NCBI GenBank assembly: GCA_963771045.1
Contig: CAVYRW010000004.1
Coordinates: 1,184,001 to 1,248,000 of the forward strand
Length of the DNA stretch: 64,000 bases
From: Waddliaceae bacterium
GTDB taxonomy: Bacteria > Chlamydiota > Chlamydiia > Chlamydiales > SLFE01
Direction of reading: 5' to 3'
Part shown: positions 1-64,000 of the stretch, in pieces
Position numbering within the stretch: position 1 is the stretch's first letter
How the letters are laid out: each line of letters opens with the position of its first letter
Notes under the pieces: generated by a model
What the model saw: the letters and a program-made list of their open reading frames with translations, nothing else
Database searches by the model: none
Told to the model about the DNA's origin: nothing
Translations under genes and position numbers: made by a program

Positions 1-606
1 ATAGAAGCATTTCCTGATATTCTTGAGGATTATTCCTCATACCAAGTAAACACATGCAACTTTTATAGGCAGATGAATATCGATATGGTTGATAAAGCAT
101 TAAAAATGGGTCTTATTCCAAGTCGTTTTGAAAGAGTTAAACTACTAAATAGTTGTATTCATGATAATCGAACCGATGTTTTCGAGCGTCTTTTAGAGAG
201 CATGCCAGATTTCCATATTATGGATTATCTTAAGGGTTCTAGACTCAATTCTTGTGATAGCTTACATGATGGGCGTAATTGGGCTCTTGAAAAGGGCAAT
301 CTCCGAATATTAAAACGTTTTGGTGAACAAAAGAATTTTCGTTTTACGGAAAGAGATTTGAAGGACGATATCCCTATTGCTTCTCTGGAATACATTGTCA
401 ATCATATTCAAGAACATGAATATGAAAGTGAGATTAGAAATTATGCACCCAGTAACCAAAGGGGGCGTACACTCTATAGATATCTAACAGAACGAATTCA
501 TGATTACAAGAGCGAGGGAAGTTATTTTGAGAATCTTCGTTTTATAAAAAGTGCGGAAACTGTTTTACACTTCTTACAAAAAAATAATATTGTTATTTAT
601 TTATAG
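1..606 (+). CDS. Hypothetical protein, 5'-partial (frame open from base 1)
   Basis: Frame 1 has no stop from position 1 to TAG at 604-606; no recognisable motif. Confidence 0.55.
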   Translation: MEAFPDILEDYSSYQVNTCNFYRQMNIDMVDKALKMGLIPSRFERVKLLNSCIHDNRTDVFERLLESMPDFHIMDYLKGSRLNSCDSLHDGRNWALEKGNLRILKRFGEQKNFRFTERDLKDDIPIASLEYIVNHIQEHEYESEIRNYAPSNQRGRTLYRYLTERIHDYKSEGSYFENLRFIKSAETVLHFLQKNNIVIYL

Positions 607-614
607 ACCTGATT

Positions 615-663
615 TTTAGGAAAATCAAGCATGTCTAAAACCCTTATCCCCATTTGGATGTCG
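615..663 (-). mobile_element. Diverged relic of an IS91/ISCR-like ori end
   Basis: Reverse complement GGATAAGGGTTTTAGACATGCTTGATTTTCCTA resembles GGATAAGGCCGTAGACATGCTTGATCTTCCTATAC at the ends of the copies finishing at 5230 and 22643. Confidence 0.55.
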
Positions 664-713
664 TACTGGTGGACCTCTGTACTGGACAAAAAATCATTTC
701 ACACATGACAACC

Positions 714-1716
714 TGTAATGGTTCCCAAAATTAGGACCACCTGCTAAGCTAATATCCTCCTGAAAATCGGAGGATGAAAATGACCCGAAAACGTAAAAAA
801 TTCTCAGCTGAGTTCAAGCTCAAAGCTGTTACTGAAATCTTGAAAGGAGAGAAGACAGCTTCCCAATTAGCAGGCGAGCTTGGTGTTCACCCTGTAGTTC
901 TATCCGAGTGGAAAAAGCACTTCCTGCAGGTAGGGCCTCAAATCTTCGAAAAGCCCAGAAAAGCATCAAAGATAAATCAGGATGAAAAAGAGAAAGCCGA
1001 ATTGTTCGAGCAGATCGGGCGACTCAAGATGGAAAACGAGTGGCTTAAAAAAAAATTGAGGACTTGGATCTAAATGACCGTCGAGCCTTCATTGAATCAG
1101 CTCATCCACACTTTTCTCAGAGAGAACAGTGTAAAATTCTGTCTTTGCACCGCTCTGGATTGTATTATCAATCAGCAGAGCCGGACGAGGAGACTCTCCG
1201 TCTCCTGCGTGCAATCGATGAGGAGTATCTTGCAAACCCTCATTACGGGAGGAGGCGAATGGGTGAAGTCATGAGGGCCCAAGGGTTTGATGTGGGCAAT
1301 AAGAAGGTCAGATCACTGATGTGTCTGATGGGATTAGAAGCTATTTACCCCAAACCAAACCTGAGCAAACCCAACCAAGAGCATAAAAAATACCCCTATT
1401 TGCTCCGTGGGTTGAAAATTGACCGACTCGATCAAACTTGGGCAGGAGATATCACCTACATCCCACTTGTGCATGGCTCTGGTTACCTTTTTGCGATCAT
1501 CGAGAGGTTCAGTCGTTATGTGATCGAATGAGAGTTGTCCAATCTGCTCAATAGCAGTTTTTGAGTTGAGGCGCTTGACAGGGGCCTGGTCAATACAAGA
1601 CCCGAGATTTTTAACACTGATCAAGGAGTACAATTCACGAGTTGCTGTTTTGTCGGCAAACTTGAAGAGAGCAAAGTAAAAGTGAGTATGGACGGAAAAG
1701 GTCGAGCCTTGGACAA
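714..1716 (+). mobile_element. IS3-family element, copy 1 (3'-truncated, orfB has stops)
   Basis: Left IR TGTAATGGTTCCCAAAATTAGGACC; orfA 774-1073; orfB from 1064 with in-frame TGA codons where copy 2 has TGG/TGT; breaks off where copy 2 begins. Confidence 0.9.
774..1073 (+). CDS. IS3 transposase OrfA (HTH)
   Basis: RKKFSAEFKLKAV...LFEQIGRLKMENEWLKKK; A9 slippery run at the orfA/orfB overlap. Confidence 0.85.
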   Translation: MKMTRKRKKFSAEFKLKAVTEILKGEKTASQLAGELGVHPVVLSEWKKHFLQVGPQIFEKPRKASKINQDEKEKAELFEQIGRLKMENEWLKKKLRTWI

Positions 1717-1776
1717 TGTAATGGTCCCCAAAATTAGGACCACATGCTAAACTAATATCCTCCTGAAAATCGGAGG

Positions 1777-2076
1777 ATGAAAATGACCCGCAAACGTAGG
1801 AAATTCTCAGCTGAGTTCAAGCTCAAAGCTGTAACAAAAATCTTGAAAGGAGAGAAGACCGCTTCCCAATTAGCAGGCGAGCTTGGTGTTCACCCCGTGG
1901 TTCTATCCGAGTGGAAAAAGCACTTTCTGGAGGTAGGACCTCAAATCTTCGAAAAACCTAAAAAGGCATCAAAGGTAAATCAGGATGAGAAAGAAAAGGC
2001 CGAATTGTTCGAGCAGATCGGTCGACTCAAGATGGAAAACGAATGGCTTAAAAAAAAATTGAAGACTTGGATTTAA
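1777..2076 (+). CDS. IS3 transposase OrfA
   Basis: Near-identical to 774-1073; A9 run for -1 frameshift into orfB. Confidence 0.9.
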   Translation: MKMTRKRRKFSAEFKLKAVTKILKGEKTASQLAGELGVHPVVLSEWKKHFLEVGPQIFEKPKKASKVNQDEKEKAELFEQIGRLKMENEWLKKKLKTWI

Positions 2077-2897
2077 ATGACCGACGAGCCCTCATTGAAC
2101 CATCTCATCCATACTTTTCTCAAAGAGAACAGTGTGGAATTCTCTCTTTGCACCGCTCTGGATTGTATTATCAACCGGCAGAACCGGGCGAAGACACTCT
2201 CCGCCTCATGCGCGCAATCGATGAGGAATATCTTGAAAATCCTCACTATGGAAGGAGACGAATGGGGGAAATAATGAGGGCTCGGGGGTTTGATGTGGGC
2301 AATAAGAAGATCAGATCACTGATGCGTCTGATGGGATTAGAAGCCATTTACCCCAAACCAAACCTTAGCAAACCTAACCAAGAGCATAAAAAATATTCCT
2401 ATTTGCTCCGTGGATTGAAAATTAACCGACCCGATCAAACCTGGGCAGGAGATATCACCTATATCCCGCTTCTGCAGGGCTTTGGTTACCTTTTCGCGAT
2501 CATTGACTGGTTCAGTCGTTATGTGATCGAGTGGGAGTTGTCCAATCTGCTAGATAGCAGTTTTTGTGTTGAAGCACTTGATAGAGGTCTTGTCGATACA
2601 AGACCTGAGATTTTCAACACAGATCAAGGGGTGCAATTCACAAGTTGTTGCTTTGTCGGCAGACTTGAAGAGAGTGAGGTAAGAGTGAGCATGGACGGAA
2701 AAGGGCGAGCTCTGGACAATGTATTCATTGAAAGGCTCTGGAGAAGCGTAAAGTATGAGAACGTTTATCCAAGAAGATATGAGACGCTGAAAGAAGTCCG
2801 TCGGGGACTGAAGGACTATTTCAAGTACTACAATGAAAGAAGGCCTCATCAAGGGCTTGATTATCGAACCCCGGCTGAGGTATATTTTGCGAAGTAG
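2067..2897 (+). CDS. IS3 transposase OrfB (DDE/rve integrase core)
   Basis: WAGDITYI, FNTDQGVQFTS, DNVFIERLWRSVKYE, YNERRPHQGL motifs. Confidence 0.93.
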   Translation: MDLNDRRALIEPSHPYFSQREQCGILSLHRSGLYYQPAEPGEDTLRLMRAIDEEYLENPHYGRRRMGEIMRARGFDVGNKKIRSLMRLMGLEAIYPKPNLSKPNQEHKKYSYLLRGLKINRPDQTWAGDITYIPLLQGFGYLFAIIDWFSRYVIEWELSNLLDSSFCVEALDRGLVDTRPEIFNTDQGVQFTSCCFVGRLEESEVRVSMDGKGRALDNVFIERLWRSVKYENVYPRRYETLKEVRRGLKDYFKYYNERRPHQGLDYRTPAEVYFAK

Positions 2898-3101
2898 TAT
2901 CCAAAGCGCCGGCGCGCGCTCCCCCCATGGGGGGAGCAAGGCTTATGCCTTCGGATACGAGAGCAACTAGTGTTGTGAGGTTAGAGAAGAAAATTGTGAA
3001 AAATGGAAAAAACGGAACTTTTAACAACCCGAGGATGTTAGCTTAACTTTTGGTGATTTTGGTCCTAAGGAAGGGAACCACCTCATTATCCATTGGGATA
3101 A

Positions 3102-3224
3102 TCGTCCCCCTCAGTGATTTTAGTGATTCAGATGTGAACTTACGTGACGAAGAGTAAGCTCTTTAGAGCTTACCGAGGAGGGTAAGTTCACATCTGAATC
3201 ACTAAAATCACTGAGGGGGGACGA
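3102..3224. repeat. Long palindromic element (~42-bp arms with an inner hairpin)
   Basis: 3102-3143 is the reverse complement of 3182-3224 apart from one extra G; inner GTAAGCTCT-TT-AGAGCTTAC at 3154-3173. Confidence 0.9.
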
Positions 3225-3296
3225 GATTAGGTTACAATCACGGGTTGAATAAATCAATCAAATTTTCTACCCTTATGTGCTAAGGGAATAGAGGTT

Positions 3297-3758
3297 ATGG
3301 TTCTAAAAAAAATTACACAGTCAAATGCTTATGTATTTGATTCACTCGTCCAAGATTACGAAGAGGAGTTTTCACCAATTACAGGAAAAAAGCAATCCCA
3401 TGATGGAAAATACCTTCTTGACTCGGATTGGAGAGCTCCAAATACAGGATATTACTGGACTGAAAATAGAGAAATTATGGGATTTTGCATTAAGGGAAAT
3501 CAAGGGGCTTTCTCAGATATTTTTGAGTTCTATGTGATTCCAAAATTTCGAGGCATGGGAATTGGCGAGAATCTAGCATTTGCTGTTTTTGATGCCTTTC
3601 CGGGAAAGTGGCAAGTCCGTCAAATTGAGGGAGCCGACAAGGCTAGAGAGTTTTGGAGAAAAACTATCAGCAAATACACGTCTGGCAATTTTGAGGAAGT
3701 CGAATTTAGCGATCCCTTTTGGGGAGCTGTCACTTGCCAAAGATTTGAGATCAGTTAA
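3297..3758 (+). CDS. GNAT-family acetyltransferase
   Basis: EFYVIPKFRGMGIG acetyl-CoA motif A; GAGG RBS upstream. Confidence 0.85.
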   Translation: MVLKKITQSNAYVFDSLVQDYEEEFSPITGKKQSHDGKYLLDSDWRAPNTGYYWTENREIMGFCIKGNQGAFSDIFEFYVIPKFRGMGIGENLAFAVFDAFPGKWQVRQIEGADKAREFWRKTISKYTSGNFEEVEFSDPFWGAVTCQRFEIS

Positions 3759-3794
3759 TTCGCATCGAGAACGCCGCCAAGCGATTTAACCTGG

Positions 3795-5230
3795 GTTGTT
3801 CTGACTGCAACAAAGACGTATTCATCGCTTTTTCCTGTAAAGGCCGGGGAATCTGCCCCTCCTGCAACACACGAACAATGGTTGAAACAGCTGCGCACCT
3901 CGTTGAAAATGTCATTCCGCCCATTCCCATCAGACAATTTGTGATCAGTTTTCCTATGCGGATTAGGCATTACCTTCAAACGTACAAAATCCTCCAAACC
4001 GTTTTAAATATTGTCGTCGATGAAATTCGAAAGAGGCTTATCATATGCAGTCCGGATATCATAGATCCTTAAAATCGGTGTCATTAGCTTCATCCAGTAT
4101 TTTGGAAAGACACTAAATTTCCATCCTCATTTCCATCTTATTGTGGCTGATGGCCTCTTTAGCAAAGATGGCAGCGACCTTTTATTTCACGAGGCCTCAT
4201 TGACTCCTGATGATATTGCGGACACCCAAGATTGCATAAGTAAAAGAGTGCTCAGGTATTTTGGGAGAAAGGGCTGGTTTGATAAGCAGACGATAAAAAG
4301 GATGCTCTCTAATGAAAACAGCGGATTTTCTCTCGATGCTAAAGTAAGAGTCCCCTCTTGGGATCGAGAAGGCTTAGAGCGTTTGATAAGATACTGCGGC
4401 CGCCCTAGCTTTGCCAGCGAGAACTTGCGATGGAATGGTCCTTGGGTTCATTATCGCCTTCCTAAACTTAACTCACACCGGCAAAACCTTTGTCCAAATT
4501 GAGCCTTTGGAATTTATCGAGAGGATTTCCCGGTTCATCCCCTATCCCCGCCGACACCTTCGTCATTATCACGGAGTTTTTGCTCCTAATTCTCCTTTAA
4601 GGAAGAAGGTGGCTGCCAGCGCTCAAAAACGCCCTGTATCCAGCATCCAAAAAAATTTACAAGAGTCTTCGAAAAAAGTTATAAAGGTTTCTTTCGACTG
4701 GGCAAAGCTCATAGCACGTATTTACAAAACCGATCCGTTGCTTTGTGAATGTGGTAATAAAATTAAAATTACCTCATTTGTCATCCATACAGTTGAAATC
4801 AAACGCATATTAAACCGCTTAGGCTGCAGGGCCGAGATCCCGAAGTTCGACCAGCCCTACCCTCCTCCTGAATTGAATATCTGCCAACTTCTGCCGTGGA
4901 CTGAGGATGGATTTTCCCCGTTAGAAGATCGCACTCTAGGAGAATGGGGCCTTAGGTCCCCCCACTCATAGATCCATCCAATTGGACAGACAATATCGCC
5001 CCCCCTTTTTGGGAAGATTGAACCATATACGATGATCGCTTCAGAAGGGGCCGATACCTTTTGCTCTCATTTCTCCCAAAATCATGTCATATCTCTAACA
5101 AATCAGAAGAAAAACACGAATTTGAAGAAAATTGTCTGATTATTGTTCAAAAATAAAGAAATCAAAGCCCACCTTTCTGACAATCCGATCTAGGATAAGG
5201 CCGTAGACATGCTTGATCTTCCTATACATT
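3795..5230 (+). mobile_element. IS91/ISCR-like rolling-circle element, 5'-truncated, frameshifted transposase
   Basis: Zn-binding SCKGRGICPSC; HUH motif NFHPHFH after a +1 shift; RYCGRP catalytic Tyr; ends GCTTGATCTTCCTATACATT (oriIS-like TTCCTATAC). Confidence 0.85.
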
Positions 5231-5337
5231 TAAAACTCTCTTTTAGTAAATTAACGATCTTATCTTCTTTCATAATTTATTGAATTTTAATAAATAATTT
5301 GTTATTATTTGTTTTATTAATAATAAAAGGAATGGTT

Positions 5338-8300
5338 ATGACTCCAGAATTAAATAATTGTTTTAACGCCTTAAATCAAATCACTCAAAATCATCAAAAC
5401 GGCAATTTTGACAAGAATAAGCTTTCAAAACTTTTTGAGCAATGCTTAGAGGGCATTGTAAAGGAAGAGTCTCGATCAAAACTCTCAAAAGAAATCACCA
5501 TTCTGCATAGGTTTTTGGATACCCCCTTAGGCCAAACCATAGAAATGAAAGATATTCCTAAATATGTGGCCGATCTGCTTGAGCAAAAACGTAAGCAGCA
5601 ACAATTAAAAAACAATCTACTATATAGAAGCCTTTCGAAAGAATCTCGTAAAATTGTCAAAGCGACAATCAAAAAACTGGCTTCGGAAGAGATCACACGA
5701 AAAGTTATTGAATGGGCCGCCTTGTTTGAAAAAAAGGATATAAAAAAGTGTGAACACTTTTGTGAATCTCATGACAAAAAGCTTCTAATGCTGAGCGAGC
5801 TTTGGTTAGAAGGAGGAAAAGACAAAGTCAAAGCGATTGTATCTCTCATAAAGCAGCTTCCTGATTTCAAAGTGAATACTTCACTTGAAAATAAAGTCTC
5901 ATTTTCATCTTTTGCATTAGTGTATCTACTTGGCGAGGAAAAGGACTATGATAATTTCTCATTTAAAACTAAAGATTTTGAGAAGATCAAAAAATCACTC
6001 TCGGAAAAAATACGCCTCATAGAATCTTTGACTCAACCTCAAGTACTACCACTTCTAAAAAGTTGTTATTTATCATTTTTTCAAGCGATTATCCTTTTAA
6101 AAGAAGCGCCAAAGTTGTTGCAAGCCCTTGCTGAACTTTCTGTGACTTCTTACAGCAGTTTGCCAATTTATTTTTCTGTCTATGACAAAAAACTGGATGA
6201 GAGCTTGACAAACTCGATTTTACCTGCTCGGTTGATCTCACTTTTAGGGCCTCAATTTCTTCCCCTTTTAAACGAATTTTTCCATACTATGGAACCAAAA
6301 AGACAGAGAATTCTTCTTCCGCTTGTTGATCACCTCTATAGAGAACTCAAAAGAGAGCATAATAATCGTGGTCTCATTGAAAAAACAGGCGATATCCTGG
6401 AAAAAACTCTGGCATATCCAAACCCTGAACTAACAGATGCATTAGCAAAGCTTCCAAAAGAAAAGATTCCCCTCTGGTGCCAATGGATAAGAGCTTCAAA
6501 GGTGCCATCACTTGTTGATTTCATCGAGTTTTTGATCAAAAAAAACGAAAAAGATCTTGCAGGAGAAATTGCCCCTTGGGCTGATGAAAAAACTTTTAAG
6601 CAAAAACTTGATTTACAATTCAAAAATGATCCTAAAAGCCAAAAATCCTATAAGAGCTGGATGGCTCAATTTAAAGAGGACATCCCTCTTGGCTGCAACA
6701 AGCTTATTTTCGAACTTTTGGAAATCTCTGAAAAGACACCGGGTCTTTTTGCATCAGTCATGGAAATAGCAAGCAAGCAGCATTCCCCATTATCTTTGAT
6801 CTCGCTTAATCGCATTTTAAAAGAACACTCCGATCAAGCTATTTTACATCGCATTTTAAGTTTTTCCCAAAAGGAATTCGATTTTCCTCTTCATCTAAAC
6901 TTGTGGAAAAAGCAAGGACTAACCCCTGAAATTTGTTTTGAGTTAATCGATTCAATTGGAGAAGAAAAATTTACCTATATCATGAGAAATTCAGCCCTCC
7001 ATGGGCCAATTTTCACTCAGCTTGGAAAAGCCTTAAAACAGGAAAACCACCGTCTTGAATCAATCTTCAAACTCCCGAATGATGAATGCCTTCAAATGCT
7101 TGAGGTATTATTTCCAATAATTTTGGAACAACCTCGTAATCTATTCTCTTTTTTCTCTCTAACGGCAACAACAGGTCTTAAAGATAGTTTTATAAAGGAA
7201 CTTATTGATCCCGAATTCAGAAAATTAATCATTGGATTAAAAAAGCCTCTTAGTCCTGAAACTTATTCTCAAATCTTGAGCCGCCTTAAATCCGATCCTA
7301 CTTATTGCCATCAACTTTTAAGATTGTGCGGTCCTTATCAAAACACGTTTTCACACCTTTCAAAAAGCCGTAAACTTTTTGAGTCTTTAAGCGAAATTGA
7401 AAAGCATCTTGGACTTAGCCACCCTGTGGTGGATCATCTGCTGCATTTATTCAACGTGGGCGATGTAGATATGGCAAACCACTATCTCAAAGTTGCTGGT
7501 GAAAAAAAGTGGGACTTGCTACTAAGACTTGTTGATATGAATAGAGTTTCTTCCAACGAAGATATGACAGCTTTATTTGAATACTTAGAAAATCATAACA
7601 ATGAAAAATTAGCCGGATTTGTCTCATCTGCAAATGCCGGAGCAGTTAAGGCTCTTTTAAATCTTCGGGAAGAGACCGACAAGCTTTTAATTGAGCGTAT
7701 GCAAAAAGGAAAACATCTCAATCAGCTTGACCGAAACTTGCTCCTTTTACATGCCCGCGGCCACAAAGTTATGATTGACACTTTATTAAAGAATCCAGAG
7801 CATCATCTCCATATTTTTAAGCTGATCTCTGAAGGTCATATTGAAACAGCCGTTTGTGAATTTAATGGAGATGCAAAAGAGGTTTTTTATGATCTTGAAA
7901 CAAACCATAAATCTTTTGAATATGTGGCCACAATAGGCCAAAGCCCCGAAAAGAAGCGCTCAGATATCGCCTTTGCGCTTGCTCATTACTTGATCGATCA
8001 AGAAGGCGGGCTTCATTTTGGACGTATTCCGCAGCTTCAAAAAAAGCACCTTCCTATAAGCGCTGAATGCCGAAGCCATGTTGACAGGGTCTTGAATCTT
8101 CTATTAAAGAATCGTGATTTAGCAGCGTTGTTGACTGCCGCCCCAATTCCTAAGGTTAAATCCCCTCAAGACATAATGGTTCGAAAAGCCTTAAATATTC
8201 ATGAAGATGAAACAATCACAAAGCGCCATATTAGAGCGCTTCTTTTAAGCGCTATACTTACCCCGACCCGTCAAAGTGATGTGGGCTCATGTTTTGGAAC

Positions 8301-9789
8301 ATGCCTAACGATCCAACAAGAATCAGGACTTATTGGCATCCTTCAAATCATGAAAGACTTTCTTGCTATTTTAGAATCTGGCGGGCTTACGAGAAATCAA
8401 ACGTTTTATCCAATCAACATTGAAAGCCATTACCTTAAAATAATCTTTAGTACCGGCCACCCTCTTTCAAGACTTAGGGAATACACTGTAGCCACAATGG
8501 GCGCTGAAGATGCAGGCACTAGTATGAGTATCAAACAACCAATTCATAAGATTTGCGATGCGATCGCTGATTTTTTACACCAATTTGATAAGAACATAGC
8601 TTCTCATTCGGGTAATGCAGACAAACTGAAAAAGGATTTCCTATCCGAACTGACTTACAAATATGTTTATGACGCATCAAAAAGCAAGCCGGAAAAACCC
8701 GAAGATGGTCGAGGGGCATGGATCCTTATTGACACTGAAAGTGGAAAACCTGTTGAAAACCTTAATGATTTTAGAACCTTGATTTTAAAAGCACTTCCTT
8801 TTATCGAGCAGTCATTGGCTGAGCAATTACCCGCTCATGAACATGAAATTAAACAATTTATGCAAAGTGAAATTATCCCCTGGATTAATAGCGATCATTT
8901 TATTTGTACGATTTGGAATGATTTGTACTTGATGGTGCTAGAGGATTACAGCGTCGACTTTGACCGTCTTGCCGCCATCAATCCGATTCGTCATTATCAA
9001 AAACTTGGCAATACGCCATGGTGCCTTTTTCAAGGGGGGTTATCCGAAAGAGTCTTTAACACGTATTATGAAAGGAATGATATGAATGATTTTTCCGGCA
9101 GCCAATGCTTAAGCCAGGAGAGTCTTGTGAATTCTCTTTTGAATTTTATCCACAATTTACCGGTTGCTATCAAAGAAGCCTGCAAAAAGAACCCTCGCCA
9201 ACTCGTTTATCTGGGAATGCCGGGCCATGCCCTTTCTTTAAAACCACATAAAATCCTTAAATACTTGTCAAGTTATGAAAATAGCGACTCTCTTTTGTCA
9301 GCACTAAAAGAGCAAACAAAAAAGTGGCAAGAGGCTGAAATCACGCCCCAAGATCATAAGCAAATTTTTGATAACTTGGCGAAAGAAGCCACTGAAGAGC
9401 AAAAACCTGTATTAAAAGAAATGCTTCAAAATATGATCGAAAAACCATGTACTCTTTCAGAATACATTCAGATCTGCAAGAATAAATTACGCTCCAAGGC
9501 TTTATCGAAATTTCATTTGCAAAATATTTTATTAGCTCTCGCTTCGGAAATCGCCAGCCTTCCCCGAATGAGAAAAATCCGGCCAAAAGTAATTGAAATC
9601 GCCGATACTAACTGGCAGTCGCCAAGAAGTCATATGGCAATTACCGGCAACCCTGTAACCGGAAAGGCCATGATCGTACTAACAGATGAAAAGCATCAAC
9701 AATTCAAGCCCATAAATGAAGTTGCATTGCTTGGAAATTGGCAACTGCCGCGGGAAATCATCTTCCCCGATGAGTTTTCTATTAATTAG
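5338..9789 (+). CDS. Large hypothetical protein with a C-terminal putative Cys-His-Asp catalytic domain
   Basis: ~1,480-aa ORF; motifs RQSDVGSCFGT, PGHAL, IADTNW; start chosen from the AAGGA RBS. Confidence 0.8.
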   Translation: MTPELNNCFNALNQITQNHQNGNFDKNKLSKLFEQCLEGIVKEESRSKLSKEITILHRFLDTPLGQTIEMKDIPKYVADLLEQKRKQQQLKNNLLYRSLSKESRKIVKATIKKLASEEITRKVIEWAALFEKKDIKKCEHFCESHDKKLLMLSELWLEGGKDKVKAIVSLIKQLPDFKVNTSLENKVSFSSFALVYLLGEEKDYDNFSFKTKDFEKIKKSLSEKIRLIESLTQPQVLPLLKSCYLSFFQAIILLKEAPKLLQALAELSVTSYSSLPIYFSVYDKKLDESLTNSILPARLISLLGPQFLPLLNEFFHTMEPKRQRILLPLVDHLYRELKREHNNRGLIEKTGDILEKTLAYPNPELTDALAKLPKEKIPLWCQWIRASKVPSLVDFIEFLIKKNEKDLAGEIAPWADEKTFKQKLDLQFKNDPKSQKSYKSWMAQFKEDIPLGCNKLIFELLEISEKTPGLFASVMEIASKQHSPLSLISLNRILKEHSDQAILHRILSFSQKEFDFPLHLNLWKKQGLTPEICFELIDSIGEEKFTYIMRNSALHGPIFTQLGKALKQENHRLESIFKLPNDECLQMLEVLFPIILEQPRNLFSFFSLTATTGLKDSFIKELIDPEFRKLIIGLKKPLSPETYSQILSRLKSDPTYCHQLLRLCGPYQNTFSHLSKSRKLFESLSEIEKHLGLSHPVVDHLLHLFNVGDVDMANHYLKVAGEKKWDLLLRLVDMNRVSSNEDMTALFEYLENHNNEKLAGFVSSANAGAVKALLNLREETDKLLIERMQKGKHLNQLDRNLLLLHARGHKVMIDTLLKNPEHHLHIFKLISEGHIETAVCEFNGDAKEVFYDLETNHKSFEYVATIGQSPEKKRSDIAFALAHYLIDQEGGLHFGRIPQLQKKHLPISAECRSHVDRVLNLLLKNRDLAALLTAAPIPKVKSPQDIMVRKALNIHEDETITKRHIRALLLSAILTPTRQSDVGSCFGTCLTIQQESGLIGILQIMKDFLAILESGGLTRNQTFYPINIESHYLKIIFSTGHPLSRLREYTVATMGAEDAGTSMSIKQPIHKICDAIADFLHQFDKNIASHSGNADKLKKDFLSELTYKYVYDASKSKPEKPEDGRGAWILIDTESGKPVENLNDFRTLILKALPFIEQSLAEQLPAHEHEIKQFMQSEIIPWINSDHFICTIWNDLYLMVLEDYSVDFDRLAAINPIRHYQKLGNTPWCLFQGGLSERVFNTYYERNDMNDFSGSQCLSQESLVNSLLNFIHNLPVAIKEACKKNPRQLVYLGMPGHALSLKPHKILKYLSSYENSDSLLSALKEQTKKWQEAEITPQDHKQIFDNLAKEATEEQKPVLKEMLQNMIEKPCTLSEYIQICKNKLRSKALSKFHLQNILLALASEIASLPRMRKIRPKVIEIADTNWQSPRSHMAITGNPVTGKAMIVLTDEKHQQFKPINEVALLGNWQLPREIIFPDEFSIN

Positions 9790-9875
9790 AGGCGAATTCA
9801 ATTTCCTCTAACAAGAATTTTACCTAATTCTTTGAATAGCTGATCCTGCTTATAGGATGACTCTATCCTTTTGAT

Positions 9876-10264
9876 CAGAATAATTGCGCAAACCCGCAAT
9901 CTTTAGATGCGGGATAAGCAATTAGAATGTTATACTATCCGCAAGCTCTTCTTCGAAAGGGTAAGTTATTTGGAAAGTCTATTTGGTTCGCGGAGAATCC
10001 TTCCGCGGTAAAAGACTAAGGCGCATCTGAGTGTACTTATTGTGGCTACACTCACCGCCCAACGGCAATTATTTTGTGCGTATTTTTAGCAATAAACAAA
10101 TTTACTCTGGGACGGAGTTGCTTAGAGAAATCTAAGTATAGGACGTGGAGTTCAGATAAGACGCGCTAGCGTAATGCGAATGTGCTAGAACTGTGAAGCA
10201 TCAAAAAAGAAGGAAATAACTTGTTATTTCTAGAAGCTCGTTACTTTAGTGGCGAGTAGTTCAC
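9876..10264 (+). mobile_element. Non-autonomous IS605-type derivative (tnpB internally deleted) with an omegaRNA-like right end
   Basis: TTGAT immediately 5'; left hairpin CCCGCAATCTTTAGATGCGGG; right hairpin GCTCGTTACTTTAGTGGCGAG then TAGTTCAC; tnpB peptide remnants (ALLRKGKLFGK, SECTYCGYTH). Confidence 0.75.
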
Positions 10265-10303
10265 AATAGGAAAAGCTTCATCATACTTCCCATTTCCGCC
10301 CTT

Positions 10304-10666
10304 TCAACCGTGAAGTGCGACAAATAGTGTAAAATTGAAAATGGCCAGAGATGGCAAGAGAAGGCATTGGATTGAAGATCCCTCTTCAAGGATCTCTTCA
10401 AAGAGCCCCTTAAATTCCCTCTGGGCCGTCTCGTCCCCTCCAACGAGTGGAGGCATCTCGATCGTGAATCCCAGGCTATCGTCATTGATGAATAAGCCGC
10501 TTTCCTCATCGTAGGACTGATAAGGTAAGATCGAAGCAAGAGTGTCAAAGGAAAAGACGCTTTCTTTGATCTCAGGCCTTTTGAGGAGCGATTCCTTGAT
10601 TCCCAGGTCAGGGTCACCAAAGAATCCGGCTATTCTCCTCCCCGCTTTACTCAAGCTATCAATCAT
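10304..10666 (-). pseudogene. traC: F-type conjugal ATPase TraC, N-terminal fragment
   Basis: LASILPYQSYDEESGLFINDDSLGF resembles the TraC N-terminus; follows traV; truncated after ~105 aa. Confidence 0.75.
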
Positions 10667-11019
10667 GGACTACACTCCCCTCCCCCACAGGTTTCTTGAA
10701 AGTAGATGTAGTGACCATCTGTTTTGGAACATCCAAACTCCTCCCCTTCAACCCATACTCGTTTGAGCATAGCATTACTGCCCACACTCCCGGGGTGAGT
10801 TCGGCACCGCCTTTCTTTGCAGTCAGTGCAAGAGGTTCTGGGGATTTTGCCGAGGAAAATATCTGGGCCCCCCTCAGGTGTTTCGATGATCATGCTTTGA
10901 ATTTCGGATACAGAGGTACAGGGAACACCCTTCCCCGGTGGACAGTCAAATTGGGTCTTGTATGCTTGGTAAGAGCAAAGCACGAGCGGAATCAAAAGCA
11001 GGAGTTTTCTAGCGTTCAT
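10663..11019 (-). CDS. traV: F-type conjugal lipoprotein TraV-like
   Basis: GGAGG RBS, signal-like N-terminus, FDCPPGKGVPCTSVS motif, directly upstream of traC. Confidence 0.7.
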   Translation of the reverse strand: MNARKLLLLIPLVLCSYQAYKTQFDCPPGKGVPCTSVSEIQSMIIETPEGGPDIFLGKIPRTSCTDCKERRCRTHPGSVGSNAMLKRVWVEGEEFGCSKTDGHYIYFQETCGGGECSP

Positions 11020-11219
11020 GAGCCTCCAGGGAATAGAATGCCTCAGTTGTTTCCAAATAGAATTCTTCATCCTCAGGATCTATATATCAATCACGACTAT
11101 TGATGTCTACATATATCTGTGTGTTTATGTATATTTTTGTTGTTTGCATTTTTACCGTTGAAATAAAAATTTCAATTATCTAGCTTTCAGATATTTAATA
11201 ATCTTTTTTATTAATCGAA

Positions 11220-11758
11220 ATGTCATCTATCTGCTGCCCAAAAAAATCAGAAGTTATTTATCGACCTCGCAAACCTGAAAAAACGGTTCTTTTTAACGTC
11301 ATAAAAAGACACTACAAGACATGGTACAAAAACTCTGAAAATCCCATTCCCAAATATGTAGACAAGGAGTTCCATAAGTATCTGGAATGCGGCATATTAG
11401 CTAATGGATTCGCGTGTGCTCATTGTTCTGACTGCAACAAAGACATATTCATCGCTTTTTCCTGTAAAGGCCGGGGAATCTGCCCCTCCTGCAACACACG
11501 AACAATGGTTGAAACAGCTGCGCACCTCGTTGAAAATGTCATTCCGCCCATTCCCATCAGACAATTTGTGATCAGTTTTCCTATGCGGATTAGGCATTAC
11601 CTTCAAACGTACAAAATCCTCCAAACCGTTTTAAATATTGTCGTCGATGAAATTCGAAAGAGGCTTATCATATGCAGTCCGGATATCATAGATCCTTAAA
11701 ATCGGTGTCATTAGCTTCATCCAGTATTTTGGAAAGACACTAAATTTTCATCCTCATT
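11220..11758 (+). mobile_element. IS91/ISCR-like transposase, 5' portion only
   Basis: YLECGILANGFACAHC...SCKGRGICPSC; near-identical to the other copies; breaks off at the HUH-coding sequence. Confidence 0.85.
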
Positions 11759-12330
11759 TTTTCTTTAAATTCGAGTTTTTCGGAAAATTTTGTGACAACA
11801 TTTCCTTCAAGACAGATCTCTCCGAACCGCGAGGGGGGATTGACACCCAGAACCGTTCCGATTTTCTCGTGTTTTAGGTGAAAATGGTATTCTTCCAATA
11901 GATCGGCATCGGTCAGGCCGTCGCCATAGGTAACTGCGAAGTTTTCGGCGTTTCCCAAATAATTTTCCGCGGCCAGAGCCACGCGCGCCCCTGTCATTGT
12001 GCTTTCTCCGGTATAGGCGAGGGTAACATGCCAGTCTTCTTCGTGGTGGACCGAGTGGAGAGTGGTCTCGCGGGTGGCCAGGTCGATGCTGAAATCGCTT
12101 CCTAAAATCGAATAATTTAAAAAATAATGTTTAATGACTTCCGCTTTGAACCCTAAGCACAGGATAAATCGTCGGAAACCGAATTTGCGGTAAGTGCGCA
12201 TGATGTGCCAGAGGATCGGCCGTCCGCCTATGGGGACCATGGGCTTGGGCCGAAATTCCGTTTCTTCTTTAATTCTGGTTCCAAGTCCTCCGCAGAGGAT
12301 GAAGACCGGTGTCTCTTTAGTTTTCATCAT
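11740..12330 (-). pseudogene. rfbF: Glucose-1-phosphate cytidylyltransferase, C-terminally truncated
   Basis: ILCGGLGTRIKEETEFRPKPMVPIGGRPILWHIM, TMTGARV, TYGDG; ends at the junction with the IS91-like fragment. Confidence 0.85.
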
Positions 12331-12405
12331 TTGGAAAAACATTTTAGTGGCATCTAGTCTAAATCACAATCCTAAAATTACAAGATATGATAAAATTTCT
12401 AGATA

Positions 12406-13623
12406 ATGCAACTGAGTTCTGGAGAACAAACAAGGGAGCGGACAGGCACTGCTTTGGGCGGGGCGCTGCTTATTGCGGGAACATGCATAGGGGCGGGCAT
12501 GCTGGCCATCCTCATCGCTACCGGTATGAGCGGTTTTTTTCCCGCTATCTTTGTCAATACTGTGTGTTGGTTGTTCATGCTGGCGACGGGACTCCTTTTT
12601 CTGGAGGCTACGTTGTGGATGCCCGACGGTGCAAATGTGATTTCTATGTCGGGCCGCTTCCTTGGCCCGGTCGGAAAGTGGCTCGGAGGGTTCTTCTTTT
12701 TATTTCTCTACTACAATCTGATGGTCTCCTACATTGCCGGGGGAGCCCCGCTGGTAATCGAGGCTGTCAGGCAGCTGACGGGGTTTCAGATGGACGTCGC
12801 TTGGGGATTTTTCATTTTCCCTTTAGTTTTAGCTTCTGTCCTTCTGGCCGGTGCGTGGTTTGTCGACAAGGTCAATTGGGTTTTAATGTTCTCTCTGATC
12901 CTTTCTTATATACTGCTGATCGGCACCGGTGCAGGCGATGTAAATCCTTCCCTTTTACTCAAAAAAAATTGGAAGCTGAGCCTGTTTGCGATGCCGATTC
13001 TTTTTAGCGCTTATGGTTATCACAATATTATCCCCTCCATTTCCACCTATCTCGGCCGGAATCGCAACCATCTGCGCCTTGCGGTTATTTTGGGAACGAC
13101 ATTGCCTTTTGTCGTCTATTTCATTTGGCAATGGCTGATCATGGGCTCGGTCCCTCCAAAATATCTGGAACACGCCGCCTCCCAGGGCATACCGGCAAAC
13201 ACCATCTTGGCTCAGGTTACCGGAAAGGCTTGGGTCGGGAGTATTGCCCTCTTTTTCGGCTTTTTTGCAATAGTCACTTCTCTTTTGGGGGTCTCCCTTT
13301 CCATGATTGACTTCATGGGGGATGGTTTCGGGATGGGGCGAAAGGGTTTTCAGCGACTCGCGCTGACAATACTGGTGTTTGGTCCTCCTGCGGCATTTGC
13401 CTACAACAATCCGGAGATTTTTATTGAAGCTCTGGGGATCGCCGGAGGATTCGGGGAGGCCTTTCTCAACGGCCTGCTTCCCATTGCATTGGTTTGAGTG
13501 GGAAGGTATCATATGAAGCTTGAGGGAAAACCGCTCCTTTTCGGCGGGCGGGGACTTTTGGCGCTTCTCTTTGCCTTTACGATCTTCATCATGATCCTGG
13601 AAACAATACACCTCATGTTTTGA
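12406..13623 (+). CDS. tyrP: Tyrosine/tryptophan (HAAAP) permease with an in-frame TGA at 13495-13497
   Basis: GGALLIAGTCIGAGMLA, SAYGYHNIIPS; the frame continues 42 codons past the TGA (LV*VGRY...) into a hydrophobic helix. Confidence 0.8.
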
Positions 13624-13764
13624 AATATGAAATCAGAAATCAGAAATGCTGAGATGCTGCGCCTTTGACAATTACAGAACAGTTACAAAAAAACTCTGTT
13701 TTCTAATGTTGATCGATAATCTGAATCCAAGTACACTCCTGGTACTTTTCAATGGAGGTATTTC

Positions 13765-16700
13765 ATGCGATCCCTTTTTCTTCTCTGCTGCTTGGGTTGG
13801 ATTTCGCTCTTTGCCGAAGATGATTGCGAAGATTTCACTCCATCATCACCTTTTGAAATTTCCGACTTGACATGCAGCAAAGAATTTCTTGTCGGGGGAT
13901 TGATCAATCCTTTAAGCGGCCAGATCTGCATCAATAAAACCGATCTGGTTGCCAAAGGCGCTCAGGATATTGTCATTAACAGAACATATATACCTCCTTT
14001 CCTCCCGGAAAAGCAGCACAAAAATCCGGACCTCGATAAGGCGCTCAGACATCAACAACTTTTTCGCAGTTATCGAGGATTTACAACACTGCCTCATCTT
14101 ACACTCAGATTGAAGTCAAATGGAAGGATACAAGTTGCATCTCAGAATGGCTCGCTTTTAGATTTTAAAATGACAAGCCGCGGAGACTATGTTTTAGACA
14201 GTATCCCTTATGGGATCAGCAATTATGCCGCCGGCAGGCCAGGGGGGCAGTTTGATGTCAGAAACATCAAGATCAACCGATCAGAAAATGAGATCGCCAT
14301 TCATTTTCCCGATGGCTGCAGGCGTGTCTATAACAAACAGAGTACCTCTTCATATACCTTAGGCAAAGAAATTTTACCGAGCGGCAAGATCATCAAATAT
14401 CATTATCAACATGGCGCTATCAGCCTGATCGAGAGCTTGGACCCCGGCGAAAAGCACATCTATGCCTCAGTTGAAGTCAAAGGATCGAAGGAGAAAGGGA
14501 AGCAGGAATTTTTCGCGTCAAGCGGCGCTTTCGCATCACATTCATATGAAACAAGAATGCTTCAATCCGAATGGAAGGACAATGGAAGTCGTTTTAAACA
14601 AGGACTCCGTTCCAAACTCTATTTGACGGCAGCAGAAGGCTCGTTTTTTGACAAAGAAGAGTTTTCGTATAGCGAGGATCTTTTTTTATCGGAATGCAGA
14701 AGCTCCCGTCTCCCATTTAAAAGTTTGAGCAAGATCACAAAAGCCCCAGATAACCAATATGACACTCGCGTGAAAAATCTTATCTTTGACACGTCCGATG
14801 ACACGTCTTTCATGGGAGTGGAAAACATTGAGTACTCTCCCCCCTTGCCGGGAAAGCTAAATGGAGAAACCCTGGTCGCTTATCAAGACGGCTCTAAAAT
14901 CGTTTATCGTTACACAGATCAATTGCTTCTCGAATCGGTAAAATCATTTCAACCGGATGGATCTCTTAAGAAAACAAAACTCTTTCACTGGGATGACAAC
15001 AATCGATTGTCAAGGATTCAGTTATTTGATAGCGGCGAAGAACTGCTCTATGAAAAGGCCTATGAATACGATGATTTTGGCAATCCGATTCTTGAAACGA
15101 TCACAGGAAATGCTTCCTACAGCATAAGAAGGGAATTCTCTCAGGATGGCATGAATCTGCTCTTGAAAGAACAAGAGGACAGCGGAAAAGAGACAGTTTA
15201 TACCTACCTTTCCGAAACCAACCTCCCGACATCAAAACTCACTTCAGAAAATGGCAACATTTTCCAAAGAGAATATTGGGAGTATGACGACTGTCATAAT
15301 TTGATCGGCAAAATTATTGATGATGGAAAATCTCCTCCGGCTGAAAGACGCATAACATCCTATACCCTTCGCCAAGAAGCGCCGTATCTCCATATGCCGG
15401 AATGGATCGAAGAAAAATGCGAAAAAATCCTGAAAAAAACTCATTTGATCTACGACCAATATGGCAATGTTTCGCAAGAGGATGTATATGACTCTGACGG
15501 AAATTTCCGGTATTCACGATTCAAGGAATACGACAAGAGAGGCAATTTAATTTCCGAAACCAACGCGCTAGGACAAACAGCCTACTACGAGTATGATCAA
15601 AATGGCAACCTTCTAACAGAAACCTCCTTATCCGGAAAACTGAAAAAGGAGTATACCTACGATCTTAGAGGACGGTGTTTAACTGAAACACATCGTGGAT
15701 CCAATGGCGAATTGAAAACTTTTCTTTACAAGTATGATAATAACGATCAACTGATCCAAAAGATCGTCAATGATTCACACATCACTCGCTATACCCTTGA
15801 TCCCATTGTCCTAAAACCGACCACCATCCAATATCCTTCAAACGTAAAAATCTGCAGACAATACGATGCTTTAGGACGCGAAACAGCCAAAACCGATCCT
15901 GAAGGATATACAACATACACCACTCGAAACCTCTACGGCTCTCCACTGCAAATCGTTCATCCCGATGGAACAGAGGAGAGGTTTTTATACTCAAAAGAAG
16001 GACATCTTTTAGAATATATCGACCAAGAAGGCAGCAAAACCGCCTACATCCGAGATATACTTGGCAGAGTTTTAAAAAAGACATTTTTTACAAAGGCAGG
16101 AGAAGAACTCGGCTCAAAATCTTTTGTCTACAATTCCTTTCACCTTCTGAAAGAAACCGATCTAGAGGGGCATGCCACCTCTTATCACTACGATGGAGCC
16201 GGTAGAAAAATCAGTGAGGAAAGAGAGGGGAGAATTACTGAATACTCCTATGACTCTCTGGGAAGATTGGCAACTGTTAAGAAAGATTCCCTTCTTCACC
16301 ACTACGAATATGACCTTCTCGATCGTATGATTCAAGAGACGAAAACCGATTTAGATGGAACAATTCTTTATCAAGTCGACTATGAATATGACGAAGATGG
16401 CAACCGCTCAGCAATTACCCGAAACCATGCCGCCGAAAAATTTTCATACGATGCTTTTGGCCGGATCACCGTTCGCAAAGACTATGAAGACAATACCATC
16501 GCTTATACCTATGATGACTGGTACGAAAATTCCTTTTTGAGAAAGACAGCCGTCGACCCCTCAGGCAAAACAACAGTCACTATTTATGACCCCTTTGAAA
16601 GGATGACATCCGAGCAACAGTTCGATCAAAATAAAGCGACGCTTCACTTTAAAGATTTAAAATATGATTCGAGAGGCAACCTGATCAAAATCAGTGAAGA

Positions 16701-18594
16701 TATTTATCAAAACGGCCGCTATCAGCGAACGCAAACCCTGACTTATGCCTATGACTCAATGAACCGCCTCCAATCCGAAACTCATGGCTTTGAAAGATCG
16801 ATCCACTATTCCTATCATCCTTCCGGCCGTTTAGCTTCAAAAACCCTGCCAAACGGAAAAGTTCTCAACTACGCCTATAACCCCTTAGGGTATTTAGAAT
16901 CTCTCCATTCTTCCGACGGTTCAATCAATTCCAATTTCCGCACGAACAAACTTGGCGATATCATCGAAGCCGTCGATATTAATCAAGCTTATTCCATAAC
17001 ACGAAACTTCGATCCCTTCGGCAATATTTTACGCGAGAAGACATCGGATGGCCTTGTCCTAGACAAGAAATACGACTGTTTCAACCGCCCCCTTGAGCTC
17101 GAATTTTCAGAAGGTTCTATAAAGTATGAATATGATCCCCTCTACCTTCGAACCGTTTCAAGATTCAATAGCCAAAAAGATCAGCTTTATACGCACACCT
17201 ATGACTGCTATGATCAATCGGGCCGCCTGCTTGAAGAATCGCTTATAGGCGAACTTGGCACAGCGAATTTCCAATATGACAAAAACGGGCAAAAAACGGC
17301 CTCATCTTGCGCCTATTTCGCTCAAACTTGCACCTATAACGAGATGGGTAACCTCATTGAATCAACAAGAGATCAAGCAATTCACTCTTATTCCTATGAT
17401 GCCCTTTCTCAGCTAACTTTTGAAAATGACACGACATATGCTTATGATTCCCTCTTTAATCGAACACAAAAAAATGACGAGGCATTTCAATACAATCAGC
17501 TTAACGAACTCCTTTCCAAAGGCGAGCAAAAATACCAATATGATCAATGCGGCAATCTGACCCATGACGGTAAAATGACCTACACATATGATCTTCTCAA
17601 TCGCTTGATCGAGGCAAAGGACGGCAGGCGTAAAATCACCTTTACTTACGATCCATTTGATCGAAGAATATCCAAGAAAGTGTCCCTATACAGCGCACAC
17701 GAAGAGCGCATCCTTAACGAAGAGATCTACTTTTATGACGGGCAAAATGAACTTGGCGCTTACACACTAGGCCATCAACTCAAGCAATTAAAAGTACCCG
17801 GAATACGAGCCTGCAAAGAATCCTGCCAACCCATTGCGATCGAGCTCCAAGACAGAGTCTTCGCCCCAATTCTCGACTGCCACGGGAATATACAAAAGCT
17901 TGTGGATATCGAATCAAAAGAAATTTCGCATGAATACAACTATTCGGCATTCGGAGATAACCTCAAAACTACCGAACCCTTGTACAATCCCTGGAGATAC
18001 GCAGGCAAACGCCTGGATCCCGAAACAGGCTTGATTTATTTCGGCAAGAGGTACTATAGCCCGGCTATTGGCCGCTGGCTGACAACCGATCCTGCCGGCA
18101 CTCGCGATTCCTCGAATCTCTACCAGTATCTTTTAAACAACCCCTTCCAATACTGCGATCCCGATGGGCAATGTATCTTCCTGATTGCCATACCTATAGG
18201 CGAAATCATTTTAGGGACAGCGACAGCGGAAGCGATCATTGGTGCAGTAGTGGGCGCCTTTTGCGCTTATTTCGCTTATGAGAATGTTCATTACGTAGAA
18301 GATTGGATGAATGATTGCAGCCGGGATGGGTCACCTTATATCTGGGATGATTTTGGTTGGAATCCCGAGGGACCCGCTGATTATGGATTTGAATGGAAAG
18401 GTAGTGGTCCTCCATCTAGTGGTGATGGAAACTGGGTTAAAGGAGATGAAAGGTTAAATCCCGATTTTGATCATGCTCCGCCAATAGGTCCTCATTGGGA
18501 TTATAAACCTGAAAGGAAACATGATGGATATCGCTTGTATCCGGATGGAAGATGCGAGCCAAAAAATAAAGGAAAAAGGAAAAAAGGTAAGTAA
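13765..18594 (+). CDS. rhs: Rhs/YD-repeat polymorphic toxin with N-terminal signal peptide and C-terminal GPHWDY toxin tip
   Basis: Many YD repeats; Rhs core NPWRYAGKRLDPETGLIYFGKRYYSPAIGRWLTTDP; PFQYCDPDG cleavage motif (18157-18168); tip resembles Ntox37 by recall. Confidence 0.93.
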   Translation: MRSLFLLCCLGWISLFAEDDCEDFTPSSPFEISDLTCSKEFLVGGLINPLSGQICINKTDLVAKGAQDIVINRTYIPPFLPEKQHKNPDLDKALRHQQLFRSYRGFTTLPHLTLRLKSNGRIQVASQNGSLLDFKMTSRGDYVLDSIPYGISNYAAGRPGGQFDVRNIKINRSENEIAIHFPDGCRRVYNKQSTSSYTLGKEILPSGKIIKYHYQHGAISLIESLDPGEKHIYASVEVKGSKEKGKQEFFASSGAFASHSYETRMLQSEWKDNGSRFKQGLRSKLYLTAAEGSFFDKEEFSYSEDLFLSECRSSRLPFKSLSKITKAPDNQYDTRVKNLIFDTSDDTSFMGVENIEYSPPLPGKLNGETLVAYQDGSKIVYRYTDQLLLESVKSFQPDGSLKKTKLFHWDDNNRLSRIQLFDSGEELLYEKAYEYDDFGNPILETITGNASYSIRREFSQDGMNLLLKEQEDSGKETVYTYLSETNLPTSKLTSENGNIFQREYWEYDDCHNLIGKIIDDGKSPPAERRITSYTLRQEAPYLHMPEWIEEKCEKILKKTHLIYDQYGNVSQEDVYDSDGNFRYSRFKEYDKRGNLISETNALGQTAYYEYDQNGNLLTETSLSGKLKKEYTYDLRGRCLTETHRGSNGELKTFLYKYDNNDQLIQKIVNDSHITRYTLDPIVLKPTTIQYPSNVKICRQYDALGRETAKTDPEGYTTYTTRNLYGSPLQIVHPDGTEERFLYSKEGHLLEYIDQEGSKTAYIRDILGRVLKKTFFTKAGEELGSKSFVYNSFHLLKETDLEGHATSYHYDGAGRKISEEREGRITEYSYDSLGRLATVKKDSLLHHYEYDLLDRMIQETKTDLDGTILYQVDYEYDEDGNRSAITRNHAAEKFSYDAFGRITVRKDYEDNTIAYTYDDWYENSFLRKTAVDPSGKTTVTIYDPFERMTSEQQFDQNKATLHFKDLKYDSRGNLIKISEDIYQNGRYQRTQTLTYAYDSMNRLQSETHGFERSIHYSYHPSGRLASKTLPNGKVLNYAYNPLGYLESLHSSDGSINSNFRTNKLGDIIEAVDINQAYSITRNFDPFGNILREKTSDGLVLDKKYDCFNRPLELEFSEGSIKYEYDPLYLRTVSRFNSQKDQLYTHTYDCYDQSGRLLEESLIGELGTANFQYDKNGQKTASSCAYFAQTCTYNEMGNLIESTRDQAIHSYSYDALSQLTFENDTTYAYDSLFNRTQKNDEAFQYNQLNELLSKGEQKYQYDQCGNLTHDGKMTYTYDLLNRLIEAKDGRRKITFTYDPFDRRISKKVSLYSAHEERILNEEIYFYDGQNELGAYTLGHQLKQLKVPGIRACKESCQPIAIELQDRVFAPILDCHGNIQKLVDIESKEISHEYNYSAFGDNLKTTEPLYNPWRYAGKRLDPETGLIYFGKRYYSPAIGRWLTTDPAGTRDSSNLYQYLLNNPFQYCDPDGQCIFLIAIPIGEIILGTATAEAIIGAVVGAFCAYFAYENVHYVEDWMNDCSRDGSPYIWDDFGWNPEGPADYGFEWKGSGPPSSGDGNWVKGDERLNPDFDHAPPIGPHWDYKPERKHDGYRLYPDGRCEPKNKGKRKKGK

Positions 18595-18598
18595 ATTC

Positions 18599-19264
18599 AT
18601 GAAAAAATGGAAGTTAAATTACACGACGGCATGGCCATATTTTAATAAGCATATAAAATCGGGAAATTCACTATCAAGATTTCTTATAGAAAAAATTGAT
18701 TTTAAAAAGGGACACTTTTTTACAATTCTTCCAGAAGATGCTCAAATTGAAAATATTGAGAATCTACGTTTCGGAGGAATTCTTCCACAACCTCCTATGA
18801 TGAAGTCCCCAGATAATAGAGGATATTGGCAATCAATACCGACAACTATCGAATCAATGGCAGATTTTATAAAAAATTTCTTGGAGCAAAATGACTTGCG
18901 TTATGGTTTGGTGGAAGACGTGTGTTATGGCCCAAATGATGAAGTAGTTTTAGAGTCAGAGGTCGAATATCTGCTTTATGATAAAGAGGTTTATTACTTT
19001 CTTCAAAAAAAAGTATCAACAGAAGAAATTGAACAAACTATCAGAATAGGGAATGCAAATTACCATCTACTCATTGTTTTGGGTGAAGGTGAAAGATTTA
19101 GAAATGAGGCCCTTCAATTTAGTGATTTTGAGCAAATTGCACAAGAAGCAGTATACATAGTTGGAAGTGCTTATGATAGTGAATCATATATAGTTTGGAA
19201 AAACGATGACAAGCTCGATCCTAATATGGAGAATTTCTTTAAGGAGAAGGATTATCAAAAGTGA
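18599..19264 (+). CDS. Putative immunity protein 1
   Basis: Starts 4 nt after the Rhs stop; AT-rich; family motifs GHFFTILP, GGILP, GSAYDSESYIVW. Confidence 0.8.
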   Translation: MKKWKLNYTTAWPYFNKHIKSGNSLSRFLIEKIDFKKGHFFTILPEDAQIENIENLRFGGILPQPPMMKSPDNRGYWQSIPTTIESMADFIKNFLEQNDLRYGLVEDVCYGPNDEVVLESEVEYLLYDKEVYYFLQKKVSTEEIEQTIRIGNANYHLLIVLGEGERFRNEALQFSDFEQIAQEAVYIVGSAYDSESYIVWKNDDKLDPNMENFFKEKDYQK

Positions 19265-19341
19265 AAATCAAATATATTTACGGGCCTATCACAGGACCAC
19301 ATTGGGATTATTATGATCCTCTCTGAGATGCTAAATTATAT

Positions 19342-19769
19342 AATGCGTTTTCCTGATTGCCATACCTATAAGCGAAATCATTTTAGGGACAGCAACAGCG
19401 GAAGCGATCATTGGTGCAGTAGTGGGCGCCTTTTGCGCTTATTTCGCTTATGAGAATGTTCATTACGTAGAAGATTGGATGAACAATTGCAGCCGGGATG
19501 GGTCACCTTATATCTGGGATGATTTTGGTTGGAATCCCGAGGGACCCGCTGATTATGGATTTGAATGGAAAGGTAGGGGTCCTCCATCTAGTGGTAAAGG
19601 GAACTGGGTTAAAGGAGATGAAAAGTTAAATCCCGATTTTGATCATGCTCCGCCAATAGGTCCTCATTGGGACTATGTTCCAGAAGAAAATCATGATGGT
19701 TATCGCTTGCATCCGGATGGAAGATGCGAGCCAAAAAATAAAGGAAAAAGGAAAAAGGAAAAAAGGTAA
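19342..19769 (+). pseudogene. Orphan Rhs C-terminal toxin module
   Basis: Repeat of ~18170-18594, offset ~1172 bp, starting right after the DPDG position; no Rhs body. Confidence 0.85.
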
Positions 19770-19777
19770 GTAGGTTC

Positions 19778-20443
19778 ATGAAAAAATGGAAGTTAAACTA
19801 TACGACGGTATGGCCATATTTTAAAGATCACATAGAATGGGGAAATTCACTATCAAGATTTCTTATAGAAAAAATTGATTTTAAAAAGGGACACTTTTTT
19901 ACAATACTTCCAGAAGATGCTCAAATTGAAAATATTGAGGATCTACGTTCTGGAGGAATTCTTCCACAACCTCCTATGATGAAGTCCCCAGATAATAAAG
20001 GATATTGGCAATTGATACCTTCAACTGTTGACTCGATGACAGAATTCATAAAAAAATTTTTAGAACAAAATAACTGTCGTTATGGTTTGGCAGAGGATGT
20101 GTGTTACGGTCCAAATGATAAATTAGTCATAGAGTCAACTGTAGAATATCTACTTTATGATAAAGAGGTTTATTACTTTCTTCAAAAAAAATTATCAAAA
20201 GAAGAAATTAGAAAAACTATCAGAAGAGCTAATGCAACTTACCATTTACTCATTGTTTTGTGCGAAGGCGAAAAATTTAATAATAAAGGTCTTCAATTTA
20301 GCAATTTTGAACAGATTGCACGAGATGCCATATACATAATTGGTAGTGCTTACGACCGGGAATCATATATAGTTTGGAAAAACGATGACAAACTCGATCC
20401 AAATATGGAGAATTTCTTTCAGGAAACGGGACATCAAAAGTGA
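19778..20443 (+). CDS. Putative immunity protein 2
   Basis: Close paralogue of 18599-19264, downstream of the orphan toxin. Confidence 0.8.
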   Translation: MKKWKLNYTTVWPYFKDHIEWGNSLSRFLIEKIDFKKGHFFTILPEDAQIENIEDLRSGGILPQPPMMKSPDNKGYWQLIPSTVDSMTEFIKKFLEQNNCRYGLAEDVCYGPNDKLVIESTVEYLLYDKEVYYFLQKKLSKEEIRKTIRRANATYHLLIVLCEGEKFNNKGLQFSNFEQIARDAIYIIGSAYDRESYIVWKNDDKLDPNMENFFQETGHQK

Positions 20444-20537
20444 AAATCAAATATATTTACGGGCCTATCACAGGACCACATTGGGACTTTTTTGGTCCTC
20501 TCTAAGATGCTAAATTATATTCAGGAGGTGTTTGGAT

Positions 20538-21038
20538 ATGGAATTAAAAATAAATAAACATAAGCTAGATCCAAAGAAAACTATACCTTTTTTTGTAGAT
20601 AATATTCGTTGTGGAAATGCTTTATCCGAAGAAGTTATTAAAGCCATTGATTTTGAGAAAGGGGAATTTTTTACATTTCTGCCCAGTAACGCAGAAATAG
20701 ATCGAATCTATAATTTTAAATGGGGAGGAATATTCCCAAACGCATTTCAAAGCTTAGAAAGCTGTTCAGGAATCAAAGATCAACCTCGCATTGAGCGGAA
20801 AACTGGTATATCAGATCAGTTCCATGTTGATTTTATTAAAAATTATTTAATCGAAAGTAGAAAAAGGCTTATGATTATTGATAGTTTTAATGAACAGCCT
20901 GATGATCCTCATCTAGGAATAGAAAATGTAAATATGTTTTCATATAAAAATGAAATTTATTATGCTTTGGACAACAAAAATGGTAGAGAAGAAATCGATG
21001 AGGCACTTTGTGTAGCAGATCTCATTTGGCATTCTTAA
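20538..21038 (+). pseudogene. Putative immunity protein 3, truncated by the IS91-like element
   Basis: AGGAGG RBS; GEFFTFLP and GGIFP motifs; stops at IWHS where paralogue 60010-60642 continues. Confidence 0.75.
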
Positions 21039-22643
21039 GTTATTTATCGACCTCGCAAACCTGAAAAAACGGTTCTTTTTAACGTCATAAAAAGACACTA
21101 CAAGACATGGTACAAAAACTCTGAAAATCCCATTCCCAAATATGTAGACAAGGAGTTCCATAAGTATCTGGAATGCGGCATATTAGCTAATGGATTCGCG
21201 TGTGCTCATTGTTCTGACTGCAACAAAGACATATTCATCGCTTTTTCCTGTAAAGGCCGGGGAATCTGCCCCTCCTGCAACACACGAACAATGGTTGAAA
21301 CAGCTGCGCACCTCGTTGAAAATGTCATTCCGCCCATTCCCATCAGACAATTTGTGATCAGTTTTCCTATGCGGATTAGGCATTACCTTCAAACGTACAA
21401 AATCCTCCAAACCGTTTTAAATATTGTCGTCGATGAAATTCGAAAGAGGCTTATCATATGCAGTCCGGATATCATAGATCCTTAAAATCGGTGTCATTAG
21501 CTTCATCCAGTATTTTGGAAAGACACTAAATTTCCATCCTCATTTCCATCTTATTGTGGCTGATGGCCTCTTTAGCAAAGATGGCAGCGACCTTTTATTT
21601 CACGAGGCCTCATTGACTCCTGATGATATTGCGGACACCCAAGATTGCATAAGTAAAAGAGTGCTCAGGTATTTTGGGAGAAAGGGCTGGTTTGATAAGC
21701 AGACGATAAAAAGGATGCTCTCTAATGAAAACAGCGGATTTTCTCTCGATGCTAAAGTAAGAGTCCCCTCTTGGGATCGAAAAGGCTTAGAGCGTTTGAT
21801 AAGATACTGCGGCCGCCCTAGCTTTGCCAGCGAGAACTTGCGATGGAATGGTCCTTGGGTTCATTATCGCCTTCCTAAACTTAACTCACACCGGCAAAAC
21901 CTTTGTCCAAATTGAGCCTTTGGAATTTATCGAGAGGATTTCCCGGTTCATCCCCTATCCCCGCCGACACCTTCGTCATTATCACGGAGTTTTTGCTCCT
22001 AATTCTCCTTTAAGGAAGAAGGTGGCTGCCAGCGCTCAAAAACGCCCTGTATCCAGCATCCAAAAAAATTTACAAGAGTCTTCGAAAAAAGTTATAAAGG
22101 TTTCTTTCGACTGGGCAAAGCTCATAGCACGTATTTACAAAACCGATCCGTTGCTTTGTGAATGTGGTAATAAAATTAAAATTACCTCATTTGTCATCCA
22201 TACAGTTGAAATCAGACGCATATTAAACCGCTTAGGCTGCAGGGCCGAGATCCCGAAGTTCGACCAGCCCTACCCTCCTCCTGAATTGAATATCTGCCAA
22301 CTTCTGCCGTGGACTGAGGATGGATTTTCCCCGTTAGAAGATCGCACTCTAGGAGAATGGGGCCTTAGGTCCCCCCACTCATAGATCCATCCAATTGGGC
22401 AGACAATATCGACCCCCCTTTTTGGGAAGATTGAACCATATACGATGATCGCTTCAGAAGGGGCCGATACCTTTTGCTCTCATTTCTCCCAAAATCATGT
22501 CATATCTCTAACAAATCAGGAAAAAAACACGAATTTGAAGAAAATTGTCTGATTATTGTTCAAAAATAAAGAAATCAAAGCCCACCTTTCTGACAATCCG
22601 ATCTAGGATAAGGCCGTAGACATGCTTGATCTTCCTATACATT
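21037..22643 (+). mobile_element. IS91/ISCR-like element (longest copy, slightly 5'-truncated)
   Basis: Near-identical to 11251-11758 and 3795-5230; same two +1 frameshifts; same TTCCTATACATT end. Confidence 0.88.
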
Positions 22644-22801
22644 AGGATTGGCGGCTATCAAGAAATTTTAATCAAAAAGCCCTGGTGTCTTGACCCTATT
22701 ATTTTGTGACACTATTCTTACCGCTGCACTCACTTGATTTTTAGAATCGAGTAATATCTTACGTTCATCAACAGTGTAATGCTTCTTTAAAACTTCTAAG
22801 C

Positions 22802-23560
22802 TCACGAATAAACCTCCATGAGCTTAACACTTTTAAATCCGATTTTCTCATATAGAAACTTGGCATCGTTTGTTGCAGTTAGAACGCAAATATCACTTCC
22901 TTCATTTTTGGCTTTTTTCATAGCACTCAGTGTGCCCGCTTTTCCAAGTCCCCGTCCACGCATATGTGGATCGACAATCACGCCAAAAATAGAAGCAATG
23001 TCAGAAGAAATAAAAACTGAACTGGTAGCAACAGGTTTGTGGTCAACATACCCGACAAGCAAATGGAGATCGGAATTAAACATTAAATCTTTTGCTAACT
23101 GATAATACTTATTGACAGCTTCCTTTTCTTCTTCAGGGAGAATCGAAAACATCACTCTCATAAAATCACTGAGTTGTTCACTTGTCCGAACTTCCTGAAA
23201 ATAGTAGCTTTCACTTTGCAAAGGCCATTCAATATTATTCAGATTTACCTTCATGACCAACTCTTCTTCAGCGGGCTTTAGTCCGTGATTTTTGAGTTCG
23301 CCGGCCAGCCAGACAGGATCGCTGTCAAAACCTACCCACCAACAAAAAGGAAGTTCTTTTTGCCGGAAGTAATCGATGGAATTTTGAACCGAATCTTCCT
23401 CTTCTTGTCCAGTTGAACATATGATATTGAACATATCGGATTCTAGACCACTGTCAATCAGCAATGTCTTATAATTTTTCGTTACCAGCATTCCGGGAAC
23501 TTTTTGCGGAATGTAGGAAAAGTATTCTTTTATGTGTTGATCAATCATTATTTTGCTCAT
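22802..23560 (-). CDS. GNAT-family acetyltransferase
   Basis: VIVDPHMRGRGLG and LYEKIGF motifs. Confidence 0.85.
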   Translation of the reverse strand: MSKIMIDQHIKEYFSYIPQKVPGMLVTKNYKTLLIDSGLESDMFNIICSTGQEEEDSVQNSIDYFRQKELPFCWWVGFDSDPVWLAGELKNHGLKPAEEELVMKVNLNNIEWPLQSESYYFQEVRTSEQLSDFMRVMFSILPEEEKEAVNKYYQLAKDLMFNSDLHLLVGYVDHKPVATSSVFISSDIASIFGVIVDPHMRGRGLGKAGTLSAMKKAKNEGSDICVLTATNDAKFLYEKIGFKSVKLMEVYS

Positions 23561-24227
23561 TGATTATATTATGTCTCAATAAATTATTTAAAAGGTTATC
23601 CGCGCTGCTCGTAATATGGCTGTATAGCGCCTCTTTGGCCGACTCTATTTTTTTCTTCAGCGCAAAATTTGCGATTTCCCGGTGCTGTTTGTGATTCACT
23701 TTCATTAAAGGAGAATCGGCAAAATGAAAACTAAGTCTAACAAACCATTCATGCTTCAAAGCGCACAAATCACGGATTTTCAAAAGCTCCCTGATTGGAC
23801 AGGCGGCAACAAGCGCCGCATGAAATTCCCTGTTAACTGGTTCCCAAAGCGAGTATTCCACCATTTTTTGGGTTTCCAGTTTTTTAAGCTTGTGCAGCGC
23901 GGCAACAATTTGAGATTCCCACTGATCATTTCCATTCTCTATCGATTGCTGTAGGCAGAGGCATTCGATTTCAGCATAAGTCTTCATGGAGTCAATCAAC
24001 TCTAGAGAGCTCTTTTTTGCGACTGTATACCCCTTATTTTCCTCAAAATCGAGCAGCCCTTTTTCGGCAAGACTCGACAAAGCCTCCCTAATTGGGCTTA
24101 AAGCCGTATGCAGCAATTGCTTTAGGTCTTCATTCTTTAAATGAGTTCCGGGAAGAAGCTCTCCTTCCAAAATTGCCCTTTCCAGCCTATGCCGGCACTT
24201 CGTTGCTAATGTTATCTTCTCATTCAT
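23541..24227 (-). CDS. GntR-family (FCD) transcriptional regulator
   Basis: ILEGELLPG...SPIREALSSLAEKGL wHTH; NREFHAALV...H FCD motif. Confidence 0.9.
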   Translation of the reverse strand: MNEKITLATKCRHRLERAILEGELLPGTHLKNEDLKQLLHTALSPIREALSSLAEKGLLDFEENKGYTVAKKSSLELIDSMKTYAEIECLCLQQSIENGNDQWESQIVAALHKLKKLETQKMVEYSLWEPVNREFHAALVAACPIRELLKIRDLCALKHEWFVRLSFHFADSPLMKVNHKQHREIANFALKKKIESAKEALYSHITSSADNLLNNLLRHNIINEQNND

Positions 24228-24246
24228 ACTTTATATGATATCACAT

Positions 24247-24277
24247 ATATTCGAATATGTCAAGTATATTCGAATAT
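24247..24277. promoter_or_regulatory. Tandem palindromic operator ATATTCGAATAT x2
   Basis: Perfect 12-bp palindromes at 24247-24258 and 24266-24277, between the divergent gntR and hydrolase genes. Confidence 0.65.
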
Positions 24278-24343
24278 TTTTGACTTAGCAAAAGTGATGT
24301 TTAATTGTTTTTTTTCTAATTAATGATACAACTATAGGCAATT

Positions 24344-24783
24344 ATGTTTGAAACACACAAATTCAATACAAATCAACACAATCTCTATGTTGAGACTTTT
24401 GGCCAAACTTCATCACCTGCTTGTCTGCTCATCCCCGGCGCTATGCAAGGAACTTGGGGTTGGAGCGATCGTTTTTGCCAAAAAATCGCGGGCGCCGGTT
24501 TCTACGTGATTCGATTTGACCACCGTGACATTGGCCGATCATCACGCACTCCTGAGGGAAAGGAATGCTAATGAAAATCAAAGCTCCAACCCTCATCATT
24601 CATGGCGATCAAGATCCGATCGCCCTCCCGAGATTAGCCCTCTCAATGACTCAAAACATTCCCAATTCCCAAGTAAAACTTATCAAAGGAATGGGGCATA
24701 TGTTCCTGAGCCAAGACCTCGAAGACAAAATATCCCAATTCTTAATTGAGCACATGAAAAAATCCGGCTCATCTGATAAATGA
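24344..24783 (+). pseudogene. Alpha/beta hydrolase with the middle deleted
   Basis: N-part LLIPG...VIRFDHRDIGRS and C-part PTLIIHGDQDP...GMGH; nucleophile elbow missing. Confidence 0.8.
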
Positions 24784-24907
24784 CGTTAATGACTCTCAAA
24801 TTATTTTACACACTCAAAAATAATGACCTGCAAACCTGTCTATCTGAATTAGAAAAGCGTTTCAAAAGAGAAAAATACGAATCCTGCGAAATTGCTCTTT
24901 GCAGCTA

Positions 24908-25932
24908 CTAAATAATCAGCATGGCATCGCCGTAGGAATAGAAGCGGAATCGGTCTTTCACTGCTTTCCGGTAAGCTTCCTTAATGAGTTCGTATCCTCC
25001 GAATGCCGAGACAAGCATCAGAAGCGAGGAGCCGGGCAAGTGGAAGTTCGTGATTAGCGATTTGACAAACTTAAACTCATACGAGGGATATATAAATATA
25101 TCCGTCTCCCCTTCCCCGGGTAAATCTTCCCTCCCGATGCGCATGATTCCAAAGCCCTGCATGTCGTTGTTCCCACGCATATTTGACGTTTTGCAAAGTG
25201 ATTCAGATGCCGGGCGGTCTGCGAACTTATTTTATAGAATTCGCTGTGCATGCTATGGCTTCGAATATCATCTGTTTGCACCGGTTTGAAGGTTCCCAGG
25301 CCAACATGCAAGGTAAGAATTTGAAGATGGGCTCCCTTAGTTTTTAATCCGCTTAGAAGGTCTTGGGTGAAATGCAGCCCGGCTGTGGGAGCGGCTAAGG
25401 CTCCCTTTTCCTTGGCGTATACCGTCTGATAACGCAGCTCATCCTCTGCCTCAGGGTCCCTGTCCATATAATGAGGAAGAGGCAGTGTTCCATATTTTTG
25501 CAAAAGATTGCCAAAATCTTGGGTAGAATCAAATCGGACGATTTTGTGGCCATTTTCAAGAGTGGCTTCGATCTCGCAATGGAAACTGTCTCCAAAAACA
25601 ATGCGATGTCCCTTTTTCACCTTTCTTCCCGGTTTGCAAAGCACTTCCCATCTCGCTTGTTCAAGATTCTTCAGGAGAAAAATTTCGACAGCGGCTCCTG
25701 TTTCCTTGTTGCCGACGAGCCTGGCTTTGACCACCTTGGTATCATTAAAGATAAACTGATCTCCCTCTTCCGCCCATTCAAGAAGATCTCGAAAACGCAT
25801 CTCGGATAAATTGCCCGAAGCTCTGTCGACAATCATGAGCCTGGATTCATCCCTTTTTTTTAAAGGGAATTGGGCGATCAGCTCCTTGGGCAATTCATAT
25901 TGATAGGCGGATAAATTATATAAATGACTCAT
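24908..25932 (-). CDS. queA: S-adenosylmethionine:tRNA ribosyltransferase-isomerase (frameshift at a G-run, ~25114-25117)
   Basis: [24 protein letters not shown], then [17 protein letters not shown]...[10 protein letters not shown] in a second frame. Confidence 0.92.
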
Positions 25933-25970
25933 AAAAAAAAAGAACGCGAAGAGTATGAGCTCTTCGCGTT
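25933..25970 (-). terminator. Intrinsic terminator-like hairpin
   Basis: 11-bp stem AACGCGAAGAG/CTCTTCGCGTT followed by T9 on the minus strand. Confidence 0.7.
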
Positions 25971-25979
25971 TTTCAAGCT

Positions 25980-26888
25980 TTATCGGGAGTGGGTATAGTC
26001 GGACACTTTGATCCCAGCCACTTGCTCATTCCTGTGAGGACCGGTCATGATCTCGATGCTGGCATCGGGAAAGGTCTTGGCCAAAATTTTTGCCGCATTG
26101 TCTCCCTGATGAGCCATAACCTCGATATCATCGATCGAAATTTTAGGGAGATTTCTATAATGCAGGTCGTTTTTTCCGGTTACAAGATGAACAGGAAATG
26201 GGGTCACGATGCCTTCATAAACTCCTGTTTTACTCATTACCATGTGCCTGGTGCTTTCCAGAGAGCTCGCAACTCTGCGGTCGGAGTTTTCACTGCTGCA
26301 GCCATGATATCCCACTTCATCGGCACGGACATGCCAATAGGGGTTTTCCGAATACATGGACAGATGAAATACATGCGTCCTTTCAGCTATAGCGGCGGCA
26401 GCGAGTCCTTCTTCCGAAATGGGACGGTTGAACTTATTGGGCATCATTGACGAGAGGTAATCTTCAACTTCGACTTCATTGACGATGCTGATCGCTCCTC
26501 CTACATCATAGACAAAGATCCTGCCGCGATAATCTTTTCCGTCGATTGACACAACGATTTCATGATCATCCGGAATGATCGCTATCTGATAGATACCGGG
26601 AAATTCTTCTCCCCATTTTAAACCTTGAGACAGCGCCTGCACGCGATTCCCCTTGGGAGAAAATCTAGTCGCAATCCTTTTGTTTTTGTAGGGATCATAC
26701 AAATTATACGTTCCCTTAACCTCTATGTCGGCATGAGGGGCGTCGTGCATCACAAGCACTCTAATTGTAGGAGGCTGAATGTTTTCATCGGAGACAAAAA
26801 CGCTTTTGAGCTTATCCCATATGCCCGCTTGCAGCGGGACTGCAGAGGCCGAGCAGATTATGCAGGCGGCGAGGAATCTGAGAATCAT
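25980..26888 (-). CDS. SpoIID/LytB-domain protein with signal peptide
   Basis: YRGRI...IVNEVEVEDYLSS...AAAAIAERT. Confidence 0.8.
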   Translation of the reverse strand: MILRFLAACIICSASAVPLQAGIWDKLKSVFVSDENIQPPTIRVLVMHDAPHADIEVKGTYNLYDPYKNKRIATRFSPKGNRVQALSQGLKWGEEFPGIYQIAIIPDDHEIVVSIDGKDYRGRIFVYDVGGAISIVNEVEVEDYLSSMMPNKFNRPISEEGLAAAAIAERTHVFHLSMYSENPYWHVRADEVGYHGCSSENSDRRVASSLESTRHMVMSKTGVYEGIVTPFPVHLVTGKNDLHYRNLPKISIDDIEVMAHQGDNAAKILAKTFPDASIEIMTGPHRNEQVAGIKVSDYTHSR

Positions 26889-26899
26889 CTTATTTCTCC

Positions 26900-27889
26900 T
26901 TAAAATTTTCCTAAATGCTTATAAGCCAGGTGGGTCGCAATGCGCCCCCTGGGAGTTCTTTTTAAAAATCCTATCCCGATGAGATAAGGTTCCACAACAT
27001 CTTCGATTGTCGAGGACTCTTCTCCGACAGCTACTGAGATCGTATTGATGCCCACAGGGCCTCCCTGATAATGATCGACAATGATGTTTAGTATCTTTTT
27101 ATCCAGCTCGTCCAGCCCCAGCTCGTCAATTGAGAGCATCTGCAAGGCATTGCAAGCGACTTCGCTGTTTATGCGGTTGTCGGCTTTAATCTGCGCAAAA
27201 TCCCGCACCCATCTCAGTAAGTTATTGGCTATGCGGGGGGTTCCCCGCGACCTTTTGGCAATTTCATCGGCCCCTTCCTGATCGATCGCAATATTTATGA
27301 TTTGGGCGGTTCGTTTTACAATGCCTGCCAATACCTTGGGCGTATAATACTCTAATCGGCAAGAAAATGCAAATCGAGATCTTAAGGGACCGGTTAAATG
27401 GCCCATGCGGGTCGTGGCTCCAGCCAAAGTGAATCGGTTCAAATTGACTTTAACAGAGCGGGCGTTAGGACCGCTGTCAATGAGCAAATCAAGCGTATAA
27501 TCCTCCATGGCAGGATAAAGATATTCTTCGATCACACGATTAAGTTGGTGGATTTCGTCGATAAAAAGGATGTCGCCTTCCTGCAGATTTGTCAGCAGGC
27601 CGGCAAGGTCCCCAGCCTTTTCGATTACCGGGCCTGAAGTGACGACCACATTAGTGCCCATTTCCCTGGCTAAAATGTTGGCAAGGGTCGTCTTACCCAG
27701 TCCGGGCGGCCCGCTAAACAGGCAGTGCCCCAGCGGCTCCTTTCTTTGCCGGGCTGCTTCGATAACAACCGCAAGTCTCTCACAAATAGACTCCTGTCCT
27801 TTAAAATCAGTCAAAGACTGAGGACGAAGCGGTTCTTCAAATTGCGAATCTTCTTGGCAAAATGACGATTCAATAAACGTTTCAGTCAT
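26900..27889 (-). CDS. ruvB: Holliday junction helicase RuvB
   Basis: LRPQSLTDFKGQ, GPPGLGKTTLA, LFIDEIH, RGTPRIANNLL, RTPRGR. Confidence 0.97.
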   Translation of the reverse strand: MTETFIESSFCQEDSQFEEPLRPQSLTDFKGQESICERLAVVIEAARQRKEPLGHCLFSGPPGLGKTTLANILAREMGTNVVVTSGPVIEKAGDLAGLLTNLQEGDILFIDEIHQLNRVIEEYLYPAMEDYTLDLLIDSGPNARSVKVNLNRFTLAGATTRMGHLTGPLRSRFAFSCRLEYYTPKVLAGIVKRTAQIINIAIDQEGADEIAKRSRGTPRIANNLLRWVRDFAQIKADNRINSEVACNALQMLSIDELGLDELDKKILNIIVDHYQGGPVGINTISVAVGEESSTIEDVVEPYLIGIGFLKRTPRGRIATHLAYKHLGKF

Positions 27890-29245
27890 CTAATAGAGTC
27901 CTAATGCATTCAGGAATACGATTATTATCAATAAGGGAGCCACGTATTTAAAGCAAATCCAAACATAGACATTAAACAACTTGTTTTCTTTCAGCTTTTT
28001 GGAAGCGCCCAAGTGCAGCTCTTTGAGTGCATTGCCAATCCCCCACTTCCAACCAACTAGGGCTATGGCAAAAAATCCTCCCAGTGGAATCAATATACTA
28101 GTTGCGGCAAAACTCATCAACTGCAGAATATTCATCCCCAAAAAAGTCGTATCTTTCAAGACATTATTTGACAAGGCGCAAGGGAGGCCGACAAGAAAAA
28201 CACCGGCAGCGACCAAGGATACGGCTCTTGTCCGCTTCCACTGGAATCTGTCGATAAGGTAGGCAATAGCCGGCTCCATGGCAGAGATTTGAGAGGTCAG
28301 CGATGCCAGAAACACGAGCAGGAAAAACAGAAGGCCCAGAAAATACCCGCCGGCGATCTTGCTGAAAACAAGTGGAAGTGTTTGAAAAAGGAGTCCCTCG
28401 CCTGCCCCCGGTTCCATACCCACTGAAAAGACTATCGTAAACACGGCGATAGCGGAAAAAAGCGATACAAGCGTATCCATAATGACAACAGGAAAACAGC
28501 TGGTGACAATATTGTCATTTCTTTTGAGATAACTCCCGTAGGTGACCATTGTCCCCTGTCCGATGCTCAAGGTGAAAAATGACTGGCCGAGAGCGATTAA
28601 AAACATCATAGGGGTGACTTCATTCCAATCGGGGCTGAACAAAAACCGGAGCCCCTCGAAAGCGTTCGGCATCAAAAGTCCTTTGACGACCAGAATGAAA
28701 AGAACGAGATAAAGAATAGGCATGATAATTTTATTGCCCCTCTCGATGCCTCCTTTGACGCCGCTAACCAAAACGTACCAGCAAAAAACTAAAAAAAGAG
28801 TATGACAGCTGACTCCCCACCAGGCAGATTCCATCAGGGATTGATGGTGCGCCGCGACATCATGAAGGCCGGAAAACGACGAAATATTGCCCCTGACAGC
28901 TTCGAAGAGATACCCGACTATCCAACCGGCGACAGCGCTGTAAAATGCGCTGACAATAAACCCCGTGATAATTGTAATACCGCCAAGCCCGCCCCAAAGC
29001 TTGCTATTTCCGACGGAAGAGAAGGCTCCCGCCGGACTTTTTTGCGTGGTGCGGCCGATGAGCACTTCGGAAATAAAAACGGGAAAGCCGATGGCCAGCA
29101 GGCACAAAAGATAGGTGATGACAAAAATCGCCCCCCCGTTGCTGCCGACGACATAAGGGAAACGCCAAATGTTGGCAAGTCCTACGGCCGAGCCAGCCGC
29201 AGCGAAGACAAAACCGACCTTTGAACTCCATGCACCACGTTTCAT
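27890..29245 (-). CDS. Sodium-dependent (NSS/SNF-family) transporter
   Basis: AAGSAVGLANIWRFPY, ALGQSFFTLSIG; multiple TM helices. Confidence 0.92.
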   Translation of the reverse strand: MKRGAWSSKVGFVFAAAGSAVGLANIWRFPYVVGSNGGAIFVITYLLCLLAIGFPVFISEVLIGRTTQKSPAGAFSSVGNSKLWGGLGGITIITGFIVSAFYSAVAGWIVGYLFEAVRGNISSFSGLHDVAAHHQSLMESAWWGVSCHTLFLVFCWYVLVSGVKGGIERGNKIIMPILYLVLFILVVKGLLMPNAFEGLRFLFSPDWNEVTPMMFLIALGQSFFTLSIGQGTMVTYGSYLKRNDNIVTSCFPVVIMDTLVSLFSAIAVFTIVFSVGMEPGAGEGLLFQTLPLVFSKIAGGYFLGLLFFLLVFLASLTSQISAMEPAIAYLIDRFQWKRTRAVSLVAAGVFLVGLPCALSNNVLKDTTFLGMNILQLMSFAATSILIPLGGFFAIALVGWKWGIGNALKELHLGASKKLKENKLFNVYVWICFKYVAPLLIIIVFLNALGLY

Positions 29246-29360
29246 ATTGGTTACAATTTTAAAGCAGTTCTACAATAATTTAAAGTAAAAAATATTTATT
29301 CATCAGCATGGATTATATATTAAAAAATTTAAAACAAAAACTTATATTAATAATAGGAAA

Positions 29361-30275
29361 TTATTCCGACTGATTTTGAATCAATAGATCCGGCACAACA
29401 TTGCCGACTAAGAAAAATTCTCCCTCATTTGGAACTTCTCCAAAAAAAAGATGCAGTAAGACGGGATCTTCAATCTTATCTGTCAATTCAAGGGGTGTTC
29501 GGGAATAAACAACCAAATGTTTAATTTGTTCCCGGGCAAGAGCTAAATCAATTCCCCTTTGCCTCTTTTTTTCCTTTACATAGTAAAGGCCGAAGTAGTC
29601 ATAACCTTTTGTTTGAGAATATTTTTCGAGATCCCTAACATACATTTCCTTGTCATCGGCAAATACAATCTGAGTCAATGGTTTATTATGGGGACAGAGA
29701 TTTTGAATAAAATAATCCAAGACAGCCGATTTCGCATTCCCATCCCCGACATATAAGACTCCCCGATCGTAGAGAGATTCAGCTTGAAGAGTGAATCTTT
29801 TCCGATCCAAAGGAACATTTTTTCCCAGTTGGATTCCTAAATTCTGCAATATTTTATGCGTCACTTCTGCTAATTGAGGGGTGCGGCTGGTCAATCCAAC
29901 AACAGAAATGTCTTCTTTATTGCATTTCTCGATAAGATCTTTGATTCGCTCATCGACTAAAGTGAACTCCAGATGTTTTTGCAAAAGGGTGTCGAATGAA
30001 CAAAATGCCTGCCTTATCTCTTTTTCAGAGTGAGTCTTTTTTTTATTAAAAAAGTCTCTAAGCCCATAGTAGCATGCGGGATTACCCAGAGTTGTATTGG
30101 AGCGAAAGAGCGTGTCGTCTAAATCAAGAACAACCAAAGTATTTTCCTGTACATACTCATCAATTGCCATAATGTCCTCGCTTTCCAGGACCTGGACAAC
30201 CGATGCATGAAGGAAAAGCGGGACAAGAAAGCAAGAAAAAAAGAGGCGGGTTTTCTGAATCATGTTAGGAAACAT
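29361..30275 (-). CDS. HAD-like (DUF2608-type) protein
   Basis: VLDLDDTL, GLTSR, FADDK HAD motifs; signal-like N-terminus; start uncertain. Confidence 0.75.
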   Translation of the reverse strand: MFPNMIQKTRLFFSCFLVPLFLHASVVQVLESEDIMAIDEYVQENTLVVLDLDDTLFRSNTTLGNPACYYGLRDFFNKKKTHSEKEIRQAFCSFDTLLQKHLEFTLVDERIKDLIEKCNKEDISVVGLTSRTPQLAEVTHKILQNLGIQLGKNVPLDRKRFTLQAESLYDRGVLYVGDGNAKSAVLDYFIQNLCPHNKPLTQIVFADDKEMYVRDLEKYSQTKGYDYFGLYYVKEKKRQRGIDLALAREQIKHLVVYSRTPLELTDKIEDPVLLHLFFGEVPNEGEFFLVGNVVPDLLIQNQSE

Positions 30276-30441
30276 ACCCTCTCCTTTTTTTCTTGTCAAA
30301 AAGCGGCTTTCTTGATTTTTAAAAAATATTTTTGATAATTCTTGTACGACAATTAACGCATCCTTTAAAATGTCTTTACATTTAGATGTTTAACTTTAAA
30401 TATGAGAACGATAAAATGGGTATTTAACCCGAGGTGCAATT

Positions 30442-31131
30442 ATGACAGATGTTGCCGAAATTGATAAGACCAGCAAAGCAGAATATGACGCCTTTGTCGG
30501 CGATCATAGTTTGCAAACCCTCCTTACCATGATGCTTGTCGATAAAATCGACACGACCGATAAGCAGACGCGGGAAGAGGTGGATATTTTAACCGACAGG
30601 CAAAAAAGAATTGAATTTCTCAATAAATACCTTCGCGCCATCAATTCCAACACGAATAGCAAAGACGGAGCGGTCAAAACGTGCAATCTTGAAGAGTTAA
30701 AACAGGAAGGGCTCGAACTTCTGGAAGAGGCAGACAATAGAAAAGCCAAAGCGGACGATCTTAAAGACAAGGTTGCGGAGCTAAAAGAAAGCGAAGGCGA
30801 CCATGCCGCAGAAATTGCCAAGCTGGAAAAAGAGATTAGTTGGCTGGAAGAGTCGGCCGAAGAGATTTATACGGTGCTGCAAAGCTGCGATATTATTGAC
30901 AAGAATAATAGCCCTGTCAAAGCCCCTAAAAAATATTCCGATACAGTAAGGACAAAAATTATTGAAAATATTCGCTCTTACAGTAAAATGCTACAGTCAA
31001 GAAACAATTATCAGTCCCAAGTTGTTTCTCGATTTAACAATGAGCGGCACGAAGTTTTAATGCTTGCCAAAGATATGGCCAGGTCTCTTCACGAGATTCT
31101 GAAGAAAATGGCAAGCAATATTAGAGGTTAA
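30442..31131 (+). CDS. Coiled-coil protein, first gene of a putative T3SS translocator-like operon
   Basis: GAGG RBS; helical/coiled-coil composition; translationally coupled to the next gene. Confidence 0.7.
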   Translation: MTDVAEIDKTSKAEYDAFVGDHSLQTLLTMMLVDKIDTTDKQTREEVDILTDRQKRIEFLNKYLRAINSNTNSKDGAVKTCNLEELKQEGLELLEEADNRKAKADDLKDKVAELKESEGDHAAEIAKLEKEISWLEESAEEIYTVLQSCDIIDKNNSPVKAPKKYSDTVRTKIIENIRSYSKMLQSRNNYQSQVVSRFNNERHEVLMLAKDMARSLHEILKKMASNIRG

Positions 31132-32234
31132 TGATGAAAATTGATCCCGTAACAAGCGATCGTTCGTTTATCGCCCCGCCGGCAGATAGCGAACCGGCGT
31201 CTTTAAAAAAGAGCGCGCCAGCAGGTGTTGCCGAATGTACCGATAGCTTTTTAGGTGAAACTCCGAGTGAAAAAGCTAAAAATGATTTTTCCCTCAACCA
31301 AAACTCTCCATCTGTTGTCCTTCGCGAAAAAGGGATGGCCGCATGGCAGGGCCGGGTTGCAAAGCTGCTCCACAATTTTGCCAATATCTATGATCGAAAT
31401 CTCCAAAAAGGGCAGACAGAACTGGAAGACGACCTGCTATCCTATTACAAAGCCGCAGCACCGGTTGTGAGCGATGAAGCATCGCCCGAGCTCAAAGAAA
31501 TGATCGATGGTATCAATGAAATCATCGAAGTTTTCGAAGATGACAGCTATGATGATGATTTCAATTTTGAAAAAACAATGCTGTGCTTCCAGAAGTTGAT
31601 GCTCAAGTCAATTAAAGACGATGCCGAAACCCATCAGAGCATGATCAAGCAATTTGAAGATGAGCTGAGAAAAATCGGAAAAAAACGAAATAAGGAACTC
31701 CAGAAGATCATTAACCGCATGGGACGCAAAAAGTGGTTCAATGCTCTGCAGGCCGCGGGAATCGCGATTGGAGGTGTTGCCGGAATTATTGCCCTGACAG
31801 TAGCTTCCGCCGGAACAGCGACGATCGTCGGAGCGGCTGCCGGAGCGGTGATTTTAACCGGCATGGGCATTGACAAAACAGCCGGAAGCCCTACGGAAAA
31901 ATTGATTAAAGATATCACTCCCGACGCGCTAATCGATTCGGTGAAGGTTGGGATGACATTTGTCGGGACACTTCTCTATAGTTTGAATAAGCTTCTTGTT
32001 GTTCCGATGATTTTCGACCTTTTTTCCGAAGGGGGCAAAGCAGTGACCGAGCTGCAAAACAGCTATACGGAAAAAAACATAGAAAAGCAGAAAAACAAAG
32101 CCAAACTGCGTTCGGAGTCTATCGATGATCTGAACAGCCATTTGGAGTTTTTAGGCAATATTGTGAAGCAGTGCCACAAAATTATGAAAGATACTGTCAG
32201 AAACCCGCATATATTTTCTGACCAATTAAGGTAG
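31131..32234 (+). CDS. Putative T3SS major translocator (CopB/SctE-like)
   Basis: S/P-rich N-terminus, coiled coil, Gly/Ala-rich hydrophobic hairpin (AAGIAIGGVAGIIALTVASAGTATIVGAAAGAVIL), C-terminal coiled coil. Confidence 0.55.
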   Translation: MMKIDPVTSDRSFIAPPADSEPASLKKSAPAGVAECTDSFLGETPSEKAKNDFSLNQNSPSVVLREKGMAAWQGRVAKLLHNFANIYDRNLQKGQTELEDDLLSYYKAAAPVVSDEASPELKEMIDGINEIIEVFEDDSYDDDFNFEKTMLCFQKLMLKSIKDDAETHQSMIKQFEDELRKIGKKRNKELQKIINRMGRKKWFNALQAAGIAIGGVAGIIALTVASAGTATIVGAAAGAVILTGMGIDKTAGSPTEKLIKDITPDALIDSVKVGMTFVGTLLYSLNKLLVVPMIFDLFSEGGKAVTELQNSYTEKNIEKQKNKAKLRSESIDDLNSHLEFLGNIVKQCHKIMKDTVRNPHIFSDQLR

Positions 32235-32242
32235 GTGAAGTT

Positions 32243-32920
32243 ATGGCTATAAAAAATAATGGCGTAGAGGGAGCAGCCAAAATCGCCTCCCCTGTAGATG
32301 AATCAAACAATGAGGCTTCTCTCAATACGCGCGATAAAAAAGTCGACGCGCAAAAAGGAAAAATCATCTCAAATAAAAAGGCCAATGAGAAAGCGCTCAA
32401 GAGGGCCCAAAAACTCTCATTCGACGGATCGTTCAACCTGCTGGATAAAATAGACACGCAAAATATTTCAATCGAGGAGTTACTGCGCCTCATGACGCAG
32501 TGCATCCTGGAAGGGCAAATTCAGATGTGGATTGTCTTAAGAGACCTTGTGAAAGCTGCAACTATAGAAAGAGAAAAGGCGATGAAAGACCAGGAAAAAA
32601 GCCATACCAGCCTGAATATGTGGATGACAAATGGTTTCAATGTCGCCGCAGCAGTCGTCCCCTTAGCTCTTTTGGGATATGACTCAGAAGGTTTTAAGGA
32701 CACCGCTCAATTTTATGGCCAGGGTGCCCGCGCGGCAGGCGGATTTACTCAAAGCTTCAGCAGCCAGGAAATCGATGTCGCCCGTATGAATGAAAAAGTC
32801 ATATCGGAAGAACACCAGGATTTGAAGCAGCAATTGGAGCAAATCATTGCCCGGGAATTTGAAAAAGTGATCCAAGCGCTTGCTCAATTGCAGCAGCTCA
32901 GATTGGAGTCTATGAGATAA
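32243..32920 (+). CDS. Putative T3SS minor translocator (CopD/SctB-like)
   Basis: One hydrophobic segment and a C-terminal amphipathic coiled coil, downstream of the CopB-like gene. Confidence 0.5.
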   Translation: MAIKNNGVEGAAKIASPVDESNNEASLNTRDKKVDAQKGKIISNKKANEKALKRAQKLSFDGSFNLLDKIDTQNISIEELLRLMTQCILEGQIQMWIVLRDLVKAATIEREKAMKDQEKSHTSLNMWMTNGFNVAAAVVPLALLGYDSEGFKDTAQFYGQGARAAGGFTQSFSSQEIDVARMNEKVISEEHQDLKQQLEQIIAREFEKVIQALAQLQQLRLESMR

Positions 32921-33596
32921 TTTGATAGTAAACGTCGGCCTCGCCCCAGGCAAAACGACCCGGAAAGCGGCGCACGATTTTTAAAGAATTGCTAGGTTCA
33001 TATTCGGTGAGTGGGTAGCTGACCGAGATGACTTTGGTCCCTGAAGGGAGCCTGGCAATATTTGCCGAGAGCTTTTCGATATCTTCGTCCTTTAGACAGG
33101 TCCCGAACAGGTAGACAACCGATGCCCCCTCCAGCGAAGATTCGGTGAAGTCTTCGCAGCGCAGCTCGATATTTTCCAAATCACAGCTTTTTTTAATAAT
33201 ATCTGCAATTTCCACAAATTCCGGAACAAATTCGATTCCGACAACCTTGCAGCCAAGCCATTGATTGAGCCAAAAGCAAGTCCTTCCCCTACCGCATCCA
33301 AGCTCAAAAATCGTATCGCCTTGAGCCACCTTGCATTCTTTGCAAATTGCCTCCAGTGTCGTCAGAGGCGTCTCTCCGTAGGCGTAAATATTGTCTTCTT
33401 TTTTAGATTTGAGAAAATCCCGGCTCACTTTGTAGGGACTTTTAAACATATAGCCGAAAATAAGGAGAAAATCGGCTTTTGCAAACGAAAATTTTCGATA
33501 GTATCTGGAAACGGATTTCCAGTACTCGGCAATGAAAAATTGCTGAGTTTTAAAACGGATCCACAAAAGCTTAAAAAAATGGCTGCTCTCTTTCAT
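32910..33596 (-). CDS. Class I SAM-dependent methyltransferase
   Basis: YGETP, IFELGCGRG motif I. Confidence 0.85.
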   Translation of the reverse strand: MKESSHFFKLLWIRFKTQQFFIAEYWKSVSRYYRKFSFAKADFLLIFGYMFKSPYKVSRDFLKSKKEDNIYAYGETPLTTLEAICKECKVAQGDTIFELGCGRGRTCFWLNQWLGCKVVGIEFVPEFVEIADIIKKSCDLENIELRCEDFTESSLEGASVVYLFGTCLKDEDIEKLSANIARLPSGTKVISVSYPLTEYEPSNSLKIVRRFPGRFAWGEADVYYQIIS

Positions 33597-35080
33597 GTCG
33601 GCAGTAATATCATGCTGGCAAGTTTGGCAACGAAGATAAAAATCCAGGCAGACATCACATCATTGAATGCGGTGACGATCGGGCCGGCGGCAACTGCGGG
33701 GTCAATGCCGATTCGGGAAAATATAAAGGGAGAAAAGCTGCCCAAAGAAGTTGATGCTGTGCAGGCGCCAAAAATTCCCAGAGAAACTGTGACAGCCATG
33801 GCAATGGGGGTGTAAATCACATTTTCACCGGAAGATGCGGGATTGAAGCCGAGCAAAGTCAGTGAATACACGACTATGCCGCAAATACAGCCGAAAACAA
33901 GGCCGATTGAGAGTCCCATAATGATTTCTTTGACAAGCATCTCCCTCTTGCTCTTTACAGTCAATTCACCCGAAGAAATTCCCCTCACAAGGAGCGTACT
34001 GATCTGTATGCCTACATTGCCCGAGAGTCCGGCAATCAGCGGGACGAGAAAAGGGACGATGACAAACCACTCATAGCCCTCAAACAGCGTCAGGCTGACA
34101 AGGGTTGTCAGTCCTGCGCACATTGTGACGATAAGCCAGGGAGCGCGCCAAAAGAAACGTTTGATAATGGGGTCGTATTCATCGAAATCCTCCGCGGTAC
34201 CCGCGATGTTGGCGATTGTGTCGTCCATGATATCTTTCATGGCCTCAACAGCGGCCTCAAAGGGGATCACGCCGACAAGCTGGTGGTAATCATCGATTAC
34301 AGGAAGCGACGGTAATTCATAACGCTCCATGATGTCGACGACCTCATCCCTATCTGTGTCGACTGTCACCGTGTGAAAAAGAGGCTGCATCACCTGCCGG
34401 ATCGGAAGCTCTTGACTATTGATGATGAGATTCCTCATCGGGACATGGCCGCAAAGTTCGTCGTAGTCGTTGAGAACAAAGATTTGGCCTGTAACCTCCA
34501 CGCCGGGATGAGTTCTAATCTGCCCAGCGACTTCACCGATTGTTGTCGATAAATGAAAGGCAAAAAATTCGTCGGTCATCAGCCGGCCTGCGCTGTCCCT
34601 ATCGTGTTTTTGAAGCTCCCGGATTCGATGGCCGATCTTAGGATCAATCTGTTCCATAATCCTCTTGTATCGCCTGTCAGACATGTCGTCTAACATCCAA
34701 ACAGCTTCTCCCGGAGGCATATTTTCCAAAAGCTGCACGATATCTTTGTCGCGAAGCTGCCGGAATATTGCGGTGCGCGTATTGCTTCCGGTGTTGATCA
34801 TAAAGACGATTTTCGCGTCCAATCCGGGAAGATTATCATAAAGGACCGATCTTGCGGGAGCCGGTAGCCGCGAGGCCGCATGGGCCAGATCGATCGGATC
34901 GTGCTCGCTTGCGATTTTCGCCACATGATGAAGAGTGATCTGTGAGGTTTGCTGATGGAAAGCCTGTTCGAGCTTTTCAATAAGAAGATCGTTTAACTGG
35001 CCTGTGCGCGTATCATAGACCTCCCCCGAGTAGACAGGTCTTTCGCCCCGCTCTTTTTTCATCTCGTTTTCGTCAGCCAC
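33593..35080 (-). CDS. mgtE: Magnesium transporter MgtE
   Basis: SAGRLMT, CBS pair, RAPWL, GNVGIQ, IDPAVAAGPIVTAFND. Confidence 0.95.
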   Translation of the reverse strand: MADENEMKKERGERPVYSGEVYDTRTGQLNDLLIEKLEQAFHQQTSQITLHHVAKIASEHDPIDLAHAASRLPAPARSVLYDNLPGLDAKIVFMINTGSNTRTAIFRQLRDKDIVQLLENMPPGEAVWMLDDMSDRRYKRIMEQIDPKIGHRIRELQKHDRDSAGRLMTDEFFAFHLSTTIGEVAGQIRTHPGVEVTGQIFVLNDYDELCGHVPMRNLIINSQELPIRQVMQPLFHTVTVDTDRDEVVDIMERYELPSLPVIDDYHQLVGVIPFEAAVEAMKDIMDDTIANIAGTAEDFDEYDPIIKRFFWRAPWLIVTMCAGLTTLVSLTLFEGYEWFVIVPFLVPLIAGLSGNVGIQISTLLVRGISSGELTVKSKREMLVKEIIMGLSIGLVFGCICGIVVYSLTLLGFNPASSGENVIYTPIAMAVTVSLGIFGACTASTSLGSFSPFIFSRIGIDPAVAAGPIVTAFNDVMSAWIFIFVAKLASMILLPT

Positions 35081-35181
35081 AGAGCCACCTAAAATATCAC
35101 GCTATTTTCCTTGGATCATAACCCATAGAGAATTAAAAGATAAGAAGGAATTGAAAAACTCGGGCAAAACCGAATTATGAC

Positions 35182-37251
35182 TTATAAATCAGGGTTTTTT
35201 TTAGCAAGATGCTCTAAAAACTGTTGGAATCCGTTTGTCGAGCGGAGATCTCGAAGCCATTCATCATGAATGAGTTCTTCCAAAGGGGGCAATGACCCCG
35301 CAACTTCGGCCCGCTCGATATAGTGCATGGCTGCAAGATAGTTGCCTTGAAGCGAGTAGAGGCAGGCGAGGTTGTAATAGGCCGCCTCGTTGCCGAGGGA
35401 TCCGGCTAGAAGGAATTTTTCTTCGGCATCTTTCATCAACTTTTCAGTATAGCGGCTATGAACCGGGTCGTGAACAAGTTCAGCCAGGTTGATCAGCGAA
35501 ATCCCCCATTCGTTCCAGGCAAGTTCGTCTTCGGGATCCCTGTAAAGAACATCCTGAAACAGCTCAAAAGACTTTTGGAAGCAGTCAACATCGGAAACGA
35601 GTTCTCCGAGATGGGAAAATGCAATGGCCAGATGGTATTTGGCCAGATAGTGATCCGGCGCGACAATAAGGGTTTGCGAAAAGACCTTTATAGCCCGTTC
35701 GTAATATTTTTCATCGTCTGAAAAGTCTCCAAGAAAATCTAAAGAACACCCATAATTGTATAGCCAATCGGGATTGATGGTTTTGGGATTATGATGCAGA
35801 TGGTACAAGCGAATTGCCTGTTCGAATTTTTCCGATGCGGCCTCGACCCACCGCCTATCCTGAGTCATTTCCCCCATTTTCATCAGGGCAACTCCCCATT
35901 CATTCCAGAAGGTGAGAGGCATGACGTTCTCAAACTCCAAGGCGCGCGAATAATATTTGACCGACTTCTCAATTTGCGAAGCACTATCCTGAATTTCCCC
36001 CAGTATATGGTAAGCTGAGGCCATGCCGTACCAAAGATCGGGATTATTTTTGTGCAGGGAAATTCCGTATTTGAATTTTTCTATGGCCAGGTTAAAGTAA
36101 GAAGTATCCTCAAAATAACGCCCGAGTTCAATGAGGCATCGTCCGTATGTGATCCAGTGAACCGTATTTTCAGGTTGGATTTCAAGACACCTTTGAATGA
36201 TAGTCTCTGCCCACTTCAAATAATCGAGCCGCTCCTTGTAAACACCCAGGAGCATTTGAGTCTCCGCCCAACTGCTTAAAATGGGGGCGTGGTCGGGTAA
36301 AAGAGTATTGGCTTTGAGAAATTTATCCAGAGAAGCTTCGAGAAGTTTCGGATTTTGCTTATCCTTGCCGGTTTTGCTAAGGTGTTCGGCCCACTTAAAC
36401 CAAAGGGATGCTTCATCGGGATTCAGCTTAGCCGCCCGGTCAAAACTTTTATGCGCCGAGTAAAAATATTTTTCCTCAGTCTTGATCTGCCACAAACGCT
36501 GGTCTGTGCAGGCCAGGTTGAACCACCCTTCAAAAAAGGAAGGGGACGATTCCACAACTTTTTGATAGAGGCTTGACGCTTTTACCAGCAGATCGCCGCG
36601 AGACACAAGACAGGCGAGATCCACCAGAGCATTTCCGTAGTCATTCCAGAACATCGTCCCTGTCAACTTCAGGCTGTCAGCTATCCGATACTTCGCTATG
36701 GCTTCGACAAAATCTCCGGCCTCTCCCGATTGTTTGGCGATATAGTGCCAGCAAACGCCCCAGTACCAAAAAAAATGGGACTCGGGATTTTTTTGAAATT
36801 CTTCATTTTCGCTGACTTTTTGATATTTGGCACTCGCTTCATAAAAAAAAGCGGGTTCTTCCTTTTTAACCCCGAACTCTACCAGGGCATTTGCCCATAC
36901 GGTGAGCGCCTGGTAACAGCTTTCATCCAGGGCCAAAGCCTGCTTTGAAGTTTCGCACGCCAGCTCAAGATTTTCGATTTTTGAACCGTGCAATCCGTAG
37001 GCGATCGCTTGTTCCAGGAGAATATCGACATTATCAGGACAAAGTTTTTTGGACGTTTCAAACGAAACGATAGGCGCCGGCTCCCCACTTTCCAGCTCTT
37101 CTTCGCCAGCCATTATAAACATTTTGGCAAGAAGAAACCGGTCATCCCGGCTCAGATTTTTCCAGCGGGAAGCATTCCGAAATGGATCTAGCAAATCGAA
37201 ATTTTTTGTTGATGAGATTTTTTCAAATGTCTCGTGCAAAGAAAAGCTCAT
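35182..37251 (-). CDS. TPR-repeat protein
   Basis: Repeated W.N.G..L motifs; C-terminal YNLACLYSL. Confidence 0.88.
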   Translation of the reverse strand: MSFSLHETFEKISSTKNFDLLDPFRNASRWKNLSRDDRFLLAKMFIMAGEEELESGEPAPIVSFETSKKLCPDNVDILLEQAIAYGLHGSKIENLELACETSKQALALDESCYQALTVWANALVEFGVKKEEPAFFYEASAKYQKVSENEEFQKNPESHFFWYWGVCWHYIAKQSGEAGDFVEAIAKYRIADSLKLTGTMFWNDYGNALVDLACLVSRGDLLVKASSLYQKVVESSPSFFEGWFNLACTDQRLWQIKTEEKYFYSAHKSFDRAAKLNPDEASLWFKWAEHLSKTGKDKQNPKLLEASLDKFLKANTLLPDHAPILSSWAETQMLLGVYKERLDYLKWAETIIQRCLEIQPENTVHWITYGRCLIELGRYFEDTSYFNLAIEKFKYGISLHKNNPDLWYGMASAYHILGEIQDSASQIEKSVKYYSRALEFENVMPLTFWNEWGVALMKMGEMTQDRRWVEAASEKFEQAIRLYHLHHNPKTINPDWLYNYGCSLDFLGDFSDDEKYYERAIKVFSQTLIVAPDHYLAKYHLAIAFSHLGELVSDVDCFQKSFELFQDVLYRDPEDELAWNEWGISLINLAELVHDPVHSRYTEKLMKDAEEKFLLAGSLGNEAAYYNLACLYSLQGNYLAAMHYIERAEVAGSLPPLEELIHDEWLRDLRSTNGFQQFLEHLAKKNPDL

Positions 37252-37433
37252 AAGTTAGTGTGCTATTCCCCTAGTGGCTGTATATCACTTAAGGGGCTCC
37301 TAAAGAAAAAAGTTACTCCAAACGCATATTTATTACAATGCGCTTAGCAAATATTATAGCATAAATAGCTGAATATTAATAGAGGTAGTAGAAAAATTGT
37401 CACAATAAAGGTTTCCTTGTATAGTCAAAAATC

Positions 37434-38378
37434 ATGAATAGACTCTCTATTGAAGACGCCCTCAAGCGCATTCATCCAAGGATAAAAAAAACTCCTGTAA
37501 TCCAATCCGAGCTTTTAGACAGGAGGCTTGGAAAAGGGTATAAAATTTATTTGAAATGTGAAAATTTTCAAGTCACCCGCAGCTACAAACCCCGCGGCGC
37601 CCTTAATGCCCTTATGGTGAAATCCTGCAGCGCAGTCGTTGCCCGCTCAAGCGGCAATTTTGCCCAGGCGCTCTCTTGGGCGGGAAATCAACTGGGGGTA
37701 AAAGTTTTCGTCGTCATGCCAAATAATGCTCCGAAATCCAAAATTGAAGGGACGCGGATGTGGGGCGCTAAAATTATTCTGGAATCGCCCTCCTATGAGG
37801 CGCAATATAAAAAAGTCGATGAGCTTTTAGCGGCAAACCCCGAAGCCCTCCACCTCTCCCCTTTTGACGATTACGACGTGATTTCAGGGCAGGGAACAGT
37901 TGCTCTTGAAGCGCTTGAAGAGGTAGAGAACTTTGCCCATTTTTTCGCTCCCATCGGTGGAGGCGGGCTGATGGCAGGGTGCGGATCGGAGATCAAAAAG
38001 AAAAAACCTCAAACGAAAGTCATCGGTGTCGAGCCCGAAGGGGCAAACGACTATTATTTGTCCCGGCAAAAAGGGAAAAAAATTTCTTTAGCCAATGTTC
38101 ATACTATTGCAGATGGTCTAAGATCCCCGACAGTAGGCGAGAAAAACTATCCGATACTGAACGAGTGCGTTGACGAAGTCCGGCTGATTTCCGACAATGA
38201 CATCGCCAAAACCATGAAAATCCTTTTTGAAACTGCCGGCATTGTCGTCGAGCCCTCCGGGGCCGCTTCTCTCGCCGCGCTTGTCGCAGATCCTGACTGG
38301 GAGCCCGAAGGAAACATGCTTTTTGTCATCACAGGCGGCAATATCGATCCTCAATCATTCTTGAACTTTACATTTTAG
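37434..38378 (+). CDS. PLP-dependent threonine/serine dehydratase (or serine racemase)
   Basis: LKCENFQVTRSYKPRGA, SSGNFAQ, GQGT, IGGGGL, VEPSGAA. Confidence 0.92.
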   Translation: MNRLSIEDALKRIHPRIKKTPVIQSELLDRRLGKGYKIYLKCENFQVTRSYKPRGALNALMVKSCSAVVARSSGNFAQALSWAGNQLGVKVFVVMPNNAPKSKIEGTRMWGAKIILESPSYEAQYKKVDELLAANPEALHLSPFDDYDVISGQGTVALEALEEVENFAHFFAPIGGGGLMAGCGSEIKKKKPQTKVIGVEPEGANDYYLSRQKGKKISLANVHTIADGLRSPTVGEKNYPILNECVDEVRLISDNDIAKTMKILFETAGIVVEPSGAASLAALVADPDWEPEGNMLFVITGGNIDPQSFLNFTF

Positions 38379-38424
38379 ACAACTGTGTGCTAAACTTTTC
38401 TTTTAACTTTTACTTTGGCAGTTT

Positions 38425-40912
38425 ATGGATAAACGCACTCTTATTTTTATTTTTTCGATGACCGTAGCACTCCTGGCTATCAATACTTTTTTTTCCTACT
38501 GGAACAGGCAATCAGTCGATGAGTGGACAAAACAGCAAACAGCAAAAAAAGAAAAGCTGCGGCAAGAACTGCAGCAAACCATCGAACAAAACACTGTTGC
38601 TATACAAAATCTTCCCATTGTTTCTGTCGAGGACAAAGGCAAAAATTTCTACGGCTACGGAGTTAAAACAGACGATTCTTTGATTCTCATTAAATGGAAA
38701 GACAAGGTTCCCGAAGAAGTTATCGCCCAAGATGTTGAATATACCCTCGCCGGCCGGCCGAATCTCCCGGATAGTCCTGCCATCTACAGCTCCAAATCCG
38801 GATCGCTTGTGACAAAAACTCTGCCGAACTTCGGCAGCTACAACCTTCAACTAGTCTTTTTGCCGAGGGAAAAAGACAAACAGCCCCAATCGGCTCTTGC
38901 CGAATACCGAAATACCCACCTATCCCTTCCAATTGAAACATTGGCAAAGGAATTTCCCGATGAATATAAAAATCGAGCCCCAAATGGAATCGCTGTCGCC
39001 TTGTTAAAATCGGAGGGCAAATATATTCCCGTCGGAATCTATACAACCGGACAGCAGCTATTGGTTCCGCTTTCAGATTTTTCCTATTTAGCATCAAGCC
39101 TGCAGCAAATCAAACCCAAAGAAGACTATGCCAATACAAACGGTAAAGAAAGATTTTATGTGCTTGAAAACGACTATCAGCAGCTTGTATTTTCAAATAA
39201 AGGCGGGGCTTTATCGGAAATTAACCTCCCTTTTCAGAACTTCCAAGAATCAAAAAAGCGTCGTCAAAGAAATCGGTTTTGACAGGGAAATGGTCGAATA
39301 TTACCCGCAAAACGCCATGTTTCCTTCGCAGCCGTATTATTCCCCTTCAACAAACGATAAAATGGATTTCCACGAATCCGGAAATCTGGGAGGCTATTAC
39401 CCTCTAATTAGACGGAATCTCATACAGAAACCGCCCTATCAGACTAAGATTATTGATCCTGCCTATTACGCCTTCAATATCGTTTCGGAATATCCCGAAG
39501 TTGCCAATTTGATATACGATGTGAAACATTTTGACGACAAATCCATTGTGTTCGAAGCCAAGCAGCCCCACCGCAGAATCATCAAAACGTTTACCATCGC
39601 CCAGGAGACAGCTGATCAACCTTATGTTCTCGATCTGACAGTCGATATTGAAGGAGACAGCCGCGGCCTGTGGCTGACAACCGGTATTCCCGAAGTTGAG
39701 TGGATCAACGGCGGAATTGCCCCTGCTTTGAAATATCGCATGACTTCTTCAAAAGGAAAGTCTCAGGTTGAGTCCATTTCACTTCCCGATCCCATAGTCA
39801 CAAATTCAACGCATCTGGACTGGATCACAAATTCCAATGGCTTCCTCGGAACCATCGCCGATCCATTAACCGAAATAGAACCCGGTTTTAAGGCGGAAAA
39901 AGTTTCCGGGCTGACTGTCCCCTCCCGGCTGGTTGTTATCGATCAGGAATACAGCCTGTTCAATCCCGAAACTATGCCCGGGTACATGATGATGCTTCCC
40001 TTAAATAAAAAGGGAGGCAGCATGCACTTCCGCATCCTGGCAGGCCCCTTCGCAACGAGCGTCCTCACGACTGTCGACAACACCTTTTCCGACCCGGCTA
40101 CCGGATACAATCCCGACTACATTTCCAGCCAATCCTTTCACGGATGGTTTGCCTTCATTTCTCAGCCATTTTCCAAATTTCTGCTGATGCTGATGAATTT
40201 ATTCCATAGCCTTACAGCCTCTTGGGGCTTTTCCATTATTCTGCTGACAATTGCTCTTAGATTAATGCTGTACCCTTTGACTGCGTGGTCATTTAAGTCG
40301 ACCAGAAAAATGCAGGAAATTTCCCCGAAAATAAAGAAAATCCAAGAGAAATATAAGAAGGACCCGAAAAAGCTTCAGGTCGAAATGGCCAATGCCTATC
40401 GCGAAGCGGGAGTCAATCCCATATTCGGCTGCCTTCCCTTGCTGATACAGCTTCCCTTCCTTATTGGCATGTTCGATTTACTAAAGTCGACATTTGAACT
40501 TCGCGGAGCCAGCTTTATTCCCGGATGGATTGACAATCTGGCCGCTCCGGATGTTCTCTTCAGCTGGGATTATCCGATCTTCTTTATCGGCACTGAATTT
40601 CATCTTCTGCCCATCATCATGGGCCTTTGTATGCTTGCCCAAACAAAAATCATGAATAAAGCGAAAGATCCCTCGACAATGTCCGATCAGGAAAGGCAGA
40701 TGCAGGGGATGGGCAGCATCATGGCTGTTGTATTCGCCATCTTTCTTTACCGGGCCCCTTCCGGACTCTGCATTTACTGGATATTCTCGACCATTTTAGG
40801 AATAATTCAGCAAAAATGGGTCAATTATCAATACTCAAAGAAAACGACCGTCAGCTCACGATCGGAAACTATTGAAGTGAAAGCAGAAAAGAAGTCCCGA
40901 CGCAAACGATAA
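38425..40912 (+). CDS. yidC: Membrane protein insertase YidC, long chlamydial type (frameshift at T-run 39231-39234)
   Basis: MDKRTLIF start; SWGFSIILLTI, GCLPLLIQLPF, FIPGWIDNLAAPD, PSGLCIYW. Confidence 0.9.
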
Positions 40913-41039
40913 GAAAGTTATTTTACTCAACACGTGTTATTTGAGTCAGGTAAGTAGATTTTTTAATAAAAAAACTCTTTTTTTATTGATTTTCTTAAAC
41001 TAATTTAGCAGACTTATATTTTAATTGAGGTGTGCCGCC

Positions 41040-42417
41040 ATGCGTGCATGGGATAACTTTCTGGAAAAACAGAGAGATGAGCTTGGATCACAAATTGTCC
41101 AAAAGTGGCTAGATCCATTAAAGGTCGTCAGTTTCGACGCGGGAAATCTTTATCTTGAAGCTAAAGATCACTTTCAAGCCCTTTGGTTCGAAGAACATGT
41201 GAGAAAAAAAGCCGAGCATGACCTACTAACCAACAATCAGCGTAAAATCAAGATACATTTGAGTATCGAGAATACCCGCTCATCAAAAAAAAATCAAAAC
41301 CGTAAAAATCAAGAAGAAAAAATACGACCACCATGATCCGAAGCCTTTCAAGCTGGTATTTGACCAATTGGATCCTCATTGCACCATGGGGACTTTTGTC
41401 CCACGGGACGCTAGCATGGTTCCCTATAAACTCATGTCTGAAATTATTAACTATCAGACAAATCAAGTATCAGAAGACTTTTCGGAAAAAGAGCTCATTA
41501 CATTCAACCCAGTCTTTCTGCATGGACCTGCCGGCACTGGTAAAACCCATCTTGCCATGGCAACTGCTAATGCCGTAAAAGAAGAAGGCATCAATGTTGT
41601 ATATGCACGCGCCGAAACGTTTACCGACCATGTTGTCAGTGCAATTAGAGCCGGAGAGATGAGTACTTTCCGGCAAACATACAGAAATGCCGATATTCTT
41701 ATTCTCGACGATGTTCATGTTTTTTCCCGCAAAGGAGCGACCCAGGAAGAACTCTTTCATACCTTTAATGCCCTGCATCTCAGCGGCAAGCAGATCATTC
41801 TAACAGCTAATTGCCTTCCGCAAGAGCTGCAGCATATTGAGCCCAGGCTGATTAGCCGCTTCGAATGGGGTATTGTGCTTCCCCTTTTAGTCCCGAGCAG
41901 GGACGAGCTGAAACATCTGCTTGCAAAAAAGATGGATGTTTTCAATTTTCCCATAAACAAAAAAACTTCGCAATTTTTGCTGGAAACATTTCACACAAAT
42001 CCTAAATCCCTCATAAGGGCTTTAGAAGCCCTTGTTTTGCGTTCAGATCAGGATGTTCCCCCTCAAAAAATTACAGTCCCCGCCGCCGCAGAGCTCCTTG
42101 CCGATCTCGTTAAAGATGAGAAAAAAAGTGAATTGACCCCTGAAAAGATCTTAATCACTGTATCTGAACATTTTGGAATAACAGTGGATGATATTACAGG
42201 CAAATCTCAACAACGGGATTCTGTTCTTCCCCGTCAAATTGCCATGTTTTTATGCAGGGTTAAGCTCAATCTCCCTTATATGAAAATTGGCGATCTTTTT
42301 GAAAGGGATCATTCGACAGTCATGTCAAGTTTCAAAAGGATAGATCAAGAAGTCAAGGAAGGACGAACTGAAGTAACCAGCTCTCTTTCAGCAATTAGCC
42401 ATAAATTTCAGTATTAG
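41040..42417 (+). CDS. dnaA: Chromosomal replication initiator DnaA (frameshift at A9, 41285-41293)
   Basis: Domain I WLDPL; FNPVFLHGPAGTGKTHL, TQEELFHTFN, RLISRFEWG, PRQIAM...RDHSTV. Confidence 0.92.
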
Positions 42418-42466
42418 ACTTCTTTTTATTCCTAAAGTCAGTATGAAGAAGAAAAAGAGGTGTGCT

Positions 42467-43233
42467 ATGGAACATTCAAATGTATCTCCATCGGCCTCAA
42501 CACTTTCAATAGATTCTCATGATACAAGCAATGGGAACTCCCCTCTCTACTACCGGGATGATTGCTGCGAAGAAAAGGGATTTACCCCTCTTGCATGCAA
42601 AATCTATAGGGTTTTTGAGAAACTGCTTGAAAAAACCCTTCGGAAGATGAACAATTCCGAGTTTCGAGGTTTCGCCAGGTATCTGCAAGCAACCTGCCTA
42701 AACCAACTGACAATTTACTATGTTCCAGGCTCTACTTTAACTCAGAGTCAAATCAAATGGCTCAAGAACAACTCCAATTTCGATAAGATATACTCACTGC
42801 TATCGTCAGCAGTTTATCCACCTGATCGAAGAGGGTAGCAAAAGAGACTTGAAACGACTTCTATCGGCGCCATAGGATCGACAACTATTTAACCGCGCAT
42901 GAAAATTATTATTTAAGTGAATTTATGAGAATCCGAAAAAAAATCCGTTTCGATCTGAATATTTCCAAAGCCTTAAGAGCCGCCGCACTCATTAATGAGT
43001 ATTCTCAATGGATGACAAAAAAACAAAAAGCCTGCATGAAGGCTCATATAAACAGGTTTATCGGGAAAAATCGGAAAGAACTCCGCAAGGCGACCAAAAC
43101 ATATCTGGCTCGCCAAGTCAGAGAAGCTCCGCTTGAAGCCGATGAACTGTTGGGTCTGAATTGGAAAATCTATCACTTTATGAGAAATTTTGCCGACGTG
43201 CTGCAAGAAGTTTCCGATCGCACGCTTGTATAA
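42467..43233 (+). CDS. Hypothetical ORFs 42467-42838 and 42925-43233, possibly one disrupted gene
   Basis: ORF track only; no motif. Confidence 0.35.
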
Positions 43234-43269
43234 AATTCTCGCACATGATACGATAATTTTTTAAAAATT

Positions 43270-43344
43270 CGGAGTATAGCGCAGCTTGGCTAGCGCGGCT
43301 GCTTTGGGAGCAGTAGGTCGGGGGTTCGAATCCCTCTACTCCGA
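43270..43344 (+). tRNA. tRNA-Pro(TGG)
   Basis: Acceptor CGGAGTA/TACTCCG, anticodon loop TTTGGGA, GGTTCGAATCC T-arm; CCA not encoded. Confidence 0.96.
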
Positions 43345-43349
43345 AATGT

Positions 43350-43380
43350 GCTCCGGGGGTTATACCTCGGGGCTTTTTTA
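43350..43380 (+). terminator. Intrinsic terminator after the tRNA
   Basis: GCTCCGGGGG-TTAT-ACCTCGGGGC hairpin followed by a T-run. Confidence 0.75.
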
Positions 43381-43419
43381 TTAGTGGACACTCAACCTCA
43401 AATATTTTATAATGCTAGC

Positions 43420-44457
43420 ATGAATTCCCTATTTTGCTGGCTGTATTGGAATCCTTCGCGAGAAATCTTCCATATCCCACTCATAGATCATCCCGTGACC
43501 TGGTATGGAGCCTTTTTCGCTCTCGGGTTTGCTATTTGCTATGTTTTGCTGGTCTCTATAATTAAAAAACAATTTTTAATCTCAGGAATCGTCAAGCCTT
43601 CCAAAATCAAAAGTTTAAGCAAGCTTCAAGAAGAATCCACAAAGATCCCTTATCCCCCCACTGTCGCGGGGCTGAACCGGACGCTCCAAGATCCTGAATT
43701 CTGTTCGACCCCTGAAGAAGGAATGCTCAAATTGGAAGCCTTGCTGCCGGAGGCGCTCTATAAAGCCAAAGATATGGCCTTGTTTTTAGTCGACCGCCTC
43801 TTGTGGTATATCATCCTTGGAACGCTTATCGGCGCGAGGCTTGGCGAAGTGATATTTTACGATTTCCCTCTTTTCTGGCAGAATCCCATGGAAATTTTTA
43901 TGGTTTGGCACGGAGGCCTTGCTAGCCATGGCGCGGCGATCGGCATTTTACTTTCGCTTTACCTTTTTTATATCCGTAAAAAGGATTCGCTTCCCGGAAG
44001 ATCGTTTTTTGATTTTTTGGACCTGTTCGTGATTCCGCTTCCTCTAGCATTTGCCTGCATCCGATTCGGAAACTTTATCAATCAGGAAATCCTCGGCACC
44101 CCTACCGAGGCGCCATGGGCCATAATCTTCGGAAATCCGATTGATCGGCTGCCTATTATCCCGAGACATCCTGTGATGCTCTATGAAGCCGCCGCCTACG
44201 TCGCCCTCTTCGGCATTCTCTACTTCTTTTGGCGTCAAAAGAGGGCACAACTAAGGACTGGGATGATTTCAGGAATATTTTTCATTTACGCCTTTTCAGC
44301 TAGGTTTATACTGGAATTCTTTAAAGTCTCTCAAGGCGGCTACACCCTAATTCCTGGGCTTGACATGGGACAGGTTCTCAGTATCCCTTTTATCCCTTTG
44401 GGCATTATTTTAGTTTGGCAGGCATTGAAGATTCGGCCTAAAGTCATTGATTTTTAG
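43420..44457 (+). CDS. lgt: Prolipoprotein diacylglyceryl transferase
   Basis: WYG, IGARLGEV, GGLASHG, RFGNFINQE, RHPVMLYE, RFILEFFK. Confidence 0.95.
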   Translation: MNSLFCWLYWNPSREIFHIPLIDHPVTWYGAFFALGFAICYVLLVSIIKKQFLISGIVKPSKIKSLSKLQEESTKIPYPPTVAGLNRTLQDPEFCSTPEEGMLKLEALLPEALYKAKDMALFLVDRLLWYIILGTLIGARLGEVIFYDFPLFWQNPMEIFMVWHGGLASHGAAIGILLSLYLFYIRKKDSLPGRSFFDFLDLFVIPLPLAFACIRFGNFINQEILGTPTEAPWAIIFGNPIDRLPIIPRHPVMLYEAAAYVALFGILYFFWRQKRAQLRTGMISGIFFIYAFSARFILEFFKVSQGGYTLIPGLDMGQVLSIPFIPLGIILVWQALKIRPKVIDF

Positions 44458-44497
44458 TGAAATTTGATTTATTATTATTTGTGATCGGAGAAAAATT

Positions 44498-44764
44498 ATG
44501 GGTAAGTTAATATTTGAAAATAATAACGAAGAAGTCGAACTTCAGGAAGGAGACTCCATTGCCGAAGCTTGTGAAGAGCAAGGCGTCCCCTTTGCCTGCA
44601 CTGAAGGGGTTTGCGGCACATGCGTTATCGAGATTGTTGACGGCCAGGAAAATCTGACCGATCAAACGCAGGAGGAGGAAGACTTTTTGGGGCCGGGAGT
44701 GACTGATGAAAGGCTTGCCTGCCAATGCCACATGAGAAATGGAAATGTAACTATTAGGTTTTAA
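44498..44764 (+). CDS. 2Fe-2S ferredoxin
   Basis: ACTEGVCGTC...RLACQC. Confidence 0.92.
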   Translation: MGKLIFENNNEEVELQEGDSIAEACEEQGVPFACTEGVCGTCVIEIVDGQENLTDQTQEEEDFLGPGVTDERLACQCHMRNGNVTIRF

Positions 44765-44769
44765 GCATT

Positions 44770-45342
44770 ATGTCGGAAGAAGCCAAATCACAAATTCATC
44801 GCGGAATGACAATTTCCGCAATACTTGGAATGTTCCCTCACAAGGCTCAACGCCTCTCTCAGGAAATTTCCAATGCCGGACTGCACTGCATCGGCTGCAA
44901 TGCCGCAACAATGGAGACCCTTGAACAAGGGATGTACGTTCATGGAAAATCCGATGCTGAAATCGATCAACTTGTCGACAAGCTCAACGTCCTTCTCGAA
45001 GAAAAGGTCGACCATTCAACAATCACCATGACTGCTCGAGCGGCTAAAAAATATCTCTCTGTTCTTGAATCAGAAGGGAAGCAGGGCTGGGGAATACGTT
45101 TTGATGAAAAAATGGCCGGGTGCAACGGATTCGAATATATTCTCGACTATTCTGAAAAAGCACGCGAAGACGATGAAATCATCATCTCTCAAGGGATTGA
45201 ACTTCATGTGAAAAAATCGATGATCGACCGGCTTCTCGGCTCTGAGATCGACTATATCGACGGACTTCAGGGATCGGGATTTAAAATTAGCAATCCCAAC
45301 GTGAAGTCATCCTGCGGCTGCGGCACCTCGCATGGCTACTAA
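44770..45342 (+). CDS. HesB/IscA Fe-S assembly protein with N-terminal DUF1858-like domain
   Basis: GLHCIGC N-domain; GCNGFEY, NPNVKSSCGCG. Confidence 0.9.
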   Translation: MSEEAKSQIHRGMTISAILGMFPHKAQRLSQEISNAGLHCIGCNAATMETLEQGMYVHGKSDAEIDQLVDKLNVLLEEKVDHSTITMTARAAKKYLSVLESEGKQGWGIRFDEKMAGCNGFEYILDYSEKAREDDEIIISQGIELHVKKSMIDRLLGSEIDYIDGLQGSGFKISNPNVKSSCGCGTSHGY

Positions 45343-45343
45343 G

Positions 45344-45753
45344 ATGGGGAAGAAAAAAAGAGTTTCGGAGATCATCTCTCATATTTCGCTTGGGGCAAAT
45401 CATTTTGATCGAGCTGTCGAATTTTACGAAAAAGTGTTAGCTCCTCTCGGCATCAAAAAAGTGATGGAGTTTGAGGATGCTGTCGCTTTCGGGAAGCATA
45501 GCCCCGAGTTTTAGATCCAAATTCCCATCGATGGAAAGAAGGCCGGAAGCGGAAGCGGCACTCACGTTGCTTTCATCGCTCCGGACAAAAAGTCGGTAAG
45601 AGATTTCCACAAAGTTGCCCTCAAGCTGGGCGCGAAAGACGAAGGAAAGCCCGGCCCTCGCCCCGACTAAAGGGACATTACATTGCGTTTGTCCGCGACC
45701 TGGACGGCCACAAAATCGAAGCTACATTCTTTGACAGCTCACTCGTTGAGTGA
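45344..45753 (+). pseudogene. VOC/glyoxalase-family pseudogene
   Basis: ISHISLG...FYEKVLAPLG, GTHVAF, AFVRDLDGHKIEA; internal TAG/TAA and a frameshift. Confidence 0.8.
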
Positions 45754-45899
45754 CAGTTATTCGATTATCTTCTCAAATCGCTCAACACATATCAGAAGAA
45801 GATCTATCCGATCGGATTTGTCGGTCCGATCCGCTGCCAAGGCATTGCAGGAAAATTGATGCCTAAAATATTTTCCTGCAATCAACCGGCATTTTTCAA

Positions 45900-46598
45900 T
45901 TATGACTTTGAATAAAGCGAAAAAGTCTGACATTTGATTCGGAAAATTTTCTTCAGCACTCCAGCATCAGTTTTGCTTAAAATAATGGAATATTTTGGTT
46001 GAATATAACTACTTTCTTTGCAACTTTTTGATTCGTCTTTAACCCGAGCAGAGAAGATAGAACTTTTTAAATTTATAGATTCAACAATTTCATCCAAAAT
46101 CCCCTTATCAACATTGTCTATATCGATCCATTTAATACGATTGTATGCATCTTTTTTGATATCCTTCTCAAATCTGTTAATTAATTCACCGTTTTTCTCT
46201 TTCTTGTATTTAAGAAATTCAGTTTTTTTCTTTGCAGCGCTAACAAACGGAGTCTTGTCAAGATCAGCTTCTTCTTTCTTTGGAAGGGAAATTTTTAATT
46301 GCGAGCGAGTTTTCTCTACACGGTAACCACTTTGAAGAAGATCTTGATTAATTTGATTTATGATCAAAGCAGGAACTTTTTTAGAATGCCAAACGGTTTC
46401 AAAATCATCTGCATCAGCACTACCCCAAACCTCAACAATCCTGGAACTCGCAATGGTTAATTTAAATTCCCATTCTTTGAGAGGATATGGTTGTCTCAGA
46501 ACCGAATCGATGATTTCTTTATATTTTTCATAGGTTTCTTGGTTGTTGTCGGTCCAGGAAATTGGCTTTAAGAAAGCTTTTGGCAACTGCACGTTCAT
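45900..46598 (-). CDS. Hypothetical lysine-rich protein
   Basis: 232-aa ORF with GGAGG RBS. Confidence 0.65.
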   Translation of the reverse strand: MNVQLPKAFLKPISWTDNNQETYEKYKEIIDSVLRQPYPLKEWEFKLTIASSRIVEVWGSADADDFETVWHSKKVPALIINQINQDLLQSGYRVEKTRSQLKISLPKKEEADLDKTPFVSAAKKKTEFLKYKKEKNGELINRFEKDIKKDAYNRIKWIDIDNVDKGILDEIVESINLKSSIFSARVKDESKSCKESSYIQPKYSIILSKTDAGVLKKIFRIKCQTFSLYSKS

Positions 46599-46675
46599 TT
46601 AAAGATACCTCCACATAAAATTTTAAAAGGCGTAACGTTAACTTTTTCTTATTTTGTTGTCTACTAAAAAAACAT

Positions 46676-47746
46676 GGTTCTTGTGAAGAATTGGGGGCGG
46701 CATGGCCCCTTTACTGGAGGCTCATGAACGCTAGAAAACTTCTGCTTTTGATCCCGCTCGCTCTTTGCTCTTACTATGGACAACTTTCAATCATACCCAT
46801 TTTGACATTTATTTTTATCTGGTGCATTATTGAGTCTTAATTATTTGCTAATTATAAATTTTGCTGCCTCTCTTATCCGCATGGTTTCCTTAACATCCTA
46901 AGGGTATATCCAGCTATGGAAGCGGGGCTTAATGGTTCGTGATACGATTACAGCATTTTTAACTATTAGACATTCAGAGTTATGGATTAGATAAACCTAA
47001 AAAATTTAGAACCAAGAATTGTGACTATTCCAGAAATAACGCTTGTTGCAAAAGGTATTTCAATGTCATTTGCTCAGGATAAAACTCATGAGCTCTGGCA
47101 AAGTTTCGGACCGATAATTACAGACATTCCTTATAAAAAAGACAATGATAAATATTCCGTTCAGATTTATCCTGATGCTGCTTTTTTTTAAAAATTTTAA
47201 CCCGACAAGGGCATTCAAAAAATATGCTGCAGTGAAGGTAAGTGATTATGGAGATTTACCAGACGGGTTAGAAAAGCTCATTATTCGAGAAGGGCAATAT
47301 GCTGTATTTGACTATATAGGCAAACCGAGTGAAGCATCTGAGACTTTTTGTTATATCCTATGTCAATGGATCCTGAACTCCAAATACACACTAGATGACA
47401 GACCACATATCGCAAAAATGGGTGAGAAATATAAAGGTGAACAATCTGGCTCTGAGGAAGAATTATCAATTCCAATCATTTAATCGCCACAATCAATCTC
47501 AAACCTTGAGTTCAAAAATAATAATCAGATCGTACTCTCATGCATCGGTTTGAGGGTCTGTTAAGTTATTTCGATCATAGAATCGATAGCGGCAAGGCGG
47601 AAGGTATCAATAACAAGATTAAGGTCCTCAAAAGACAAGCATATGGATTTCAAGATAATGTCAATTAGTAGGCTGACTTATATGTGTGATTTTTACTCAC
47701 AGGGAACAGCTCTCGAAATGACCGCCCCCAATTCTTCACAAGAACC
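46676..47746 (+). mobile_element. ISL3-derived non-autonomous element carrying cargo
   Basis: Perfect 25-bp terminal IRs GGTTCTTGTGAAGAATTGGGGGCGG; ISL3 transposase C-terminal remnant SGKAEGINNKIKVLKRQAYGF at ~47565-47655. Confidence 0.8.
47005..47483 (+). pseudogene. GyrI-like small-molecule-binding protein (frameshift at T-run, ~47182-47189)
   Basis: LEPRIVTIPEITLVAKGISMSFAQDKTHELWQSF in one frame; GQYAVFDYIG...LDDRPH...EEELSIPI in the next. Confidence 0.75.
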
Positions 47747-47778
47747 AAAAAAATTCATCTTATTCATCCTTGCTGCTG

Positions 47779-48552
47779 TTAAGACTTAGCCTGCTCCATT
47801 TTCTCCCTGCAGATTGGAAGCCCTTGAGCGATGCTTTCCCTAAATTCGTTGCTGTAGTCCTCGTGCTGAGTTTTAGCCTGCTCGCAAAGCTCATAGTACA
47901 TACCGAAAATTCTGAAGACTTTGGGATTGTTCATCCCTGTCATGAGCAGGTCCATTTCTTCTAAATTTAGAGTTTTGAATACCTCCTGGCCAATCATCAT
48001 GCGCTCGGTCATCAATGGCTTGCACACCTCATCGGGAATGGCAGCAAATTTTTCCTGCATTTTCTCCTGCTCTTCCTCGGATAAAGTCGTTACCAAGCCC
48101 TTTGTAAGCCACGCCTTAGCGGATTCGGTCAGATTCACTTTTTCGTATCCCTGTTCGATATAAGGAACAATGCGATCGTAATAAAAACGGTACATGTCAT
48201 TCATTTTTTGTTCGGTTTTTTGTTGAACAGGGATCATCGCTTTAAAAACATCCGAATTGACCGCAACATTCACAAGATTGTCTTTTGATTCTTTTAATTG
48301 TTTATATAACTCTTTCACTTTTTCTTGATTTAAGCTGAGCTTCTCTGCATATTCAGGATTTTTTGTGCTGAGCCTTTGCTTTATGCCTGTGTGCAAGGTC
48401 TCCACCTTTGACTGAAGCTCGTCATATGTCATCGAAAATGTTGATGATAAATCTTCAAAGATCGACAGAGCAGTCGTGATCCATTCTTTTTGCTCTGTCG
48501 GTTTTTCCTGCGGATGTGTTTGATCCTGGCTTTTCTCATTGACAGGTTCCAT
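47779..48552 (-). CDS. Hypothetical helical protein
   Basis: 257-aa ORF with AGGAGGAG RBS. Confidence 0.75.
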   Translation of the reverse strand: MEPVNEKSQDQTHPQEKPTEQKEWITTALSIFEDLSSTFSMTYDELQSKVETLHTGIKQRLSTKNPEYAEKLSLNQEKVKELYKQLKESKDNLVNVAVNSDVFKAMIPVQQKTEQKMNDMYRFYYDRIVPYIEQGYEKVNLTESAKAWLTKGLVTTLSEEEQEKMQEKFAAIPDEVCKPLMTERMMIGQEVFKTLNLEEMDLLMTGMNNPKVFRIFGMYYELCEQAKTQHEDYSNEFRESIAQGLPICREKMEQAKS

Positions 48553-48677
48553 TATACTCCTCCTTAAATAGTCAATTTAACTATGAATTTTAGACAATAA
48601 GAAGAGGCATAATAAAAGTCTACCAGATTCTAATCATGATCATTTTCTTAAACGAAAGAGTTTTTATATTCAATCTA

Positions 48678-48896
48678 TTAAGAATTTGAATCTGTGCCTC
48701 TTCGATTGAGGTTAATTCCACGCCTGATACATTGATTTATAGCTCTTTGGATTCTTTCTTCCAATTCCGGAGTTCCATAATTATTTTGAATTCCAGCTCT
48801 AATCCTCATCTTTTCAGATTCGGAAAGAAATTCTGTTGGAATAGCTTCAAGATTTTCAAGAGCTTTACTTCTTTTATCCATCGGATTAACTTGCAT
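48678..48896 (-). CDS. Small hypothetical protein
   Basis: 72-aa ORF with GAAGG upstream. Confidence 0.4.
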   Translation of the reverse strand: MQVNPMDKRSKALENLEAIPTEFLSESEKMRIRAGIQNNYGTPELEERIQRAINQCIRRGINLNRRGTDSNS

Positions 48897-48928
48897 AAAC
48901 TACCTTCATTTTAAACATAATTAATGTG

Positions 48929-49487
48929 TTACATCGGATCAGTCAACGTACCGAAATCGATGAGTACGACTCTCTTATTCTTTTGCACCAAGACATTTCC
49001 TCGTTCATTTTCTCTTGTGGTTTTCACACCTATTTTACGGAGAAAATTGATTGCCGATCTGTAGTGCGTTTCCTGCTCAGTAGATAAGGGGTCATGTTGT
49101 GCCGATGTCATCCCTGGCACATATTCGAGAACGAGCCATTTTCGATTAATAAAATATCACTGCCATAATATTTGACGATGCTTGAATGCCCCCTTTATGC
49201 CTGGTCATTTCCAGCATTTCGTCTTCTTTATCTCTCGAATCTCTTAAAATCTTGATAGCAACAGTTTTCACAAGGCCCACCTCTTTTGCCAGAAAAACAT
49301 CTCCATAGCATCCGGATGAGGATATGTGCTTTACAATGTTATAGGCCTTCCCGTCAATCATATGAGTCTTATCAATGTTTTCCAGAATCCAATCGACAAA
49401 CTTCTTTGACCCCGCCGGTAATTTTGCCGGCTCTGAATAGCTTCGCTCATCAAATAAAGCTTTATAGCCGCGATAATAATTTCGACG
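48929..49487 (-). pseudogene. Ser/Thr kinase-like 3' part of a split F-box-LRR-kinase gene
   Basis: SGCYGDVFLA, VAIK, HSSIVKYYG, WLVLEYVPG, GNVLV...VLIDFG spread over shifting frames. Confidence 0.75.
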
Positions 49488-50566
49488 TTGAACCTCCCCA
49501 TGGCTAAAGCCAGGGGATTCCGGACGGGGCTCACGCACACCTCTCGAGGCTCGTTCCGAGCCCGACAAGGAGAGTGTTAATCGCAGCATTGTGATCGCGA
49601 TCGTGTAGAATACCACATCCTGTACACTCCCATTGTCTTACCGACAAGCCTGATGTCCCTGTTGGGCCTGTTTTGGCCAAACAGTTCGAACAGGTCATGG
49701 TGGAACCTTTGGAATCAACTTCGATGTACTTCCTACCGCCTGCACGGCACTTGTATGAGAGCATTTGGCGAAGTTGGTAGTGGCCGCTTTCCGCCACTGA
49801 TTTCCCGTATTTCTTGGCTATCCCTTGGATATGATCTTTGCTAAAGGCAATCGTTTCGTATTCCTCAACAAGTTTCCGAGATAGCTTATGGTTGTCGTCT
49901 TTGCGACGATTTTTAATTCTTTCTTGCAATCTTGAGGTCAGCTTTTGCCTCTTTCCTCTTTGTGCCTGTGCTAGTCGGCTTTCTAATTGCTTTAATCGTT
50001 TTGGTTTCTGAATCTTTTCCCCGGTGGAGAGGGTTAATGTTGTCTTAAATCCCGGATCAATACCGATTTTTTCGTATCTTTTATGTGGTATAGCCTTCGG
50101 TTCTGCCTCGATAAATAGACAAAGATACCAACCTGATGCACGTTTAACAATACGACCACATTTGATCTTTCCTTGAGGAATTTCCTGTTTGTGAAAGCGA
50201 ATCAACCCAATTCCCGGGAGTTTAAAGTACACGCCGTCTGGTCTTCTAATTGGATCAAGGAAAGGGATCGAGTTGAGACGGTTTCGACAACCTTTAAGCC
50301 TAGGCTTTTTCCCTAGCTTTTTAAAACATCGGCTCCAAGCATCCCAAGCGGTACATAGCATCCCTTGCAATGTGTGGGAGGGTATATCGAGTTTCTTTCC
50401 ATGATTCGCTAGCAGATTCTGAAACTCTTTCTTGCTGTAGAAAATGCTGTCCTTTGCGTCGAGTTCGATTTTTCGGATTGCCCAATTCCAAACACGAGTC
50501 AAAATTAAAAGCCATTCGGAAAGAACTGCTTCTTGCTTAGATTTTACTCTTAATTTGATTTGGGTT

Positions 50567-51963
50567 GAGGATGTCCCGTTTTTAGTTGAAATTCGGTGAC
50601 TCCATATACCAGTTTACGCAACCTTTGTTTTTATTTCACTCTGAATTCGGATTATCCTTTCCCTTACCTCTTCGATTGAAAAATATCCTTTAACTTTTCG
50701 AAATCTTTTTTCTGCATCCAAGAGGGTTGTCCCCAACCATCTTTGCGCCATTTTACCCTTTGTTTGAATACGAGTTATACGGCCCATACGCCGGCTTGTA
50801 TTTGAGAACACTGATTCAATCGGATTTGTGGAATGCAGTGTCTTCCTCAAACGAGGAGGCACTTTTAAACAATGCACCGTGAGGAGTTCTTCAAAACACT
50901 CACGGAGAGATTCCGCTGCAGATGGGTTGATTGTTTCAAGCCAACTCTCCAATTTCTTGAGTTCATTCTTAGCATCTTCATACTCAAGGCAATTTATTGC
51001 ATTTCGGAAGCGATGATGCGCTTCTTTTCGATATTTTTTGGGAAGATGCTTTTGGATATTTCTGTCTTTATGAATCGTACATCTTTGATGTATAAGTAAT
51101 TTTCCAAACCTATCCTTCAGAGCCTTAATGATCCTTTTTCCTCCATCGGTTATAAAAAGTATTTTCTCATCAAGCTTTAGTCCTCTGCGGTCGAGATTGT
51201 TCAACAGCTCTTGACAAATCACATTATTCTCAGTTGCACCTTCCCAAAAACCAAGAGAATGCTTATTTCCTTCAAGATCAATTGCCATTGCCACAATAAA
51301 AACTTTTCCTGCCAGATGATAACCATCAATGAGGATAGCGAAGGGAGAAAAACTGCTTAAATCTCTATCTTTTAATTCTTTAAGCTGTTTACTTGTCGCC
51401 GCTTTCAAATGCCGTGAAACAGAGGATTTAGAAATACCGAAGTGGTCAAGCAAACCGTCCAGCGCACCCTCATACTCCCTGCAAGAGATCCCCTTTAAAG
51501 CTTTTTCTAAGAGATCATCAGAAAATCTATCCTTATTATTTAGTTCCTGATATACAGAGAGTTGGACTTCCTTTTTATCCTTCCGCAAACGTGGCTTTTT
51601 TACTTTTAATTTTTCTCCTCCCACATAAACAGAACCCGCCTGGGATCCCCATTTCTCCCATCCGGGCAGTGGATCGTATTTAGGTCCGGCAAGCATTTCT
51701 CTTTCTGAAGAAAAAAGAAACTCGATCAAGCATTTCTTTAAGGAAATAAAAAACTGATCGAAATCGTCCTTAGCAGCTCCAATGAGATAAGCAATTTTCT
51801 CTTCGGGGCATGCAAATGAGAGAAGATCTGTTGATTTATTCTGTGATGTGCGACTATTCATCTTGTGGCTCCTTTGTTTTTTTGTTTTTTGTCAAAATTA
51901 CATATTGACTATAGGAGCCACCTCTTTTCAAGATAAAATTTCAACTAATTTTGGGACATTCTC
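50567..51963 (-). mobile_element. IS256-family element
   Basis: IRs GAG(G/A)ATGTCCC....TTAGTTGAAATT; 8-bp target duplication TTTGGGTT at 50559-50566 and 51964-51971. Confidence 0.93.
50614..51861 (-). CDS. IS256 transposase
   Basis: ILIDG, FITDG, QRCTIHKDRN, STNPIES. Confidence 0.92.
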   Translation of the reverse strand: MNSRTSQNKSTDLLSFACPEEKIAYLIGAAKDDFDQFFISLKKCLIEFLFSSEREMLAGPKYDPLPGWEKWGSQAGSVYVGGEKLKVKKPRLRKDKKEVQLSVYQELNNKDRFSDDLLEKALKGISCREYEGALDGLLDHFGISKSSVSRHLKAATSKQLKELKDRDLSSFSPFAILIDGYHLAGKVFIVAMAIDLEGNKHSLGFWEGATENNVICQELLNNLDRRGLKLDEKILFITDGGKRIIKALKDRFGKLLIHQRCTIHKDRNIQKHLPKKYRKEAHHRFRNAINCLEYEDAKNELKKLESWLETINPSAAESLRECFEELLTVHCLKVPPRLRKTLHSTNPIESVFSNTSRRMGRITRIQTKGKMAQRWLGTTLLDAEKRFRKVKGYFSIEEVRERIIRIQSEIKTKVA

Positions 51964-51975
51964 TTTGGGTTTGAA

Positions 51976-52377
51976 TCATACCGTTTTCTGATTCTCCACA
52001 TATTGCTTAATCACACTTAGAGGAGCACCCCCTACCGTCGAAACGAAATAAGAATTTGTCCAGAGGGTGGGAAGACGAGAACGAAGGTGAGGAAAACTTT
52101 GTCTTAAAATTCTTGAGCTTTTCCCTTTGATTTCCTTAATCAACTTATGGATGCCATATTGAGGATCAACCTCAACGAGAAGATGCACATGATCCGGCAT
52201 TAATTCCATAGCAAGTATTTCGCTTCTCCTTAATTGGCAAACTTCCTCGATGATTGCCCTGAGTTCCTTTTGGACAAAATCGTTTAGTACATTACGCCTA
52301 TATTTTGGACACCACACAACGTGGTACTTGCATGAGTACACCACATTGTGATTAGATTTGTATTTAGAAATCGTCAT
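51976..52377 (-). CDS. tnpA: IS200 Y1 transposase TnpA
   Basis: YHVVWCPKYRR, MPDHVHLL (HUH), KGKSSR, LWTNSYF, YVENQ. Confidence 0.95.
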   Translation of the reverse strand: MTISKYKSNHNVVYSCKYHVVWCPKYRRNVLNDFVQKELRAIIEEVCQLRRSEILAMELMPDHVHLLVEVDPQYGIHKLIKEIKGKSSRILRQSFPHLRSRLPTLWTNSYFVSTVGGAPLSVIKQYVENQKTV

Positions 52378-52472
52378 GCTAACGCATTATATGGCGACAA
52401 CTAATATAATTCAAGTCGCTCCTTAACCCCATAACTAATTCCAGGGGATTGCGTCGCGATTTCGTTCAGTTG

Positions 52473-53570
52473 CTCAATGATCTCTTTCGATTGTGGAGTT
52501 AATCCAGAGTATATACCGATCGTCCGCAGATTTTTGCAATTTAAGATCTCTCGTGGAATTGAGAGTTTTTTTGGTACTAAAAATCCTTAAATAAGATAAT
52601 TTTTTTAGTTGGCCAATTTCAGGTGGAAGGGATTTTAATTCACTATCAGAAACTGTGAGATGCACCAAATTATATAGTTTTCCAATTTCAGGGGGAAGTA
52701 CCTTCAACTTTCGATTTCTCTGAAACACAAGCTGGATTAATTTTTTATCATCAAACATCCCAATTTCAGGAGGCAGAAAATTAAGCTCAATTTTTTAACT
52801 TCCTCCAATTCGAGTATTTACATAACAATCTCCGGGATCAATGGTTTTCAAATATTGCCGCCATTGCTTTGCTTCTTCTGTCCTTTGATTAAGATCTTCA
52901 AGGTTTTTCGCCAGCTCGACGTTGACATTTTCTTCAAGTTGAACGTCAGCTCCTGTGACCTCGTTCCAAGGATGTAAGGTGAACATTAACCGACACAGTT
53001 GACAAAGCCCTAAATCTTGACATTTTTGAATATGAGAATTGATTTTTTCAACATTTTCGGCTGTGTAAGTTATGAATTCTTCATCATCTATGGTTGCAGT
53101 GAAAAGATTTCGAGGAACATCGTAGTCTTCGCAGATTCTTTGTAATTCATGAAAAAATCTTACTTTTAAACGATCACCAAAAAAACATCTAATGTATCGG
53201 ATTTGCTTTTACCAAAACTGCTTCTGAAAATTCCCAATATTTTGGATTTTATGCTTTTTTTAGGGGTAGTTTCTGCTTTCATTAAATCAACAACTCTTGA
53301 AAATATTTCAGGGAAATCGTTTTTCATTTTGCTATATGTGACAATAGACGGGTCTTGAACAATACGCCTCCAATCTCTATTCGCTGATCCAAGCATAGCA
53401 AGTGATTTAGGATCAAGATGTTGAGTAATATAAAGCTTAAGCTCATCGGGCAGTCGATCCACTGTCAACTCATCGGAGATCCGATGTTCTTGAGGCAGTG
53501 AAGCTTCCTTATCGGGTTCAATATTCATAACCGTCTCCTCTTTTACAGGCAATGTAAAAGCAAAAACCAT
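52473..53570 (-). pseudogene. F-box + LRR 5' part of the split gene
   Basis: F-box LPDELKLYITQHLDPKSLAMLGSANRDWRRIV; LRRs LKVLPPEIGKLYNL and LKSLPPEIGQLKKL; frameshifts mostly at A/T runs. Confidence 0.78.
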
Positions 53571-53817
53571 GCCAGATATTAAATTTTAGGAATGTTTAAG
53601 CATGAATGACGCGGCCGAGGGCATTGAGCGACGCTTCTTTGGTGGCCTCGCTCATTGTCAAAGTCGATCAGACAATGCCCCCCTTAAAACTTGAGAACGA
53701 ATCTCAAGCAAGATCCTGCTTAAGCTTGCCTACAGATCCTTGAGAAATCCCGGTTAAATTGTTGATCGATAATCTGAATCCAAGTACACTCCTGGTATTT
53801 TTCAACGGAGGTATGTT

Positions 53818-56800
53818 ATGCGGATGCTTTTACTTTTCTGCTGCCTGAGTTGGATTTCGCTTTTTGCCGAAGATAATTGCGAAGATTTCACTCCGTCATC
53901 ACCTTTTGAAATTTCCGACTTGACATGCAGCAAAGAATTTCTTGTTGGGGGATTTGTCAATCCTTTAAGCGGGCAGATCTGCATCAATAAAACCGATCTG
54001 GTTGCCAAAGGCGCTCAAGATATTGTCATTAACAGAACATATATACCCCCTTTTCTCCCGACAAAGCAGCGCAAAAATCCGGGCCTCGATAAGGCGCTCA
54101 GACATCAGCATCTTTTTCGCTGCTATCGGGGATTTGAAACGCTTCCTCATCTTTCATTGAGATTGAAATCAAACGGAAGGATACAAGTTGCTTCCCAGAA
54201 TGGTTCGATTTTAGATTTTAAAATGACAAAAAGCGGCGATTATGTTTTAGACAATCCCCCTTATGGAATCAGCAATTATGCCGCCGGCAGGTCAGGCGGA
54301 CAGTTTGATGTCAGAAACATCAAGATCAACCGATCAGCAAATGAGATCACCATCCATTTTCCCGATGGCTTCAGGCGAATCTATAACAAACAGAATACCC
54401 ATTCCTATACCTTAGGCAAAGAAATTTTACCGAGCGGCAAGGTCATCAAATATCATTATCAACATGGCGCTATCAGCCTGATTGAGAGCTTGGATCCCAA
54501 AGAAAAGCACATCTATGCCTCAGTCGAAGTCAAAGGGTCGAAGGAGAAAGGAAAGCAGGAATTTTTCGCGTCAAGCGGTGCTTTTGCGGCACATTCATAC
54601 GAAACAAGAATGCTTCAATCTGAATGGAAGGAAAATGAAAGTCATTTTAAACAAGGACTCCTATCCAAACCCTATTTAACGGCAGCAGAAGGCTCATTTT
54701 TCGACAAAGAAGAGTTTTCATATAGCGACGATTTTTTTCTAACTGAGTGCAAGAGCTCCCACCTCCCATTTAAAAGTTTGAGCAAGATCACAAAAACCCC
54801 GGATAACCAGTATCACACTCGCGTGAAAAATCTTATTTTTGACACGTTCGATAACGCATCTTTCATGGGAGTGGAAAACATTGAGTATAGTCCCCCCTTG
54901 CCGGGAAGGCTGAACGGAGAAACCCTGGTCGCTTATCAAGACGGCTCTAAAATTGTTTATCGCTACACCGATCAACTGCTTCTCGAATCGGTAAAATCAT
55001 TTCAACCGGATGGCACCCTTAAGAAAACAAAACTCTTTCGCTGGGATGAAAACAATCGATTGTCAGGGGTTCAGTTATTTGAAGGCGGCGATGAGCTGCT
55101 CTATGAAAAAACCTATGAATACGATGATTTTGGCAATCCGATTTTTGAAACCATAGCTGGAAATGTTTCTTACAGCATAAGAAGGGAATTCTCTCAGGAT
55201 GGGATGAACCTGCTCCTCAAAGAGCAAGAGGAAAGCGGAAAAGAGACTGTTTATACCTATCTTCCCGAGACCAACCTTCCGACATCAAAACTTACCTCTG
55301 AAAATGGCAACATTTTACAAAAAGAGTATTGGGAGTATGACTACTGCCATAATTTGATTCGCAACATTATTGATGAGGGAAAATCCCCTGCGGCTGAAAG
55401 GCGTATTACCTCATATACCCTTCGCCAGGAAGCCCCCTATCTCCATATGCCGGAATGGATTGAAAAAAAATACCTCGAAAGAGAATGCGAAGAAATCCTG
55501 AAAAAAACTCATTTGATCTACGACCAATATGGCAATGTTTCGCAAGAGGATGTATATGATTCTGATGGAAATTTCCGGTATTCAATTTTCAAGGAATACG
55601 ACAAGCGGGGAAATTTAATTTCCGAAACCAACGCGCTAGGACAAACAGCCTGCTATGAGTATGATCAAAATGGAAACCTCCTTTCAGAAACCTCTTTATC
55701 AGGAAAACTCAAAAAGGAATACACCTACGATCTTAGAGGGCGGCGTTTAACTGAAACACACACCGGATCCAATGGCGAACTGAAAACTTTTCTTTACAAA
55801 TATGACAATAACGATCAGCTGATTCAAAAGACCGTCAATGATTCAAAGATCACTCGCTATACTCTTGATCCCGTTGTTTTAAAACCAACCACCATCCAAT
55901 ATCATTCGGACGTAAAAATTTGCAGACAATACGATGCTTTAGGACGCGTAACAGCCAAAACAGATCCTGAAGGGCATACAACATATATCTCCCGAAACCT
56001 CTACGGATCTCCACTGAAAATCGTTCATCCCGACGGAACAAAGGAGAAGTATTCATACTCAAAAGAAGGACATCTTTTAGAGTATATCGACCAAGAAGGC
56101 AACAAAACCGCCTATATCCGAGATATACTTGGCAGAGTTTTTAAAAAGACATTTTTTACCCAAGCAGGTGAAGAAATCGGCTCGGAATCTTTTGTCTACA
56201 ATTCCTTTCACCTCCTGAAAGAAACCGATTTAGAGGGGCATACCACCTCCTTTCACTACGACGGAGCCGGTAGAAAAATCAGAGAGGAAAGAGAAGGGAG
56301 GATTACTGAATACTCCTACGACTCTCTGGGAAGATTGGCAACTGTTAAGAAGCATACACTTCTTCACCACTACGAATACGACCTTCTCGATCGTGTAATT
56401 CGAGAGACAAAAACCGATTTAGATGGAAAAGTGCCTTACCAGGTCGGCTATGAATATGACGAAGACGGCAGCCGCTTAGCAGTCACCCGAAACCACGCCG
56501 CCGAAAAATTTTCATACGATGCTTTTGGCCGGATCGCAGCCCACAAAGATTATGAAGAGAGTACCATCGCTTATACCTATGATGATTGGTACGAAAATTC
56601 CTTTTTGAGAAAGACAGCTGTCGACCCCTCAGGCAAAACAACAGTTTCTGTTTATGATCCCTTTGAAAGGTTAACATCCGAGCAAATGTTTGATAAGCAT
56701 GGAACAACGCTTCACTTTAAAGAAATGGAATACGACCTTCGAGGCAACCTGATCAAAATCAGCGATGATGTTTATCAAAACGGCCATTATCAAAGAACGC

Positions 56801-58239
56801 AAACCCTGACTTATGCCTATGACTCAATGAATCGCCTCCAGTCGGAAACTCATGGCTTCGAAAGATCGATCCGCTATACCTATCATCCATCCGGCCGTTT
56901 AGCTTCAAAAACATTGCCAAACGGAAAAGTTCTCAACTATACCTATAATCCCTTAGGGTATTTAGAATCCGTCAATTCTTCCGACGGTTCAATCAATTTC
57001 CATTTCAGAACAAACAAACTTGGCGATATCATCGAAGCCGTCGATATCAATCAAGCTTACTCCATAACACGGGAACTCGATCCCTTCGGCAATATTTTAA
57101 GCGAGAAGACATCGGATGGCCTTGTCCTAGACAAGAAATACGACTGTTTCAACCGCCCTCTTGAGCTCGAATTTTCAGAAGGTTCTATAAAATATGAATA
57201 TGACCCCCTCTATCTTCGAAGCGTTTCAAGATTCAATAGCCAAAAAGAACAGCTTTATACACACACCTATGACCGCTATGATCAATCGGGCCGCCTGCTT
57301 GACGAATCGCTCATAGGCGAACTTGGCCAAGTGAATTTCCAATATAACAAAAACGGGCAAAAAACGGCCGCAGCTTGCGCCTATTTCGCTCAAACTTGTA
57401 CATACAACGAGATGAGAAACCTCATCGAATCAACAAGAGATCAAGCAACCCAATCTTATTCTTATGACGCCCTTTCTCAGCTAACTTCTGAAAATGACGA
57501 GGCATATGCTTATGATTCCCTCTTAAATCGAACCCAAAAAAATGGCGAGGCATTACAGTACAATCAGCTTAACGAACTCCTTTCCAAAGGAGAGCAAACA
57601 TACAAATACGATCAGTGCGGCAATCTGACTCATGACGGTAAAATGACCTACACCTATGATCTGCTCAATCGTTTGATCGAGGCAAAGGACTGCAGGCATA
57701 AAATCACCTATGCTTACGATCCATTTGATCGAAGAATATCCAAGAAAGTGTCTTTATACAGCGCACACGAAGAGCGCGCCCTGAGTCAAGAGATCTACTT
57801 CTATGACGGGCAAAATGAACTTGGCGCCTACACACCCGGCCATCAACTCAAGCAATTAAAAGTACCCGGAATACGGGCCTGCAAAGAATCCTGCCATCCC
57901 ATTGCTATCGAACTCCAAGACAAAGTCTTCGCCCCTATCCTTGATTGCCACGAAAATATTCAAAAGCTTGTGGATATTGAATCAAAACAAATTTCGCATG
58001 AATACGACTATTCAGCATTCGGAGATAACCTCAAAACCACCGAATCCCTGTACAATCCCTGGAGATACGCAGGAAAGCGACTGGATCCCGAAACAGGCCT
58101 GATCTACTTCGGCAAGCGCTTCTATAGCCCAGCCATTGGCCGCTGGCTGACAACCGATCCGGCCGGGACCCGCGATTCTACAAATCTCTACCAGTATCTT
58201 TTCAACAACCCCTTCCAATACTGTGATCCCGATGGGTAA
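53818..58239 (+). CDS. rhs: Rhs/YD-repeat protein, paralogue of 13765-18594, ending in TAA right after DPDG
   Basis: Collinear and highly similar to Rhs1, including the signal peptide and ~60 bp upstream. Confidence 0.92.
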   Translation: MRMLLLFCCLSWISLFAEDNCEDFTPSSPFEISDLTCSKEFLVGGFVNPLSGQICINKTDLVAKGAQDIVINRTYIPPFLPTKQRKNPGLDKALRHQHLFRCYRGFETLPHLSLRLKSNGRIQVASQNGSILDFKMTKSGDYVLDNPPYGISNYAAGRSGGQFDVRNIKINRSANEITIHFPDGFRRIYNKQNTHSYTLGKEILPSGKVIKYHYQHGAISLIESLDPKEKHIYASVEVKGSKEKGKQEFFASSGAFAAHSYETRMLQSEWKENESHFKQGLLSKPYLTAAEGSFFDKEEFSYSDDFFLTECKSSHLPFKSLSKITKTPDNQYHTRVKNLIFDTFDNASFMGVENIEYSPPLPGRLNGETLVAYQDGSKIVYRYTDQLLLESVKSFQPDGTLKKTKLFRWDENNRLSGVQLFEGGDELLYEKTYEYDDFGNPIFETIAGNVSYSIRREFSQDGMNLLLKEQEESGKETVYTYLPETNLPTSKLTSENGNILQKEYWEYDYCHNLIRNIIDEGKSPAAERRITSYTLRQEAPYLHMPEWIEKKYLERECEEILKKTHLIYDQYGNVSQEDVYDSDGNFRYSIFKEYDKRGNLISETNALGQTACYEYDQNGNLLSETSLSGKLKKEYTYDLRGRRLTETHTGSNGELKTFLYKYDNNDQLIQKTVNDSKITRYTLDPVVLKPTTIQYHSDVKICRQYDALGRVTAKTDPEGHTTYISRNLYGSPLKIVHPDGTKEKYSYSKEGHLLEYIDQEGNKTAYIRDILGRVFKKTFFTQAGEEIGSESFVYNSFHLLKETDLEGHTTSFHYDGAGRKIREEREGRITEYSYDSLGRLATVKKHTLLHHYEYDLLDRVIRETKTDLDGKVPYQVGYEYDEDGSRLAVTRNHAAEKFSYDAFGRIAAHKDYEESTIAYTYDDWYENSFLRKTAVDPSGKTTVSVYDPFERLTSEQMFDKHGTTLHFKEMEYDLRGNLIKISDDVYQNGHYQRTQTLTYAYDSMNRLQSETHGFERSIRYTYHPSGRLASKTLPNGKVLNYTYNPLGYLESVNSSDGSINFHFRTNKLGDIIEAVDINQAYSITRELDPFGNILSEKTSDGLVLDKKYDCFNRPLELEFSEGSIKYEYDPLYLRSVSRFNSQKEQLYTHTYDRYDQSGRLLDESLIGELGQVNFQYNKNGQKTAAACAYFAQTCTYNEMRNLIESTRDQATQSYSYDALSQLTSENDEAYAYDSLLNRTQKNGEALQYNQLNELLSKGEQTYKYDQCGNLTHDGKMTYTYDLLNRLIEAKDCRHKITYAYDPFDRRISKKVSLYSAHEERALSQEIYFYDGQNELGAYTPGHQLKQLKVPGIRACKESCHPIAIELQDKVFAPILDCHENIQKLVDIESKQISHEYDYSAFGDNLKTTESLYNPWRYAGKRLDPETGLIYFGKRFYSPAIGRWLTTDPAGTRDSTNLYQYLFNNPFQYCDPDG

Positions 58240-58656
58240 TGCGTCTTCCTGATTGCCATACCTATAGGCGAAATCATTTTAGGCACAGCAACAGCGCAAG
58301 CAATTATCGGAACGACTGTAGGCGCCGCTTGCGCATACTTTGCTTATGAGAATGCTCATTACGTAGAAGATTGGATGAATCAACACTATCGAGATAATCC
58401 AAGCCCTTATAGCTGGGACGATCTTGGATGGAATCCTGAATGCCCTAACCTTGATGGTTTTGAGTGGAAAGGTAGAGGCCCTCCATCGAGTGGTAAAGGG
58501 AGTTGGTTTAATGAAGAAACAGGAGAATCTTATCATCCCGATTTGGAACATGGTCCTCCAGATGGCCCTCATTGGGACTATTCACCGGATGATTCTCACG
58601 GAAAAAAACATAGAGGATATCGGATAAAACCGGATGGCAGTTGTGAACCTAAATAA
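58240..58656 (+). other. In-frame C-terminal toxin tip (GPHWDY family), uncoupled by the TAA
   Basis: CVFLIAIPIGEIILG...GFEWKGRGPPSSGKGSWFNEETGESYHPDLEHGPPDGPHWDY in the Rhs frame. Confidence 0.85.
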
Positions 58657-58673
58657 CTTGTAAAGTCGTATAT

Positions 58674-59300
58674 ATGAAGATGAAAAAGTACAACTTAAAT
58701 TACAATAAAGTTATCAATTATTTTCTCGATCATATTGATTGGGGAAACAGTTTATCAGCTTATTTTCTTAAAAAAATGAATTTTTCTAGTGGTAATTTTT
58801 TCACAATATTACCTGATAACGCCAAGTTTGAACAAATTGAAGATTTAAAAAATGGGGGGATACTACCACCTGCTGGACCTTGTTTGCCAATTGATAATGG
58901 AAGCGGAACGTACCAAGCCGTTCCGAATACAAAAGAAGCTTTGGTTGATTTTGTTAAAGATTTTCTTAATCAGAATTCTTTTAATTATTGTATTGGAGAA
59001 GATGTTCTTCGCGGGCCTACAGACAAAATTGTTAAGCAGTCCGCTGAAAAATTTCTCCTTTATAACAATGAGATCTATTATTTACTAGATATGCAGAATT
59101 CTATCGATGAAATAGAGGATGTTATTTGGAAGTCTAATGCCTTGTATCATATGTTTTTTGTATTAACTAATGGTTCTCATAATTATACAGGATTTTTGAG
59201 ATATGAAGATTTTGATTTAATCTATAGCAATGTCAATTATATTATTGGTAGCGCATATGATGGTGAGTCCTATATTATTTGGGAAAAAACCAAAGAATGA
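58674..59300 (+). CDS. Putative immunity protein 4
   Basis: GNFFTILP, GGILP, GSAYDGESYIIW. Confidence 0.8.
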   Translation: MKMKKYNLNYNKVINYFLDHIDWGNSLSAYFLKKMNFSSGNFFTILPDNAKFEQIEDLKNGGILPPAGPCLPIDNGSGTYQAVPNTKEALVDFVKDFLNQNSFNYCIGEDVLRGPTDKIVKQSAEKFLLYNNEIYYLLDMQNSIDEIEDVIWKSNALYHMFFVLTNGSHNYTGFLRYEDFDLIYSNVNYIIGSAYDGESYIIWEKTKE

Positions 59301-59483
59301 ATTTTTTTTCATTTGATTATATTTGAAATTGCCTTGGAAGAATGACGGCGAAAGAGGGTTGTTCGGGAATAAGCAGCTTACAACAATCTTCAAAGAGAAG
59401 GAGGCCGGTCCCCTCATCTGGCCTTGCCCCGTTGTTAGGTCCAACATTAATTAGAGGTTCCGGTTAGTTTTGGCGCTTTCTCG

Positions 59484-60007
59484 CCAGTATCTTTTCAACA
59501 ACCCCTTCCAATACTGTGATCCCGATGGGCAATGCGTTTTCCTGATTGCTATACCGATAGGCGAAATCATTTTGGGCACAGCAACAGCGTGAAGCGATCA
59601 TTGGCGCTGTTGCTGCTGCGATTACAACTTATGCTGTTTATGAGGGAACTAATTATGTTGAAAATTGGGTGAATCAAAGCTGGGACGCAGCCTACGATGA
59701 TATATTTATGCAGGTTTGGAAAGACAATGTTAATGAAGATCTTGAAAAACGACGACGAGAAAAGGAAAGGGACTCCCGTTATAAAGATTTAAATGAGAAT
59801 CCTGAAAGCTATCCTGATGGATTTGAATGGAAGGGTAATGGGCCACCAGGTAGTGGCCGTGGTAATTGGCATAATCCTAATACAGGTGAAAGGTTGCATT
59901 GGGATTATAATCACGCTCCGCCGATTGGACCTCATTGAGATTATTTTGGTCCCGAAGGTAAGGCTAGAATTGACCCTAACGGAAATTGGGATTGGAGACC
60001 AAGTTAA
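59484..60007 (+). pseudogene. Orphan Rhs core-end plus toxin module
   Basis: Repeats QYLFNNPFQYCDPDGQ; extra T at 59590; GFEWKG...GPH*DY with TGA at 59936-59938. Confidence 0.82.
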
Positions 60008-60009
60008 CT

Positions 60010-60642
60010 ATGAAAATTATAAAACATAGGTTGGATTTTAATAAGACTTATCCTTTTTTCATCGATCATATCAAATGTGATAAAACGCTATCTCAGGAAG
60101 TTGTAAAGAGGATTGATTTTAAACAAGGTGACTTTTTTACAATTTTACCAAAGAATGCCGTGATAAGTCGACTCTATAAATTTTCTGAAGGTGGTATTAT
60201 CCCGCTTTTGGTTCTTGAAGGAGAAACGCGTTTCAACTTAAGTGGTGTTGCTTTTACTCCTAGAGAAATTAGGTCAACAGATGATGATCTCGTAGGTTTT
60301 ACTATAAAATATTTGAAAACAAATTCTAAAAGATTTCTTTTTGTTGATAGTTATAATGAAAGTCCTAATGATTCTCATATGGGTATAGAAAATACAAAAC
60401 CGCTCTTTTATAAAAGTGAAGTGCATTATGTTTTGGATCAGGACAATTCCGCGAATGAAATTAAAAACGCAATTTATAAATCAGACGTTATTTGGCACTC
60501 TCTTATTTTATTAGTAGAGAAGTTTGATGAATTTCCTAGTTATTTTGATGATGATATATTTTCTCAAATATGCTCAAAAATCAAATATGTAATTTTAGGT
60601 GCATACGATGGTGAATCCTACATTATTTGGCAAAAACGATGA
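60010..60642 (+). CDS. Putative immunity protein 5
   Basis: GDFFTILP, GGIIP, GAYDGESYIIW; most like immunity 3. Confidence 0.8.
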   Translation: MKIIKHRLDFNKTYPFFIDHIKCDKTLSQEVVKRIDFKQGDFFTILPKNAVISRLYKFSEGGIIPLLVLEGETRFNLSGVAFTPREIRSTDDDLVGFTIKYLKTNSKRFLFVDSYNESPNDSHMGIENTKPLFYKSEVHYVLDQDNSANEIKNAIYKSDVIWHSLILLVEKFDEFPSYFDDDIFSQICSKIKYVILGAYDGESYIIWQKR

Positions 60643-60741
60643 AAAGCTCGTTCTCAATATGGAGAAATTCTTTCATGAATAAAATAACCTTGATAAAAGT
60701 AAGTTAGATTCAACTTTCACCACTGAAGAAATTGTGCAAAT

Positions 60742-60850
60742 TTGAAGATTATTGGAGTCAAATATGACTTTGATAAATACTATTTAACCTTTGAAAAGAC
60801 ATTCGATGATTTTGATAATCATATAAAATGTGGAAATATGCTTTCAGCAG
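60742..60850 (+). pseudogene. N-terminal fragment of a sixth immunity paralogue
   Basis: YLTFEKTFDDFDNHIKCGNMLS aligns with LDFNKTYPFFIDHIKCDKTLS; cut off just before a transposase. Confidence 0.55.
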
Positions 60851-61338
60851 CAATTCCCGTCGACGATTTTTCTCGTGTAAGTAAAATTTTTCTTTCGTAA
60901 ACTTTGGACCTTAACTTTTACTAGAGAAGGTCCTTTGTATGAATATTTCCGTAAGAAAATCTCTGATGCGCCGATGCTTTGATTTCGACAATCTACCACC
61001 AGTTCCGAAAGATCTCAGATCCACGAGAACTTCCCAGTACAGCCCCTATCTCGTTCACAGATGTGTTGATGTCGGGTCTTGCTGTCTTCGGTCTAAAATT
61101 CCCCTCCTTGCTTCAATACGATCAAAATCGCAAAACTCTTGATGACAATTTACGAAATCTTTATCACATAAATCCCCCCCCTTCAGATACATACCTTAGA
61201 GAACGCTTAGATGAACTCGATCCAATGTTTGTGCACCCCGCATTTTGCAAGATTTTCGCTAAGCTTCACAGAGGAAAGTGCCTGGAAGAATTCAAGTTCC
61301 TAGAGGGACGCTATCTTTTGTCCCTTGATGGGTAAGCG

Positions 61339-62892
61339 TCATTTAAGCCCATCTGGAAAAATTATTCCAGATTCTTTAGAGATCGAGAGCCCCTTTGCCT
61401 TAGCCCAGCGGTCGGGGAGAAGTTCGTACAGCTTGTTTGCGGGGTGATCCATTAAACTGCGCATGACATCTTCAAGATATTCGTGGGGATTAATGCCAAG
61501 TTCACGGCATGTTTGAATAAGGGAGTATATGATTCCTGCTGCTTCCCCTCCATTAGCGCTTCCAAAAAAGAGCCAGTTTTTACGACCGATTGCCAAGGGA
61601 CGTATTGCTCGTTCGGCAACATTGTTATCAAGATGGGCAAAAGGATTTTTAATATAGTTTTTAAGATGAGGAATAAGGCCGCAAAAATACTTCAACGCTG
61701 CCATTAGTTTTGATTTTGGGAGAATTTTATGGTCTTGAAGCTTTTTTTTCGCCTGTTTGATCATTTCGCTGATGATTGGCTCCTCATCTTCCCGCCGTAT
61801 TTTTAATCGTTCTTCGGGGGATTTTCCCCAAGCGATTTTTTCATACTTGTAAAGCTCCTGAATTTGGGCTAAAAACCAATCTTTAAACTCTTTATCGCCG
61901 CTTTGGATATCGAAAAATTTACGACGAATGTGCGCCATGCAGGGGCACCAGGTATACTGCTTCATATTTGCCAGCGTTTCATAAGCTCCATATTTATCGG
62001 AATGAAGAGTCCCCTTGAAACCTTTTAAAAGTTCTTTCGCGTTGCAATGCTTGCGGTTTTCGAAAAATTGATAAATCCGATAAGGCGGATCTTTTGTTTT
62101 TCCTCCAGCGAGCGCCCATACATAAGACTCTTTAGTTTTTCCTCTTCCGGGATCCAGCATCTTGACAGGAGTTTCATCCGCAAAAGCATTTTCACTTTCA
62201 AGAATTTTTGTTTTCATTAATGTATACAAGGGTTTTAAGGCGAGACCCGCTTTTACAACCCATGTGCAAAGGTTTTGCCGGCTTATCCTAACATCTTCCC
62301 TTGCGCGCATTTCACTTTGACGGTATAGAGGCAAGTGGTCGGCGTATTTCTTAACCATAATGTCTGCAAGCAGGCTTTCATCCGCAAAACAACGATCTAA
62401 TAATGCACCCGGAAGCGGCGCTATTGAAACTCCATGCTCAGGACGATCCGGAGAAACGTACTTGGGACGAACATACTTTTTAAGGTAATAGCTGGTGGGC
62501 TTGCAAGCAAGCTTATAGGTTACCTCTTCCCCCATTTTTACGAGAGGTTTTCCTGTTTCAGGGCATACTTTCTCCTCTTCGGGAATGTCGACAGGAATAA
62601 CTTCCGTTGGGATATCTTCGGGTAGAGTGATTTTGTCTTTTCCGTTTCTTTTCAGCTTTCGTCTTGTATGGGAAGAAACCGTTTTTTTCTCTTCTTTTTC
62701 TTCTCCTTGAAGATTACCGAAGCCATCGAATTCCAGTTGATTTTCATTCTGGGGGATGATCTTTTCAGAGCGTTTGCCAAATATCTGGCGCTTGAACCAT
62801 TCCAGTTGTTCTTTGAAGTAATTGATCTCATTTTTGAGTTCTGAATTTTCTTTCTGAAGCTGTTCTATAGAAGGGTTTTGTATCGCTTTCAT
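61339..62892 (-). CDS. IS66 transposase TnpC
   Basis: KYADHLPLYRQ, FADETP, LHSDKY, CMAHIRRKF, DNNVAERAIR, GRKNWLF. Confidence 0.93.
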   Translation of the reverse strand: MKAIQNPSIEQLQKENSELKNEINYFKEQLEWFKRQIFGKRSEKIIPQNENQLEFDGFGNLQGEEKEEKKTVSSHTRRKLKRNGKDKITLPEDIPTEVIPVDIPEEEKVCPETGKPLVKMGEEVTYKLACKPTSYYLKKYVRPKYVSPDRPEHGVSIAPLPGALLDRCFADESLLADIMVKKYADHLPLYRQSEMRAREDVRISRQNLCTWVVKAGLALKPLYTLMKTKILESENAFADETPVKMLDPGRGKTKESYVWALAGGKTKDPPYRIYQFFENRKHCNAKELLKGFKGTLHSDKYGAYETLANMKQYTWCPCMAHIRRKFFDIQSGDKEFKDWFLAQIQELYKYEKIAWGKSPEERLKIRREDEEPIISEMIKQAKKKLQDHKILPKSKLMAALKYFCGLIPHLKNYIKNPFAHLDNNVAERAIRPLAIGRKNWLFFGSANGGEAAGIIYSLIQTCRELGINPHEYLEDVMRSLMDHPANKLYELLPDRWAKAKGLSISKESGIIFPDGLK

Positions 62893-62936
62893 AGTCCATA
62901 TTTTACCAAAAAACACTCTCTAAAAAAAGGAAATAT

Positions 62937-63272
62937 TTAAGTTTTTTCGAGAAAAAATCGGGTGCTGATCCGCTTGGGAATAATGCCTTCAAGCATCATG
63001 AAAAAATCCCTCCTGTTCATGGCAATTTTTCCGGAAGCTTTAAGAGGAAAGCGTCCTTTTTCAAGACGCTTATACCAGATCGCAAGACCGTCATTATCCC
63101 AGTAGAGCACTTTCATTTTATTGCGCTGGCGATTGAGAAAAACAAAGAAAGCACCTGATGTCGGCTCTTCCAAGGATTGCTCTACGATAGCGCATAAACC
63201 CTCGAAACTCTTTCTCATGTTAACCGGCTCGCCGAAGACAAAAATACGAGCATTTCCTGTGATTGTCAGCAT
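62937..63272 (-). CDS. IS66 accessory protein TnpB
   Basis: PVNMRKSFEGL, KVLYWDNDGLAIWYKRLEKGRF. Confidence 0.92.
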   Translation of the reverse strand: MLTITGNARIFVFGEPVNMRKSFEGLCAIVEQSLEEPTSGAFFVFLNRQRNKMKVLYWDNDGLAIWYKRLEKGRFPLKASGKIAMNRRDFFMMLEGIIPKRISTRFFLEKT

Positions 63273-63583
63273 AGGTTTCCTAAAAGTTCCAGGCATCGAG
63301 CAAGCGTAGATTGGTCAAAGTTAGTTGAAAGATGGATGCGGCCTGCAGCCGTTTCGATAATGATTCCGGCATCGGGTCGACTCTCATCCTTTAATTCCAA
63401 GAATCCTTTCGGAGATGAATGTTTCTCGCTTTGAGATCCCAAGAACCGCACCTTCCAATAAACGGTGCGAGAATAGACGAAATTATTTTCTCTGCTCCAC
63501 TGAGCTAAAGACTTACCGCTAGCCTGCCAATCTTGGATTCTATCTTTCCAAACCAAAGCTGTATCCGATAGTTCATTGTGCAT
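63266..63583 (-). CDS. IS66 accessory protein TnpA
   Basis: WKDRIQDWQASGKSLAQWSREN. Confidence 0.85.
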   Translation of the reverse strand: MHNELSDTALVWKDRIQDWQASGKSLAQWSRENNFVYSRTVYWKVRFLGSQSEKHSSPKGFLELKDESRPDAGIIIETAAGRIHLSTNFDQSTLARCLELLGNLC

Positions 63584-63847
63584 ATCTTTCCTCCCCTTCT
63601 TTATCGAGTTTTGAGGAAAGAATAACCGGAAAGAAAATCAGAAAGAAGATGGGTTTAATTGACGCTTACCTTGATGGAACTGGTGAATTCTCTTTCAGCA
63701 AGGTGCGCTGTCAGCAGTGTTGCAAAAAAGAACGCAAGGATGGCTCTATAACGTATTACCACCAGATGCTAGGCGCATGTATCGTCCATCTGAGGTGGAC
63801 CATCTGCATCGGCCTTCAACAAAATTTGTGCCCTACGTACCCGTTGT

Positions 63848-63929
63848 GATGTTCCCTTGAGTTTTTTTTATTACCTCTTCGAGCCGACTTCTCTCATCTT
63901 GTGAAAGGCGCACAATATATTTTTTTCAT
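63848..63929 (-). pseudogene. IS630-like transposase N-terminal remnant
   Basis: MKK(Y)IVRLSQDERSRLEEVIKK with shifts at A-runs. Confidence 0.5.
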
Positions 63930-64000
63930 GATAGCCACCATGTATGTCTTTAAATAGACATGGAAGGTAGCAAAATTTTTAATATATATAATCCTAAATT

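Follow-up and report, generated by a model that had tools for sequence, protein, structure and literature searches.

The window, a 64,000-nucleotide stretch of a Waddliaceae genome (2.57 Mb in 5 contigs, 90.6% complete), contains two loci in which an Rhs shell protein with an exchangeable Ntox37-like tip is accompanied by partner genes of the same family. We consider it rather likely that these represent a secreted toxin–immunity system for competition among related chlamydiae. The genome holds 11 Rhs cores, which comprise four carriers of the Ntox37-like-tip family and other Rhs families, and it encodes for 12 partner-family genes versus these four carriers, some of them beside broken tips or beside no tip at all. 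Here the polymorphism is allelic, since all Ntox37-like tips of the genome represent alleles of a single toxin family and all their partners belong to one family. All features with coordinates below lie on the plus strand.

Organization of the two Rhs loci

The first locus starts with Rhs1 (13765..18594), an intact Rhs/YD protein of 1609 amino acids that was recognized from its open reading frame and from Pfam/TIGR profiles (RHS_repeat, E 2.5e-54) and has a GGAGG site upstream of its start. At E ≤ 1, the profile search of Rhs1 gave neither PAAR nor VgrG nor any other family linked to trafficking, in agreement with the earlier note, which had read it as an Rhs protein without PAAR or VgrG. The N-terminus is MRSLFLLCCLGWISLFA followed by EDD, and residues 1–17 (13765..13815) are predicted to form a Sec signal peptide of the SPI type, as had been proposed. 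This prediction comes from an author-made leader rule (not SignalP) that was devised after the sequences were inspected and that was passed by 34 of 41 Rhs homologues versus 134 of 820 control ORFs; 44 N-termini were considered, and three without the anchor motif (L019, L030 and L038) were dropped. According to profile search the subsequent N-terminal region (13816..14964) is conserved throughout the phylum and has no Pfam family in the Rhs1 copy; the same region of the second copy, Rhs2, matches DUF6531 at E 0.06.

The Rhs-associated core (17941..18171) was located with TIGR03696, which matches residues 1393–1469 with 85.9 bits (cut-off 32.5), and by the positions of the motifs RYY..GR, DPAG (D1442) and DPDG (D1465; residues 1465–1468, nucleotides 18157–18168). 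Autocleavage after DPxG is an established role of the core in Rhs proteins, and by analogy the Rhs1 core is predicted to cut after DPDG. Hydropathy places a hydrophobic pre-toxin segment of about 45 residues directly behind this site (aa 1469–1513; 18169..18303), which may serve as a membrane-entry module. It is followed by the Ntox37-like tip 1 of 96 residues (aa 1514–1609; 18304..18594), which contains GFEWKG...HAPPIGPHWDY and was delimited by profile, conservation and a structural model. The DPDG site, the hydrophobic stretch and a tip of about 95 residues had all been read correctly in the earlier note.

Downstream of Rhs1, immunity-like gene 1 (18599..19264) encodes for 221 amino acids of an unnamed family and was assigned by gene order, family search and a predicted complex. 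It is followed by an 88-bp scrap of a tip end with a GPHWDYY remnant (19254..19341). Orphan tip 1b (19342..19769) is 92% identical to tip 1, starts one codon past the DPDG position and has no ATG or ribosome binding site (RBS). Next come immunity-like gene 1b (19778..20443; 221 aa, 80% identical to gene 1) and a second copy of the tip scrap (approximately 20440..20520). Positions 18170–19341 and 19342–20520 are 89% identical and represent a tandem duplication with a unit of 1172 bp that comprises tip, gene and scrap. Lastly, immunity-like gene 1c (20538..21038) is truncated to 166 amino acids (220 in a congener) and is cut by ISCR/IS91-like transposase remnants (21037..22384); the IS junction sequence at gene 1c is found again at position 11251. 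The order immunity gene, orphan toxin, immunity gene, toxin scrap and immunity gene, which had been given before, holds with one extra scrap after gene 1; the interruption of the third immunity-like gene, 1c, by the IS had been overlooked.

A second locus with the same plan had been pointed out before; that its carrier is not intact had been overlooked. The Rhs2 shell (53818..58239; 1473 aa, 88% identical to Rhs1) is terminated by an in-frame TAA immediately behind DPDG, so that its hydrophobic segment and Ntox37-like tip 2 lie behind the stop (58240..58656). The locus continues with immunity-like gene 2 (58674..59300; 208 aa), a broken orphan core end with tip 2b that contains a frameshift and a stop (59485..59938), immunity-like gene 2b (59986..60642), and a remnant of another immunity-like gene followed by IS genes (60760..60873). 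Two contigs that span the base of the Rhs2 stop, from three soil-metagenome runs of one study, represent a paralogue or a relative. The stop falls on the junction sequence that is also seen at the orphan starts, so that a point mutation, an assembly error and a footprint of recombination are all conceivable. Elsewhere in the genome, the C4 minus-strand paralogue has an N-terminus.

The tip, its partner and their exchange

The earlier expectation that the tip belongs to Ntox37 (PF15535) gained support. The match to tip 1 is weak with 21–22 bits (cut-off 27.8); two chlamydial relatives exceed the cut-off (L029 with 27.9 and L044 with 35.6 bits), and Ntox37 is found at E ≤ 0.05 in 88 of 88 tip homologues. 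The Atlas gives 0.91 for Ntox37 and 0.89 for Ntox21; searches for Ntox21 itself, in which no control matched, gave 0 of 4 and 0 of 351 genomes. The model of tip 1 (pLDDT 84) is a five-stranded sheet, all-beta as for Ntox37, which is marked by conserved E, K/R and H; the conserved residues of the tip are E49, D54, H57, H64 and R77 (tip numbering), of which H64 is invariant. A small antiparallel beta-sheet is also present in CdiA-CT of E. cloacae (4NTQ) and in colicin E3 (1E44, 4UDM). The former is the best toxin fold of the same size (Z 3.7, rmsd 4.2, 67 residues aligned) and is level with unrelated beta-sheets in a wide search, and the RNase domain of colicin E3 reaches Z 2.6–2.7, which is not above the background of that search. 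These scores are within noise at 8–10% identity, and the partner here has about 210 residues and no fold match. Comparison of the tip with PDB sequences and with plasmids gave no match, and the wide fold search gave no significant one. The Asp-x2-His order of the tip resembles that of colicin E3. An RNase activity similar to that of colicin E3 or CdiA-ECL is conceivable but somewhat doubtful, and it is the weakest step of the proposed mechanism.

The partner family, of about 210 amino acids, has 764 cluster representatives at E ≤ 0.001 and occurs in 37 of 301 genomes of the phylum. Pfam searches with 139 members gave no family in common and no immunity family, and Imm32 was absent. The partner was modelled confidently (pLDDT 94.7), and it has no PDB sequence match, no Foldseek match and no Z ≥ 5 among 48,161 chains; the Atlas returned hypothetical clusters only. 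The fold is thus without a match so far, which does not prove that it is new.

A complex of tip and partner was predicted with a score of 0.84 versus 0.00 for the best control, with a contact agreement between runs of at least 84% and a partner pLDDT of at least 83. The mark set for this score is reached by 116 of 157 solved pairs and by 2 of 215 mismatched pairs. The model supports binding of the two proteins, and its interface includes D54, H57, D66 and R77, with H64 not listed. Alleles differ mainly at this predicted interface. With all non-interface residues as reference, buried ones included, tips 1 and 1b differ at 7 of 37 interface residues versus 0 of 43 others (p 0.003) and partners 1 and 1b at 13 of 36 versus 27 of 172 (p 0.007), where kin alleles are not independent. 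Comparison with the C4 paralogue on the same basis gave 8 of 37 versus 2 of 43 for the tip and 14 of 36 versus 35 of 172 for the partner.

The pairing extends beyond the window. We sampled 40 loci from 36 genomes, picked among the best matches with long frames, and added two paralogues of the source genome; 41 of these 42 loci have a core and a tip (L028 has no core and was left out). Their 41 tips fall into 11 clusters, mostly with one downstream-gene cluster each; in one case a tip cluster is divided between two clusters of partners, and in two cases a partner cluster is common to two tip clusters. The Ntox37-like tip type is followed by its partner family in 10 of 10 loci from 8 genomes, four of these loci being from the source genome and its congener, and other tips are followed by it in 0 of 29 (L043 and L045, with no downstream gene in view, were left out). 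Together with the predicted complex, this gene order backs the toxin–immunity pairing suggested in the earlier note. Among tip homologues across many phyla, the partner family is the next gene in 37 of 80 loci, and a different family of about 80–95 residues with the motif HxHC.FC is next in 36 of the 78 loci with a downstream gene. Some other chlamydial tips have a weak or at-cut-off match to Ntox24, and one partner is Imm53. Alignment of the Ntox37-like tip with six other chlamydial tip clusters by hhalign gave nothing significant (best probability 2%).

In all 41 loci the DPxG-type motif is followed by a hydrophobic segment, with a 19-residue KD maximum of 1.5–2.5. Because this segment is 60–85% identical between unrelated tip clusters (15 pairs), it travels as a module of its own, independently of the tip. 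Displacement of tips is directly evidenced by the congener G249, since it shares the core of Rhs1 (91–100% identical per block) but carries another tip (63% in the tip block) and a different first partner. This congener has six partner genes, among them an orphan immunity gene 1 and an orphan tip 2 with immunity gene 2, all nearly identical to those of the window; the start codon of its Rhs1 is ATA.

Export route and target

In the proposed mechanism, the 17-residue leader would bring Rhs1 via Sec to the periplasm, and the YD shell would fold around the C-terminal 141 residues, which lie behind the predicted DPDG cut. The earlier note had suggested looking for T6SS genes; a search for TssC, VgrG and PAAR gave no match in the genome (90.6% complete), in which the controls matched. 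A T2SS operon, which the note had likewise proposed to look for, is present and is a candidate for the route across the outer membrane that the note had left unnamed. Its genes are frameshifted in the assembly, probably by assembly errors, because pieces of the T3SS secretin show the same. The search for ShlB (TpsB) gave no match in the genome, but no control matched either, and there is no neighbouring gene of the TpsB type. By profile the carrier is of the Rhs and not of the FHA type, in contrast to CDI with CdiA/CdiB. Since neither a T6SS gene nor a dedicated partner gene was found, we infer that the chlamydial T2SS would carry the protein over the outer membrane, a step that we regard as an open call with both outcomes about equally probable.

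A survey of the phylum bears on this step. The N-terminal 383 residues of the Rhs shell match in 47 of 300 chlamydial genomes at E ≤ 1e-35 and in 111 of 300 at E ≤ 0.001, and the weak matches may represent a more distant Rhs family; long open frames of the shell occur in dozens of genomes. TssC was found in 10 of the 300 genomes, in 1 of the 47 strong Rhs carriers and in 6 of the 111. GspF is present in 297 of 300, including 29 of 29 in the family with the smallest genomes (1.0–1.4 Mb, probably the Chlamydiaceae), in which the Rhs shell occurs in 0 of 29. Because GspF is near-universal, also in this Rhs-less family, co-occurrence gives the T2SS no specific support. In addition, the shell of about 180 kDa is in our judgement a large cargo for a T2SS, which counts against this step. 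Both points would suit an alternative with the same toxin–immunity function, in which the shell remains periplasmic or surface-bound after Sec and spreads via outer-membrane vesicles or lysis. Excerpts of a study on teneurin-like proteins (PMC13018210) point in the same direction, since they describe RHS toxins of the Sec type for which no machinery of delivery is evident. We consider this alternative improbable.

At the target, the hydrophobic 45 residues would bring the released piece across the inner membrane, and the beta-sheet tip would then act, possibly as RNase. The cytoplasmic partner is predicted to cover the conserved residues of the tip and to neutralize it allele by allele. The orphan cassettes would provide immunity to the alleles of neighbours and spare tips for recombination.

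The usual view of obligate intracellular bacteria is that their toxins are aimed at the host and rarely at each other. Since the whole phylum is obligately intracellular, the tip could instead be an effector that is delivered into the vacuole or the host cytosol, with a partner that merely protects the producer. In passages of Zhang et al. (2012; PMC3482391), the toxins of intracellular bacteria are for the most part taken to act on the host, and tips 1 and 1b and the tip of the C4 minus-strand paralogue have a basic C-terminal tail that could fit such a role; however, this tail is absent from most tips. Self-protection needs one partner per toxin, whereas here partners outnumber carriers threefold and several have no intact tip nearby. 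The same tip–partner pair also occurs in loci titled as belonging to free-living phyla. Both the surplus of partners and the interface divergence of alleles agree better with protection from the toxin versions of neighbours than with a target in the host, and we regard a host effector as quite unlikely. The interbacterial target proposed in the earlier note is therefore supported as far as competition is concerned, with kin chlamydiae favoured over unrelated co-infecting bacteria.

Some copies look silenced, since Rhs2 has its stop, an IS interrupts gene 1c and the Rhs1 of the congener starts with ATA. Together with the IS elements that flank or cut several copies, this could indicate a decaying, IS-dispersed island with no present function. 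Against this, dN/dS is 0.19 for cores, 0.25 for partners and 0.40 for tips, Rhs1 is intact with an RBS, and the long frames persist in dozens of genomes, which makes decay very unlikely. Still less probable is that the hydrophobic segment itself kills by membrane disruption with the beta-sheet tip as accessory. Excerpts on a bacterial teneurin-like protein whose hydrophobic C-terminal piece permeabilizes membranes might suggest this (PMC13018210). Against it, the downstream gene tracks the tip cluster while the segment is common to unrelated tips, the predicted complex joins the partner to the tip, and in three carriers from outside the chlamydiae the tip occurs with no such segment.

Relation to known systems and implications

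The class and the occurrence of Ntox37 in chlamydiae were already catalogued in 2012, whereas our literature searches turned up no account of the prevalence, of the immunity family or of the hydrophobic module that can be swapped. Table 2 of Zhang et al. (2012; PMC3482391) lists Ntox37 in chlamydiae with T2SS/Sec export, RHS repeats and Imm32. From the passages on that class, the system described here shares the signal peptide, RHS repeats, Ntox37 tip, orphan cassettes and polyimmunity, but Ntox37 is paired there with Imm32, whereas the present partner has no Pfam family in the 139 members. The same passages describe immunity as rare in intracellular bacteria, naming Waddlia, with Odyssella and a URI toxin of Simkania as exceptions; here, in contrast, toxin–partner pairs recur over many chlamydial families. 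Beyond these passages, whose supplement may list such loci or the partner family, and one table row in which RHS proteins figure in the predicted outer-membrane clusters of chlamydiae (PMC2811131), the literature excerpts contained no account of this system in chlamydiae.

Rhs effectors of the T6SS (PDB 7Q97 RhsA, 8H8A, 7PQ5, 8QJA) have the same YD shell, DPxG core, variable tip and adjacent immunity gene. Unlike these, Rhs1 has no PAAR or VgrG and no T6SS genes were found in its genome, and it carries an N-terminal leader and a hydrophobic segment after DPDG. Bacterial teneurin-like proteins (9IFO, 9PT5), according to excerpts of PMC13018210, a paper with 0 mentions of chlamydiae, are also Sec-type YD shells with an encapsulated variable toxin and downstream immunity. 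Their sequence match, however, is confined to the last 230–300 residues of the Rhs shell, and no lipoprotein or wall anchor was seen here. Passages of preprint 10.1101/2021.10.19.465003 likewise leave chlamydiae unmentioned. Toxin–antidote modules were proposed for antagonism among intracellular bacteria in Rickettsia (CRCT/CRCA), as far as excerpts of PMC9111745 go; the Rickettsia modules consist mostly of degraded tips or of tips that stand alone, whereas full-length carriers are common across the chlamydial phylum. Passages of PMC3482391 attribute to Neisseria MafB a signal peptide, a lineage-specific N-terminal region, polymorphic tips, orphan cassettes and a role in kin competition, all of which resemble the present system, and an upstream MafA, which does not. 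Among 24 chlamydial loci we found no MafA-like conserved upstream gene, and no shared upstream gene except for one synteny pair and one Rhs–Rhs match. MafB is not known to have an Rhs shell. Bacillus WapA combines a signal peptide, a lineage-specific N-terminal region, polymorphic tips and orphan cassettes in kin competition as well, and faces no outer membrane.

We tentatively propose, at somewhat below even confidence, that environmental chlamydiae engage in widespread T6SS-independent toxin warfare on kin in shared host cells. This would rely on a self-sufficient Rhs capsule exported by Sec and T2SS, with a swappable membrane-entry module and many uncharacterized toxins, and on a large immunity family, undescribed so far and with no match in fold, that tracks the toxin alleles; the smallest-genome family would be without the system. 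It would provide a test case for Gram-negative Rhs delivery without T6SS. Its one series of matched alleles, which lends itself to assays in E. coli, would open a first way into the function of Ntox37. It would also bring to light an immunity family of hundreds of sequence clusters that has neither a Pfam nor a fold match. If true, recombining toxin–immunity loci in at least one-sixth of the sampled chlamydial genomes would imply that these bacteria routinely meet with co-infection and strain exclusion in their protist or animal hosts.

Partner and tip families

The Ntox37-like tip carried by the Rhs protein of the window is also found with a second type of partner, an unnamed family of ~80-95 aa (DWR...HxHC.FC) encoded directly downstream of the tip at loci L061, L073, L095 and L106 and at 32 further loci, in Bacillota, Bacteroidota and Planctomycetota. 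Two members of this family were searched against NCBIfam and gave no match. Another chlamydial tip type, GH..H[YW]H..NP, is as common as that of the window (L017, L018, L021, L032, L036, L041, L042, L045, L048 and L049); it had no match in a Pfam search and is paired with a partner family of its own. The congener's orthologue of the 1609-aa Rhs protein has ATA as start codon (L011:1983-1985), and its remaining frame is open.

Upstream genes and secretion genes

Upstream of the Rhs locus, annotation matched a fragment of an F-type traC (10304-11070, minus strand), and by motif we assume a TraV-like gene in the same interval. Both adjoin an ISCR remnant at 11220 and are a trace of a conjugative element. 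An open reading frame at 5299-9789 (plus strand) encodes a 1496-aa protein, which was assigned to no family in an NCBIfam search and is possibly a host-directed effector.

Surveyed by TssC alone, ten of the 300 chlamydial genomes contained a strong match (G030, G038, G066, G071, G096, G110, G154, G170, G224 and G275). In the source genome, frameshifts split the T2SS and T3SS secretin genes (G000:C4:123000-131800 and 213450-217200); these are probably assembly indels.

Other Rhs loci of the source genome

At loci L004 (G000:C4:2034944-2042963) and L006 (G000:C2:29960-34729), the N-termini of the encoded Rhs proteins are hydrophobic, and the tips are of the HSQG/HSLG type, by motif presumably alpha/beta-hydrolase-like. 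Since the genes downstream of Rhs at L004 have hydrophobic leaders, their sequences suggest periplasmic immunity proteins; a duplicate cassette comes next. Lastly, a second Rhs array (L005, G000:C3:1-14500), broken by IS91, encodes several distinct tips followed by small genes, one of them Imm53-like as judged by eye. In contrast to the Rhs family of the window, this array is truly polymorphic.

Follow-up and report, generated by a model that had tools for sequence, protein, structure and literature searches.

A family of unnamed alpha+beta proteins of about 210 amino acids is encoded immediately downstream of Rhs toxin tips of an Ntox37-like type, and its members are very probably cognate immunity proteins that bind the tip within an Rhs orphan-cassette system. 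In the window, which here means the whole 64,000-nucleotide stretch of Waddliaceae DNA that was analysed, six paralogues of the family (I1 to I6) accompany two Rhs cores and a set of displaced tips and scraps. The preliminary description of this region had proposed a cognate immunity role; linkage in both directions, a co-fold with controls and searches that returned no non-immunity family now support it.

Organization of the window

All six paralogues were recovered at their original starts, on the forward strand, as four intact genes, one gene cut by an insertion element and one short fragment (Table 1). I1 to I5 match one another with E-values of 1e-21 or better in pairwise BLASTP, and I6, which is weak in pairwise comparison (1e-4 to 1e-2), was recovered with the family profile (6e-9 in a two-sequence search, 3e-4 genome-wide). 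The motifs claimed for the family are visible in the alignment. The proposed subtypes, I1, I2 and I4 versus I3 and I5, lie on opposite sides of a branch with a support of 99 in a tree of the five sequences, although identity between I4 and I1/I2 is just 45%. A toxin or scrap does precede every copy except I6: I1, I2 and I4 follow tips, I3 follows a scrap with the GPHWD motif, and the tip ahead of I5 is present with its HWD motif broken by a stop. Gaps between tip and partner are 2-17 bases, and I1 is likely the cognate immunity protein of T1. The reported truncation of I3 is due to the insertion element. In the nearest locus, L009 (Waddliaceae, 98% identical), the I3 counterpart is full length (about 212 aa) with the AYDxE motif at its end, and as far as the break the two differ by 3 nucleotides and no amino acids. 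The end of the element recurs at window position 11251 and in two other places; its remnants match Y2_Tnp below the cut-off (E 0.0013). Across five pairs of family members, dN/dS is 0.16-0.32, well below 1. Counted over the whole genome, the family has 14 genes or remnants spread over 7 loci; eight of the 14 are additional to the six described before.

Table 1. Rhs cores, toxin tips, family members and associated features, in window coordinates.
Feature	Position	Strand	Description
First Rhs protein	13765..18594	+	Full length, 1609 aa; YD/RHS repeats, DPDG, hydrophobic linker, tip T1
I1	18599-19264	+	Intact, 221 aa; 4 bases past T1 stop
Toxin scrap	19282..19326	+	GPHWD motif, 14 codons; ahead of T2
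T2	19342..19769	+	Orphan cassette from DPDG junction; linker and Ntox37-like tip, without Rhs core
I2	19778-20443	+	Intact, 221 aa; 80% identity to I1, dN/dS 0.25 vs I1
Second toxin scrap	20461..20505	+	GPHWD motif, 14 codons; ahead of I3
I3	20538-21038	+	Subtype B, 166 aa; cut by insertion element at codon 166
Insertion element	21037..22384	+	Repeated; transposase remnants; truncates I3
Second Rhs core	53818..58239	+	1473 aa, 88% identity to first; in-frame stop right after DPDG
T4	58240..58656	+	Linker and Ntox37-like tip, in frame with second Rhs core beyond its stop
I4	58674-59300	+	Intact, 208 aa; dN/dS 0.16 against L009
T5	59484..60007	+	Decayed orphan cassette: Rhs-core end, frameshifted linker, Ntox37-like tip, stop inside HWD motif
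I5	60010-60642	+	Intact, 210 aa, subtype B; 2 bases past T5 end
I6	60742-60900	+	5' fragment; 52-aa ORF, homology limited to residues 10-38 (about 29 residues)

The first Rhs protein matches RHS_repeat (PF05593, 2.5e-54) and Rhs_assc_core (TIGR03696, 2e-24), as well as Ntox37 below its cut-off (E 0.0097). Its N-terminus is signal-peptide-like as judged by eye, and profile searches of the window proteins found no PAAR domain. DPDG occurs in both of the 88% identical cores, and their tips differ. T2 sits in a tandem duplication of about 1.17 kb (89% identity). Cassettes of tip and partner have been shuffled, differing in placement between sister genomes: T4-I4, on an Rhs core in the window, is an orphan cassette in L009. 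The orphan cassettes begin with the same few bases, and one idea is that the stop behind DPDG of the second Rhs was imported with such a cassette. Because none of the public contigs aligned to the region covers the stop with a matching piece, it may also stem from a point mutation or from faulty assembly. A promoter scan gave no usable signal.

Relationship of the tips to Ntox37

The GPHWD tip of the preliminary description stands as a type and can now be named: of 106 tips, 105 have PF15535 (Ntox37) as their top Pfam match, in most cases short of the cut-off. Tips in the window reach 16.9-24.1 bits against a curated cut-off of 27.8 bits, and one on the genome's own contig C3 reaches 26.5; relatives in G303 (29.5) and G858 (36.7) exceed it. 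Since the window tips fall below the cut-off while relatives pass, we call them Ntox37-like rather than plain Ntox37 and, to judge from sequence, they form a divergent branch. Zhang et al. (2012, PMC3482391) place Ntox37 among predicted metal-independent RNases, in chlamydiae and on RHS carriers, and describe it as all-beta with a conserved E, [KR] and Hx[DH]. The tip model, made for T4 (six strands and one 4-residue helix), and the alignment agree with an all-beta fold bearing E, R and HxD. Among the 106 tips, E51 is conserved in 99, H66 in 105, D68 in 103 and R83 in 101, the H and D counts being inflated because more than half of the tips were gathered via the pattern PIGPHWDY. Foldseek returned no match to the tip model under E 1, and no experimental paper on Ntox37 was found in the literature searched.

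Linkage of toxin and partner

The expectation that homologues would lie downstream of GPHWDY toxins was borne out in both directions. An Ntox37-like tip is directly upstream in 54 of 76 homologue loci, a set in which two contigs are duplicates and some members are closely related to the window. The records with this arrangement carry the labels Chlamydiota, Bacteroidota, Bacillota, Pseudomonadota, Planctomycetota and Acidobacteriota, among others. Homologues unlinked to toxins, which the preliminary description had named as evidence against immunity, are nevertheless represented by the other 22, whose fetched DNA lacks a tip; judged by eye, some 14 of these lie among apparently unrelated genes. 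On a tree that excludes the duplicates L012 and L014 and matches covering <150 profile positions, the tipless homologues are scattered among the linked ones, as would be expected of orphan immunity genes.

In the reverse direction, 300 Chlamydiota genomes yielded 30 toxin loci, and the family is directly downstream in 28 of these, a proportion biased upward by a toxin profile built from tips upstream of family members, and 29 of the 31 toxin-bearing Chlamydiota genomes belong to the 39 that carry the family. Outside Chlamydiota the reverse test is too thin, because the Ntox37 Pfam model matches 0 of 401 genomes in the phylum of G301 and 2 of 401 in that of G304. Only one locus, L195, is independent, and its downstream 209-aa ORF resembles the family profile only weakly (15.4 bits; E 3e-6 with five sequences searched). 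Metagenomes yielded the family at 33 of 80 toxin loci and an unrelated Cys/His protein of about 85 aa in the same slot at 37 of the 80, the motif of the latter occurring in none of the 33 loci with the family. Interchangeable antidotes would be expected to show this pattern; the family, earlier taken to be the immunity family for this toxin, is indeed linked to it, but the toxin has at least one further partner. Identities of toxin and partner correlate (Spearman 0.55 over 51 pairs; permutation maximum 0.25), a signal that was set aside as a mark of co-evolution because kinship and linkage account for it.

Predicted complex

Co-folding of a toxin and immunity pair, a check proposed earlier, gave T4-I4 a score of 0.80 (runs 0.89, 0.80 and 0.77), against 0.01 for the controls (best of 3) and 0.00 when an unrelated protein replaced the toxin. 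The mark applied had been calibrated, being reached by 116 of 157 solved pairs and 2 of 215 mismatched pairs. The runs have no less than 73% of their contacts in common, and the partner pLDDT is at least 86; I4 was modelled both alone and with T4. The prediction is unlikely to reproduce a solved structure, because PDB searches by sequence and fold returned no similar complex. The co-fold puts partner Asp196 (D196), the sole invariant column among 134 aligned members, onto toxin Arg83 (R83). The predicted interface also has the conserved G61 and W/H158-159 of the partner and, on the tip side, the conserved residues D56, H59, D68 and R83. In the model a variable hairpin of the partner (73-83) pairs with the last strands of the toxin; positions 68-84 are mostly gapped in 37 of the 134 rows of the broad alignment, and therefore the hairpin cannot be universal. 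The family has a median pI of 5.3. T4 is itself acidic overall (pI 5.0), so simple charge complementarity fails for some pairs.

Family size, name and fold

With 1,739 clusters at 50% identity, the family is large, and its distribution is patchy, 39 of 301 Chlamydiota genomes carrying it; the plasmids searched hold no family locus and viral contigs one. Tandem and fused forms exist (P0006, P0010 and P0056). The earlier statement that no named Imm family could be assigned holds, and no known non-immunity family was found either: of 134 members, at most 2 match any one Pfam family (with 25 of the 54 weak families listed), NCBIfam and PADLOC each match at most 1 of 134, and none of the three offers a family common to the members. 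PDB sequence searches gave nothing significant for the family. The ESM Atlas returned only unnamed, low-recognition matches for I4 and no usable match for P0019, and the source names of 10 clusters and 7 near homologues are 'hypothetical protein' or absent. The confident partner model reaches a best Foldseek E of 0.049 against the PDB and a best VIA Z of 4.3 (rmsd 3.7, 82 aligned); against the CdiI chains 5t86_I and 6d7y_B, Z is 3.3 and 3.0. These PDB fold searches gave no clear match to the partner or tip model, which does not in itself establish new folds. Imm32 (PF15566) was ruled out as the identity of the family on profile and size. At E<=1 its profile matches none of the six proteins of the window; a genome-wide Imm32 search gave no match, nor did its control.

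Proposed mechanism and alternative explanations

Going by Rhs biology and by Zhang et al. (2012), the Rhs protein is likely exported and cut at DPDG to release a beta-rich tip of about 85 aa, a predicted RNase that would be toxic. In the model the partner covers the conserved face of the tip, with D196 on R83; this would confer protection, and the variable hairpin would determine specificity. Copies likely accumulate through C-terminal displacement and duplication, with tip-plus-partner cassettes recombining within the shared linker behind DPDG. Displaced tips would decay, and partner genes would often be retained as a reserve against related toxins.

Linkage and the co-fold indicate association, not inhibition, and would also suit a partner that helps the tip to fold or to be exported, as a chaperone, adaptor or activator. 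We consider such a role very unlikely, because the partner occupies the position downstream of the tip that is the immunity slot of Rhs loci (Poole et al. 2011, PMC3150448), stays intact even where the tip ahead of it is dead or reduced to a scrap (I3 in L009, I5), gives way to an unrelated protein at 37 of 80 loci, and has a predicted interface that takes in the conserved tip residues D56, H59, D68 and R83. The tip might instead target a eukaryotic host, the partner being a metaeffector or self-protection during export, with no bearing on bacterial competition; the genome is chlamydial, and chlamydial toxins are seen as mostly host-directed by Zhang et al. (2012, PMC3482391). This too is highly improbable, since divergent and orphan copies kept in reserve would be of little use against a host. 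Moreover, the same pair occurs in records of Marinobacter, Cyclobacteriaceae, Clostridia and Pyrinomonadaceae, lineages that we take to be largely free-living. Binding of the tip by the partner is compatible with a host target.

That the family has a general role of its own, in stress or housekeeping, and merely hitch-hikes in Rhs cassettes in some lineages is scarcely credible. Chloroflexota and other groups do have stand-alone copies with unrelated genes around them, and those in L060 and L072 adjoin a presumably dnaX-like gene, so named from its sequence. Against this stand the patchy spread (39 of 301 Chlamydiota genomes), the orphans whose sisters on the tree are almost identical copies linked to a toxin (L070/L076, L055/L068 and L072/L063) and the co-fold score of 0.00 with an unrelated protein instead of the toxin.

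As a cognate antidote, the partner would make the toxin clonable, purifiable and solvable, so that the target and fold of Ntox37, a predicted RNase since 2012 (Zhang et al. 2012, PMC3482391), would become directly testable. A large unnamed family without a structural match also fills an annotation gap. Its presence in 39 of 301 Chlamydiota genomes, one with 14 copies or remnants, points to conflict among kin in some of the environmental chlamydiae; here an environmental chlamydia stocks many copies, though the group was once thought to carry few such antidotes. A broader and tentative proposal is that environmental chlamydiae may fight kin with a signal-peptide-exported Rhs-Ntox37 RNase, that a new-fold antidote reserve (14 copies or remnants) may cross-protect against rival tips, and that elsewhere the unrelated, unnamed Cys/His family may neutralise the same toxin. 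In that case, the reported scarcity of chlamydial immunity genes would partly reflect unrecognised families.

Comparison with known systems

Rehh, a divergent HNH DNase, is paired with Imm22, SUKH, CdiI-like and Imm24 proteins (bioRxiv 10.64898/2026.09.22.753552). As here, one toxin family has several unrelated partners, and conserved acidic residues lie on the conserved pocket of the toxin; the motif and the HNH DNase nature of Rehh differ, and the likeness is one of analogy alone. Colicin E3 and Ntox21 (CdiA-CT, Enterobacter cloacae, PDB 4ntq) share with our tips a small, beta-rich form and a DxxH motif, a motif likeness that we take as a lead only. The structural match of the tip model to 4ntq_A is limited to Z 3.5 (rmsd 3.9, 67 aligned, rank 18), which is within noise, the best Z overall being 4.4. 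The Tox-ColE3 motif reads 'R, Dxx+[HK], E, H' in Zhang et al. (2012, PMC3482391).

The same text, as available, describes homogeneous polyimmunity loci and polyimmunity proteins (Zhang et al. 2012, PMC3482391) that resemble the window in their tandem, co-oriented paralogues, in copy numbers varying between close strains and in fused or doubled forms. In the window, by contrast, the copies are interleaved with cognate toxin tips and scraps, and the family is absent from those named in that text as forming such loci. The text lists Imm32 (PF15566), in Bacteroidetes, as the partner of Ntox37. The window tips are likewise Ntox37-like, all-beta with E, R and HxD, but score below the Ntox37 cut-off, and the Pfam model of Imm32 has 54 positions, unlike the window family with about 210 aa.

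Rhs toxin/RhsI loci with orphan rhs-CT/rhsI modules, and an Rhs of Waddlia chondrophila whose neighbour is CdiI-like, have already been noted (Poole et al. 2011, PMC3150448). The window shares with Rhs/RhsI loci the Rhs core, the DPxG motif, the variable tip and the adjacent small gene, as well as downstream orphan modules that are core-fused in other strains. It differs in that the cassettes vary within one toxin and one partner family, that the partner is large (about 210 aa) and matches no library family, and that the N-terminus is signal-peptide-like, not PAAR. This type of system, with its Rhs tip, immunity gene and orphan cassettes, is well known; the immunity family is likely new.

Organization of the family in the window and source genome

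The six stretches that the preliminary description had attributed to an unnamed family of ~210-220 aa (I1 to I6) are present as described on checking the sequence. Four of these, I1, I2, I4 and I5, are intact at 208-221 aa; I3 ends at codon 166, where a repeated insertion element starts, and of I6 only a short 5' piece remains. The counterpart of I3 in the sister locus L009 shows three base differences and no residue differences up to the break, and continues past it as far as the AYDxE motif. The proposed division into two subtypes was recovered by a quick tree of 105 rows, which separates I1, I2 and I4 from I3 and I5 with a support of 99 among these five. I1 and I2 are 80% identical, I4 matches either at 45-46%, I3 and I5 share 46-47%, and identity across the two subtypes is 31-34%. 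Values of dN/dS for five pairs are 0.25, 0.32, 0.23, 0.31 and 0.16, which indicates conservation of the intact copies at the protein level. I5 remains complete though the toxin tip in front of it is dead, and I3 is intact in L009 though preceded by a scrap (a short GPHWD-motif toxin remnant), which suggests that such copies have value against incoming toxins.

Each of the two window loci opens with an Rhs gene. The first reads Rhs-T1 (intact), I1, scrap, orphan T2, I2, scrap and I3, where T denotes an Ntox37-like tip; the second consists of an Rhs core with a stop right after the DPDG motif of the core/tip junction, T4, I4, a decayed orphan T5, I5 and fragment I6. The DNA between the DPDG junction and the first scrap is duplicated in tandem (~1.17 kb, 89% identity). 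The source genome (2.57 Mb, 5 contigs) holds 14 family genes or remnants at seven loci, together with seven tips, of which three belong to full-length Rhs frames. The closest outside locus is L009, titled as a Waddliaceae MAG and 98% identical to I4. Its gene order differs, with T4-I4 as an orphan cassette and one Rhs gene followed by six family genes. L009 also has a chimeric tip, T1-like only past the HWD motif; the gene behind it is 99% identical to I1. Since its crossover and both window scraps centre on HWD, this motif may be a recombination hot spot. Further features of these and other loci are listed in the table.

Features noted in the window, the source genome and outside loci
Feature	Location	Strand	Remarks
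ORF of 1496 aa	window 5299-9789	+	low-GC stretch (33-40%); no family match above noise
Leucine-rich-repeat-like and F-box-like fragments	window 52474-53570; 45900-46598	-	upstream of second Rhs; F-box E 0.1 only; also a weak Ceg14-family match, E 1e-4, far below cut-off
63-bp stretch, possibly a small repeat element	window 59419-59481		between I4 and T5 cassette; 97% to contig C4:857100-857162
Short divergent paralogues	source genome C4:12673-13227; C3:42121-42699		185 and 190 aa; first behind tip, then normal-length copy; C-terminal motif altered
Second, more distant Rhs family	source genome C3:1-14600 (L007); C4:2036178-2042405 (L006)		different tips and small genes behind them, in an array of its own
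Chimeric tip	L009:4536-4817		resembles the contig C3 tip in its front half and T1 in its back half
Tip-free family copies	L060:5046-6323; L072:5084-5668		two chlamydia-like contigs; adjoining gene in each presumably dnaX-like from its sequence
~85-aa Cys/His family	L110	-	behind tip
~85-aa Cys/His family	L142:2729-3058; L168:1370-1648		
~85-aa Cys/His family	~35 more metagenome loci		
Two ~150-aa proteins	L148:2631-3161, L166:441-926; L124:742-1200		behind tip in a few loci; no Pfam match

Conservation and fold of the family

When a profile built from the six window sequences was run against 1.84 billion representatives, 1,739 clusters matched at E<=0.001 and 847 still did so at E<=1e-10. In an alignment of 134 of the best 150 matches, with fragments and fusions omitted, D196 (numbered from I4) is invariant, and conservation reaches 90% or more at L8, G40, F42, L46, P47, G61, W158, A194, Y195, E198 and W203. 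No single Pfam family matches more than two of these 134 members, and no single NCBIfam or PADLOC family more than one. The AlphaFold2 model of I4 is a confident one (pLDDT 95.8, pTM 0.91) of alpha+beta type and has no clear match among PDB folds, the best hits reaching E 0.049 in Foldseek and Z 4.3 in VIA. Within a set of fused and doubled forms (P0056, P0010, P0006; L052, L055, L065, L070), the family is joined to two further domains without a name, of which one begins FHDG-like and the other has a WGD motif, and occurs once as a tandem double. Judged by eye, the same two domains are also separate genes in chlamydial Rhs arrays. These forms look like polyimmunity proteins.

Linkage to Ntox37-like tips

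The expectation that homologues lie downstream of toxin tips was borne out in 54 of 76 loci, where no more than 250 bases separate the end of a tip from a family gene; the loci derive from the best 80 of 127 confirmed genome hits, and among them are two duplicated contigs and two loci of near kin. The other 22 have no tip in the DNA retrieved around them. By eye, about eight of these belong to arrays of Rhs or immunity-like genes, for instance adjoining a SUKH gene, and the rest are surrounded by unrelated genes; in the tree, orphan copies are interspersed among tip-linked ones. In the reverse direction, a tip occurs in 31 of 300 scored Chlamydiota genomes. The family lies directly downstream (once as a decayed piece) in 28 of the best loci taken from 30 of these, a count that leans high because linked tips were the source of the toxin profile. 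The family itself is found in 39 of 301 Chlamydiota genomes, 29 of which also carry the tip, and in none of 30 genomes of the Chlamydiota family f4 (those listed being 1.0-1.2 Mb). Five family-bearing loci (L025, L044, L081, L082 and L084) are titled Chlamydia trachomatis MAGs, against 0/30 in f4, and are probably mislabelled environmental chlamydiae.

Ntox37 (PF15535) is the top Pfam match for 105 of 106 tips; the window tips score below its cut-off and two relatives above. The beta-rich tip model (pLDDT 90.9) has no clear match in the PDB, 4ntq_A at Z 3.5 being a lead only.

A metagenome scan with the motif PIGPHWDY shows that the tip has other partners. In the best 80 of 246 loci, the gene behind the tip encodes the family in 33, an unrelated protein of ~85 aa in 37 and another protein in eight (two with a weak score against the family profile), and two leave no room; counted per unique tip, the figures are 31, 28, 5 and 2 of 66. 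The family described earlier as the cognate partner is therefore linked to the tip as one of at least two partners, not the sole one. The ~85-aa proteins share the motif DWRxxxQ...H[DE]HCxxC...WICxxC, whose H[DE]HCxxC part is absent from all 33 family-bearing loci, and the three checked have no Pfam match above cut-off. They are probably zinc-binding and likely a second immunity family of Ntox37-like tips.

Predicted complex and function

T4, taken as residues 8-93 of the 58375 ORF and given no alignment, was co-folded with I4, which had a 134-row alignment; the score is 0.80 against 0.01 for the best control. Of 157 solved pairs, 116 attain the mark for such scores, as do 2 of 215 mismatched ones; with the alignment used, these counts hold only roughly. 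Contacts agree between runs by at least 73%, with a partner pLDDT of at least 86. In the predicted interface, residues 81-86 of the tip are paired with 78-83 of the partner. Partner stretches 60-62, 111-120 and 156-159 also take part, as do D56, H59 and D68 of the tip; tip H66 is not among the residues named. The model places R83 on D196, a detail that we consider somewhat better than even. Conservation is 0.93 at G61, 0.91 at position 158, 0.90 at 159 and 1.0 at D196, and many other interface positions are variable; with few positions conserved and many variable, the predicted interface is consistent with a fixed anchor combined with a surface that sets specificity. The L009 chimera agrees with this interface, and linkage explains it equally well. 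The co-fold supports, as a prediction, binding of the tip by the family protein.

Gene order, two-way linkage, cassette exchange, purifying selection and replacement by an unrelated protein are observed, and the family is very probably the immunity protein of the Ntox37-like tip. The Rhs protein would be exported via a signal peptide and cleaved at DPDG, the tip would be toxic as an RNase, and family proteins would protect and cross-protect, the modelled 1:1 complex having the partner cover conserved tip residues. That the protein is instead a chaperone or adaptor of the tip is improbable, and equally so that the tip is a host-directed effector with the family protein as its regulator; a general function unrelated to the tip is less probable still.

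Relation to known systems

The family is real, unnamed and widespread, and likely has an immunity role. A literature search on Ntox37/PF15535 and chlamydial Rhs, with most subscription journals outside its reach, found no description of it, and the accessible part of 10.1101/2025.05.08.652813 contains no mention of Ntox or HWD. The Rehh preprint (10.64898/2026.09.22.753552) concerns a different toxin and offers an analogy only. In Zhang et al. 2012 (PMC3482391), Ntox37 is a predicted metal-independent RNase whose partner, in Bacteroidetes, is Imm32; the window family has no match to Imm32. The change of order between the window and L009 is the cassette shuffling that Poole et al. 2011 (PMC3150448) describe in Rhs loci. 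The toxin, its activity predicted only, and the type of system are already known.
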